Source of the DNA: Azolla caroliniana
Lineage: Eukaryota > Plantae > Polypodiophyta
DNA: 64,000 nt
Direction: 5' to 3'
Assembly: GCA_043228905.1 (NCBI GenBank)
Contig: JBHGNT010000008.1
Coordinates: 5,332,001-5,396,000, forward strand
The translations under genes were made by a program, and so were the position numbers. Shown piece by piece: positions 1 to 64,000 of this stretch; positions within the stretch are counted from its first letter, which is position 1; each line of letters opens with the position of its first letter. Below the pieces are notes generated by a model. That model was not told the DNA's origin. It saw nothing but the letters and a program-made list of their open reading frames with translations, and did not search any database.

Positions 1-2288
1 CCTCGGAAGGCATATCTATGGATCCAGCTAAAGTCCAAACTATGTTAGAGTGACAAACTGTACGTTTGTTGCGAGATGCGCAATGCTTTTTAGGATTTGC
101 AAATTTCTATCGCAAGTTTATACAGGACTACTCAAAGCTTATTTTACCACTCACACAACTTACAAAGAAGGGACAATCATTTGTTTGTTCTAAGGAAGCA
201 GACACGACTTTTGAAGGTCTCAAGAAAGCATTTACATCGGCTCCTGTTCTAGCTCATGTTGATCCACAAAAACCATTTATCATTGAGGTAGACACGTCAG
301 ATTTCGCCCTCGATAGTATGTTGTCACAGCAGGGGATGATGAGAAGCTACATCCCATGGCTTTGCACTCGCGCAAATTTGACGTCGCCAAAATCAACTAT
401 GAGATACATGAAAAGGAGCTATTAGCAATAGTGGACTCTTTTGCACAATGGAGGCATTTTTAGAAGGATGTCTGCATCAAGGCACTGCATTTAATGATCA
501 CAAAAATCTGGCCTACTTCCAGAATTCTCGCGTGTTAAATAGACAACAAGATCGGTGGGCTCAGTTCCTCACTTGTTTCAACTTCAAGATTACATATTGT
601 CTGGGCAAGCAGAAGGGAAGGAAGATGCATTATCATGACGCTCATATCTAGCTCCTTGTCTTGGTGATCCAGCCTTCGACAATCAAAAGCAAGTAATCCT
701 GGGTCTAACACGACTTCAAGCAACGTAGGTTTTTGATACTCCATTGGATTCCCGCATTATTGATACCATACGTGAAGATTTGAAGACATATGTTTTTGTT
801 CAAGCTATTCTAGATCAAATCGATCCCTCTCGAGCATCTTGTTCACGGTGACAACAACCAGGTATGTATTATCAACAATTCAAATGTCATGATGGTTTAC
901 TCTTCTTTAAGAAACTTTTGTATGTTCCCAATGGTTCTTGTCGCCTTCAAATAGTACAAAATTATCATGACACATACACATCCGAACATTTTGGTAGTAC
1001 TAAAACGTTGGATTTATTACAACGATAATTTTGGTGGCCTTATATGTGAAGATTTGTCGAAGACTATGTTCGGACATGTGATACATGTTGTAGCGTGAAG
1101 ATGCCTCGACATCATCCATATGGTTTGTTGGAGCCATTACTGATCCCAAGCAAACTGTGACAATCTATTTCTCTAGATTTTATCACAAATCTTCCGGATT
1201 CGAAGGACTTCAATGGGATCTTAACATTGGTAGATCAATATACTAAGATGGCACATTTTGTGCCATGTACTAAAGAAATCATTAGTGCCGGAACCACAGG
1301 ATTTGTTATGCGTGAAGTATTTCGGCATCATGGTCTTCTTGATAGTATCATCCGTGATTGTGGACCTCAATTCGTCTCTAAATTTTGGAAGCATGTCTTC
1401 AAAATGCTCAAGGTCACTTGCAATCTCTCCTCCGTCTATCATCCCCAAACAAATGGACAAGCAAAACGTACCAATCAAACGTTGGAACAATATATTCGGT
1501 GTTTCCTAAGCTATCAACAAGATGATTGGGCAGATATTCTACACTTTGTTGAATTTGCTTATAATAATTCTATCCACTCCTCTACTAGGGTTACACCATT
1601 CTACGCTTATACCGACTATCATCCTGGTTGGTGTGTGTTAGAAACTCCTGAGTTATCCACAAATCCTAATGCAGCGGATCATTTGGAGAGGCTACGACGA
1701 ATTGAAGCAGAACGATCTATCCATCTACATCGCACCCAACAAACACATAAGGACTATGAGGATCGTCATCGGCTTCAATCTTCTTTTGATATTGGAGATC
1801 GAGTATGGCTATTACGATGACACATCAAGACTACTCGACCGTGTGAAAAAATGGATTATCGACGGTTAGGGCCTTTCCATATTAACGGAAAATTTAACGA
1901 TGTCACTTTTTGCCTTCATCTACCTCCACAACTACAGATACATCTAATATTTCATAGTTCTCTTCTAGAACTCTATCGGGAAAACAATATCCCAGATCGT
2001 ATTACACCACCTCCACCCCTGATCGAACTTGAAGATGGACCTGAGTACGAGGTTGCTGCCATCGTCGATTTCAAGATGGTTCGCAACAAGCTCTATTATT
2101 TAGTCGATTGGCTAGGATATACTCCAAGCGAGCGTACTTGGGAATCAATGAAGAATTTGGTGAATGTTCAAACTCTTCTTGAAGACTTCCATCGTCAATA
2201 TCTAGACAAACCAAGTCCTCAAATAAAGACGACTCGTAACACTCGTCGTTTAAAGGGGGAAATATTGTCATCATATGGCATGGTATGA
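1..2288 (+). pseudogene. pol remnant (RT-RNase H-integrase-chromodomain) with many stops and frameshifts
   Basis: ORFs 66-425, 448-651, 1227-1820 and 1851-2288 are consecutive pieces of one polyprotein. Confidence 0.92.
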
Positions 2289-2705
2289 CTCCAAAAGGGT
2301 TTGAACCCATGACCTTGTGTTACAAGGGTTGAACCCTTACCATTAAACCATGCATTGTAATAAAAAAATATTATTTTCATTTACTATTTCACTATAGGAA
2401 ATTCATGTATAATCCAGATTAACCTAGAACATTCTAAAAACTTCAGGAGTATTCTTGACAGTACTATAAATAGAGGCACATGGCATTATTAAGAACCAAT
2501 TCGGTTCAACGCTAGTCTTAAGCCTCCTTGTTGTTCTTGTGTCTTTCTTCGTATAATATAATATACTTCCTATTGTCATCACACACACTCTCTCTCTCTT
2601 CCCCGCTGTGATTCTCATCCACTCTTTCCCTTCTTAGTACTAATCCTCATTCTTCTCCTCTATCCTTAGTACTAATTCTCCTTGCCTCTAGTATTATCCC
2701 CGACA
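2266..2705 (+). repeat. 3' LTR of chromovirus copy A
   Basis: Follows the PPT; TATA (CTATAAAT ~2464); GGTTCAACGC-AGTCTTAAGCCTC block and TAGTACTA repeats shared with the LTRs at 10952 and 63350. Confidence 0.88.
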
Positions 2706-5622
2706 ATGGAAAGGAATACTTTTCCGGCCAGTTGAATTGTTATCTACAACAAATAGTGTTAATAATTAGGTAATTAACTAGGGTTAATTAGTGATTAATT
2801 ATGTGATTAGTTAGACAATAGAAGGTTATGTGCTATGTGTGTGAGAGGAAGATACATTTATGAACAATAATATAAATGGGGGATGATTGACGAGAGTGTA
2901 TATTAAAAAGCATCATCAAATACAAAAATACCCACAATGAAGTATATATACTAAGTTGTATGTCCTATATTAAATGAACATGGGAGTGAAGGATCTACAA
3001 TGTATCAAGTACAAAATCCTATTTAAGGCTTTAAGGTCAACACACTAACTAGATTATATCTAGGTAACTACTAAGTTACGTGTGTTGACTAACTAACTAA
3101 ATTTAGTTGAGCTTGATATCTCAATACGCCCCCTCAACCTCAAGTGTGAGGCATCTGACGTCTGCTTTGGCTTTTGTTGGCTACCGTCCAACTTTCGGCT
3201 TTCGGCTTTCTTCGGCATTTCTGAGGCAGTTTCACTTCCTCCCGGTGACGAAGGCTTGTATCGTGAATTGGGCGAAGGCCGACTTCTTCCGCCCATCATG
3301 GGTCACGAGCTGCTTCGGTAGAGCTGCTTAGGATTGTCCTTCGGTAAAGGACTTGGCCGAATATCGTCCTCGGAGTTGACATTCAACTCTTCCTCGGTCG
3401 GATCGGCTCGAGCCGAATCGGGCTCATAACATGATGCCAATTTGTTGAAGACTACGTCTCGACTCACTCGAACCGCTCAGATCGAGGGGTTAAATCACTT
3501 GTATGGTTTTTTCTCGGATGAGTATCCTACGAGGATACATTTCACCGACTTCACGTCGGGCTTCTGTCGGTTTTCGTTCGGGATGCGTACATTCACAATG
3601 CTTTCGAACACCTTGAGGTACGACAGGATCAACTTCCTTCTGACAAGGAGCTCGTATGGAGTTAGCTCATGCACTCCATTAGTGGTGTATTGATTCATGA
3701 GATAGACAGTCGTGGATTGCGCTTCAGCCCAATAGAAGTTCAACATGTGCTTCTCATGCATCATGGCGCATGCTACCTCGAGTATTTGCCGATTCCTCCT
3801 TTCGATGACTCCATTTTGTTGGGGTGTGTGTGGGCATGAGAATTCTCTTCGAATGCCTTCACCTCGAAGGTAGGTCCAGATGAATCTGTCGGGGAAGTAC
3901 TCCATGCCTCCATCCAATAACAGGCATCAAATATGCCGACCTGTTTCTTTTTCGACTTGGCCCTTGAGCTTTTGGAAGTGGGAGAGCACTTCTCTCTTCT
4001 TCTTCATCGGGAAGATCCACGTGTAGCAGTGTCGTGAAGATTTTCGGCGATGGTGTGAAAATTGCGAGGAAAATACAAAATCGAGTGTGGTTCTTCACAC
4101 AAGACATGAAACAATAATAATGAAGATACTAATTTAGATTATCTTAATATCTTGGTACGGGCAGGTGGAGGTCTTCAAGAGCTTCCAAATGTACTTTACT
4201 ACATTTGTAACAGACAACTAAATGTCAAGTTATGTGAATGGGATGTTTGAGAAAAAGAAGAGAAAAACAAAACTATGAGATATCCCACATAGATTGGACA
4301 CATTAGGATCCCACAGTATATAATCAGAGCCAGAACTTATTACTTTCAGTCTATGTGTGGAGCATAGAATGTTCTTGGGCTAAATTGTGGCTTAACGACT
4401 TGTGATAGTTTTGGAGGACCGGACCGAATGGACGGCGACAGAGCCGGAACCGGAATCGGAACCGAAACCAAAACTAGAGAAGATCAGATCACCGGGTCAG
4501 ATGCAGACCGGATAGACAGATCGATCAGATAGGTTGATCGCGACGATTTCGGTGTGAAACAAACAAAAATCATCTAGACTAAAAACACCTAGTAAGAATT
4601 TGTATTCAAAGGGATGTAAGCAAGGCTCGAATCCTACACCTCCAAGATAAGAGGCAATAAACTTACCACTAAGCCAAGTCGTTTCCTTGGTAATATTTTT
4701 TCTACCATTATAGTTTCACATGTAAATTCTCATATTAGAGCTTGATTGAGTGATATGGTTATCATGCATCACGTGTAATGCATGAGCGCCAAATGGCAAA
4801 CATGCATCACATGCATTCCATGCGTTGTATGCATGTCTTGTAGCCTCACATGTATCATATACATGGGGGCATCTATAAAAGAGTGGATGAAAAAGATCAA
4901 AAAGAGGGCTATGTAGGAATCAAGAATTTAATAAGAAGAAAATTCATTATCCAAATGATGATATATCCTGTTCTTCAAATCTAAAGTCAAGGGTTCAATC
5001 TTAATCTCTGTCCATATTTCAATCTCTCTCAATCTAAAGTCAAGCGTTCTATCTTATCTCAATCTCTCTCTCTTTCAATCTATCTTAAATACTTTCTTGC
5101 TAAAGCTACTACAAACTTCGAATCCTTCCAGTCTAGAACCCCGGTGGTCCCGCCTCACAATCTGCATGTAGTGACGAATTTTTCACGACAGCGGGAGTAG
5201 TCGTCGATGAAGGTGACATAGTATCGGCATCCGCCGATCATCGGCGTTTGAGCAGGTCCCCATATATCCGAATGTATGATGTCAAGGAGGCCTTTGCTTA
5301 CGTAACTCTCCTTAGGGAATGGGATTCGATGTTATTTGTGGAGTTGACATGCTTCACACACTCTGTCGGCTCGTTTCGACTCAAAGGTCGGAAATCCGAT
5401 GACGACTCCCTTTGATTGCATTGCTCAAAGCCGTTGGAGGTTTATGTGGCATATTCTCTTACGCCACAACTCGATGTTCATCTCGGTTTTGAGACCTTTG
5501 GCATACCTGGCCAATTTCACCTCATTTGAATCACGAATGAACATTCAGTCGTCTCTCTGTCCCTTAGCTATGAGTCGACCATCTTTCTCAATGAAGCATC
5601 CTTTGTGGTTGAACCGAACTTG
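2706..5622 (-). mobile_element. Ty1/copia remnant A: gag-pre-integrase/integrase, internally deleted, with part of the 3' LTR
   Basis: Minus strand encodes HSDIWGP..YYVTFIDDYSR|YTWIF, PHTPQQNGVIERRNR and KCILVGY; PPT GAGGGGGCG at ~3126-3134 followed by an AT-rich LTR-like segment ~2706-3123; interrupted by the 4030-5190 insertion. Outer boundaries approximate. Confidence 0.8.
4030..5190 (+). mobile_element. Solo LTR (1161 bp) inserted in copia integrase
   Basis: Ends TGTCGTGAA...TTCACGACA; 4-bp TSD GCAG/GCGG whose removal restores DDYSR-YTWIF; TATA CTATAAAA ~4873 followed by a CT-rich tract. Confidence 0.82.
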
Positions 5623-6314
5623 CATGCCAAGGTGTTGGCTTTCTCAACGGTCCAATTTTCTCGCATTTCTACAAGGGCCCCCGATTTGTCATTTCACACC
5701 TGTCCACCCGCCCTCACCATCGATTCTACGATTGTCAGGTCGTCGTACCCGATCTCCCCCGACGAGAATGCGAAAGCTTTCCTGTGCCTTCCGAACATGC
5801 TCCGAAACCGGTCCTCCTCCGCCAGCAGTAGTAAGCCACGCCCACCGATCTTCAGTTCCAATAGCGTCTCGTCAGTGAAGCGGTGCCCTATGCCGGTTGG
5901 ATTCCGTAAACTTGGGTCTGACGCGACCCCCTTCATCCGCTCCTTGCTGCCCTCAGGCAAGGGAGCCGTGACTGGCCTCGCCTTCTGGTCCATAGTCTTG
6001 TACTTGGTGTTGACATCAGTCGTCCTATCGGGCCCGACCATCTCTCTGAAGTCTGCAACGACTTCGTACATTTCCAGGGAACCGACTAGAATCACCCGGT
6101 CTCCGCTTAGGCCTTCTTCGGCTACCCTTCTGATTTCTCCAAGGGTATCGTCGAACGAGACCACCTCCACGACACCGCTAATCTCGTCGTCGGAGCTAAG
6201 AGCACCACATGCCCTTAAACACTCATCGGTCTGTCTCTTTTCCCGGCCGATGATGCCAGTTATAGTACAACCTCCGCCCTCGAAGAACCAATACTTCCTA
6301 CCTATGGTACAGGT

Positions 6315-6380
6315 GTGGGGTTTCTCTGGGGTGTCCGGACTATCGCGACCCCACGCTTTGGTAGCGCTCTCTAAAAATCC
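6315..6380 (-). promoter_or_regulatory. Candidate -1 ribosomal frameshift signal (G GAU UUU UAG plus downstream pairing) of G1
   Basis: GGATTTT at 6380-6374 directly before the protease-frame stop; the -1 frame is open into ORF 5694-6170; GTGGGGT (6354-6348) is complementary to ACCCCAC (6321-6315). Confidence 0.7.
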
Positions 6381-7920
6381 TCTCGGCCATCGCAGCCGAG
6401 AGACTCACGGCTACGCTCGTGGTTCGGTCTCATTGTCAGAAACAGGACAGAATGTCATCTGTCTTGGCTCTTCACTCACGCGTACGCCGAACCGTTGTCC
6501 AACACCTTAGTCTCCATGCGGGCAGCCATGATGTAAGGTTCGCCCAAAATCACCGGATACGAGGACGTTTCTTGCACGAAGAAATGTTGATCTATCTCAA
6601 CGTCCCTGATCTTCACCCGGACATTTGGGCATGCCTCGTGCAACTCTTCCATGGCGCGCGTAGCTACACGTATCTTCCACCCGTGTTTGGTGTTGATCGG
6701 CCACTTCCCTTTCTTGTAGAAATCCATAGACATCAGGTTGATTTCGGATCCATGGTCTATCAGGGCCACCACCGGTTCTTGGACGTTCCCTATCTGGACA
6801 GGGGTCTCCATAGTTGCTCTTGCCCAATGTGGTCTCAGGTAATGGCTCTCCGAAAACTCATCCTCCACGGCCGCATCATCTAGGTGCGTCGTTCTTACCT
6901 CCGCTGGCATCTCCGTCTTCGGCTCCGCCGCCAGATGCTTCTGCTTCAGCAAGTCTACGATGGAGTCGTGGAACTCCTTGGCGATTCCCAACACTTCTCT
7001 CAGAGACAACTCCACCATGGTATCAAGGATCCGTTCTTCAAGGACTTTCCGTAAGTCCTTCGCCCTTTCTATTTCGGAGCCTAGCCGGCTACCTGGTAGC
7101 TTTGATCTTTCTTGTGAGTCGGGGCTGCCGGCGTCATTTCTTTTCAGCATGCTCCGCCGCGCCTCGTACCGGCCGAAGGGCCCGGCTCCTCCGCCTTTTC
7201 CCACTCGCTTATCTTCCACCAGAACTTCGTAGTTCTGGCACGCCGCTTCTACGAAACTGGTCCTTTCCTCAACTAGATCGTCCCATCCCGTAACCTCCCA
7301 GACTCACATCTCTGTGCGGTCCGCTTCCTCCTTCGTTACCCTTACCCTAGCACCAACGTTCAGAACCCGGATTCCTTCACCCTTTGACTACCATCACCTC
7401 CGACCCGGATGGTAGCCGACGCCGAATAGTGGACGGCCTTGATGTGTCTCATCGCGGCGTCTTCCATCAATTGCTTCATTCTACCTCGACTGGTATTCAA
7501 CTCTAGGGATTTTCAGGTCTCACATGCATGTACCTATCCGTTCCACAGATACACTACATCACTTCTGAGTGCCTCAGCGAAGTCGGCACACTCTCTCTGG
7601 ACGTGATCGGCCCCATTGCACCACATGCATCGTTGGTCGGTTGGAGGCCTCTGATCGCGAGACGGTTCTCCGCTTTCTCTCCAGGCCTATGCGATTTGGA
7701 GATCACGTACCATCTTCGTCAGCTCTTCCAAAGCTGTGCCCCCGGACATGCCTTTGACCATATCGGTTGGGGCCGGGCCCAACTCGAGCCACCTTCGAGT
7801 CTCTTCTATCTGTGTTGGAATCAACTCTTCCAACTTCTTCCCATTTCCCGGGCCGGTCATCGGAGACACCAGATCACTCCATTCTCGCCGTTTGTCAAAA
7901 CGGCTACAAACCCCTTTTAT

Positions 7921-8578
7921 TGTTGGGAAGACGGTCCCTCCGGATGGGATCCAGTTATGCATGAAGAAGACCCGGTGAAACCTGGAAGAGATCCGGAAAC
8001 CGGATTGGATGGACCTGGTGAGAACCGGAAGAGATCCGGATACCGGAACGGATGGACCCGGTGAGAACTAAAAGAGATCCGGAAACCGGATTGAAGGACT
8101 CGGTGAGAACTAGAAGAGAAGACATATTTGTAAATATGTTTAGAGTAAGCCTATTGAGGCTATATTTGTAAATAGCCCTAAGTTCATACAAGTATAAATA
8201 TGACTTAGGGCAATCACTTTAAGTGTGGTTGTCATATTGTTGTATGTGCATAACTATTGTATAGATAGTGACAAAGAAAAAGATAGAGAGAGAGAGGAGA
8301 TACAGAGCGATACTCTGTTGTAACCGCCACTTGGCGAAGAAACAGAGCTTGAGGTCGTTGCCTCCGAGTCTTTGATTGTACCTCTCTCATACAGTGATAG
8401 TTTGGAGTCTGTGGGCTCCCGTGGGTTTTTCCCTATTAGAGTTTTCCACGTAAACATCCTGTGTACTTTCATTTGGTGTACGTGTATTTATCTCTATTCC
8501 CATTTTTGTGTTTGATCCCGAAAGGAAGTGATATGAGACTCGGTTGTGGCTGAGCAGTATTCCACGCTATTCTCGTCC
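7921..8578 (+). mobile_element. Solo LTR of a copia family related to Copia B, inserted in G1 gag
   Basis: Starts TGTTGGGAAGACGGTCCCTCCGGATGGGA, similar to the Copia B LTR start; shares the GTCTGTGGG..TTTTCCACGT..ACATCCTGTGTACT block; TSD TTTAT/TTTAG; right end mutated to ..GTCC; removal restores the gag frame. Confidence 0.8.
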
Positions 8579-8949
8579 TTTAGCATGGCCCAATCGGCCG
8601 TGAGCCCTTCATCCGTCTCTAGTAGGGGGCCCACATTCTCCTGATCGCGCATGTCTTCCGACTTGATGAATAGTAGGATCCGGCTCGTATCGAGCACGGT
8701 TCGGTCCAGTGTCGACAGCCGAGCGAATCGTCTCTCGAATTCCTGGAGTAAAACCAATGTGTTCCTCCCCTTCCTGGGGCTCTCGACCCACTCCATGAAC
8801 TCCCGCTTCGATAGTCGAAGCGAGTCGTCGAAACTATACCTCTCGAGGAGCCGTCCTTCGAACTCCTACCAGTTCGTGCAGCCAGCCCGTACCTCGAGCA
8901 CCTCCATATGAATGCTAGGTGTCACCACCCGAGGGAATCTGGACAATAG

Positions 8950-9636
8950 TGACAGGAACTACACGCTCCCTATGCGCAACGCTCGGCCACAACCGAGCTT
9001 AGAATCATACACAGGAAACGGGAAATGAAAGCACGACACAATGGAGAGAGGAGTACACAGGATGTTAACGTGGAAAACCCAAACTAGGGAAAAACCACGG
9101 CAACCCACAGACTGCAAACTATCACTATATCAAAATGTACAATAGTGAAGCACCGAGGCAACGACCTCGAGCTTGCTATCTTCGCCACAGGCGGACGTTA
9201 CAACAGAGATACGAACTCTTCGTCTCTTTCTCTCTCTCTCTCTCTCTCTGTACACAGTTGCGCTATAATCTTGCACCAACAAGAATAACGACTCACAATA
9301 AGAGAGTTTGCCCTAAGTCATATGTATACTAATATGACTTTTCGGTTATTTACACATATAGCCCCGATGGACTCTCAGGAAACATATTTATGAATATGTC
9401 CCTTCATCCGGTGAGCACTCCTCACCGGGCCTGCATCATCCGGCACTTGCCGGGTACTCGTCATCCGGTTTTCACTGGGTCTTCCGTTACCGGGTACTCA
9501 TCCAGTTCTCACCGGGTCTTCCGTAGCTGCGTACTCCTCATCCGGTTCTCACCGGGTCTTCCGTAGCCGGGTACACCACATCCAGTTTCTGTTCTGTTCT
9601 TCTCAATTCCCATTTGGAGGGACCTGTTTCCTAACA
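8950..9636 (-). repeat. Copia B 3' LTR
   Basis: Direct repeat of 24676-25327 with roughly two dozen substitutions by eye and one extra ~35-bp CCGG-rich repeat unit. Confidence 0.95.
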
Positions 9637-11397
9637 AACTCCCCCTTCACTCCGACATGGGATGTCTTACTAGTCCGATCCGCTTCCGGCATGCATCCAG
9701 CTTGTCGGGTATCAGTACTTTGGTTAGCATATTGACCCGTTCACGGCCGTGTGGATCTTCGTCAGCGCAAACTCCTAGTCATCTACTCTTTGCCGGATCC
9801 AGTGATACCTTCGCTGAATATGATTCATCCAGGAATGGTAGGCCACATTCTTAGCAAGGTGGATGGCACTTTGACTGTCGCAATAGAGCCGGTATTCATC
9901 TTGTCGGATACCGAGCTCTCCGATGAAGTCCTTCATCCATAATATTTCCTTGCCGGCTTCCACAGCCGCCATGTATTCTACTTCCGTGGTTGACAATGCA
10001 ACCGTCTTTTGCAGCCTCAACTGCCACGAAAAAGCTCCCCCTGCATATGTCATTACATATCCGGATGTAGACCGGTTGGTATCCACATCAGCCGACATGT
10101 CCGAATCGGTAAAACCGTCAAGTTGAGGTTTTTTGGAGCCGAATTGGAGACACATATTTGAAGTGCCCTTCAAGTACTAGAGTATCCATTTGATCGCGTT
10201 TCAGTGCTCCTTGCTGGATTGCTCATAAACCGGCTCACCACTCCGACTGCGTATCCTATATCCGGTCGGGTACACACCATTGCATACATTAAGCTCCCGA
10301 TGGCAGAGGCATATGGAACCTTCATCATATCCGCCTTCTCTGCTTTCATCTTAGGGCTTTGCTTACCGGATAACCTGCAGTTTGCCGAAAGTGTCAATCC
10401 GACCGGTTTCGCATCTGACATGTTGAACCGTTGAAGCACCTTTGTCACGTACTTCTCCTGTGACAGCAACAATTGCTTCATTGACCGGTTCCGGATAATA
10501 TGCATCCCCAGCATCTGTCTTGCCGGACCCAAGTCTTTCATTGAGAAGGTCCGGTTGAGAACCTTCTTCAGCATCGTATTTTGGCTTGGTCCCCTCCGAC
10601 GATCAACATGTCGTCCACGTACAGAAGGAGTATTAGGAAGTCGCCTCCATCGAACTTCTTCACAAACACACAATGATCAGCCTGTGTCTTGTGGTACCCT
10701 TGATCGGTCATGAAGGAATCAAACTTCCGGTACCATTGTCAGGGAGCCTGCTTCAGTCCATACAGGCTCTTCTTCAACCGGCATACCAGGTGCTCCTTCC
10801 CTTTCTCCACGAATCCTTTCGGTTGTTGCATGTAGATCTCCTCTTCGAGGCCACCGTGAAGGAATGTCGTCTTCACGTCCAGCTGCTCTACCTCGAGGTC
10901 CATGCTTGCCACTATACTCAGCACCGTCCAGATGGAGGTCACCTTTGCTAGTGTCATGATATGGCAAGACTCGAAGCCATGACTTTATGCTACATGGGTC
11001 GAGCTCTTACCATTAGACTATGAATTGTATTTTGTAGGATATTATTTTCATTTATACTTTATCATAGAAAATTGATGTATATTCCAGATCTCTCTGGAAC
11101 ATTCTAGAAGCTTCAGGATTATTCCTAAAAACACTATAAAAGGAGGCACAAGGCATTGTTTTGAACCAAATTGGTTCAACGCCAGTCTTAAGCCTCTTAG
11201 CCGCTTGTACTTATCTTTTCACATAATATATTAGCTCCTGTCATCATCTCTCTCTCTCTCTCATTCTCGCTATCTCTCTCTCTCCTCTTCTCACTTTCTC
11301 TCTCGGGAATCTTACGCAGTCCCGTCCTCTTAGTACTAATAGTACTGTTGTTCTTTAGTACTAATTCCATCTCTGTTTTAGTACTATTCCTGACAGT

Positions 11398-11409
11398 TTG
11401 AACCAATTT
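11398..11409 (+). promoter_or_regulatory. Self-priming PBS (no tRNA complement)
   Basis: TTGAACCAATTT is the exact reverse complement of AAATTGGTTCAA (11168-11179), which lies ~30 nt downstream of the LTR TATA box (11135-11141). Confidence 0.8.
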
Positions 11410-11463
11410 TTCCTCTAGCCTACTTGTCACTCTCCCTCATCCTCCTACCCTTTTCCCTATACT

Positions 11464-12621
11464 ATGGCTACTGTTAGCGCCCAAGAATACCAATCCGTTT
11501 TCTCCGAGCTACAGTGCCTAAAAGAAAAGTTTGTTGCCCTGGAACAAGAAAACCAATGGCTGATAGGGGATCTGCAACAAATCACTCTAGAAAAACAACA
11601 AACGCAACAACAACATGGGGAGTTAGCATTACGGGTACAACAACTCGAAGCAGCGTTGCAACAACAAGGATCCAGTCCCCAAGGATTTCATAAAGAGCCC
11701 AACATTGGACTTCCTGTGAAATTTGATGGAACGCGTTCGCAATTCCGGGGATTCCGTAATCAGGTACGCTTAGTCATCCAGATGCATCCTTCCCGATATC
11801 CCACTGATGCATCTCGAGTCGGCCTAATAGGCACACTACTTAGCGGCTGAGCCTTGGCATGGTTCGCTCCGCTTCTAGAAAAACAATCGCCCTTGCTTAA
11901 TAACTTTGAAGATTTTATTAGTGAGTTTAAAGCTTGCTTTGGAGACACCGACAGCATCAGGACGGCGATCAACAAGATCCGGCGATTGCATCAAGGCGAT
12001 CGTCCAGCCTCTGCCTACGCGGCGGATTTCTGCCTACTTGCTTCAGATATACCGTGGGATGATCAAGCACTAATGGAGCAGTTTCGCTATGGCTTGCGAA
12101 ACGATGTCAAAGATCTACTTCTAACTTTCCCCGAAGAACCAAAGTCTCTTACGGAGGCAATCAGTCGAGCAGTTCGATGTGACAACCGCCTTTTTGAACG
12201 GCGTTCAGAACGTCAATTACAGATACCACACTCTAGGCCAGAGCCCACTTACGCCGCAGTCGCGGCTAAACCGTTTGCACGAGACATACCTCAAGCAAAT
12301 ACTTCGACACCGATGGAGATCGATACAATGCGTCGACGCGGCCCGTTATCGGAAGAAGAAAAGCAACGACGATGTGCCAATCGATTATGTCTTTATTGCG
12401 GTGGACTAGGACATATCGCCATCAATTGTCCCCATAGGCCAAGAAGACAGGTAAATCAAATCGTCGCCTGTACTAAACCCGAGTCAATTCTTCCCTTCGG
12501 AGTGTCTGATAGTATTAATAGTACTAATAGAGTGTCAGATAGTATTCATAGTACTAATAGCCCAAGTATCTCAAATAAATTTGAAATCCTTAGTCAATTA
12601 GATGAAGAGTTAAACGATTGA
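11464..12621 (+). pseudogene. Chromovirus gag (coiled coil, Ty3/PEG10-like capsid, CCHC knuckle) with one in-frame TGA at 11848-11850
   Basis: ORFs 11464-11850 and 11854-12621 are in the same frame; motifs PVKFDGTRSQFRGF and FRYGLRNDVKD. Confidence 0.92.
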
Positions 12622-12653
12622 GTCCAGCCAAAATAGGAGCCATTTGGTTGGAC
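12609..12653 (+). promoter_or_regulatory. Candidate gag-pol -1 frameshift signal G UUA AAC plus 11-bp stem
   Basis: Heptamer 12609-12615, 6-nt spacer, stem GTCCAGCCAAA (12622-32) / TTTGGTTGGAC (12643-53); pol is in the -1 frame; the same heptamer and stem occur at 59816-59859. Confidence 0.78.
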
Positions 12654-15600
12654 AGCAACCCTAGATCTGTACAACCCATTAGTGGTTCCATTCCTTCCAA
12701 GCAAGTTAGCAATGTGTTCCTAGCCCAAGTCATTGTTAGTACTAAAAGTACTCCCCCAGTACCCGTCCTAGCACTTTTAGATTCCGGAGCTAATTCCTGT
12801 TTCATGGATCGAAATTTTGCCCAAGCTTCTCAGATATCCTTAAGAAAACTTCCTTGTCCCGCATCTGTAGTGGTCATTGATGGTCGTCCCATTGCTTCCG
12901 GGAATATTGTAGAAGAATCAGAACCCATTCAAGTTGTCCTAGGTAGTTTTGTGTGTATAATATCATTTAATATAATTAGTAGTCCAGAGCATCCCATTGT
13001 CCTAGGATTACCTTGGCTTGAATTACATAATCCAGCCATAGATTGGAGAACAAGAGAAGTCCGATATCGACCACCCCAAGAATCAACTCACCGAGTTTCG
13101 ACCATTTCACTCCAACTACGCGAAGAAGGACCCAAGGAGGCAATGTTCCTATTTGCCATATCAGTACATCCTTCCAGCACTATTAAGAAGGACTCCTCAG
13201 TACAACTTCCGGCAAAATATCATCCTTATGCCGATGTATTTGACAAGGTAAAAGCCGGTACCCTTCCTCATCACCGTCCCTATGACTGTCCCATCGATTT
13301 ACAACCAGGAACCGAGCCACCATGGGGACCAATTTACAACTTGTCACCCACCGAGTTAGAAGTCCTTCGAGCCTACATAGAGGAGAACTTGGCAAGCGGG
13401 TTCATCCATCATTCGAAATCTCCGGCCGGTGCACCCATCTTCTTTGTCAAGAAGAAAGATGGCTCACTTCGTCTTGTCGTTGATTACCGCGGATTGAATA
13501 AAGTCACCATCCGGAATAGGTATGCAGTTCCTCTTATATCAAGTCTTTTAGGCGAGTTAATGGTGCCAAGTTTTTTACTAAAATCGACCTACGAGGAGCG
13601 TATAATCTCGTGCGGATCCGACCGGGAGATGAGTGGAAGACCGCTTTTCGCATGCGGTATGGGCATTTCGAGTATACTGTTATGCCGTTTGGCCTAACCA
13701 ATGCACCCGCAGTCTTCCAACACATGGCAAATGATATATTCAGAGACCTCTAGGATATCTGTTTGATCATTTATCTGGATGATCTGTTGATTTATTCGAA
13801 GACCCAGGAAGAGCACGATTCTCATGTACTATTAGTACTAAAGCGACTCCGCGAGAATGGTCTTTATGCCAAGCTAGAAAAATGTAGCTTTGACTGCAAG
13901 CAAGTGGAATTTCTAGGCTACGTCATCTCCTCAAAGGGCATCGCCATGGATCCAGCTAAAATCCAAGCTGTACTAGAGTGGCAAATTCCACGGTCGGTAC
14001 GAGATGTACAATGTTTTCTAGGTTTTGCTAACTTCTACCGTAAGTTTATACAGGATTACTCGAAGATTATTTTACCTCTCACACACCTTACGAAGAAGGG
14101 CCAAGCATTTCTTTGGTCCATCGAAGCAGATATGGCTTTTCGACATCTTAAGAAAGCCTTTACATCAACACCGATTCTAGCTCATGTGGATACAAGCAAA
14201 CCATTCATCATGGAGGCCGACGCATCAGATTTCGCCCTCGGTAGCATCCTTTCTCAACAAGGCGATAAAGAAGAGTTGCATCCGGTGGCTTTCCATTCGC
14301 GCAAATTCAATGTCGCAGAAATCAACTACGAAATACATGACAAGGAGTTATTAGCCATCGTGGATTCATTTGTACAATGGCGGCATTTCTTTGAGGGCTC
14401 TCCACATAAGGTCATTGTCTTTAGCGATCATAAAAATCTTGCTTATTTTCAGAACGCTCGCGTACTAAATCGACGACAAGCTCGGTGGGCGCAATTCCTC
14501 ACGCGTTTCGACTTCAAAATCACATATCGACCGGGGAAGCAGCAAGGAAAAGCAGATGCACTATCACAGCGTTCATATCTTGCACCTCGTCCTGGTGACG
14601 CAACATTTGATAATCAAAAGCAAGTAATCTTGGGACCAACACGATTGCACACGACGCGGATTTTTCACACCCCGATGGATTCACGGATTACCGATGACAT
14701 ACGTGCAACCTTGAAGACGGATAGTTTTGCTCAAAACATCCAGGCGCACATTGATACTTCTCGGGCATCCTGTTCTCAGTCTCAACAACCAGGTATTGAC
14801 TACCGACAATTCGAATATCATGATGGTTTGTTATTCTTTAAAAAGCGCGTATATGTCCCCGATTGCTCCTGTCGCCTTCAAATCGTCCAACATTGTCACG
14901 ACACCCATACGACGGGACATTTTGGTAATACCAAGACGTTGGAGCTAGTGCAGCGATCTTTTTGGTGGCCCCACATGCGCCGTTTTGTCGACGACTACGT
15001 TCGGACCTGTGATGCTTGCTGCAAGCAAAGATGCCACGACACCATCCATATGGCTTGTTGGAACCTTTACCAATTCCAAGTAAGCCATGGCAGTCTATTT
15101 GTCTTGATTTTATCACAGATCTGCCGGTCTCGAAGGGGTTCGATGCTATCCTAACCGTCGTTGATCGATATACGAAGATGGCACATTTTGTGCCATGTAC
15201 TAAAGCCATCACTAGCGAGGAAACCGCCGCTCTTGTTATGCGTGAGGTATTTCGGCATCATGGCCTCCCAGACATTATTATCAGTGACCGAGGCCCGCAA
15301 TTTGTCTCCAAATTTTGGCAGCATCTCTTCAAGATGCTCAAGGTCTCCTGCAACCTCTCCTCCGGCTACCATCCTCAGACCGACAGACAGGCGGAACGAA
15401 CAAACCAAACGTTGGAGCAATATCTCCGGTGTTTCCTGAGTTATCAACAGGACGATTGGGCCGAGATTCTCCACTTTGCGGAGTTTGCGTATAATAATGC
15501 TATTCACTCCTCGACTCGGGTCTCCCCATTTTTCGCTTATACCGGTTTCCATCCTCGCTGGTCGGTGATCGACACTCCAGAGCTACCTACCAACCCTCGT

Positions 15601-16164
15601 GCCGAGGACCATTTGGAGAGGCTACGCAAGATCCAGATGGATCTCTCTACTCACCTTCGTCATGCTCAACACACACAGAAGACTTATGCGGATCGTCATC
15701 GGATTCCCTCCTCTTTTGTCATCGAAGATCGAGTATGGGGTCTTACGTCGTCACATCAAGACTACTCGACCGTGCGACAAGTTGGATTATCGACGACTCG
15801 GTCCTTTCCGTATTACGGGGAAGATTAATGATGTCACCTTCCGCCTTGATCTCCCTCCGCAGCTTCAAATACATCCGGTTTTCCATTGTTCTCTTCTTGA
15901 ACCTTATAAAGCAAACACCATTCCCGATCATGTGACACCACCGCCGCCCCAGAGTATGAAGTTGCTGCCATCCTCGATTCCAAACTTGTTCGCAACAAAC
16001 TTTATTACTTTGTCGATTGGCTCGGTTATAGTCCGAGCGAACGTACTTAGGAACCCGTCGGGAATGTTGCCAATGCACAAGATCTTCTTGCTGATTTCCA
16101 CCAAAAGTATCCGGACAAACCCGGTCCGCAATTAGCGCTGACTTGTTCCACTCGTCGTCTTTAA
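12618..16164 (+). pseudogene. Chromovirus pol (PR-RT-RH-INT-chromodomain), frameshifted
   Basis: ORFs 12618-13697, 13763-15154, 15016-15828 and 15599-16135 are successive domains. Confidence 0.93.
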
Positions 16165-18264
16165 GGGGGAGATAGTGTCATGATATGGCAAGTCTCGAAC
16201 CCATGACTTTATGCTACATGGGTCGAGCTCTTACCATTAGACTATGAATTGTATTTTGTAGGATATTATTTTCATTTATACTTTATCATAGAAAATTGAT
16301 GTATATTCCAGATCTCTCTGGAACATTCTAGAAGCTTCAGGATTATTCCTAAAAACACTATAAAAGGAGGCACAAGGCATTGTTTTGAACCAAATTGGTT
16401 CAATGCCAGTCTTAAGCCTCTTAGCCGCTTGTACTTATCTTTTCACATAATATATTAGCTGTTGTCATCATCTCTCTCTCATTCTCGCTATCTCTCTCTC
16501 TCCTCTTCTCACTTCCTCTCTCGGGAATCTTACGCAGTCCCGTCCTCTTAGTACTAATAGTACTGTTGTTCTTTAGTACTAATTCCATCTCTGTTTTAGT
16601 ACTATTCCTGACAGCTACCGGGGTAAATATCTCGTCGAAGTCCATGCCCTTCTTCTGCAACTTGTACACCCACTTGTTTCGGAGTGCCCGCTTTCCTTTC
16701 GGCAACTCCACCAATTCGGATGTATGGTTCTCATGCAGAGAATCCATCTCATCCTGCATGGCACTTAACCATTTTCGGCTGTGGGTGTCATCCTTCGCTT
16801 CTTCGAAGCTTTCTGGCTCCCCCTCATTGGTTAGCAGCACATGCTCTGCATCCGGAAATCTCCGGGGGGGGCTTCTCTCTCTTAGAGAATATCTCCATGT
16901 TTGGCTTTCGGCAATCGGCTCCTCTATTTGATCTTCATCCAAATCCGATTCGGGGTCTTGGCCGGTTCCGGTTCCAGCTTCCTCTACTTCTTTTTCTGCT
17001 GTTTCAGTATCCTCACCGTAACCGGCTGGTTCCTCGAGTGCTCACCGGTCTCTTGCCGGTTGGGTCTGCTCATCGTAGAATCGATCCTTACCGGTCGACT
17101 CAGAGTTCATTATCTTCTTCTCCGACTCCCAGTCGGCGAGCGTCTTGGCCTCCATGAAGATAATATCTCGACTCCGGAATACCTTTCTGTCGACTAGGTC
17201 CCACACTCGGTAGCCGAACTCATCGTCTCCATAACCGGGGAATATGCATGGCCGGGTCTTCGGATCTAGTTTTCCTCTCCGGTCCTTAGCTACATGCACA
17301 TACGCAAGACACCTGAATACCTTCAGATGCCGGTAGGACACTTCCTTACCGGTCCAAACTCTCTGTGGCGTGTCTCCATCCAAGGGTACTGAGGGTGATC
17401 TGTTTATCACATACGTCGCTGTCAACAGTGCCTCAGCCCAAAACGCCTTGGGTAGTTTTGCATGTGCTAGCATACTCCAGACCCTCTCCATTATGGTCCG
17501 GTTCATCCTCTCGGTCAACCTGTTTAGTTCCGGCGTCTTCGGCACGGTAAATTCGAGCCGGATTCCCTTCGAGCGACAGTACTCCTAGAACTGCCCCCGA
17601 TATTCACCTTCGTTATCTACTCGAACCGCCTTCAGCTTCCGGCCGGTTTCTCTTTCCACTCTCGCATGGAGCTCTTTGAAGACGGATAGCACCTGATCCT
17701 TGGTCTTCAACGGTGTGGCCCACAGCTTCCGGCTGTGGTCATCTATGAACGTCACGAAGTACTGCTATCCTGCATGTGACTTCGTGTCCACTTGACGCAC
17801 ATCAGTATGCACCAACTCCAGTGGTGCATTATGTCTCATCGGTGGCCTTGGTCGGAAGGAGGTCCGGTTTTGCTTACTGGCCAGACAATCAGTGCACTTC
17901 TCCAAGTGCACGTTCATCACTGGTATGAGGTTGTCCTTTGCAAGCCTCTTCATCCCCTTCTCGCTCATGTGACACGGCCTTTTGTACCACAACTCACCGG
18001 CTGTGTCGGATGCCACGTTCACTTCCTCCGGACATAACCGGGCATTCATCAGGTACAACGTGTTTACCTTCCAGGCCCGAGCCACAATCAGGCTCCCTTT
18101 GCCGAACTTCATAACACCATTCCGGATGCTACCCCAGTAGCCTTCATCATCTAGCCGACTGACTGATATCAGGTTCAGACGAACCTCCGAAACGTGTCAG
18201 ACATCGTTTAACAGCATCTTGCATCTGGTTCGTGTTGTCAGCCACACATCTCCTATGCCGACAA

Positions 18265-21200
18265 TGTCGAATACATGTGTATAATGGACGTATTCACACT
18301 ATCCCTCTGGGCCATTTGTGTAATTAGCATAAAGGGTAGTTGCCCTAAGTCGGTCACTATATATAGTGACCTTGTAACCTTTTTGTAAGGTTGGGTGTTG
18401 TATTGTTTCTTTGAGAAATAGAAAGTCTTTTGTGTCTCTCTCTCTCTCTCTCTGTGCAACGAATTAGAAACTGTCATACGCAGGTACAAAACAGCAATCG
18501 AATGCTGCTTGATCTTCCGCACAGACGACCTCGTCTACAACATCTGGTATCAGAGCAGAGGTTCGGCCGTCATCACCGCCTGCACAGCATTCGGTTCTTC
18601 ACTTCATCACGGCCTGCACAGTATTCGCGTCATTCGAAGAAAGAGAGAAGAAGAACAAAAACGAGGTTTGCACCTCATCGCGTTAGATCCTCTTGCTTGG
18701 AGTAAGCCATCAGGTTGTACTCTGTTCCTTGTGATCGTAACCGCTCGAGGTGAAATCCCCTTGTGCAACATTGACACGATCGTGCTCCACTCGGTTAAAC
18801 GGCATCCGAAGAAGTCAACAACATCTGCTCGCCGCTCGTTGTAACCACTCGGTGCAGATCGGTCTTAAGACAACAACCCCAAATTCGTGCTTCATCTGGC
18901 TGATCGACATTCGGGAGGATCAGTTGGATCCGTCTCTCTCGTTGCTGCAGTCAACCGAAGCAGAATCGGTCCAGATAATCGGTTTCAATAATCGGTATTC
19001 GGCATAAATATCCGAAGCGAACCGGGCTCACTCCGACTCGGCAACATTCGGGAAGACCAGTCGGTTCTGTCCCTCAAGCTACCGAAGTCAATTCGAGCAA
19101 GTTCGACAAATACATATATCCGAAGCCGAACCGACTCGGGTTCAAATCCGACTAGAACGATATCGGGTGAGCCAACCGGCTGCACTCCTTCAAGGTTCGT
19201 AGTCAACTCCGAACCGAGCTTCGCCAACCGAAACCAAATTTGATGGCATCAACATCCGGCTCGTCAGAAATGAGTCTACGAAAGTTCGATGGATCGAACT
19301 TCAACTTCTGGAAGGAGCAAATGCAGGACTATCTCATAGTCAAGGGGCAAATCGATCCCATCGAAAATGAAGAACCTCCAGAAGGATACAAACCAATTGA
19401 GTGGCAGAAGCTGGACAGAATCGTCCGCGCTACGATTCGGATGCACCTATCGGAATCGGTATATTTTACGGTGCAATCGTGTACGACAGCATTCGAACTG
19501 TGGAAAACATTGTCGGACACTTACGAAAAGAAGGTCGCCGCAACGAAGATGTTTCTGATCCGGCGCCTCTACAACTTGCGGATGAAAGAATCAGATTCGG
19601 TTCAAGCACACCTCAATGAGTACGAAAGCATAAGCTCCCAAATCTCGTCACAGGGGACGGCAATCGAGGATGAACTCAGAGCAATGATACTCATGAGTAG
19701 CCTTCCCTCATCATGGGAAACTTTCGTCACAACCGTGTGCAACGCGTCAACCACGGCTGTTAAGTACTCCGAAGTCACGAGCGCAATCCTGACCGAAGCA
19801 GCTCGGAGAAAGTCTTTCGCCAAAGACTCCACAGACGACGCTTATGTAGTACAAGGTTCGACAGACCGATCGAACATACGAGGAAGAGATTCCTCACGGC
19901 CTCCGAACAATCAGCGAAGACGGAGCCAGTCACGGGATAACCGAATCTGCAACTATTGCAAGAAACCCGGACACATCAAAGCCGACTGCCGCGCACTCAA
20001 GAACAAGAACAACAAGAAGAGTGGCCGGCATGAGGAGATCAATTACGTCAGCTTCTCAGCTGATGTACTACCGGACGACCCGAATATACTATCAATCGAA
20101 AATCCAGTCGGATCAGAAGTTCTACTCACGACTGAAGAATCGAGCACATGGCTCTTAGATTCGGGCGCTTCATTTCACGTGACTCCTCATCGATCCCAAT
20201 TTCGGCAATATACGATCCGTCACTCCGACTCAGTTCGAGTCGGCAACTCACAACACTGTGACATCATCGGAATCAGCACAGTAGAGCTCAACCTTGCAGG
20301 TGGCTCTACACTTGTACTCCACAATGTCCGACATGTACCCGAGCTCACAAGGCCATTGATCTCAGTCGGACAACTAGATGAAGACGGCATTCGTGCCGGT
20401 TTTTCTTCGGGAGGGTGGACACTCCACAGGGGGAACCTCCTGCTTGCTAGAGGACCCAAGATACACTCACTGTATCCGCTACATGTTACGCTCAGAGAGG
20501 GTAACCTGTTTTTGGTGGATATTCCTGTGTCATCACTATGGCACAGAAGATTAGGACACCTCAGCAAGGCCGGCATTACGCATCTATCTAGAGCCGGATA
20601 CATCCCCAAACTCTCCTTCTCCGACCATCAATTCTGCGAGCATTGCCAGTATGGCAAACAAGCAGCCGCATCACACCCGACATCAGCACCAAGAGAAACG
20701 AGACCTCTTGATTTAGTCCATTCGGACGTCTGTGGCCCAATGCCGCATCAGTCTCTAGGCGGTGCCTCTTACTTCGTCAGTTTTATTGACGATTCGACTC
20801 GAAAGGTGTGGGCTTATCCAATTCGAACCAAAGATCGTGTCTTCTCGATCTTCACCGATTGGCTCGCTATGGTAGAAAATCAAACCGACCGAAAGCTGAA
20901 ATGCCTTCGGACAGACAATGGGGGAGAGTTCAAATCCGAAGAATTCGTCAAATTCTGCCGACAACGCGGCATCAGACGTGAATTTACGGCACCACACAGC
21001 CCGGAGCAAAACGGGATTGCCGAACGAATGAATCGGACAATCCAAGAAAGGATAGTTTCCATGCTCCAACACTCCGGACTGTCGGATGGCTTCTGGGCAG
21101 AGGCTCTACTCACGGCAGTACACATAATCAACATGTCGCCAAGTAGACCTCTAGGACTTCAAATTCCTCAGGAACTATGGATCGGCAGCAAGCCGAATTA

Positions 21201-23611
21201 CGACAAGCTGAGGATCTTCGGATGCGAGGCGTACGCCCTTATTCCGAAAGATGATCGCCGAAAACTTGCACCTCGGTCCAGGAAATGCATTTTCCTTGGA
21301 TATGGATCAGACGGCAAAATGGGATACCGACTCTGGGACCCCGAACGCCGACAAATCGTTCGAAGTTCGGACGTTGTGTTCAACGAGTCGGCTATGACTC
21401 CATCAGTCGAAACACCGACCGAAGTCCGAAGGGTAACATTTTCCGATGTGCCGACCCTTCAAGAAGGCCCCGCTCTTAACACACGGTCAGCTTCACGGGT
21501 AGCTGAACCTTACACTACCGACTCGGACAACCCCGACTCGGCACAGCAGAACAATCCGCTTTCGGACCATCCGACCTCGATACCCGATGCGACCAGCCCA
21601 ATCATACCTCGACGATCCGAGAGACTGTCGCAACCTCCGGAGAGGTATTCTCCTGGAATTTTCTTCACCGACGCCGGAGAACCGACGTCTTACGAAGAAG
21701 CATCGACATCTGTCGATTCCGCCACCTGGCATCTGGCGATGGAGTCGGAAATGCACTCCATTCGGGCAAACAAGACTTGGGATCTGGTCGAATTACCTAG
21801 GAACCGACGTGCTCTTCCTTGCAAGTGGGTTTATCGACTAAAAGAGACGTCTGATTCGACCACCCCAAAGTACAAGGCCAGATTAGTTGCGAAGGGCTTC
21901 CGACAAAACAGCATTCCTCCATGGTGATCTTGAAGAGGAAATTTATATGGAGCAGCCAAAAGGCTTCGTGGCAACTGGCCAAGAACATCTAGTCTGCCGA
22001 CTCAGGAAGAGTCTATACGGCCTCAAACAGGCACCACGACAATGGTACAAGAAGTTCGACGACTTCATCCAATCGATCGGCTTCTCCAAAAGCGATGAGG
22101 ACCATTGTCTCTTCACCAACACAGGTCAAGATGGATCACCCATCTTCCTCATCATTTACGTGGACGACATGCTAATTTCTGGACGCCACGCGGGCGAACT
22201 TGCCGATCTCGTTCGGCAACTGCGGTTGAAGTTTGCCATGAAGGACCTCGGTCCGGCACGACACATCCTTGGCATGAAGATTAGTCGGCATCGCGATAAA
22301 CGACATCTTTTTTTGTCTCAGACCGACTATATCCGACGTGTCTTAGAACGCTTCAACATGCAATCAGCCAAATCTGCATCAACCCCGCTCCCCATGAATC
22401 TTCGGCTCTCTCAGCGAGACTGCTCGACATCCGGTCCGGAGGGGGAAGATATGAAGTCGGTACCGTATGCACCGGCAGTCGGCTCCCTTATGTACCTGAT
22501 GGTCGCGACACGGCCTGATATCTCTCATGCCGTAGGAGTCGTTAGCAGATTTATGCACAATCCTGGCCGATCGCATTGGAACGCAGTCAAGCATGTGTTC
22601 AGATATCTGGCTGGCACAAAAGACCACGGCATTCTTTTCGGTCCGAACCGAACCTCAGGCGTAGTCGGTTACACCGACTCGGATTTCGCCGGCTGTATAG
22701 ACAGTCGGAAATCAACAACCGGATACTGCTTCAAATTCGGCATTGGAGCAATCTCATGGAAGTCGAAACTTCAGGAGTGCACAGCGACCTCAACGACCGA
22801 AGCAGAATATGTAGCTGCGTCCGACGCAGCAAAAGAAGCTTTGTGGCTCGGTCGGCTGGCGCACACGTTTCGACAAGTCGACCATGACTCGGCTCCAGTT
22901 GTCTACAGCGACAGTCAAGGTGCTGTTGCCTTGTCAAAAAATCCGGTTCACCACAACGCCTCCAAACATATCGACGTTCGATATCACTTCGTTCGGGACT
23001 GCGTCATTTCAGGGAAAATCGGTCTAGAGAAAATATCCACAACCGACAATGTCGCAGATGGAATGACCAAGTGTCTCTCGGCAGACCGTTTTCGGTCTCT
23101 TCGGCATCAGATGGGCGTAACGACAAACCAGTCCGGTTAGAGCCGGACACAGAGCAGGATGGTTCCCGACAACCGACATCAGTTCCTTAATGATCGGCTT
23201 CAACTGTCCCGACCCGACCAGTTTGGTCTTCTGCCTTCGGACCCTGCCGACTCGAACAAAGCTGATATGTCCGAGAACCTAAGTCTATACCTGTAATCTT
23301 AGATAACTCATGTATACGCCCATTACGGGGGAGTGTCGAATACATGTGTATAATGGACGTATTCACACTATCCCTCTGGGCCATTTGTGTAATTAGCATA
23401 AAGGGTAGTTGCCCTAAGTCGGTCACTATATATAGTGACCTTGTAACCTTTTTGTAAGGTTGGGTGTTGTATTGTTTCTTTGAGAAATAGAAAGTCTTTT
23501 GTGTCTCTCTCTCTCTCTCTCTGTGCAACGAATTAGAAACTGTCATACGCAGGTACAAAACAGCAATCGAATGCTGCTTGATCTTCCGCACAGACGACCT
23601 CGTCTACAACA
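18265..23611 (+). mobile_element. Ty1/copia element C, very young, nested in the Copia B protease region
   Basis: 278-bp LTRs 18265-18542 and 23334-23611 look identical; perfect TSD GACAA; PBS TGGTATCAGAGC at 18545-18556; PPT CGGGGGAG before 23334. Confidence 0.97.
19243..23140 (+). pseudogene. Copia gag-pol polyprotein, open except for one frameshifting deletion in RT at ~21905
   Basis: ORF 19240-21927 (gag, CNYCKKPGH, LDSGAS, HSDVCGP integrase, KARLVAKGFRQ) and ORF 21887-23140 (KTAFLHG, YVDD, RNase H, KHIDVRYHF). Confidence 0.95.
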
Positions 23612-24675
23612 GACAATTCGGCATGTACCTTCATTCCCCATCCGGACACAACCGTGATCACTAGCTGAGTAGGATGAGAAGCATTTCCGGTTCGGGGTAA
23701 GGTGGAACGACGCTCCAGAGTCGACCACCCAGGTCATCTCGTCGTCGGCAAGGTTTATCTCACTCTCCTCGGTGATGAGCATCAACTCTTCTTCACTTGC
23801 TGCGATTGCTGTCATTCCCTTCTGGTCCGGCCCCCTCCACTCTTTACTGTTCCGGTCCGGTGTCCACTTCGAATCGGTACCGTCGGTTTCCTTGTCTTTT
23901 AGGAAATGCCGACAGTTCTTCTGGAAGTGTCCCGGCTTGCCGCAATTGAAGCAGGTAGGCCTCCCCCTTGACTTTGACGGTCTCCCCGACTTCTCCCAGT
24001 TCTGGGGACTACGGTTCCTTTGTCTTCCGCCTTCCGATTCGGTAAGGAGCGCTTTGGAGTCGGAGCTCGTATCCTTATCTTTCCGACGCGCCTCCTCATC
24101 TAGCAAGCTCGACTTCACTCTTGCTAGGGATAACCATTTCCCTTCCGGCCCGGCGTTGCCCAAAGTGACAACCAACGTCTCCCAGCTATCCGGGAGGAAA
24201 CCGAGCAGGAGTAGCGCTAGTACCTCATCGACGAGAGGTACTTCCAATGTTGTTGCCTGGTGTATCAGCCCCTGGAAGGCATTCATGTGCTCTGCCATGC
24301 TGGAGCCATCTTGGTACCAGAGTCTTACTAGCTTCCGGAATACCGAAACCTGGTTAACAACATTTTTGTTTTGAAACATAATGTCGATCTTCTCCCAAAG
24401 CTCATGAGCCTTTCTCTCTTCATTGAAGTTGTTGTAGAGACTCATGTCGATGAAGCACCGTATGTACGCCGTTGTCTTCATGTGCATCACCTCCCATATC
24501 GCGGCGTGGATTTTGTCCGGTCTCTTGTCCCTGAACTAAACCGACAACCTAAGATCTTTAACCACGAGCATGTCCCTCATCTTCGACTTCCACACCGAAT
24601 AGTTGGAGTTGGTAAGCTTGAACATACCTCCCAACGAATTGTCCATTTTCTGTGTCGTTTTGCTCTGATACCACT

Positions 24676-25327
24676 TGACAGGAACTACACGCTCCCTTTG
24701 CGCAACGCTCGGCCACAACCGAGCTTAGAATCATACACAGAAAACGGGAAACGAAAGCACGACACAATGGAGAGAGGAGTACACAGGATGTTAACGTGGA
24801 AAACCCAAACTAGGGAAAAACCACGGTAGCCCACAGACTGCAAACTATCACTATATCAAAATGTACAATAGTGAAGCACCGAGGCAATGACCTCGAGCTT
24901 GCTATCTTCGCCACAGGCGGCGGTTACAACAAAGATACGAACTCTTCGTCTCTTTCTCTCTCTCTCTCTCTCTCTCTATACACAGTTGCGCTATAATCTT
25001 GCACCAACAAGAATAACGACTCACAATAAGAGAGTTTGCCCTAAGTCATATTTATACTAATATGACTTTTCGGCTATTTACACATATAGCCCCAATGGAC
25101 TCTTACGAAACATATTTATGAATATGTTCCTTCATCCGGTGAGCACTCCTCACCGGGCCTGCATCATCCGGCACTTGTCGGGTACTCGTCATCCGGTTCT
25201 CACCGGGTCTTCCGTTACCGGGTACTCCTCATCCGGTTCTCACCGGGTCTTCCGTAGCCGGGTACACCACATCCGGTTTCTGTTCTGTTCTTCTCACTTC
25301 CCATCCGGAGGGACCTATTTCCTAACA
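24676..25327 (-). repeat. Copia B 5' LTR
   Basis: Adjacent to the Met PBS; repeat of 8950-9636. Confidence 0.95.
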
Positions 25328-25997
25328 AACAGCTTGTCCTCCGGGATGTCCCTCATCATCATCTCGATGCAATAGGCCTTGAGATAGCTTGTCACGTTCT
25401 TCTCACCAAATCGGCCTATTGTGCCGACAATCGATTCGATGGCCTTGTTAAGGGCACCCGAGGCCTCATGAGTGCTGACTAGGTGGTCAACAGCTACCGC
25501 CATGGCTTCAGCGAGCTCACTTCCCCTCATCTTCAAGAACTCCTCTACTGCCTGATTCACGTCAGGTTCACCAAATTATGTCGTGTTATTCCGCGTATGC
25601 GTGGGAACCTAGGCGGGACCATTGCGGCCTTAAACCAAGGAGCCTAAAAGATGAAGAATGAGAGGGAGAATAATAATCGGAGAACAATTAACGTCGATAG
25701 CCAAAAGCAATAGACCACGGGATAGCACTGGACACAACCGATTTGGCCGGGTGCAGAGTGACACAACGAGGAATTCCGACAACAAATAGAATTGATTAGA
25801 TTACAACCGGCTCAGCGAACAAAACACACACCCGCGCACCGAGCTACAATGGGGAGCCCCTGTCGGGAGCACACAGGCTTCCTACGCGAGCAGAGGCGTC
25901 TGGCTGAACAAAACGTCAACAGAGGATACGAATATAGAGCACGAGTGCACGATTCCCAAACCAACAACACTTCCTTCTCTCCCCAAAACGTGATACC

Positions 25998-26204
25998 TGT
26001 TTAATCCTAATTCTTCTCATAACCAATGTTTTCACTTTGATTTCGTTCAATCTCCTGTTCTTTCGGTACATTCACGTGGGAATGGAAGAGATTCCGGAAG
26101 ATCATGTTCACCATGAAGTCATATGAAATCGGATCTCGATTCTCCCTAGAATCTTCCTATTAGTTGCCATCAAAGACTTTTGCTTGTTTTCCGTTCTTTA
26201 TCAA
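25998..26204 (+). pseudogene. sdh4: Mitochondrial succinate dehydrogenase subunit 4, 5'-truncated, unedited genomic form
   Basis: Frame reads [58 protein letters not shown]. This matches the recalled plant SDH4 motif LFWHIHVGIEEILxDYVHHEVTRNWILILLR once C/U editing is applied. Confidence 0.88.
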
Positions 26205-26630
26205 TTGGTTATTTCAAAGGGTGGCCTAAGGTCACCCCCCTTAAATGAGAGTCCCGCCTCTCTTCATTTAAGCGGGAAAAACGGGAAAGGGAGCAGTCAA
26301 TATGCTTTAACATTCGACGATAAAGAGCGCAGATTGGCCAAAAGGAAAGTAAGCAACGTAAAATACATTGCCCCTGAACTACGAGTAGCACTCGCTCTAT
26401 CATGGATAGACAATTTGATCTGATTTGTTGAATATACATACCTCTGAAATTAGAAGCAAAAGCGAAAGTGAGAGTGAAAGTGGAAGTATGGCCAGTTCCA
26501 TGACCTTTCAGGACTCTTGCTACTGGGGATCGGATCGCCCTCATGGCCTAAAGGCGAACCGCGGAAGAAAAGAAGCGGGATTCGAACCCAATAGCTACTT
26601 TCACTTCTCAGTCCTCTCTCCCTCCCTTTA
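25998..26630 (+). other. Nuclear insertion of mitochondrial DNA (NUMT), ~630 bp
   Basis: Contains the sdh4 3' part, followed by non-TE sequence with plant-mitochondrial spacer character. Flanked by a truncated gypsy LTR and a truncated copia gag; boundaries approximate. Confidence 0.78.
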
Positions 26631-26846
26631 TAGACCAATGTTCTTTGGGTCGGATCGATTTTCTTCTACACCGTTGATGTAGCTCCAATACCGTTGGCCA
26701 ACTAGGTATTGGTTCATCTTGTACTCCCAAGATGAATAGTTGCTTTGTTTAGCTTTTCAGTAGGGAGCAAGCTACCCATTTGTCTGTTCATGTTGTTCTA
26801 GTGTCCCCTTTTTCTTTTACTTTTCTTCCTTCGATCACATACATGT
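26631..26846 (-). mobile_element. Ty1/copia gag N-terminal fragment
   Basis: MNRQMGSLLPTEKL../NYSSWEYKMNQYLVGQRYWSYING on the minus strand, a typical copia gag start. Confidence 0.75.
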
Positions 26847-27514
26847 TGTCGCGAGAATACGACGAGGATACGTGAACGTTGAGGCAAGACCCCCGGGCCT
26901 TTGTCTAGAGGATATCAAATTCGTGTATTTATGTACTAAAAATTAACCGAAATGAGAAAGATTAACAAATTTCATTAATAAAAGGGAAAGAAAGATTACA
27001 ATCAATCCCAAGATTGGGATTACAAAAGTTTTATCTTATGGAGATGATTAGAATAATAGATTAGAGGAAATAAGAGATTATGATTCTTGAGTGATATGGC
27101 TTTGACAAGGAATTTTGGATTTTGAGAGATTGCTTCCGTATGGAAATTATGGTTTACTTGAGAGATAGCTTCCGTAGGGAAGATTAGGGTTATTGGCTTC
27201 GATAAGATAAGAGAGCTCCCCAACGAAAGAAAAAAAAATTAGATAATATGGAGAGTGAGTCCTAGTGTAGGAAAAAAAATGGAATAAATATGGAGTTCTC
27301 CCTTGATCATAGCCTTTCCACTTTTTGTTGCATGGCCTCTACTTTTAGTTGCCTAGCTTTTTCTTTTGGTTGCATGTGACTGTCCACATGACCTTTACTT
27401 TTTCCATGCACTCCTTCTTTAGTTGCTTGCGTCCACATGGCCTTTACTTTAGTTCTCTTCACTTTACTTTAGTTTGTTGCATGATCCAATCTTTCGTACG
27501 TCCGCGTCCAACCT

Positions 27515-27880
27515 CGTCCGATAGCCGGTTCCATTTTGCTTGCCGGTCGGTTCCGGTTCCGATTTTGCTTGCCGGCCGGTTCCGGTTTGCTTGCCGGTTC
27601 CGGTTTCGGTTTTGCTTGCCGGCCGGTTCCGGTTTGCTTGCCGGTTTCGGTTTCGGTTTTGCTTGCCTTCCGGTTCCGTTTTGCTTGCCGGTTCCAGTTC
27701 CGGTTTTGCTGTCCGATAGCCGGTTCCATTTTGCTTGCCGGTCGGTTCCGGTTCCGATTTTGCTTGCCGGCCGGTTCCGGTTTTGCATACCGGCCGGTTT
27801 CCAAATTGCATACTGGCCAGTTTCCGGATTTGCTTACCGGACCCATTTTCCGGATTTGCTTACTGGCCGGTTTCCGGTTT
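27515..27880. repeat. CCGG-rich degenerate tandem array inside the G2 LTR
   Basis: Units like TTTTGCTTGCCGGTTCCGG; a ~70-bp block recurs at 27515 and 27711. Confidence 0.9.
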
Positions 27881-28249
27881 TAGGGAATTTGGCCACCATC
27901 ATCCATCAAGACAATGTGGCCAAAGTGCTCTTAGCAGAAATGAAAAATGAGGGAGCTCAAGGTGTTTATATAGCTAGGGCCTTAACTTTTCTATCTATGT
28001 GGGATAGTTCTAATTTCCCTATCTAATTTCTCATAACTTGATATGTATTTCTCCATTTTGTATATAGTAAAATACATTTTGAAGCTCTTGAGTATATCCA
28101 TCTTTCTATAGTAAGCTACTAATCTAATCTATAATAATTATTTCATTATTTTTTTACATAGTGTGTGAAGATTCACACGACATTCGCCCCCACCAAACCT
28201 GCACATCCACTGGTATGTGCCAATTTTGGTGAGGATTCATTTTTGTTTA

Positions 28250-31200
28250 CTATACTTTTTCATCGATGCTTAAGACTGAATCGTCAAAAGCTTCGAATCC
28301 AATTTCTATTCTATCTCTTCTCTTGAAGATCTTGATTCTTTTACTGGCAATTGGCAAGGCAAGTGGTGTACCATCCAGTTCTACTAAATGATATGTTGCA
28401 TTATCTTCCACTTTCTTCACCACATATGGCCCAAACCATCGTTGTGAGAATTTTCGAGCCGTACTATGTTGGTTATCTAGGCTACTGTCATAGACTAGCA
28501 CCCAATCTCCTTCAACGATTTTCCTCGGCCGAAGTCGATGTCGTTTATCGAAGTCTTTCTTGTTCTTTAGCCTTGCATTCTTTAGCCGCGCTTTAGCTAC
28601 CTCTACATCTTCCAAATTCCGCTCTAATTGTCGAATCCTCAATGCTAGAAGATCTTCTCTACTTATCTCATCTTGCCATGGCAATGCAAACCATGAAATA
28701 ATACTTTGTTCTACCGGCATTATTGGCTTTTGTCCGAATATGAGCTCTACCAGCATGTATCCCGTCACCGAGCTATGAGTAGTCCTGTCAGCCCATAATG
28801 CAAATGGCAATAGACGTGGCCATTCTCCTATTTTCCCATGGCAAGCTTTCACTAGAGCCTTCACAATTGAGGTAATCACGATCAGATTTGATTGCCGAGA
28901 CGATCCCCCATAACTCCCTCTTCACTTGGGCAATACCTTCTTTGCCTGTCACTTAACACTTTCGCGCCAAACCGAATTGCATATCGGTTGCAATCTTCAT
29001 CTTCTTGGTTGATAACCCATCCAATTCCGATTGGACTAGTATCCACAGTCACAAAAATGGGCTTGCCGTATGAATAGTCCGCTTTCCGTAATGTAGGTGC
29101 CTCCATCAATAATTTCTTCAGCCTTCCGATGGCGATTGTATGCTCGCTCGTCCATTCGAACATCCGCTTCTTCTTTAGTAGACCATATAATGGCTCAGCA
29201 ATGTGGGCGTAGTGTGGAATCCAAATATGATAAAACGCGCATGCTCCAAGGAATCTTCGAACCTCCATTTGGGTTACACGTTCTTCTTTCATGTCTTGGA
29301 TTGCATTCACCTTGGATGGCGAAGGCTTCCGACCGTATGCTCCACACAAGTGACCTACCACCAGGATCTCCGGTTGCCCGAATGCAGATTTTTCTCCCGA
29401 AAATGTCAAATTCGCATCTTCGAGCCTTTGGAGCACCTTCTCGCAATCTTTCATATGATCCATGACGAACTTTCTACATCCATCCTTATCTTTTGATTCA
29501 TCCTTCTCTTCATCCGAACATCCTTTTATCGGAATATCATCTAAGAATGGCATCGTGATATCCGGGATGCAATCCTTCAAGACCTTGTTCATGGCATTCA
29601 CCATATGAGCCACCGAGTTCGTTGCGCCTTGAGGTAAGGTACACATCCGCACCAACCCGATTGGAGTTCTCATGGTTGTAATGTCACGACTGTCGACCGC
29701 CAACTGGAATTGATCTTAGCCAGAGTAAAGATCGCCGATGGAGTAGATGGACCGGCCCGCAAACGCCTTGGCAAATTCATCCACACTCGGACCGATTCCA
29801 GCATTCCGAATTGTCACCTTGTTGACGGGTTGAAGATCTTGAATGAATCGTAACGATCCATTCTTCTTTGCCACCGTGAACCACCTATTAGAATAAGGAG
29901 CATTCGACGGTTCTAGAATTCCCATCCTCACCTTCTCCTTTAAGAGCTCGATCAGCTTCGGTAGGTGTGCTCTCGAAACCGGTATCAGTTTCAAATTCCA
30001 AGGCACATGCGGCACCGTGAAGATCACCATCGGTTCTACCGTCCTTGGATTACCACACCCGATTTCTTGTGGGAAAAACGCGAAATCCTTCCCATGTCTT
30101 TCAAGCATTCCACGAAACATCCGCTCCTCTTCAGGGAGGAGGAAATCCTCCCTTCCAACTCGTAGCTTTCCCTTCGTCTCTTCAGTGAAGACGTGACCAA
30201 TTGCATTTGGGTTCCTTAAGCTTGGATCTTTTGCAACTTCCTTCATCTTTTTCCAACTATCTTCCGGTAGCGGAACTGCAACTGGCTTGATCTTCCTATC
30301 CACGGTTTTATATTTTGTGTTGACTTCGACTTCCTCTATCAAGATGCCTGGATGATAATCATCGATGATAGTATACATGTTGACGGAGTTAACCGAAATC
30401 ACATGTTGATGGTGAGGATAGCTCAAATCCACGACTTCCTCGATTTCGCCGATGGTGTCGTTAAATGAGGCTTCCTCCAGAATATATAACACGAATTCTT
30501 CTTCTTCAATTATGCTTTCTTCTTTCAGCACCTCCTCGAAGTCTTGTATCTGACACTTTTCCTTCTTGTTGAGTAGTCTAAGTTTGCATGCGCCGCCAGG
30601 TGTGACGCATGTTGCTTCTCCTTGCAATCCACGCACTTTGCTTCCTTGTGGGGACTTATGATTGCTCGGACTATTTGTGCCCCATGCTTCAATAGTCCGC
30701 TTTAAAAATCCGAGGATTTTCCTCCAAGGCTATCTCGGTTCCTTTCATGATTAGCTCGCACCGTCAGGAATTGAACGAATCTTTTACTATCAAGACTCTT
30801 GACGCGCGCGAAGGCTGCTCCATTATCGAACACCTTGGTCTCCATCCGGGACGATGTTATATATGGTTGTCCTAGGATGACGGGATGTGAAGCCGAGTCT
30901 TGCACGAAGAAGTGTTGATCAATCTCTACATCCCCGATCGTGACTTTAACGTTGGGGCAAGCTCCGTACAAGTCCTCCGTAGCCTTCATCGCCGCTCGAA
31001 TCTTCCATCCGTGGTTTGTATTAATCGGCCATCTTCCTTTCTTGTAGAACTCGGTCGACATGAGGTTGATCTCTGAGCCATGGTCAATCAAAGCGACCAC
31101 GGTCTCTTTCTTCTCCCCGATCTTCACCGGTGTCTCTGTTGTCACTCTTGCCCAATGAGGCCGCGAGTAATGGCTATCCGCCACCACTTCTTCTTCTTCC

Positions 31201-32918
31201 TCCTCTTCCGATCTTGCCATGGTTATGGCACTTGTTTTCACCTCCTCTTCATCAGATTGTTGCCGCTTCCTCTTAATAAGGTCCACGATAGTATCATGGA
31301 ACTCCTTCTTCGCGATCCCAAGTAGCTCTCTCAAGGTAAGGTCGACATGACTATCTAAAACCTTCTCCTCAAGGACCTTCCGCAAGTTAGTTGTTTGTTC
31401 TATGTCCGACCTTAGCTTGTAAGTCGGTGCCGCTCGTTCTTTTCCTTTCTTCGTTGATTCTTCGACTTCCATCCGAGCAGGTTGGCTCGATCCACCGGGC
31501 TTCATGTTTGTTTCACCAATCTCTTTTCTTGGGATAGGTTGGGGTGGCCCTTCTTTCCCTCCGTTCCTCGTGTTAGGTCGCTTTGATGTGCCATCTTCTT
31601 CACCGGTTCTCTTCCTCTTCTCTTCGACAAGGGCTTCATAGGTGTCACACACAACCTCCGCAAAGCTTGTGTTTTCGTTGATTGGATCTGACCATCCGGT
31701 TGCTCGTCGCACGTTTTGGTCAGCAAGTTTTAGATCCTCCGAATTGATTTTGCCTTTTTCTTCGCACTCGAAGACCGTTGGCCAAAACCCAGCTCCTGGC
31801 TTGATCATTTTAAGATTCTCTTTTCCAACTCGTATCCCAGCCGAAGCGGCATAGTGCATAGCCTCCACATGCCTTGCATCTTCTTCTTCTACAATCTTTT
31901 TCAGCCCACCTCTTCCGAAGTTCACTCGTAGTGGCTTCCGGGTCTCGCTTGAGTGAATCATGTTGCCGTCCAAATAGACGACATTCTTGCGGATCCCATC
32001 TTGCAAATCAGCACATTCCCTTCGTGAGTGTTCAAAGCTATCACACCACACACATCTATACGCTTCTTTTCCCTTGGGCCCGCGTCAACCTAAGTTGGCT
32101 AGCGATACCGCTTCAAACTTCTTGGAGAGCTCTTCGATTATAGACTCCTCCATTGCTTTCTTGTCGAAATTGTTGATCGGCTTACTAGGCTCAATCGTCG
32201 TAGGTGCCTTCTTCCACAATTGTAGATTCTCGACCTCAGCTTCCTCTTGCCATTGTCGCCGCTTATCAAAACGGTTGCAAGCCTTCTTCACCGCCGCCCA
32301 GTCCGCTACCAAACCATTTGGTTGTGTTTCGTCCTCCAAGAAACTACCCAATTCTCGCCGATCTTTCGCATCCATTGCCTTTAGGAATAGTAAGACTTTA
32401 TCTCCATCGAGAACTCGTTGCTCGACACTCGGAAGTCGGTTGTACTTCAGGTCGAATTCGGCATAAATTCCCGATGCACACAGATTCTTCCCTTTCTTCT
32501 CGATCCAATTCATTAACGTATGCCGAGTCATCCGCGATGCGTCTTCAAGCATGTATTCAGTGAGAAGAGCCCTTTCGAACTCCGCCCAAGTTGCATGCTC
32601 GTTTTGGATCTCCATCACATGCTCACGGATCCCGGGTTCTACCACACGCTTAAAGCTTGAAATTTGTTTTGGATCATGGACATCTCTTTGTTGCATCTCA
32701 TTCCGGTATGTAGCAAGGAAATTTGTGATGTTCTTCCCACCGAATCTTCCAACTGTCTCCACAGTTCGATCAACAGCTTTGTCGACTAAAGCCTCCCGAT
32801 CTCTCTCTTTCAGCATGAATTCGACGACGGACACCATGCCTTTAGTCAATTCTTCTCCTTGAGTTCCACTTGTCGAAGCCATCTTCGTACTTGATATCCT
32901 CCTACTGCCTCGTTTCAC
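28250..32918 (-). pseudogene. G2 gag-protease / pol with stops and an RNase H-integrase deletion near 28880
   Basis: ORFs 32085-32918, 30702-32051, 29716-30636, 28882-29703 and 28250-28879. Confidence 0.92.
30649..30711 (-). promoter_or_regulatory. Candidate -1 frameshift signal G GAU UUU UAA plus stem-loop/pseudoknot of G2
   Basis: Heptamer 30711-30705, 5-nt spacer, perfect 9-bp stem CGGACTATT (30699-91) / AATAGTCCG (30675-67); loop TGGGG can pair with CCCCA (30653-49); the -1 frame is open into the RT ORF. Confidence 0.78.
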
Positions 32919-33139
32919 GTCGGGTTCACCAAAGATGTCGAGAAAATACGATGAGGATACGTGAACGTTGAGGCAAGACCCCCGGGCCTTTGTCTAGAGG
33001 ATATCAAATTCGTGTATTTATGTAATAAGAATTAACCGAAATGAGAAAGATTAACAAATTTCATTAATAAAAGGGAAAGAAAGATTACAATCAATCCCAA
33101 GATTGGGATTACAAAAGTTTTATCTTATGGAGATTATTA

Positions 33140-33658
33140 AGGTGCAAGGTTCAATCAAGTGGGGAAATATATGTTGGCTATCATGGCAGGCTGCAATTGG
33201 CCGATATGAGCATCAGGAGGAGGGGATGACTTTGGTGATAAAAGCACAAGAGGTTCTTTTCTCCTCCAACGACAATGTCCACCATTTTCCTCTTAATGAC
33301 AAATCTCAAGAGGTGTTGGAATTGGTCAGCTCAATAACCCTTTGGATTCTATGGAAACAACGATGTAGGCGAGTCTTCTCCAACCAAACCACCCATCCAA
33401 CAAGGTTACTGCAAGAGATATGGAGTGAAATTGTAGCCACTCTGAAGAGCCAATATGATGGCCTTAAAGGTGGCTCCGAGGGAGTTGAAAGACAACGTAT
33501 AGCCTTCGTCCAACAATGGTCGTCCTCTCCCTTTCTTGAGTCAGTGGGCTTCCACATTAGATGGAACTATCGCGTCCCTTTAGGGATTTGTACATAATCG
33601 CCTCATTTGTAAAATTTTATAACTAATGGAAGGAGTTTTTTTTTTGGGAAAAAAAAAA
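33140..33658 (+). mobile_element. 5'-truncated LINE (L1-like ORF2 C-terminus) with A-tail
   Basis: TLWILWKQRCRRVF resembles the plant L1 W-x-IWK-x-RN-x-x-IF motif; stop at 33597, short UTR, A-run ~33649-33658; no TSD found. Confidence 0.7.
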
Positions 33659-33972
33659 TTCTTTTCTTGTTTTTCTTCATCTAATTTTGCATTGTGTTTG
33701 GCTTTGCGCCTTGAAAACTAGTTAAGAATAAGCATGATCTCATTTTACATAATGATTTTCTAATGTCAAGTTCTACAACAGCTCTTCTCGACTTGATGAT
33801 TATTTAGTGTGAAGGTTCACAACAATATGTGTCAAAGTCTAGGGAATCTTGTACTTAAGATGCAAGGTCCAAGTAAAAACTCTTAATATGATCAATTGCC
33901 TATTAATGAGTATGCTCTTCTTGTCGAATCACATTAAGCATACTAAGCACAAGTTTGTGTAGTGTTCAAAGC

Positions 33973-34494
33973 TAACAATCGGCAACGGTTCAATTTGAAC
34001 CGAACCGAACCACGAAATTGCGGTTTAATGGTTTCAACGGTTTGGTTCGGTTCGGTTCAGGTTTAGGTTTAGGTTTTTTTTAACGGATGGGTTTGGTTTT
34101 GGTTTTGTTTCAACAGTCAAAAATTGCAGTTTAAACAGTTTAACGGTTTTAAATTTTAAATTTTTTTAAAAAAATCTAAAACATTTTAATTGTTTTTAAA
34201 CAATTTTTTCATTTTTACACCTTATTCTCACATTTTAGGAACATCTTACAAATTTTAAAATTTCTAAATAATGAAATATTATAAATTTTTAAAAATAAAA
34301 AATTTGGCCTATGTTGAAAACTGAAACCGAACCAGGAAACCGCGGTTTTTACGGTTTAATGGTTAAACGGTTTGAAAATTCTTTAATGGTTTGGTTTTGC
34401 GGTTTGGTTCGGTTCGGTTTGGTTCAGGTTTCAAAAAATTTAAACGGTTCAGTTTGGACCCTCTCAAACCGAACCGAACCGTTGCCGATTGTTA
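33973..34494. mobile_element. hAT-type MITE (522 bp)
   Basis: 19-bp TIR TAACAATCGGCAACGGTTC; perfect 8-bp TSD TTCAAAGC; AACCG/CGGTT subterminal repeats. Confidence 0.93.
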
Positions 34495-35498
34495 TTCAAA
34501 GCAATGGGGACCCTTACATAAGTTTAATAAATTGTATAGGCCAAACTTTAATTTATATTTCCAAAACAAAAACATGGTTGTCAATTGCTTCAATATTTCA
34601 ATTAAGGGCCCCATTTGACCATGTTGCAAATGTAATAAAATTTGCACCATGCATGTTCTTGCAATATTACATACATCATTGGTAAAATTGGTTGATGATT
34701 TAATAGTAATCATATAGTGATTAAATGGCACATTTTGAAGCACATCTAAATGTTCAATAATAATCATCGTAGTTACGGATATATTATATTATTCTACTTA
34801 GATTCACAATGTGCACATTATGAGCTTTTGTGAGCATGAATAAATTGGGAGCATTTCCCGTAATAAGAATTATGTTTTTATCATTGTTAGGATTAGCCAA
34901 TTTGATGCCACCTCATCATCGGCATATTATCAACCAACTCACCTACAATAGAAAAGCACAAAGCAGCAAAGAAAATTTTACCAATAGCGTTAGATGAAAA
35001 GCATCCAAATTTCAATATATAAAGGGATGGAAGAGGGAAAGACAAAAGGCTTCTTTTTTTCTTCGAGCAAAGAATTTTTGGGAAGATAGTTCATTACTTA
35101 CCTTACGAAGATTGTTATCTTTCAAAATAGAAGATGTGACATCGTTGCATTGATATTTATGAACTCATTGTGAATATTGGTTCATCTAGATCTTCGATAA
35201 TCATTTATTGTTTATTTGTATCTTTCAAATTGTTCTTCACCTTCTTTCTTGCGCACTTAAACCTCATCTAGTACACATGGTAAGAAATAGGATATATTTA
35301 TCCAAACAACTTTATCCATCGGTAGGTAAGAGTGTTGTTTTCCCTCATTATTCTTATGTAGGTATGGCGTTCCTTGAATGATAAATGTGGGCACATGCAT
35401 GGCCTTTTAGTGGTTGATGTATGAATTCATGGCAATGCGTTGCATTGTGTGTTTTGTACATATTGTCCTACTTGTGATTCAATTACACTTTAAATTAA

Positions 35499-35933
35499 TT
35501 TATTGAAAATATATTCACCATATATGTTTTATATGCTCAGTATTTTTCCCTACTAATATCACTAACTCCTCAATCACGTCACTTTTATGCATAGATTTCA
35601 AGGAATTGTCTCTAGTAATGTTTGATCGTGCATTGTCTCTTGTTTTGTGCATATGTAAATTGCAAGTACCCGTGCTAATATCGACATTCCATTTCAACAC
35701 TCCCAATGCAAATTTTTATTGAAAATATATTCACCATATATGTTTTCTATGCTCAGTATTTTTTCCTACTAATATCACTAGCTCCTCAATTACGTCACTT
35801 TTGTGCATAGCTTTCAAGGAACTGTCTCTAGTAATGTTTGATCGTGCATCGTCTCTTGTTTTGTGCATATGTATTGCAAGTACTCACGCTAATATTGACA
35901 TTCCATTTCAACATTCCCAATGCAGATTTTTAT
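35499..35933. repeat. Tandem duplication, two copies of ~216 bp
   Basis: TATTGAAAATATATTCACC...CCCAATGCA recurs at 35501 and 35717 with scattered substitutions. Confidence 0.92.
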
Positions 35934-38900
35934 TCTCATGCTATAATAGCATGATCTTATGTCAGGGTTGGTTGTGGTGATTTTTTTCTCTTGTTTACTA
36001 TTGTGATCCAAAAGATGTGTAAAATAACATTAACATTTCTAGGGAATATAGGACTATCATTTGTCTATTTAAATTCTTGCCGATGTATTTGTGACAATGG
36101 TTGTTTAAAAGATAGAATATATGTTTTATTTCAATGTTTGCCACTTTGTGGCTAAATAACCATAAGGGGTTGTGTCCAATACCTCCATAGAATCATGCAT
36201 CTAACATCATGCATGTTGTTAGAATGTTCAAAGTGTAACTCTACCTTAAGGAGGAAGTGCTACACCTAAAAGGAGGAGATTGTTAGAACAAGGACGTAAA
36301 TTTCTATGTGCTTTAAAGGAGGAATTTGACGCGTAGAAAAAGGAATATTGTAGCCTTTATACTAAAGGTGTAAATAAGGGTCACACACTAAGAGCCTTCC
36401 CATAAAAATAGCAAAGTAATCGTCATGCACACGTGTGTCTCATTACTCGATTTCCATGCCATCTGAATACTTTGTGCATAAAAGGACACGCCAATAATAT
36501 TTGGCACTTGAGCTAGACATGAATCAATAAAAGCTAGAAGACTTTACTTTGAAAATATTTGTCAATTACAACATTTATTCATCACTAGATCATGAAACAA
36601 ACTTCACATACCTTTCTAGTTACGAAACAAGGAAGGTGATATTATTGATCTAGCCTGGGATAATAGCTATTAGATGTACGCTACTACGCTCTCCTGAAAC
36701 ATAAAGTGAACCTCTAAATATTGTACACTTGTTTATGTGACTATAAAAGATGAAGCACACACTTTAAAATCCTTTGGAGTTTTTATTGTTGTCTTTCAAT
36801 AGAAATAAAAGCTATCAGAGAGCTATAAAAAAGGATATACGAAGACCACACAAATATTTTGAGCTTCCTTCTCATGAATTCCTTCAAACAAAAATTCAAT
36901 CCAAATATAAATTCATAGAGCATACCATATGTACTTGGTGCATTTGTTGAAAATCATGATTGTAATCTTACTTTCTTGAGAGAGGTTTTTTTATTGTATG
37001 TTTTAAATGTTCAATTATTTCTTTGAGTAATTTTCAATGGTAAGTAATAGGACATATAAAGTAAGGCCACACATAATTGTATGGTGTTAGCTTTCTTTCC
37101 GTCTTTTCTACCTTTACAATATTAGATATACATACACACATGAAGGACCCACTCACCGATGCACATGTGCGTGCATTTTTGGACAATGTCCTTATTATCA
37201 GCACCACTATTACATGGATGTGCATTTGAATTAGAGTTTTGATGGCATTTGAATTATTGTTTTGTAGCATCTGTAAGGTTGATTAGCGTTGAAAGTGAAA
37301 TATTTGGGCACTAATTAGGATCTATGAACACAGGAAAGCACACTATTCTTAGGACTTGAGTTTCTATTTTATGTGTGTCATCTATCACGATATTTGAGAG
37401 CATCTCTTTGCTCTTTCCTTTGAAACATTTTAGTTCATTGCGAATTGGAGATATATAGGTCCCCATCTATAGACATTGTTTCTGGATTTTCACCTCTTGT
37501 TGAGATTTCCCACATGTGAAATAATGTGCCATTAAAGAGAGAATGTGTGTGTTGTCTATATAATTTGCAATCAATGCCTCAACATCCCTTGTTTACGGTA
37601 TTTTCTTGAATAACATCCGTCCTTTGTCCGTTCATTTGTAAAGGAACATGTAAATGGGAGAAACTTTTAAGTCACTTTTTTAGAACCAACGAGATGTTTT
37701 TACTACTAGAACTTTGGGGTACACTCCAATTGGAGTTTTCCCCACCATAATTCCACATAAATACACTCATGAGTTCACCCATGGGTAGGGGTGATAGGGA
37801 CCTAATCCTTGTGAGTTCTATTTAGATATGAGACTTCATTATGTAGCTTGTGTTATATGAACATGTCATTTTGATAATGACAAGAGCCACAACTCTTACT
37901 TAGAAGGGAAAATGAAACAACCACAAGATTGTTGAGGTATGAGGGCACATTCTTGTGTTATGCATCTTAATCTCCCCAAAAATTTAAGTTCGTAAGATAT
38001 TAAGTTACAAGAAAATATCGGGGATATGTCATACAAAGAAAAACAAATCCTAAGCAACTAGATGCATATTAATTAAATTGTTTTCTTTCTCTTTCTTTTG
38101 TTTTGGAGGAAAAATTCTAAGCTTTGACTATAGATAGTTAGTGGCTAAGCTCAAAGCTTTGAGGCAAAGTTAACAAACATAAGGTCTTTCCAAAATATCA
38201 CATCTAGGATACATGAGTTTTTTTTAAATTTATCTTTCATTTCTTGCACAAATCTTGTCGGACATTGCTTGATTTGATGTTTGGTTGAGAAGTTCAATTT
38301 CTCTCATATAGGTCTTATATTTTATCAATGTGATTTTGAGCGTTAAGAAGTAATGTGTGACATTAAAGGTAAACACATTTGTTTTCCAACTATGATTTCT
38401 ATCTCTATACCTAATTTATTCTTGCCTTTGAGTCTAACACTTTTCCGTACAAAAGTGATTTAATGCTCTTACATTACAATGTCGTGGTGTTGCTATGTGA
38501 GCGAAAGTTGCGAGGGTGTGTAAAAAGGTCACAAGAATTATTTTAAAGGTGACTAGTTGAAAAACATAAAGATACAAGGGATATGTAGAAAGCCATTGTG
38601 ATGAACGATCGTTATCGAGACGACAAGTACAAGTACTAGTCCAAGGTTTGAAAGACAAATATTATTGGAAGAAGCCATATGCGAGTGTCCTCCGAAGTAC
38701 CGGCAAGACTGACATTACGTAGGTCCGAAATCAAGAAATTGATCTCATATTGTCTGACAACCCATGTTGAGAGGACTATAGATGATTAGAGGCAACATAA
38801 TTGACAAATCTCTTTCCAATAGAGAATTGAGCTCATCTATATGTAGTAGACCTTAGCCTATAGTGGGCTAAGGTTTGCTTCTTTCTTTGATTGATTTTTT

Positions 38901-38998
38901 CAATCATTTTGTGCACAAACACACACACAATATATATATATATGCATAATGTTGTATTAAATACTTACTAGTATTAATACTCTCAATTGGATTGTAGA

Positions 38999-40776
38999 AT
39001 GAAGCTACTTATACTCTTTTGTATCAATATAATTCTCTTGCATCATTATATCATTATTTCACCTTCCAAATCCATTCCCATAAATGCTTCAATGCTGATG
39101 TTAAGGAATATTGTGAAATGGCCTAAACTTTCCTCATCAGGTAAATGATCATATTACTATTTAAGACCTATTATAATAAAAAATTAAGGATTCCCTAATT
39201 TAAGGTTAGTTCTTTCAATAAGCCTTTATTTGTCATTGGATTCAATCACTTAATTTGTAAAGATTTCTAATTAGACTTGGTATTTGATAGGTTCCCCCAT
39301 ATATCGACTTAAGTTTTATAATAAGATCCCTAAATTCAGTTAACCTTAGTTTCAATAAACAATGCTTGATTAATAACAAAATATTGTATCTAATTAAAAA
39401 AACCATAAAAGTTTGTGATTTAGTTTTAGTTAGTAAAATGTGTGGATGTTTTTCATGGTTTTTTGGCTAATTGATTAGTTATTAATAATTATGTTGAAGA
39501 GAATAATAAACATTAACATTTGTAATTCATTTTACAAAATTGGACTTAACTTTTTTAACAGATTCACACCATCATCGAGATATGATGCATCATTGGTGGA
39601 ATATGACTCGAGTAAGATACAGTTAAATTAGATTAGTGATAATATTAGATTGATACCCAAGTTTAAAGAATAATTAAGGTGGTTTAAATATAGTCTCACG
39701 CTCACACACTCAGTAATTAATATACCTATATGTGATAGTGCCCCCAAAATCACTATCGAAAATGCAGACTCGATTGTGATTCTAGAGCAAGATATACAAA
39801 GTTGTGATTTAAAACCACAACTCAATTTGTGATTTTAAAATTGCAACTCGATGAGTGATTCTAGATAGTTTTATAATTTGAAACCACAACTTAATTTGTG
39901 ATTTTAGACCTTGGAGATAGAGATTAATTTTAAACCATAGTTCAATTTGTGATTATCGAGAGAGATAAGAGACTTGTAAATTAAAACCACAAGTCAATTT
40001 GTGATTTTAGGAGAGAGGGTCGTGATTTAAAACAATAGCTCGACTTTTGACTTTTACTGGTGTTAGTAAGTAGTATCTCACTAATAATTGACATTAATTC
40101 ACAAATATCATTAATGATCTCAAGATTAATATGCACATCCATAACATTACTAATGCTAGACTTTATGTCATTTGCGGATGTCGATTAATGATTTTGGACG
40201 AATAAACTATATTTATTAACCATCTTATTGGATTGGTGTAGTGACATTCATGCATAATGTGGCTCATGCTCCTAACTTTCTAAGAATTTTTCTTGGGTAT
40301 CCTGCTCATGCTGTCGAGTACCCTTTGATGTGTAAATACTTGGTTTCCATGATATCCAACTCAACATGCAAAACCTTATTTATATGGTACCCTTTTCTAC
40401 ATGTTGTAGTACTTCAGTCATATAGTCCCTTTGGAATTCGTAAAAAAATTCTTGTTTTACAAAAGATGCTAACTAGACCTAACTAGACCAATTTAATATG
40501 GAAATTTTCCAATTGATTATAATTTGAAATCAAAGTAAACTAAATGAAGGATATACTTAAGACTTAATCTAAGAAATGGACGTGTAGAGAAAGATGATTG
40601 GATCGACACCACCCAAGTGTGAAAGGAGATCATGTGGAGGATGTCGACCATGTAGAGCTGTATTGGTACCTATACACAAGTCCCTTGTTAATTTTAACTT
40701 CTCACCCCCTCCAGATTATTATCCTCAAACATGGCATTGTGCTTGTGGTGGACACATATTTAATAATCATAATTAA
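38999..40776 (+). CDS. EPFL: EPIDERMAL PATTERNING FACTOR-like secreted cysteine-rich peptide; exons 38999-39140, 39562-39611, 40588-40776; 126 aa
   Basis: Spliced product MKLLILFCINIILLHHYIIISPSKS...WWNMTRRKMIGSTPPKCERRSCGGCRPCRAVLVP...DYYPQTWHCACGGHIFNNHN has a hydrophobic N-terminus, GSxPPxC and 6 Cys. GT-AG introns have compatible phases (1, 0) and CTTAAY branch-like motifs before both acceptors. Confidence 0.88.
39770..40050. repeat. Degenerate short repeats (AAACCACAACTCAATTTGTGATTTTA) in EPFL intron 2
   Basis: About 6 imperfect copies, probably a TE subterminal relic. Confidence 0.7.
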
Positions 40777-42979
40777 ATCTGTTTATTTCGGTAATCAATC
40801 TCATAAGTTATAACCAGAAGTGTTACTCCTCACCATATAACCCCACTAATATATACTGGTTTTATGTATTTATGTTGAATATCTATGTGAACTACTTTAG
40901 TATATCTCCGTGACGTCACTATAAAGAACTATATGTCCACAACTCTAATAATCATACTATTGAAATGTACAATTTATCTACATTGCTATGTTTCATAAGT
41001 ATAACTATATTCAATGAAATATTTGAACTACATTACTATGTTATCCCGTATAATCTTATTCCTTGCAAATTCTCAACAATTTGCATGGTGTTATCACAAC
41101 CCAAAAAATGTTATCAAGACCTCATAAAGGTTTTGTTAAAGATGTTTATATATCATGGAATTGGTTGGGTTGATCATAATGCATCAATATATATTGTCAT
41201 AATAATTGCCAATTTTTTTTCCTGAATAAAGATTTCTTTATCATTAAGCTAGGTACATATGTGATTATTAATTTGCCATTTAGAACAATAGTTGATTTAG
41301 TATATCAATTTGTATTTAACCACAATACATAATACGGGAATGTTACCAAAGTACCTTTGAATTGTTATGAAGTCCCTACGTTTCCTTCATTCTGAAAACA
41401 TGGACAAATTTCTCATGGATAAATAATTTTCATATATACTGTAGTTCATAGTACGTAAAATTCGTGTTCGTCTAGCATAACATTCGTTATCCTACGTTGG
41501 AAAACGAATGCGAATGTTTTTAAATTTTTTTCCCCATTTTTTAATGTTTTTTTTGTTTTATTTCCATTTTTTTGGCTTTTTTACCTCATTATAAATAGTT
41601 AATCCAAAAGTATGGTATTTATCATTCTTTGAGGGTGTTTTTCTCACGTGAATGATTGAAACATTCGCGAATGCGAATTCACGTATGGTACATATGGTTT
41701 TTACTATGCTTTAGTTAAATGATTATGAGACACATTTGAATCTCAATGATGTAAAAAACAAGGCGCTTTAAAAAGGACATTTGTGTGATATGGTTACATA
41801 TTTATGAGTTCCTTGATTTCCCAACTTAGTGACCCAGGGACTACAACTACATCTCTACAACTTAGGTTATTGATTATTTGAGCCACACAAATAGATTTTG
41901 TAAAGGGCATGCATTTGCTTAAATTGAAGAAGAGCTTTTCATGTGATAACTCATAACTAGCTCAAGGCATCCTTCCTTGGGATGGCCTTATTCAATTAAG
42001 AAGAACCTATTGTTTCATCCGTTTGAATGCAACCTCTTGGGCATTGCTGTTTTTATGTGCCATATCTAAAACTATCTTGATGTGAAGTTTAAACAATGAG
42101 TTTTATGTTGAGTCAAACAAACTGAACTTATGTGACCTACTAAAAAATATGATTGGATGGTACAAGAATGTAACCAAATCAAAACTCGTTCATCCCATTG
42201 CTCTAATTTGGACTAATAAATGTAGTTCTTATATGTGAAGTTAAAACAAGAAATTATGTGTTGGGTTACATCCTAAAAATATGTGCGTTGCGACAAACTG
42301 TAACATTGATAATGATGTCTACAATAATAATAATGCATACAATAATGAAGAACTAATGAGGAAGATGATATATAATGAAAGTGATCTCGCATGTTGGTTG
42401 CTCTGTGGAATATGTCTATATTTAAGATAACTAGAATATATTCCACACTCATTCTTCGACAATTAACATAAACAATCTGGAGAGTTATAGAGACTCATGA
42501 ATCTTTAGATCCATTTGATGTTGACCATTAATATCCATATCTATTAGATATGAGATTTGGTCATTTGTCTAACCATGATGATGATGCTAATGAAGAAGTG
42601 TAATGACAAGTATAACCTTAATATGTAGAAAGGTAATAAAGTAGTGGGTGCAAAGAGTGTTCATAAACACATTATCATCTAGTAAACTTTGGTAATTCCA
42701 ATATTCCAATACCTAGATCCTTCACCATTGTGTTGTTTGATAGAGTAACACTTTTGCTGGATAAATAAATTAATGGCAACAAAAACTAAGAGAATTCAAC
42801 ATTTGTCAATGCCTTGTTTCATGAGGAATTCTAAGCAAAGTTTCAAAAAAATCCAACTTCTTCTCATATTGTATCTCGACCCGTACACGGTAAATACTTA
42901 TTGATGCAACCCTTAAAATCATGATGACCTGCATGTCATATGCATTCAATCTAGTGTTGGGAACTATATGTATATTTAA

Positions 42980-43204
42980 CATCATTGTTAAGTACTTGTT
43001 GTATAAACATTGGCATTGCTACCAAGGACCAAGGTGAGACCAAAACAAGAAGAACAGAGTAAAGTTAGCCATATGTATTTATTGTAGTATTGGAAACCAC
43101 ACGTATATATACCATCATTGTTAAGTACATGTCATACAAACATTGGCATTAACACCTAGGACCATGTACGAAACTAAGAGAAGGGGAACACAATAAAGTT
43201 AGCT
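42980..43204. repeat. Old imperfect tandem duplication (~134-bp period)
   Basis: CATCATTGTTAAGTAC..AAACATTGGCATT..GGACCA..TAAAGTTAGC occurs twice. Confidence 0.7.
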
Positions 43205-44780
43205 CTAGAGCTAGAACACTAATGGTTACACCAATCTGAAAGGGGAAAATCTCTTTGTAAATGATCTATAAAGTTTTACATTTGTGATTTTTTAGTGTTT
43301 TAGCTAATATTTAGTGGGCAAACCTTAAGATATATATAATTTATTATGGGGTACAAACCTTAAAGATACATATAATTTATTATGTGGAGCAAATCTTAAA
43401 GATACATATCATTTAGTGGATGAAATGAAACTATAGTTTTAGCCATAGATTGACATATTCGCATTTGTGGGGCTTCCCCACGAATGTATAGGAATACAAA
43501 TATGAGTCCATAAACAAATATTCGTAAAAAAAAAGGAGAGTTCATAAACTCCCTCCTTTTTAGTCTCCTAGATAAAAAAAGGGAACTTGTCAATAAAATG
43601 GGGACTTAGAGTCTTAATACTAATAATATTTTTATAATAGATGTAAAAAAAGTATTTATTTTATTAAAAAAAAAAGCTTAAGTTTTTTCCCCACTTTTTA
43701 CTCTCCCAAATTTTGTGGATATTTTTTATTTAACATTAAAAGGGGGACTTGAAACTAATTATATTTCTATAATAAATGTAAAAATATTTGTTTTTTAAGA
43801 AATAAATAAAAAAAGAAATCATAAATCAATAAAATAGAATAAAGGTTCATAAAATCCCCCATTTTTTATTTGACACTAAAAAGGACAATTGACACAAATT
43901 ATATTTTATAATCTATTAATGAGTGATTATTCTTTTTTTAGTGAATTAATTAATTAATTTTGGAAAACAAATGGTTTTATAAATTTTTGGGGCCATTTTT
44001 TATTCTCAAATATTGTGAATATCACGCATGTGTCAATCTATACTTTTATTTATATGTATTTAATTTTTTATTGGGAAAAGTACCAGGATACCCCTGGAAG
44101 TTTGTCTATTTACCAGAATGCCCCTAGAAGTTCCAAATTTACCAAACTACCCCTATGTCCAAAAAAATACACATTATAAAGTAATTATACACTTAAATCT
44201 ACAAGCCCTATTTACCAAAATACCCTTAAGCCTAAACTTATTTACCATAATGCCACTATATACCTATTTTGACCAATTTATACCACTTTTATTTTTCAAA
44301 ATACATGATAAATCAAACTAAATTATCGAAATTATATTATATATCAAAAATTTCAATTGAAAGGTCGCCTTAAAATCCAATTCTATAAATTTACACCGAG
44401 TTATAGTGGCTTAATCCCATAAAACCAAAATTTGTGATTGAAGTGACCAAAATGTAATCTTAAAACCAAAACATTTGATCACACACCGAATTTTACCATT
44501 GGGATGCCATTTTGAAGCCAATTTCCATGAATTTGCGGATTCGCAAACAATTTGCGGCCAAAATGTTAAACCAAATCTCACGAAAAACTCTGCTACCAAA
44601 ATGTCATTTAAACGAAATCTCACATAACACTTTGCTATTAAAATGCATCTTAAACCAAATTTCATGATTTTACACTAAATTTTGTTAGCAAAATGCAATC
44701 ACAATTAAATCTCCTCAATTTCATCAAATTCAAAAATACTCGCAAACCAAAAATAATTATCGAATAATGCACAATCGTCA

Positions 44781-47002
44781 CTAACTTGGGGCCCTACAAC
44801 TGCGAGCAATGTGTCCTTTCCCACTACACCTTCCACAACGATGTTCTTTCTTCTTTGTGCCTTCTTCTATTGTGCGTATACATTTGGTTTTTGGACGTCC
44901 AAGAGGTCTTTGTGTGGCTAGTGGTAACATGCCTCCAACAATATTATCATGCATAACAACAACAGGAAATATTGGCTCCTTGTAAGTATCACAATATGAT
45001 TGCAACAAATATGCCTTGTGTGCAAAAGATTGAACTCTTTCTTTTTGAAACAAAATAGCAACCGTTGCATGTGCACAAGGTAACCCCATATCTTGCCTAT
45101 TAGAGACATGTACTAAAGTAAGCATTAGATAAGGATAGATCTAGATAGATAGAAAGAAAGGAGAGAGAGAAAGAAGGGTGCCGATCCACCCGACCACCCC
45201 CGAGCGAAGAGATCGAGACAGACTCCAGCCTTGATCGGCGTCCCATACCACCGCCGTGGCGTCGAGTCGTACCTGGTGCTGGCGCGCTCGCTACAAGAAT
45301 TGATCCACCACAAGACAGAGTCTCGACGTAGTCAACAAGATGATCAATGAGGGTAGCTAGGCCTCTATTTATAGCGATACCCCAGGCCCCCAGCCATGTT
45401 CACACTTGGCCTAATGGGTTGTCTCAATCCCGAGGATTTAAAAGTAATCCTCCCCCTCACACTTATCCACGTGTATAGAATACTACGGTAAATTCTCACC
45501 ACGGGATATTATATAGTCATGCCCGTAACACTGCCATTGTCCACAAGTACATATCTTCTTATCCACATAAACAATCCTAACATGTTTCAAAGTATGGATA
45601 TGAAAAACATCATTAGTAGATGGCAAAATACGGTATAGTTTTCCTTGTTGTATGGATTCTCTAATGAATTTCTCTGCATATCCAACCAATGCATCATGAG
45701 TTATCTCTCCATTAACCAATCCAATATGTGCTTTAGAAGTTTCTCTATTAACCCTCCTTTGATAAAACCATGACATTATCTTTTGGTGCATCAATTCCAT
45801 CATCCCTAGAATAGGCATAACGTTAGCCTCTAATAAGCCTGCATTTAGGGACTCGACAATGTTAGATGTCAAGTGTCCAAACCTTTTCCCTGAAAACTTA
45901 CATGTAGCCCAATGTGAGGGGTCGGTGGTGCTCATTAGCCATTCAACTGCATTACTATTTAAAGTGCGTATTTCTCCAATGATAACATCAAAGTCTTGAG
46001 TATTAGTTGCATTTGCAGCTTTCCACAACATCCCCAATAGTTGAGTGCTTTTAAAAGCTTTTCTGAAATTGTCTGATAGATGGCACATGCAATATCCATG
46101 TGATGTATCATTGCCAAACACCAACATGACACCATCCACTAAACCCTTTTGTCTATCTGAAATAAACGTTATTGGATCTGTGTGTCGAAGAACATCCTTC
46201 AAACTTTGAAGAAACCAACACCAATTATCATCATTCTCTGCTATTACTACACCAAATGCAACCGGAAACAAAGCACCTTGTGCATCAATGGTAGTAGCCG
46301 TGAGAAGGACTCCTAGATATTTTCCTTTCAAATGAGTTCCATCTAGACCAATTGTTGGTCTACAATGCATGAAACTATTTATGCTTGCATTGTAAGCGAT
46401 GAATATGCAAAGAAAGCAACCTTCAATTGTTTCTTGAACATGTGCCACTACCAGGATTAGCTTCTAAAATGTTTTGACAATAATTTCGAAGATTTTGATA
46501 TGCAAATACATGATCCCCATGGATTTGAGCATGTGCATTTTCTTTTGGTTTCCACGCTACCTTGTAAGAGATAGTGACGCCTTTTTCACGACGCACATCA
46601 CCAATTAGTTCCTTTGGTGTGTATGTAAGATGATATTTAAACTTCTCCAATGTTGTTTCAACCAACCATTTTGATCTTACTTCTTTGTTCCCCAAGTGTT
46701 CTTCCCTATTCTTCTTGATTTGGCATGTTGGATGTCCTTCAATACAAGATGCACACAACCTCCATTGACATCTAGAAGTTAATATAGCAAAAGTCATGTG
46801 AGCACAAAATTAAGATTAAAAGTCAAGTGAGTGTAAAAGCATATGAGTACAAAATTCATGTGAACCTTGTTTTATCCGACTTGATCACTCTTAACTCAAC
46901 ATGAGAGCCAATTGCATCATCTCTCACAGCTTGTTGAAGCTCCTTCAAAGAGTCAAACTGCCTTCCCTCCACCAAAGTCATTCTATGAGAGACATCAACC
47001 AT
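44781..47002 (-). pseudogene. MuDR-type transposase (N-terminal domain, MULE DDE, SWIM, CCHC), frameshifted and interrupted
   Basis: GLDGTHLKGKY, FISDRQKGL, YCMCHL, TSNIVESLN, CTCGQWQ|DMGLPCAHA, CGRCSGKGHIARSC. Confidence 0.93.
45098..45530 (-). mobile_element. Solo LTR (433 bp) inserted in the MULE SWIM finger
   Basis: Minus strand TGTTACGGG...CTCTAATA; TSD TTGCC/CTGCC; TATA CTATAAATAGAGG at ~45362-45374; removal restores WQDMGLPCAH. Confidence 0.82.
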
Positions 47003-47145
47003 CGAAATGAGAGATAGACAAATAGAAGAAGAAGAAGAAGAAGAAATCTTTGAAGGATACAAGAAAAAGAGAAATTAGTAGGAAAAGGGGATTGAATAAT
47101 AAAAGAAGAAAGAGCAAACCTAATAATAGAGAAATGACCACATAT

Positions 47146-47187
<42 letters not shown>

Positions 47188-47194
47188 GCCCAGA

Positions 47195-47383
47195 TGGATG
47201 TAGCTAAGTTGGTAAGGTTGCCCAATGGAGACCAGGTGGTCATGGGTTCAACCCTTACATTCCACAGTGGCATCTAGTAAATTAAGAGATATATAAGAAG
47301 TATATAAGAGAGAGGTGAGGAAGTTGGGTTTCGAACCCACAACGTAGTGCTTGTAGTGCTAACAACTTACCACTAGGGTAAGG
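47195..47383. promoter_or_regulatory. Convergent pair of tRNA-like A-box/B-box cassettes in the MULE 5' region
   Basis: Plus: TAGCTAAGTTGGTA (47201-14) and GGGTTCAACCC (47244-54). Minus: TACCCTAGTGGTA (47380-68) and GGGTTCGAAACCC (47338-26). Bracketed by (CA)n and (GA)n tracts. Confidence 0.65.
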
Positions 47384-47733
47384 TAATTATGATAAAAAGA
47401 GAGAGAGAGAGAGAGAGAGACTAACTGATGAAGAGAATTGATGATGAACAAGAAAGAAAAGAAAGACTACCCAAAGAATCACTTAAGTAAATAAGTTTAG
47501 GTTTAAGGGTATTTTGGTAAATATGGCTTGTAGATTTGAGTGTATAATTACTTTATAAAGTGTATTTTTGTGGACATAGGGGTAGTTTGGTAAATTTGGA
47601 ATTTCCAGGGGCATTCTGGTAAATAGACAAACTTCCAGGGGTATCCTGGTACTTTTCCCTTTTTTATTTTAGATAATTGGGTACATATCCCATTACTTTA
47701 ATAAATTGCTCATGGGCCAAATTTGGTATTAGT

Positions 47734-47771
<38 letters not shown>

Positions 47772-47809
47772 TTTATTCTCACTTCCCCCCCACATATTAC
47801 CTATCACAT

Positions 47810-48236
47810 TAACAATCGGTAACGATTTGGTTTAGTTTGAGATTGTCAAAACCGAACCGTTTAAATTTTTCGAAACTTGAACCACGAAATCGAATCGAAT
47901 CGAACCACGAAATCATTAATCCGAATAGTTTTAAAAGATCCAAACCATTCAACCGTTAAAACCGCGGTTTCGTGGTTGGTTTCGGTTTTCAACTTAGATC
48001 AAAATTCAAAATTTAAATTTTATTAATTTAAAATATTTCATTAATTTAAATTTCAAAATTTCAAAATTTTAAAGATTTTAAAGATTTTCCTAAAATGTGA
48101 GAATAAGGCTTGGTTTCTAACTATTGAAATGGAACTGAACTGTTTAAAAAAACCTAAACTTGAACCGAACCGTTTAAACGTTTAAGCCATAGTTTTGCGG
48201 TTCGTTTGGTTCAAACCGAACCGTTGCCGACTATTA
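47810..48236. mobile_element. hAT-type MITE, same family as 33973-34494, opposite orientation and older
   Basis: Degenerate TIRs TAACAATCGGTAACG / CGTTGCCGACTATTA; TSD TATCACAT/TGTCACAT; the shared internal segment is reverse-complemented. Confidence 0.88.
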
Positions 48237-48299
48237 TGTCACATACTGAAGCATTTGGAAACCTCATGATTTAACGACGTATTTCAATCTTCAAATGTC

Positions 48300-48570
48300 A
48301 CCAATTTTTAACAGACACACTATAAGCATCGATTTGTGACACCTCTTAGCAAATCAAAGGGCGTGCTAATGCCCCGTTTTGTTGTAGTGAATTTAGTTTG
48401 GCTTCAACAAACATCGTGATTGTTGGTCACAAGAATCAATCCCTGTTGAGAAACACTACAATAGAAATGGGCATTAGCGATTCCAAAAGTCGTTATAAAG
48501 AATGTTGCTATTGGCTTGTCGCTATACACTGCATTTTGTGATACGTTTTGCGACCCCTTAAAATGACTAT
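48300..48570. mobile_element. Two CACTA terminal remnants, back to back
   Basis: A right end ..CCCCGTTTTGTTGTAGTG ends at 48389 and a left end CACTACAATAGAAATGGG starts at 48454; TAGCGA/GTCGCTA-type subterminal motifs. Confidence 0.6.
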
Positions 48571-48800
48571 TTTCTAGCCTATAAATAAAGACATCCCTCT
48601 CATTCTCTCTCCCATGCTTTTGTACTCTCTTTCTCTCTCTATTGGTCTAGCCATCCCTCATTATGTCATTGTCTTCTTGGTCTCATCCTCGCCCACTCTC
48701 TTTACTCACGTTGATGACAAACCATGTTGGGTAAGGTGTAACTGCATGAAAAATTTAACATGTAAAAAATTGAGACAAATGATTGAATAAATTTTTAATT

Positions 48801-48843
48801 ATTATACAAGTGTCATTACAAATTGTAATGACACTTGTATAAT
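48801..48843. repeat. Perfect inverted repeat with 21-bp arms
   Basis: ATTATACAAGTGTCATTACAA-A-TTGTAATGACACTTGTATAAT; extends imperfectly to 48789-48855. Confidence 0.92.
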
Positions 48844-49972
48844 TGTTAAAAATTTGATGATATTAACAAATTTTAAACCTTCATTTTTACGTTTTCAAGA
48901 TTGACGGTTTCATTTTCAAATTAACCTTCATATACGGTTAAATTTGCCAAAAACGGTCAAAACGGCCGTCAAAAGGCAACACTAAATTACAATAAGTTTG
49001 TGAGGGAAAACTAATAATATTTACAATAAATGAAACATAAGCTATTGATCATTATTGTTATATGATTCCTCATTGCCTCTTTTCCTACCTCAAGGATCCT
49101 TTGTTGTGAGCAGGAGAGAGAGAAAATAGAAAAAGATGAAGATAGAAGGTAGAGAGAGAGATAGAGAAGGTTGGTAATAGAAAGGAATTTATATTACCAG
49201 AGAACAAGGGTTACAAAGAATATGTTAAGGGGTTGAAGATTGGTGTTAAACCGAATGGGTTTTGATGAATGAGTAGACACCTATTTATTGTTGGGAAAAC
49301 TGGTCCCTCCGGATGAGATGAGTCAAAGAGCCAAATCGGATGCTGGATCAACAGAGAGCTGAATCGGATGAAGGTTGGTAGAGAGTCAAAGGCCGATTCG
49401 GCCGTGTTGGCATAAAAGGCCGACTCCTTCTACTTTGTATCCTTAGTGAACACATTATCTAGTTAGGGCTTTATTTAAGCTCAACCTAACATTGTAAAGA
49501 GGTCTTGGAGTAAAAAGAGTTAGAGAGAAGAGAATAAGAGAGAACTTCCATTGAAGCATAATTTGTGTCTATCTCCTACCTTCCTTCTTCTTTTTGTTAC
49601 CGGCCGGCAAAGGAGTCCAGAGTGGGAAACGGAGAGCTAATTAAGTAGAAGGAATGTGGTTGTAATTAAGCTATGAGTGTGGACGGACGGACCGGAATCG
49701 GTATGCCGTTCCGGATCCGGACCGATCCCGAACAGGTGCGGATGGCACCGTTTTGTAATACAGACCGGAAACCTATTTAAAGGCCCAGATACAATGTAAT
49801 AGTTAGCGGTTAATTAATGAAAGCGTAAGCGTTGTTATATCTCTGTGTAATTGCCGTTCTGTCTTAATTGTTATATCTTACGCGTGTTATGAAGACGATC
49901 CTAATAAGTAACTTGATTAAGTCGGATTAAGCGTTTAAGTCTAATCCGGTTGCCGTAACACCCTTTGGTGAA

Positions 49973-52900
49973 GTGTCTCCCGTAGACACCTTGTGTTAGG
50001 CCATTGTGTTGGGTCGCCAAAAACTGTGTTAACTCTTCGGGCTCCTGGCTCACACTGGGCGCACTTCAACGGGCGTTACCGTCCGATGAAGACCTCCGGT
50101 TTCGGCAAGCAATACAGTGCACAACCTGCTTGAATTCCGGACACTCGGCTCTAGAATGCACTATGAGGACACAATGTGTAATCTGTCAATCCAAGAGCCA
50201 TACAACGGATAGGTGCGAGTATAATCTGTTGACTCGGCAAGCACCGCCCGTCCGACAAATTGAGCCACGCAGCAGCCGGGATGAAGAAGACGAACGCTGG
50301 CGGCGAATGGACCGTGACCGACCGGCACAGGATGTCCGGTATGGAGAGCGACGGGAAAATGATGTCCGGTACGGTGATCGGCGAGAGAACTATGATCGGC
50401 ATGATCGGTACCAGGATTACAATAGACGATACGAACAGTATGACCGGGAGCACTCCCCTGGGTATCGTCAGCAACGGGAGGAATACGGCAGATATAACGG
50501 ACAACCCCGTCAAGAGTACCGTAATAAGAAAAGCTATAACAAAAAACGGCATTTTAAAAAAGGCGGCTACCCCCGGGATCCGGAACAAGGAGCTCCAAGT
50601 AGCCAACCGGTACAAAACCCCGCGCGTACCGTAGGACCTGCCCCGGGTACAATAGACAATGCCGAATCTAGCAATACCCGGAAGACCTACTGCTACTACT
50701 GCCGACAGGAAGGCCACTATAGTAACCAATGCCCGGTGAAGAGCTATGAAAAACGACCGGCGGTAAATATGGTAGTCCCTGAGGTGGCAGACCTGCAGCA
50801 GGTGACCACAAGGTCGAAGGGCATGGCCAAAGAACGGGAGACACAGGAGACCATCCGCAAACAAGCAACGGAATGGGTAAAGAAAGCAAGCGAGCAGAAT
50901 GTCACAGACTTACAACAGCAAAAGGAGAACACCGCAGGGCTTGCCGGCGGTAGTCACACCGAGAACGAGACATGGCAGGCGTTGCAAGAATGCCAGATTA
51001 CGTTACCACTAGGAAGACTCCTACAACTCGTGCCTAGATTCACGGAAGGACTGAAGACGGCCATGACGGCAGGAGAACCATCACCGGCACCGGTACTCTT
51101 CTTGAATCCAGAGGAGGGACCAACAGTGGTAGACACCAGCAGTCCGGTAATCACTGCCATTGTAAAAGGGAAAGAACTCCCCGGCACAGTTATAGACGGA
51201 GGCTCTGGGGTAAATGTAATAAGCCTCTGGACATGTGATGACCTAGGAATCCACGAGTGGGAGCCGTGTCCATTCTGGTTGCAGATGGCCGATACAACCT
51301 CAGTACGGCCGACAGGATTAATACGGAAATTAGAAGTCACCGTCGGCGGGCATACATTTCACATCTCGGCCGTAGTGCTACAATTACAGGCACAAGGCGC
51401 ATACTCGCTATTGCTGGGGCGGCCATGGTTGAAAACGACACATATCAAACAGAATTGGCGAAAAAATATAATTACCTTCCGGCGAGGAAAAGCCAAGGTA
51501 CGGGTACCAACACAACCAAGGACGAGCACTGGCAAGGAATGTACATCGTTGTATGCGGAATGCGTCAACATGCTCGAAGGGTTAGCGGACGAAGAAGAAG
51601 CTCAATACCTGCAGGAAAACCCGAAGATCATACCCCTCTTCGAAATAGACATTGCCGAAGCCGTGGCACCGTACTTACCTCAACCGGAAGAGGCGGAAGC
51701 AGAACCAGATAAAGACGCAATCCGGGAGTTACGGCAAGCGCAGGAAGCGTTGGAACGGGAAATGGCCGTTTCACAGCGCGTAAAAGCATCGCAGCTAGAA
51801 GAGGTGAATTTAGGCACCACGGACGAAGCAAAACCGGTGCACATCGCCAAGGAAATGAAGTCCGAAGACAAAACGACAATGATAACACTTCTCACGGAAT
51901 TCCGGGATGTGTTCGCCTGGTCATACGAAGATATGCGAGGACTCGACCCTCAGTTATACCAGCACTTGAGCAAGGACGCAAAACCAGTGGCACAAAGACG
52001 GTACCGGATGAATCCCAATTATGCTGTCAAGGTCAAGGAAGAAATCGACAAACTGCTAAGAGTTGGCTTTATCCGTTCGGTAAAGAAAGCGACATGGCTG
52101 AGCCCGATCGTAGTCGTACCGAAGAAGAACGGGAAAATTCGAGTTTGCATGGACTACCGGAAACTCAATGTGGCTACGGTAACGGATACGTTTCCACTTC
52201 CGCTCACAGATGGAGTGTTGGATGCCGTCGCCGGCCACGAGGTCTATAGCTTCCTAGACGGATTCAGCGGGTATAATAAGATCCGGATGCACCCCGACGA
52301 CCAGGAGAAAACGGCATTCGTCACCGAATGGGGGGTGTTTGTGGCCGTGGTGATGATGTTCGGACTCAAAACGGCACCGGCAACGTTTCAAAGAATCATC
52401 ATGGAAATCTTTGGTGAATATATACCGGCTTTTATGCAGGTTTTCCTTGACGATTTCGCCGTCTATAGTCGGAAGGAGGACCATTTTCAGCACCTCCGTC
52501 TTTGTCTAGAAAAGTGTAGAGCATACCGGCTAAGCTTGAATCCGGCAAAGTGTGTATTTGGCGTATCTAGTGGAACTTTGTTAGGACATATCATGAGCCA
52601 GGAAGGTATTGCAGTCGACCCGGACAAAGTGAAAGCCATATTAGAAGCACCGGCGCCGGCAACGGCAAAGGCATTAAGCCGGTTCTTAGGCCAGATTCGG
52701 TGGCACAGCCGGATGCTCCGATACTTGGCCGACCTGGCTACACCGTTGCATGCCGCTGTACATTGAACACCATTCCAGTGGACCGATACTGAGGATAGGG
52801 CGTATAAGGCCCTCAAGGTACTATTGTCACAAGCACCGGTAGTACAACCTCCAGATTGGAGTAAGGAATTTCACGTGTTCGTGGACGCCTCTGACATCGC

Positions 52901-54713
52901 AATCGGAAGCGTACTGATGCAGCTTACGGAACCAAAGTGGTACCGGCCAGTGTACTATGCCAGCCGGAAGCTATCCCAAGCAGAACGGAACTACTCTACT
53001 ACGGAACGGGAAGCTCTAGGAATGATCTACAGTGTGACAAAGTTTCGGCACTATTTATTGGGAAGGAAGTTTTCCTTCCATGTAGATCATTCGACACTCC
53101 TTTACCTGGTGTCCAAGGCGTCACTCACCGGCAAATTGGCCCGGTGGACCTTATTGTTACAGGAGTTCGAGTTTGAAATATTCCACCGACCTGGTATACA
53201 ACATGCCGTAGCGGATTACTTAAGCCGATTGGAGTCCGGAGAAACGGGTGACGGAGTACCGGATGAGTTTCCGGATGCAGAACTGTTTCGAGTCACTACG
53301 GAGACGGCAGCAGATGAGACAGTGGCCCAGGAAGACAAGTGGCTCACAAATATGCACTAGTTTCTGAGCACAGGACTACCTCCGGAAGAGCTGAACCGGG
53401 ACGAACGGAAACGCCTGGCGGTACAAAGCCGACATTTCTGCCTACTGCAAGACACACTGTACCACAAGGGTGCTGACGGCATATGGAGACGGGCGGTGCG
53501 CAGCGATGAAAAGGAACTGATACTGAGGGAAGTCCACTGCGGAGTTGCCGGAGGTCACTATGCCGGAGATGCGACGGCCAGAAAAATATGGCAAAGTGGC
53601 CTATGGTGGCCAACGACATTAAGAGATGCGGTACGGTACGCAAAAGAATGTGACCTATGCCAGAGAATGGGCTAGCCAACGGAGTAGGCTCGTATGCCAC
53701 ACCAACCGGTACTACCACTCGAGCAATTCCAAAAGTGGGGGCTGGACTTTGTAGGACCGTTCAAGCCACCGACAATGAGAACGGGTAATCGGTACGTTAT
53801 CGTTGCTACGGATTACTGCACGAAATGGGTGGAGGCCAAAGCTTTACGGGATAACACCGCTGCGTCAATGGCAAAGTTTCTATATGAGTACATCTGGTGC
53901 CGTTACGGATGCCCCATTGAATTGATAAGTGACCAAGGGGGGCACTTTCTCGGACAAGTAGTGGAAAGCCTAACGACCTTCTATGCCGTGGTCCACAAAC
54001 GAAGCACACCTTACTATCCACAGGCGAACGGATTAGCGGAATCAACAAACAAGACGCTCCAGAACATCCTTCGGAAGATCGTCAACGAGAACCGAACGGA
54101 TTGGGACACAAAGCTACATAGCGCGCTTTGGGCATACCGGACGGCATACAAAACGAGCATTCGAACAACACCGTTCCGGTTGGCGTTCGGACTCGAGGCG
54201 GTCATGCCGGTAGAATTTCAAGTACCTAGCTTACAGATCCAGCTACGAGAACGGCTGAACGAGAAGGAGTCGGAGACAATAAGGCTGACAACGCTGTGTG
54301 AGCTGGAGGAACAACGGTTGGCCAGCATCCTACATTTAGAATTGGAGCAACGGCGACGGAAAGCATTCGTCGACCGGCATAGGAAAGGTAATGAAAAAAT
54401 GTTCGCAATCCGCAAACCAGTGTTTGTATTCCAAACCCGGATGGGCAAGATGCCGGGTAAACCAAGGTTTAGATGGACCGGACCATATTGGCTAACACGG
54501 GAGTATAATGGGTCCTACCAGTTGGGGACACTTGCCGGCGAAGTGCTGGGCAAATGGGTGAATGGATTCCGGTTAAAGGCATATAGAGGACCGATGCCTA
54601 AGAACCCGTTTGAGCAAAGGACCGACGGCAACCACCAAGACGGCAGAGACGGCAAGCCGGGAATCGGAGAGAATGAGGCCGGTAAGGGTTCGGGAGGACC
54701 AATGGACATGTGA
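49973..54713 (+). pseudogene. Single-frame gag-pol of element E, capsid core apparently deleted, several in-frame stops
   Basis: ORFs 50004-52766, 52824-53360 and 53694-54713 share one frame; three Cys/His knuckles follow only ~35 N-terminal residues. Confidence 0.9.
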
Positions 54714-54866
54714 CGTCACACTAATAATAATAATAACTGAAAAAAAAAAAAAAAAACAATCATGCAAAAGTGAGGAATGAATGGATGAAAGAGCGTGGAG
54801 CGAAAAGGTACGTAGTGGGCATTTAAAGCGCCACTAGAGGACATAATACTATTTTAAGTACGCGAC

Positions 54867-56048
54867 ATGCACAAACTCGAAAAAGGCGCCAGAATGCACA
54901 GACAAAAACCATTGCGCGTAAAGACCCTGTATTTTCGCGAACCCAGGAGCACAGAAGCACCGAAACGCTGCAAGATCATCAGACGAGAACCTGTGCACAG
55001 AGAACCCCCGCCTTCTGAACTCTCTCTTTCTCAACCCCGCTCTCATCACCATCCATCCTCGCCACCGCAGTCCGACCCCGACACAGAAATGGACCCGCAA
55101 ACGCTGTCGGAAGCCGCCAAGACATGGCTGAAGAAACACGGGCTCGAGGGCTTCTTGATGATGATGGAAGTACCGCCACACAAAGAAGCCGACAAAGTGA
55201 TCAAGGAAATCGATACAGAGGTCATAACGGCAGAGGCGATTCGAGCGTTAACAGGCCTTCCGGAGGGAGGCATACTTACGATCGACAATCCAACCCCGGA
55301 GCAACTCATCAGGTATTTTGGTGAGTACTCTCTAGCCAGCAAGGGCTACCGAACACAGGGCGGCGGAGATATGTTGTTCCGCGAAATTGCTCGTGTGCTC
55401 CATGAATACGGCCACGTATACCCTAGACCCCCTGTCATGCCGCAGAACCGGGCAGGGATGATCATCGCCACATATGAAGGGATCAAGGTGGATTGGCCGG
55501 TATTGATTGCCGACAGGTTGTGTGCGGCGATCGAGATCGTCAGAGGCAAAGACGGCAAAGAAGGCCGAGACGGACGAAGGATATGGCATGCCGTAACGCA
55601 GTGGCTCACCTTGCTGGTGCCACCTGTTCAGACCGTCCAGCCCAAGAAGCGAGGAAGAGTGCCAGACGGCACCCCAAGGACGGCTTCCAAACGGCAACAG
55701 CTGTTGGCCTCTAAGGCCAGTAAGGGAAAGGCGGTGGATGCAGAACAGGCGGCAGCAGGAAGCGGAAGCCGGAAGCGCCCAACGGAGGCGTAGGAGGAAC
55801 CACCGGCACGGCCTGTAAAGGTCACACTCCGCCGATCGGTGAATTGAGAAGTGAACCCCTTGGCGGCAAAACTCAATGCCGGAGCTCAGGAGGAGGAAAT
55901 AGAGGAGGAGCCTACGGAGCACCTCCAGCGACGGTCGTCGGCAAGGACCGTTGAGACAGCCGGGAAACGTTCGGACCCTCAGACAGAGGCAACACCGGCT
56001 CCCCATACTGAGACTCCTACACCAAGGAAGGAACCGGAACCGGTGTAG
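54867..56048 (+). pseudogene. Extra ORF downstream of integrase, unknown function; likely start MDPQTLSE at 55089
   Basis: ORF 54867-55793 continues in the same frame as 55851-56048 across stops; globular part (ITAEAIRALTGLPEGG..VDWPVLI) followed by a basic, then Pro/Glu-rich tail. Confidence 0.7.
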
Positions 56049-56619
56049 ATGGCACCGGAAACAGAAGCCCCAGCACCACCGGCAACACCGGCAAGTCCCA
56101 TCCCGCTAGAGCCGGAAAGGTCACTGCAGCCTCCCTCGGTTAGCCAAGAAGAAGCGATGTTAGGCCATTGTCCGGCCTGAAGAGTTAACACTTTTTTGTT
56201 GCATATCTTTGTTGTTTATTGTACACATCTTACCTTGTAGGTCCTCACATCTCCTTCTACATTTTACCTAAAACAAGTGGTATTAAAGTGACCTTGTTGT
56301 CCTGTGACAACGAATAGTAGAAAAGCTAAGAAGAGAAATCATCTAGCAGAGAAAAAATGACAAGGTCAACAACACCTACTTCTAGTAAAAGAATGGTGAC
56401 AGTCCGACACGAGTGTGGAAATGCGGAAGTTCAACAGGAAGAACTTCGCCCTCTAGAAGGAAATGATGCAGGATGTCCACATCATCCGATGACAGATTGA
56501 AGCCATTCGGCATAACAACAAGCCGACTTCAATGTGTGTAGAAGAATGACGATTTATGGAGAAAATAGCTAGATCGATCATTCGAATGCACTTGGCCCAT
56601 ATACAGAAGTGAAATACCC

Positions 56620-57512
56620 ATAGGGGTATTAGAGTTTGAATGGAAACTCCTAAATAGGAAGGTGGTGGCCACCGACAGACAGTGTGTAGACGTGAGCATC
56701 CTACAACATGTTGCTAACGACACAAATGCCTACGAAATGTGGCATAAACTGTCAGGGTTGTATGAGAGGGAAAATGCCTTCAACAAAACTTCTTTGATGA
56801 GAAAGATTGTGAGACTGAAGTACAAAGGTGGAGAAAGCATTGTAGTACACATCAACACCTTCATGGGTTTGGTGAATCAACTTGTGGCAGCAAAGTTTCC
56901 ATTAGATGATGCTATGCAGCATGGTTCTAACATACATAGCATATCGTACGCGTACAATACGTATGCTATGTATTTTATAAGTATTCTAATTTTTTTTTAT
57001 AAGTTCTTAGAATACATATTTAAAGGTAAAATACATTGAGTACGTTTTGAGTACATTTTGAATACCTTTTGAATATGTTTTGAATACGTTGAATAAGTTG
57101 TTAAATACGTTGAATACGTTGAATACATTGAATACTTGAACAACACTGATGTTGAATGCAAAGATATTTGGAATTGGAATACTATATCGTAAATACCAAT
57201 TATCTTTATTGCCCATGGATAAATGGTTATCTCTATTTCAATATTTACATAATTATTTTCTTTTTCTCTACAAAAAAATCCCTAGAAAATTAAATTTTAA
57301 ATTATTTACAAATTTAGGCTTAAACAAATGACAGTTCCAAAAGGTTGAATACGTTTAGAATACGTGTGGGCATTCTAAAACATACTCTATCTATAAAATA
57401 CGCGCTTTTTAACAACAATGCTATGCAGGCCTTGTTACTTCTACGTACTCGACCGGATAGTTGGGAGAACCTAGTGGTGTCTCTCAATCCACATCAGGTT
57501 ATGTGATGACCT
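56620..57512 (+). mobile_element. Ty1/copia remnant: gag fused by deletion to an RNase H fragment
   Basis: AYEMWHKLSGLYE..DDAMQ|ALLLL..PDSWENLVVSL, then directly STSGYVMTY at ~57488. Confidence 0.78.
56920..57420. mobile_element. Non-autonomous hAT-type element (501 bp)
   Basis: Perfect 8-bp TSD CTATGCAG; imperfect TIRs CATGGTTCTAA / CATTGTTGTTAA; GAATACGTT repeats; removal restores the gag frame. Confidence 0.85.
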
Positions 57513-57770
57513 ATGGGTCGAGCTCTTAAACATTAGAATATATATTGTAATATGAAGGATATTATTTTCATTTAAGTTTTACTATAGAAAATAGATGTAT
57601 ATTCCAGATTTCTCTGGAACATTCTAAAAACTTCAGGAGTACTCCTGAGAACACTATAAAAGGAGGCACAAGGCATTATTTTGAACCAAATCGGTTCAAC
57701 GCCAGTCTTAAGCCTCCTAGCTACTACTGTATATTCTCTTCACATAATATATATCTTTTGTTATCATCAT

Positions 57771-57808
<38 letters not shown>

Positions 57809-58190
57809 TCACTCACTCACTCACTCACTCATTCCTTCTCTCGAGAGTTCTACACCTCCCTTTGTACTAATCCTCATCTTTTAGTGCTAATTCCTTCTCT
57901 GTCTTAGTATTGTTCTTGACAGTTTGAACTGATTTCTAGTCTCCATCCTTCTCTTCCTTTTATCTTCTTACTTCTCCCTCCCTTCATACTAATCTCTTAT
58001 TCCTCTTTTCTCTCATACTATGGCCACTGTTAGCGCTCAAGAATATCAATCTGTTTTCTCAGAGTTGTAATGCTTGAAAGAGAAGTTTCTCGCATTGGAA
58101 CAAGAAAATCAACGACTGTTGGGGGAGCTTCAACAAATCTCCTTAGAGAAGCAACAGGCGCAACATCAACATGAGGAACTAGTGTTACGA

Positions 58191-58853
58191 TGTCGTGCCT
58201 TTCGGCTCCGGATCATTGCGTGAGTTGGGTGGGAACCACTGAGGTTTTGGACTAGGAGAAAGAAGAATATGAGATAAGGCTCCTTATGAATGGATTGCAA
58301 GAAAGAGAAATATTTGAAGGAAGATATGAAACTCGTGAATCCCATAAGTATAGTTTATTAATTGATACTTAGAATGTAAGAGAGAAATAGATGGAAAAAA
58401 ATCGTGAATCCCACGAATATATTAGATTGATCAAAATCCTTGTAAAATAATCAACAACCCCCATACATCTTTCTCTCCTCCTTATATAAGGATGGAAGAG
58501 GCTAAGCATAACTTCATGCTTTTTCTAGAGTGTTCATGCCCGTTAGATGTGCACGAGTCATTTTTCATTGGTGTACATTTTTTTCTTATAAATAAAGTAT
58601 TCACGCATTCTAAAAAAATGCATGACTTACCTCTTAATAAAGGTCTTATACGTATTAAATCTATATTTAAAACACTTAGGATAAGTTAATACAATGGTAA
58701 GGTTGGGGTTTGTCAACGTGGAGGAATAGGGTTTGAATCCTGCCCTATGCATGTAATAAATATTTTTAATATTTTATTTTATTTATTATACGTACTTTAA
58801 ATCGGATATAGTATTTTACACATTTCACGTAGTGTGTGATTCACACTATGACA
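58191..58853 (-). mobile_element. Solo LTR (663 bp) inserted in chromovirus D gag
   Basis: TGTCGTG...TATGACA; 4-bp TSD ACGA/ACGC restores L-R-V-Q-Q as in copy B; right end GTGTGTGATTCACAC resembles the G2 LTR terminus. Confidence 0.85.
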
Positions 58854-61800
58854 ACGCGTGCAACAACTCGAAGCGACCATTGTAACGTTGCAACAACAAG
58901 GACCAAGTACGCAAGGGATTCATAAAGAACCCAAGATCGGCCTTCATATGAAATTCGATGGAACGCGATCATAGTTTAGAGGATTCCTTAATCAGGTAAG
59001 CTTAGTCATTCAAATGCACCCTTCCCGATATCCCACCGATGCATCACGAGTGGGTCTAGTAGGCACGTTGTTAAGTGGCTCAACTTTGGCACTGTTCACT
59101 CCGTTGTTAGAAAAGGAATCTCCATTACTAATGTTTTTTGAAGAGTTTATAAGTGAGTTTAAAGCCTGTTTTGGAGATACTAATAGCACAAGGACATCAA
59201 TTACAAAATCCGACGATTACGTCAAGGTGGTCGTCCAACCTCCGCATACGCCGTAGATTTCCGTCTACTCGCCTTTGATATCCCCTAGGATGACCAAGCA
59301 TTAATGGAGCAATTTTGTTATGGCCTACGTAACGATGTCAAGGATTTACTCTTGACCTTCCCCGAAGAACCAAAGTCATTGACAAAAACAATTAGTCGCA
59401 CAGTACGATGCGATAACCGCCTCTTCGAACAATGTTCGGGACGTTAGTTTCAAATGCTGAGGGCAAGATCGGAGCCCACCTACGCTTCAGTTATAGCAAA
59501 GCCTTTCCCAAGGGAGTCATTTAATATGTCTCCAACAAATACTCCGAATCCAATGGAAATCGACACCACACGTCGTCACGGACCACTATCGGAAGAAGAA
59601 AAGCAGCGACATCGGGCAAATCGATTATGTCTTAATTGCGGTGGACCGGGGCATATTGCAGTGAACTATCCCCATCGGCCAAGAAGGCAGGTAAATCAAA
59701 TAACCGCTAGTACTAATAGTACTAAACCTGAGTCTATTTCTCTAGGTGTGTCCGATAGTCCTAATAGCCCAAGCCTTTCAAACAAATTTGAAATCCTTAG
59801 TCAACTAGAAGAAGAGTTAAACGATTAAGTCCAGCCAAAATTGGAGTGTTTGGTTGGACAACCCTAGATTTGTGCAACCCATTAGTGGTTCCATTTCCTC
59901 TAAGCAAGTTAGCAATGTGTTCTTAGCTCAAGTAATGGTTAGTACTAAAAGTACTCCTCCAATACATGTCTTAGCACTCTTAGATTCCGGAGCCAACTCT
60001 TGCTTCATGGATAGGAATTTTGCCAAAGCTCATCAGATATCCCTAAGAAAACTTTATTACCCAACATCTGTAGTAGTTATTGATGGTCGTCCCATTGCTT
60101 CCGAAAAAATCGTAGAGGAGTTAGAGCCGATTCAAGTTGTCCTAGATAACTTGGTGTGTGTAGTATCATTTAATATAATTAGTAGTCCAGATCATCCAAT
60201 TGTCTTGGGGTTACCGTGGTTTGAATTACATAACCCAGACATAGATTGGAGAACAAGAGAAATCCGGTATCGGCAAATCCGAGGATATACTCATAAGATT
60301 GCATCCATTTTGCTACATCAATTGCGTGAGGAAGGACCCAAGGAAGCAATGTTTGTCTTCACGGTATCAGTAAAACCTTCCAACACTACTAAAGAGGAAT
60401 CCACAGTTCAACTTCCAGAGAAGTATCGTCAGTGTGCCGATGTGTTCGATAAGGTACAAGACAATATTTTTCCTCACCACTGACCGTATGATTGCCCCAT
60501 CGATTTACAACCGGGAAAAGAGCCACCATGGGGACCGATCTACAATTTGTCACTAACCGAGCTAGAAGTCCTTCAAGCCTATATAGAGGAGAATTTGGCA
60601 AACGGTTTCATTCGACATTCGAAATCTCCAGTTGGCGCACCCATTTTCTTCGTCAAGAAAAAGGATGGATTACTTCGTCTCGTCGTAGACTATCGTAGCT
60701 TGAATAAGGTCACCATCAGGAATAGGTATGCACTTCCCCTTATCTCAAGTCTTTTAGAACGGATCAATGGTGCAAGGTTCTTCACAAAGATCGACTTACG
60801 AGGAGCATATAACCTCGTACGGATCCGACCAGGAGATGAATGGAAGACAACATTCCGCACCAGATATGGGCACTTCGAGTATATGGTCATGCCATTCGGT
60901 CTCACTAATGCACCAACAGTCTTGCAACACATGGCAAATGATATATTCCGAGATCTCTTGGATGTTTGTTTGATCATCTATTTGGATGATCTACTGGTTT
61001 ATTCAAAGACCCAAGAAGAGCATGATTCTAATGTATTGTTAGTACTAAAACGGTTTCGAGAACATGGTCTTTATGCAGAACTAGAAAAATGTAGCTTCGA
61101 GTGCAACCACGTGGAATTTCTGGGCTATGTCATCTCCTCAGAAGGCATCTCCATGGATCTAGATAAGGTCAAAACGGTGGTAGAATGATAGACTCCACAT
61201 TCGTTGCGAGATGTGCAATGCTTTTTAGGCCTTGCCAATTTCTACCGCAAGTTTATACAGGATTACTCAAAGCTTGTTCTGCCTCTCACAGAGCTTACCA
61301 GAAAGGGACAATCGTTCGTTTGGTCTGATGAAGTGGACATGGCTTTTGAGAGTCTTAAGAAGGCATTTACACGAGTTCCTATTCTAGTTCATGCTGATCC
61401 GGGAAAACCATTCATCATTGAGGCAACCGCGTCGGATTTCGCCTTAGGTAGCATTCTGTCACAACAAGGCGATGATGAAAAGCTACATCTTGTGGGTTTC
61501 CACTCACGCAAGTTTGACGCTGTCGAAATCAGCTATGAAATTCATGATAAGGAGCTATTGGCAATAGTGGACTCTTTTATGCAATGGAGGCGTTTTCTAG
61601 AGGGATCTTCGCATCAAGTCACTGTATTCAGTGATCACAAAAACCATGCCTATTTTCAGAATGCTTGTGTGTTAAATCTACGTCAAGCTCGGTGGGCCCA
61701 ATTCCTCATTCGTTTTGACTTCAAAATTATATATCGTCCAGGAAAGTAACAAGGGAAGGCAGATGCATTATCACGACGCTCGTATCTAGCATTGTGTCTC

Positions 61801-63349
61801 GGCGAGCCAACTTTCGATAACCAAAAACAAGTAATCCTGGGACCGGCACGACTGCAAGCAACGCAGGTCTTCAATATGCCATTAGATTCCCATGTTATCG
61901 ATACCATATGGGAGGACTTGAAGATAGATTCTTTCGCCCAAGCCATTCTCGCACAAATTGATCCCTCTTAAGTATCTTGTTCACAGTCGCAACAACCAGG
62001 TACGGACTATCGACAATTCGAATGTCATGATGGATTACTATTGTTTAAGAAACTCTTGTATGTTCTTGTCGCCTTCGAGTAGTCCAAAACTATCATGAAA
62101 CATACACAGCTGGGCATTTTGGTAGTACTAAAACATTAGATTTAGTACAACGATCATTCTGGTGGCCCCATATGCGACGATTTGTCGAAGATTTTGTGAT
62201 ACGTGTTTTGTAGAGAAAAAATGCCAAGGCATCATCCATATGGTTTATTAGAACCATTACCAATTCCAAGAAAGCCGTGGCAAGCCATTGCTCTAGATTT
62301 CATCACAGATCTTCCAGTTTCTACGGGATTCGATGCAATCTTGACAGTAGTAGATCGATATACGAAGATGGCCCATTTCCTGCCATGTACTAAGGAAATC
62401 TCCAGTGAATAAACTGTTGAAACTGTCATGCGTGAGGTATGTCATCATCATGGCCTCCCCGATAGTATCATTAGCGACCATGGACCCTAATTCGTCTCGA
62501 AATTCTAGAAGCACCTCTTCAAAATGCTCAAGGTCACTTGTAACCTCTCCTCCGGCTACCACCCGCAAACAAACGGCCAAGCAGAATGAACAAATCAAAC
62601 GTTGGAGCAGTATCTTTGCTGTTGGGCGGATATTCTCCACTTCCCCGAATTTGCGTATAATAACTCTGTCCACTCATTGACAAAGGTTACACCATTTTCT
62701 GCTTACACGGGTTGTCACCCCGGGTGGTGTGTATTTGAAACCCCAAAATTACCCACAAATCCTTGCATAGAGGATCGTTTGGAGCGGCTATGCAAGATAC
62801 AAGAGGATTTATCTACTCATCTACAACAAGCTCAACAAACACGCAAGGTTTATGCGGATTGTCATCGGCATCCATCCAGTTTTAACATTGGAGATCAGGT
62901 ATGGCTACTATGACGACACATCAAGATTACTCGCCCATGCGAGGAGTTGGATTATCGGCGACTAGGTCCTTTCCGTATTTCCGTATTGGCTTTTTGTCTC
63001 GATCTACCTTTGCAACTATGGATACATCTGGTGTTTCATAGTTCTCTCCGAGAACCCTATCTGGATAGCACCATCCTAGGTCGTATTAAACCACCTCCAC
63101 CCCTGATCGAACTTGAAGATGGACTTGAGTACGAGGTTGTTGCCATCCTCGATTCCAAGATTGTTCGCAACAAGCTCTATTATTTAGTCGATTTGCTAGG
63201 ATATAGTCCTAGCAAGTGTCCTTGGGAACCAATAGAGAATGTGACCAATGCTCGTGCACTTCTTGAAGACTTCCATCATCAATATCCAGATAAACCGGGT
63301 CCTCAATCCAAAATGACTCGTAACACTCGTTGTTTTAAAGGGGGGATAC

Positions 63350-63416
63350 TGTCATGGCAAGATTCGAACCAATTCCCTTATGTTACATTGGTCGAGGTCT
63401 TAACCATTAGACTATA
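63350..63416 (-). promoter_or_regulatory. tRNA-like A-box/B-box cassette at the U3 end of the chromovirus LTR (best-preserved copy)
   Basis: Minus strand TAGTCTAATGGTTAAGAC (D-arm-like GTCT/AGAC stem) ... TGGTTCGAATC; equivalents at 2297-2350, 10968-11020 and 16192-16244. Confidence 0.72.
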
Positions 63417-64000
63417 TATTGTAATACGAAGAACATTATTTTCATTTAAGTTTTACTATAGAAAATAGATGTATATTCCAGTTTTCTCTGGAACATTCTA
63501 GAAACTTCAGGAGTACTCCTGAGAACATTATAAAAGGAGGCACAAGGCATTATTTCGAACCAAATCGGTTCAACGCCAGTGTTAAGCCTCCTAGCTACTA
63601 CAATATATTCTCTTCACATAATATATATATTTTGTTACCATCATTCTCTCTCTCTCTCACTCACTCACTCTTTCCTTCAAGTCTCGAGAGTTCTACACCT
63701 CCCTAGTACTAATCCTCATCTTTTAGAGCTAATTCCTTCTCTATCTTAGTACTGTTCTTGACAATACTTCTCTGTCTTAGTATTGTTCCTAACACATATG
63801 GGAGAAGTCAACAATTGAAGTCAAGGAAGAAGTCGGCAGTCGAATCGACAAGCCAAATACAGGATGTTTGATTAGATAGACCAACGAGTCGACAGGTTGG
63901 TCGACTAGTTTGAAGGAGATAGAGTCGACTATGATAGTCACCTACATTGGATGGATGCTCCAAGTCGAAGACAAGGCCAACAAGTCGGGGCTACTGGACC

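Follow-up and report, generated by a model that had tools for sequence, protein, structure and literature searches.

In a window of 64,000 nucleotides from Azolla caroliniana, eight pairs of A and B boxes stand in tRNA order and spacing (8/8), and they are hosted by two Gypsy lineages (Tcn1-like chromoviruses and Phygy-like solo LTRs) and one MULE (Table 1). Our leading reading, held from the sequence with slightly less than even confidence, is that these cassettes are tRNA-derived type-2 Pol III promoters cut down to their contact letters, which likely recruit TFIIIC/TFIIIB and would keep the chromatin on the promoter side open or shielded. Two chromovirus clades and a single Phygy-like family show the position, the antisense orientation and the tRNA register of the cassette, with conservation confined to the A box, tRNA positions 44-47, the B box and, upstream, an AT-rich tract.

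Table 1. Cassettes and their host elements in the window (class names with "-like" are putative assignments)
Feature	Position	Strand	Remarks
Chromovirus A 3' LTR	2266..2705	+	Tcn1-like; chromodomain ORF 1821-2288 and PPT just upstream
Cassette, chromovirus A 3' LTR	2297..2350	-	A box, AGGT at 44-47, B box, then T4 at once
Solo LTR 1, Phygy-like	4030..5190	+	4-bp NCGN-type TSD GCAG/GCGG, one mismatch; TATA near 4874
Cassette, solo LTR 1	4624..4676	-	~200 nt upstream of TATA; T5 46 nt past T54
Chromovirus B 5' LTR	10952..11395	+	5-bp TSD GCTAG/GCTAC; LTR pair 97% identical
Cassette, chromovirus B 5' LTR	10968..11020	-	B box end 15 nt from LTR end; T8 115 nt upstream of TATA
Predicted R-region self-primer, chromovirus B	11168..11180	+	12/13 complementary to 11397-11409 behind 5' LTR
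Chromovirus B 3' LTR	16176..16613	+	
Cassette, chromovirus B 3' LTR	16192..16244	-	long hairpin, in B subfamily only (z -5.3)
MULE	44073..47659	-	173-bp TIRs (96%), 9-bp TSD, MULE transposase domain 45486-46463
MULE cassette 1	47201..47254	+	unit the size of a tRNA; 76-81% identity with the LTR cassettes of L036 and L081, relatives of the chromoviruses
MULE cassette 2	47328..47380	-	convergent with cassette 1
Chromovirus C 5' LTR	about 57513..57921	+	left end replaced, B box lost; counter-example
Solo LTR 2, Phygy-like	58191..58853	-	4-bp TSD ACGA/ACGC, one mismatch; TATA near 58485
Cassette, solo LTR 2	58687..58740	+	feature of whole family in four DNA runs
Chromovirus C 3' LTR	63350..63763	+	
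Cassette, chromovirus C 3' LTR	63361..63414	-	one extra D-loop base

We searched the window for the A-box core TGGT(T)A paired with the B-box core GNTTYRA at lengths of 15-60 nt and compared the counts with 40 local dinucleotide shuffles. The eight pairs located by the earlier note were recovered at a single spacing, against 0.2 expected per length in the shuffles (maximum 3), and any other length gave at most one pair. The distance of 29 nt, which that note had equated with the tRNA register, is indeed the commonest value in real tRNAs (33 of 59 measured; 28 nt in 10). Its claimed invariance holds for the window but not for relatives, in which 29 nt was found in seven and 28 nt in six of 13 scorable cases. 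All LTR cassettes are antisense and point outward, and the proposed location upstream of the TATA box and opposite to it applies to the six LTR copies. Of the three LTR families that had been claimed, recurrence in unrelated lineages stands, but the LTR cases come from two lineages only: four of the eight pairs are copies of one chromovirus lineage and both solo LTRs are Phygy-like, the other two pairs being in the MULE. No cassette was detected in five Copia LTRs of the window or in the Phygy-like LTR at 26845-28182. A fifth chromovirus LTR, at about 57513-57921, in which B box and left end are gone, had been absent from the earlier list.

The chromoviruses of the window are probably Tcn1-like, as judged by the chromodomain and by predicted self-priming, and their nearest named matches are mostly fungal. 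Chromovirus B spans 5.7 kb and codes for gag, PR, RT, RH and IN; the complementarity for self-priming, predicted to act in place of a tRNA PBS, amounts to 12/13 in B and 11/12 in C. The group-I chromodomain cage reads Y/W/Y in element A, and its W is replaced in element C. Both solo LTRs, which contain no coding part, appear Phygy-like by their NCGN target sites, a 4-bp motif of Phygy elements (PMC6317226), by similar ends, and by a 73% match over 155 bp between the left part of solo LTR 1 and a DUF4100 Gypsy LTR at 28028-28178. Solo LTR 2 sits within the gag of chromovirus C, and its family, followed in four DNA runs, has differing spacers and an exactly equal register. AGGT was present in 99% of placed read depth, and the critical C56 in only 41-50% of a read depth that is reference-biased and includes dead copies. 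For the MULE pair we found one relative (L013:281-538, 79%), which has lost the A box; its two cassettes converge, a layout unlike that in the LTRs, and the evidence for selection on the pair is weak.

To follow the cassette beyond the window, chromovirus relatives were retrieved by integrase-tail/chromodomain protein only, from two contig sets (ERZ, 32 loci; Ga, 36 loci), and their LTRs were examined for an antisense B box of at least 8 bits lying 15-60 nt from the LTR left end. Such a box was found at 21/32 ERZ loci versus 1/36 Ga loci. Two features that had played no part in the selection accompanied it: AGGT at tRNA positions 44-47 was exact in 20 of the 21 relatives, and the A-box GG occurred at 33-35 nt in 17 of 21, against 2.0 expected. 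Across 15 dereplicated families with a mean protein identity of 66%, the spacer had an identity of 0.33, compared with 0.37 at 4-fold (synonymous) sites and 0.30 for random sequence, and positions 44-47 reached 0.87-1.0, next to 0.30-0.52 at positions 48-51; the 0.76 of the B box is inflated, as this box had served as the anchor. When diverged families are compared, the boxes are far more strongly conserved than the spacer, the flanks or synonymous sites, as the earlier note had anticipated. Of the sequence outcomes which that note had named as refuting, none occurred apart from a one-base variation of the spacer. Box spacing stayed at 33-35 nt, the distance from the B-box end to the LTR end ranged over 15-39 nt and that from T8 to TATA over 115-208 nt, and the stretch from -45 to -16 was more AT-rich than that from -95 to -51 in 13/13 cases (0.84 vs 0.67). 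Place and orientation of the cassette are identical in two chromovirus clades. In an abundant sister clade of the cassette-bearing chromoviruses it is entirely absent, and 11/32 ERZ loci fall under the B-box threshold, including four high-coverage contigs (L022, L026, L038 and L044, the last of which has lost the A box as well), which indicates that some abundant families can do without the cassette. The notion of a shared system survives as recurrence in unrelated lineages; it was overstated for the MULE, and it reaches neither the Copia LTRs of the window nor the chromoviruses of the second (Ga) set.

What is known of TFIIIC gives this pattern a possible meaning. Position 47 is contacted by a winged-helix domain of TFIIIC, and altered bases at 44-47 affect binding or transcription; the stretch that separates the boxes can be dispensed with, and TFIIIB loading requires the A box (PMC11724288). 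An AT-rich region within about 50 nt upstream is the plant norm for TFIIIB (PMC11700998). A spacer of near-random identity and the lack of any conserved cloverleaf, hairpin or terminator, combined with retained GG, AGGT and AT tract, bear the mark of a selected TFIIIC/TFIIIB site and not that of an RNA product or a plain SINE. Purifying selection for TFIIIC binding is highly probable on these grounds, and so is selection for TFIIIB placement, because A box and upstream tract are both kept. The fixed spacing may partly be inheritance, since TFIIIC tolerates box-to-box distances of 31-93 bp (PMC11724288).

The reduced cassette, back to back with the LTR's Pol II promoter, would recruit host TFIIIC and TFIIIB; the bound factors would keep the chromatin on the promoter side open and protect it against heterochromatin next to the element, with Pol III transcripts, if any, as a by-product. 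Given binding, we consider the chances evenly balanced that the benefit is a barrier or nucleosome-free platform about 115-210 nt upstream of the TATA box. Yeast TFIIIC sites and tRNA genes act as barriers, and do so better with TFIIIB (PMC3395662). Group-I chromodomains bind H3K9me (PMC3350952), and such a platform would be useful to elements that this domain is expected to bring into H3K9-methylated chromatin. The Phygy-like elements have no chromodomain, so this argument covers the chromoviruses only. To our knowledge, Pol III promoters have been described as barriers in yeasts and mammals only, and our literature search for plant cases returned nothing relevant. As for origin, a tRNA gene or tRNA-SINE head may have been captured, in the chromoviruses once with a subsequent loss or twice, with a separate capture in the Phygy-like lineage, and the MULE may have taken a related unit.

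The selected trait could instead be Pol III transcription itself, giving either an outward antisense RNA for small-RNA copy control, which from a 3' LTR would run over the PPT and the integrase tail, or short hairpins. We consider this rather unlikely, although the promoter is complete, with A box and AT-rich upstream tract, and foamy-virus U3 cassettes set a precedent (PMC3993851). The B subfamily of the window has a strong hairpin (z of -4.6 and -5.3), T4 comes right behind the cassette of element A, and the T5 runs that the earlier note reported behind both solo-LTR cassettes do lie 46 and 31 nt past T54. Terminators overall are nevertheless inconsistent, the first T4 lying 9 to 861 nt past the window cassettes and falling within the LTR in only 5/18. 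A hairpin z under -2 was reached by only 4/18 sequences, three of them from one subfamily, the best family-wide helices were at shuffle level, and the transcript sequence is unconserved. A functional tRNA gene, for which the earlier note had suggested tRNA models as a check, is also lacking: ARAGORN reported 0 in the window, no tRNA match to Rfam RF00005 was obtained there, and the best relative reached 16 bits, the cut-off being 29. Pairing in the acceptor, anticodon and T stems of the family stood at row-shuffle level, versus 0.77-0.95 in 33 real tRNAs. Without a conserved fold or terminator, the product branch of the proposed antisense-RNA source is weakened, and the complete promoter stands; the weakening goes no further, because read-through antisense RNA needs no conserved fold.

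The cassettes might also be neutral relics, tRNA-SINE heads or tRNA pseudogenes that landed in ancestral LTRs and are now passengers, which is improbable overall. Pointing this way, the L081 unit can still be aligned to the Rfam tRNA model from one end to the other (16 bits, E 0.45), the MULE unit matches that of L081 over about a tRNA length, degenerate copies exist, and a 9-bp direct repeat flanks the cassette of solo LTR 2 (chance 0.09). Yet 44-47 and GG are kept while spacer and synonymous sites are near saturation, place and orientation agree between two clades, and the flanks are consistent in family contigs and reads (58765-58853 left out). No SINE body or tail was found, the chromovirus LTR ending 15-39 nt past the B box, and a search for own TSDs around the four non-chromovirus cassettes gave none at 2/4 and a microsatellite match at one. 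A single ordinary SINE, complete with tail and TSD, does not account for the cassettes, though a tRNA-related A/B-box head is present. An AT-rich stretch behind the cassette was seen in solo LTR 2 only. Neutral descent is already largely refuted for the chromoviruses, and fits the MULE pair best. Pairing with tRNA has been described as aiding strand transfer or packaging for HIV-1 U3 and Ty3, and the plus-strand copy could likewise work in reverse transcription, the U3 of the genomic RNA pairing with the conserved loops of a host tRNA. The fixed antisense orientation does make the genomic RNA complementary to tRNA, and in chromoviruses the cassette lies directly behind the PPT; a role of this kind is equally improbable, as the conserved letters are neither continuous nor specific to an isotype, the AT-rich upstream tract and the 600-nt end distance in solo LTR 1 suit a promoter better, no such role is possible in the MULE, and chromoviruses are predicted to self-prime (PMC6317226). 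Slightly less remote, but still unlikely, is a service of the bound Pol III factors to integration, either by offering elements that target Pol III a landing pad or decoy or by tethering the cDNA end of the element itself. Ty3-type Pol III targeting is established, and 15-39 nt separate the chromovirus B box from the U3 end. Among the joints and ends listed, however, none upstream of the cassette was recurrent or foreign, and none of three mapped nested insertions (element B, solo LTR 1, solo LTR 2) lies upstream of a cassette, a weak test.

Docking of TFIIIC/TFIIIB, the reading we prefer, has partial parallels. Helenus/TRIMp3 elements share a tRNA-like LTR sequence with conservation centred on the A box and the B box, mostly without a functional tRNA; a SINE insertion into the LTR has been proposed as their origin, one family occurs in Selaginella, a non-seed plant, and "not a few" Repbase LTRs contain part of a tRNA (Kojima 2024, PMC10886601). 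They differ in being short non-autonomous TRIMs (311-1263 bp), and their Pol III promoter has been proposed as the source of their own template RNA, with autonomous partners expected to use Pol II (PMC10886601), whereas here the cassette is hosted by autonomous Gypsy elements that have a TATA box, and is directed away from the element. Cassandra TRIMs, likewise LTR elements of plants, also have a conserved Pol III promoter within the LTR, but the promoter is of the 5S type (type 1) and transcribes the element itself, which is non-autonomous (PMC10886601). The miRNA cassettes of foamy viruses are A/B-box Pol III units in the U3 of an autonomous LTR element with a Pol II promoter; they encode defined hairpin RNAs ending at T-runs (PMC3993851), whereas here only factor-contact letters are conserved, and fold and terminator are not. 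The proposed working principle, TFIIIC sites acting on neighbouring chromatin, is that of yeast tRNA-gene and ETC barriers (PMC3395662), and mouse B2 SINE boundaries (PMC8136502) and enhancer SINEs (PMC5732322) act on chromatin or Pol II promoters. Such elements belong to host genomes or are independent SINEs, in fungi and mammals, outside any retrotransposon's own promoter, and ETC sites work without TFIIIB, unlike the LTR cassettes, which retain the A box. Tcn1 chromoviruses resemble those of the window in group-I chromodomain, predicted self-priming and fungal nearest named relatives, and Phygy elements resemble the solo LTRs in their 4-bp NCGN target sites (PMC6317226, PMC2864245); in the portions of these two papers that we searched, Pol III boxes of the LTRs go unmentioned.

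Pol III promoters in LTRs are therefore known from Cassandra, Helenus and foamy viruses, and an antisense, product-less form in autonomous plant elements was not found in our literature search. It is a doubtful generalization from sequence comparison that unrelated transposon classes of this plant lineage have repeatedly captured and retained a product-less tRNA promoter as a self-carried TFIIIC/TFIIIB anti-silencing module beside their Pol II promoter. The conservation offers independent evolutionary confirmation that tRNA positions 44-47 belong to the TFIIIC site. How retrotransposons inserted in heterochromatin are transcribed is still an open question, and it is chiefly from yeasts and mammals that TFIIIC barriers are established. 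These are high-copy plant elements in which the cassette is polymorphic between families, so that bound and box-less LTRs are comparable within one genome, and the cassettes would strew thousands of potential TFIIIC sites over the host genome. If the anti-silencing module is real, the elements would stay transcribable in heterochromatin and would provide a first handle on plant TFIIIC barriers, with thousands of natural test sites.

All six LTR cassettes of the earlier note, tRNA-type A-box/B-box pairs lying antisense in the LTRs, are present where the note placed them, and both cassettes that it had assigned to the MULE, a transposon in the same window, were located. When we counted A/B pairs on both strands by their spacing, eight pairs fell at one length and at most one at any other length from 15 to 60 nt, against 0.2 pairs per length, with a maximum of 3, in 40 local dinucleotide shuffles. 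The spacer, counted from the A ending TGGT(T)A to the base three before TT(C/T)RA, had been described as 29 nt, a tRNA distance, and as invariant. The former agrees with 63 real tRNAs from viral contigs, in which the spacer is 29 nt in 33 and 28 nt in 10 of the 59 measurable cases. The latter holds for all eight pairs in the window, which share one length, and not for their relatives, where 7 of 13 scorable spacers have 29 nt and 6 have 28 nt. With a profile trained on relatives from outside the window, 17 regions were scored: the six cassette LTRs and the MULE reached 24-37 bits, five Copia LTRs no more than 4 bits, and one Phygy-like LTR 9 bits. Scanning the window with this profile returned the eight cassettes and one weak match, compared with 0-2 matches in 20 shuffles. 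The cassette occurs in four of the five LTRs of chromoviruses A, B and C, the exception being the C 5' LTR, where the B box and the left end are gone. Searching the window for tRNA genes with ARAGORN and Rfam identified no tRNA and recognised no cassette as one; relaxed ARAGORN matches were noise. Two strong B-box-like sites without an A box, in a truncated Phygy-like LTR and in solo LTR 1, score 17.8 and 13.9 bits, respectively.

The window is made up of nested retrotransposons and one MULE. Chromoviruses A-C possess a group-I chromodomain, have mostly fungal elements as closest named relatives, and, where a tRNA primer-binding site would be expected, carry a sequence able to pair with the R region of the element itself (12/13 in B). 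Neumann et al. (PMC6317226) describe such traits for the Tcn1 clade, and by them chromoviruses A-C are likely Tcn1-like. The target sites of the two solo LTRs are 4 bp long and of the NCGN type, which that source gives as the Phygy preference (PMC6317226). The LTR that solo LTR 1 resembles belongs to a DUF4100 Gypsy element with named relatives from liverworts and a fern, and the host is therefore likely a non-seed plant.

Positions of cassette-bearing elements and other features in the window
Feature	Position (strand)	Remark
Chromovirus A, 3' LTR	2266-2705	
Chromovirus B, 5' and 3' LTRs	10952-11395, 16176-16613	
Chromovirus C, 5' and 3' LTRs	57513-57921, 63350-63763	
Solo LTR 1	4030-5190 (+)	Phygy-like
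Solo LTR 2	58191-58853 (-)	Phygy-like
MULE	44073-47659 (-)	
MULE cassettes	47201-47254 (+), 47380-47328 (-)	
Predicted Tf1-type self-priming structure	11168-11180 and 11397-11409	chromovirus B; short palindrome in R around the primer
B-box-like site, no A box	26637-26578 (-)	truncated Phygy-like 5' LTR 25581-26844; sense, 3' of TATA box; ETC-like
B-box-like site, no A box	4985-5000 (+)	solo LTR 1; sense, 3' of TATA box; ETC-like
Copia LTR pair	18265-18542, 23334-23611	278 bp, 100% identical, indicating a very recent insertion
LTR-like stretch	45060-45480	splits the MULE 3' of its transposase ORF; part 74% to L017:2-111
Tcn1-like LTR fragment	49120-49292	cut at its own TATA box by a Copia-type LTR
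Exon of cysteine-rich peptide gene	40588-40776 (+)	only host gene seen in the window; presumably EPF/EPFL-like, from its motif

Relatives of the chromoviruses were picked regardless of the cassette with an alignment of the integrase tail and chromodomain, and the best 79 of 558 loci were retained, 36 from ERZ and 43 from Ga contigs, two sets told apart by name. Eleven loci (4 ERZ, 7 Ga) were excluded because no LTR start or length was available. An antisense B box of at least 8 bits by a matrix from real tRNAs, 15-60 nt from the left end of the LTR, was found in 21 of 32 ERZ LTRs versus 1 of 36 Ga LTRs, the Ga set being redundant with 22 near-copies from a single family. Two features unused in this selection accompany the B box: AGGT at tRNA positions 44-47 is exact in 20 of the 21 positive LTRs, and GG stands 33-35 nt before T54 in 17 of them (2.0 expected). 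Beyond the 13 relatives scorable for the spacer, four keep the GG while lacking A at position 21, and in four the GG is absent. Most of the 11 ERZ LTRs under the threshold contain a degraded cassette that is still in register; a few are empty or rearranged. In Ga-set chromoviruses without the cassette (L042-L082), U3 opens with short tandem repeats; although the LTRs of Ga chromoviruses are without it, A/B pairs with AGGT do occur in Ga non-chromovirus repeats (L055:13866 and L082:3424, both minus strand). Two related chromoviruses carry a further antisense A/B pair (33 nt) at homologous places in their internal region (L012:2961 and L017:1018, both minus strand), with differing spacers. In the viral contigs, the protein search gave no chromovirus relatives, and the cassette pattern matched nine real tRNA genes, which we kept as controls.

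For estimating selection, we compared 15 families with spacers less than 70% alike, across which mean protein identity is 0.66 and identity at 4-fold sites is 0.37 (random 0.30). Pairwise identity is 0.33 at tRNA positions 27-43, 0.87-1.0 at 44-47 and 0.30-0.52 at 48-51; T8, A14, the base before GG, G18 and G19 reach 0.73-0.87, and the cassette flanks 0.39 and 0.37. The comparison of boxes with their surroundings suggested in the earlier note thus came out in favour of the cassette, the boxes being kept far above spacer and flanks. The distances around it vary, from 15 to 39 nt between the B box and the LTR end and from 115 to 208 nt between T8 and the TATA box. The AT content of positions -45 to -16 exceeds that of deeper U3 in 13/13 families, two of the 15 being too short, and the 50 nt upstream of plant tRNA genes are described as AT-rich (PMC11700998). 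According to PMC11724288, a winged-helix domain of TFIIIC contacts position 47, changes at 44-47 alter binding or transcription, the segment between the boxes is dispensable, and TFIIIB loading requires the A box. The conserved letters of the cassette match those read by TFIIIC. Judged from these alignments, the LTR cassette, as distinct from the MULE pair, is real and very probably under selection.

Variation within families was sampled in four DNA runs, each with its own organism label. The B LTR matched 1806-2955 contigs per run, and among 40 of the 60 variant rows, 6 map within the 53-nt cassette, as against 16 in the adjoining 48 nt; the loose ends of the contigs show an extra D-loop base as the common length change. 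Solo LTR 2 matched 273-833 contigs per run, and its subfamilies have unrelated spacers with A and B boxes in identical register. In this family, 99% of the depth carries AGGT and only 41-50% carries C56. Because 58765-58853 lies outside the coverage, an empty-site allele could be missed.

A quick tree of 44 of the 79 loci (661 columns, midpoint root), which superseded a weak 134-column tree, contains two cassette-bearing clades. The smaller one (L044, L081, L083 and L084) is sister, with an SH-aLRT of 100, to a 17-row clade without the cassette, suggesting that the cassette was either gained twice or gained once and lost once. Since all carriers belong to one contig set, the trait is possibly restricted to one host lineage. 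Over approximately a tRNA length, MULE cassette 1 is 76-81% identical to LTR units of L036 and L081, and the L081 unit aligns end to end with the Rfam tRNA model at 16 bits, pointing to a tRNA-sized unit that moved between element classes or to a shared donor. For the convergent MULE pair a single relative was found, L013 (79%), in which the first A box is missing. A neutral relic would suit the MULE best; as an account of the cassette at large, set beside the conserved boxes, we regard it as very improbable.

The cassette does not retain RNA-level features. Stem pairing compared with row-shuffles is 0.28/0.24 for the acceptor, 0.33/0.30 for the anticodon and 0.37/0.37 for the T stem, none better than shuffled rows, and 0.46/0.39 for the D stem (p 0.065). 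In 33 real tRNAs the pairing reaches 0.64-0.95. T4 lies inside the LTR in only 5 of 18 sequences, and Rfam reported only sub-threshold miRNA-type matches on 15 relative loci. A long hairpin of the window's B subfamily reaches z below -2 in 4/18 sequences, and as a conserved, covarying structure it failed across families. The cassette would work like a type-2 promoter, and antisense transcription could be its selected output, which we consider unlikely next to these RNA-level results. Antisense RNA as the minus-strand primer was rejected by reasoning, as R would be bypassed and the LTR could not be rebuilt. A cassette that pairs with a tRNA during reverse transcription, for which a tRNA-like sequence in HIV-1 U3 is reportedly a precedent, has in our estimate a very small probability.

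On the tested features, the cassette is neither a SINE nor a tRNA gene. The proposed role of the Pol III promoters in the LTRs of Cassandra and Helenus is transcription of a short non-autonomous element (PMC10886601); unlike that of Helenus, the cassette is antisense in autonomous LTR elements, and on the tested features it does not belong to that group. It likewise differs on the tested features from the Pol III miRNA cassettes reported in foamy-virus U3 (PMC3993851). Pol III promoters in LTRs are thus already known, and the listings and abstract openings obtained by searching open-licence full text contain no description of an antisense A/B-box cassette in autonomous plant LTR elements, although supplements of PMC10886601 or Repbase may list such LTRs. 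This claim is limited by the remark of Kojima that not a few Repbase LTRs contain tRNA parts (PMC10886601).

We propose that the cassette would be a docking site for TFIIIC and TFIIIB, back to back with the Pol II promoter of the LTR, and binding of these factors is probable from the letters conserved. An integration landing pad or tether is a distinctly less probable use of such a site. In yeast, tRNA genes and ETC sites act as barriers, which are stronger with TFIIIB (PMC3395662), mobile boundaries (PMC8136502) and enhancer SINEs (PMC5732322) are reported in mouse, and H3K9-methylated chromatin is given as the target of the group-I chromodomain (PMC3350952). Counting against a barrier or platform, abundant families lack the cassette and the Phygy-like carriers have no chromodomain. 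As our preferred, tentative reading, the docked factors may nevertheless act as a barrier or an open-chromatin platform beside the Pol II promoter of these elements.
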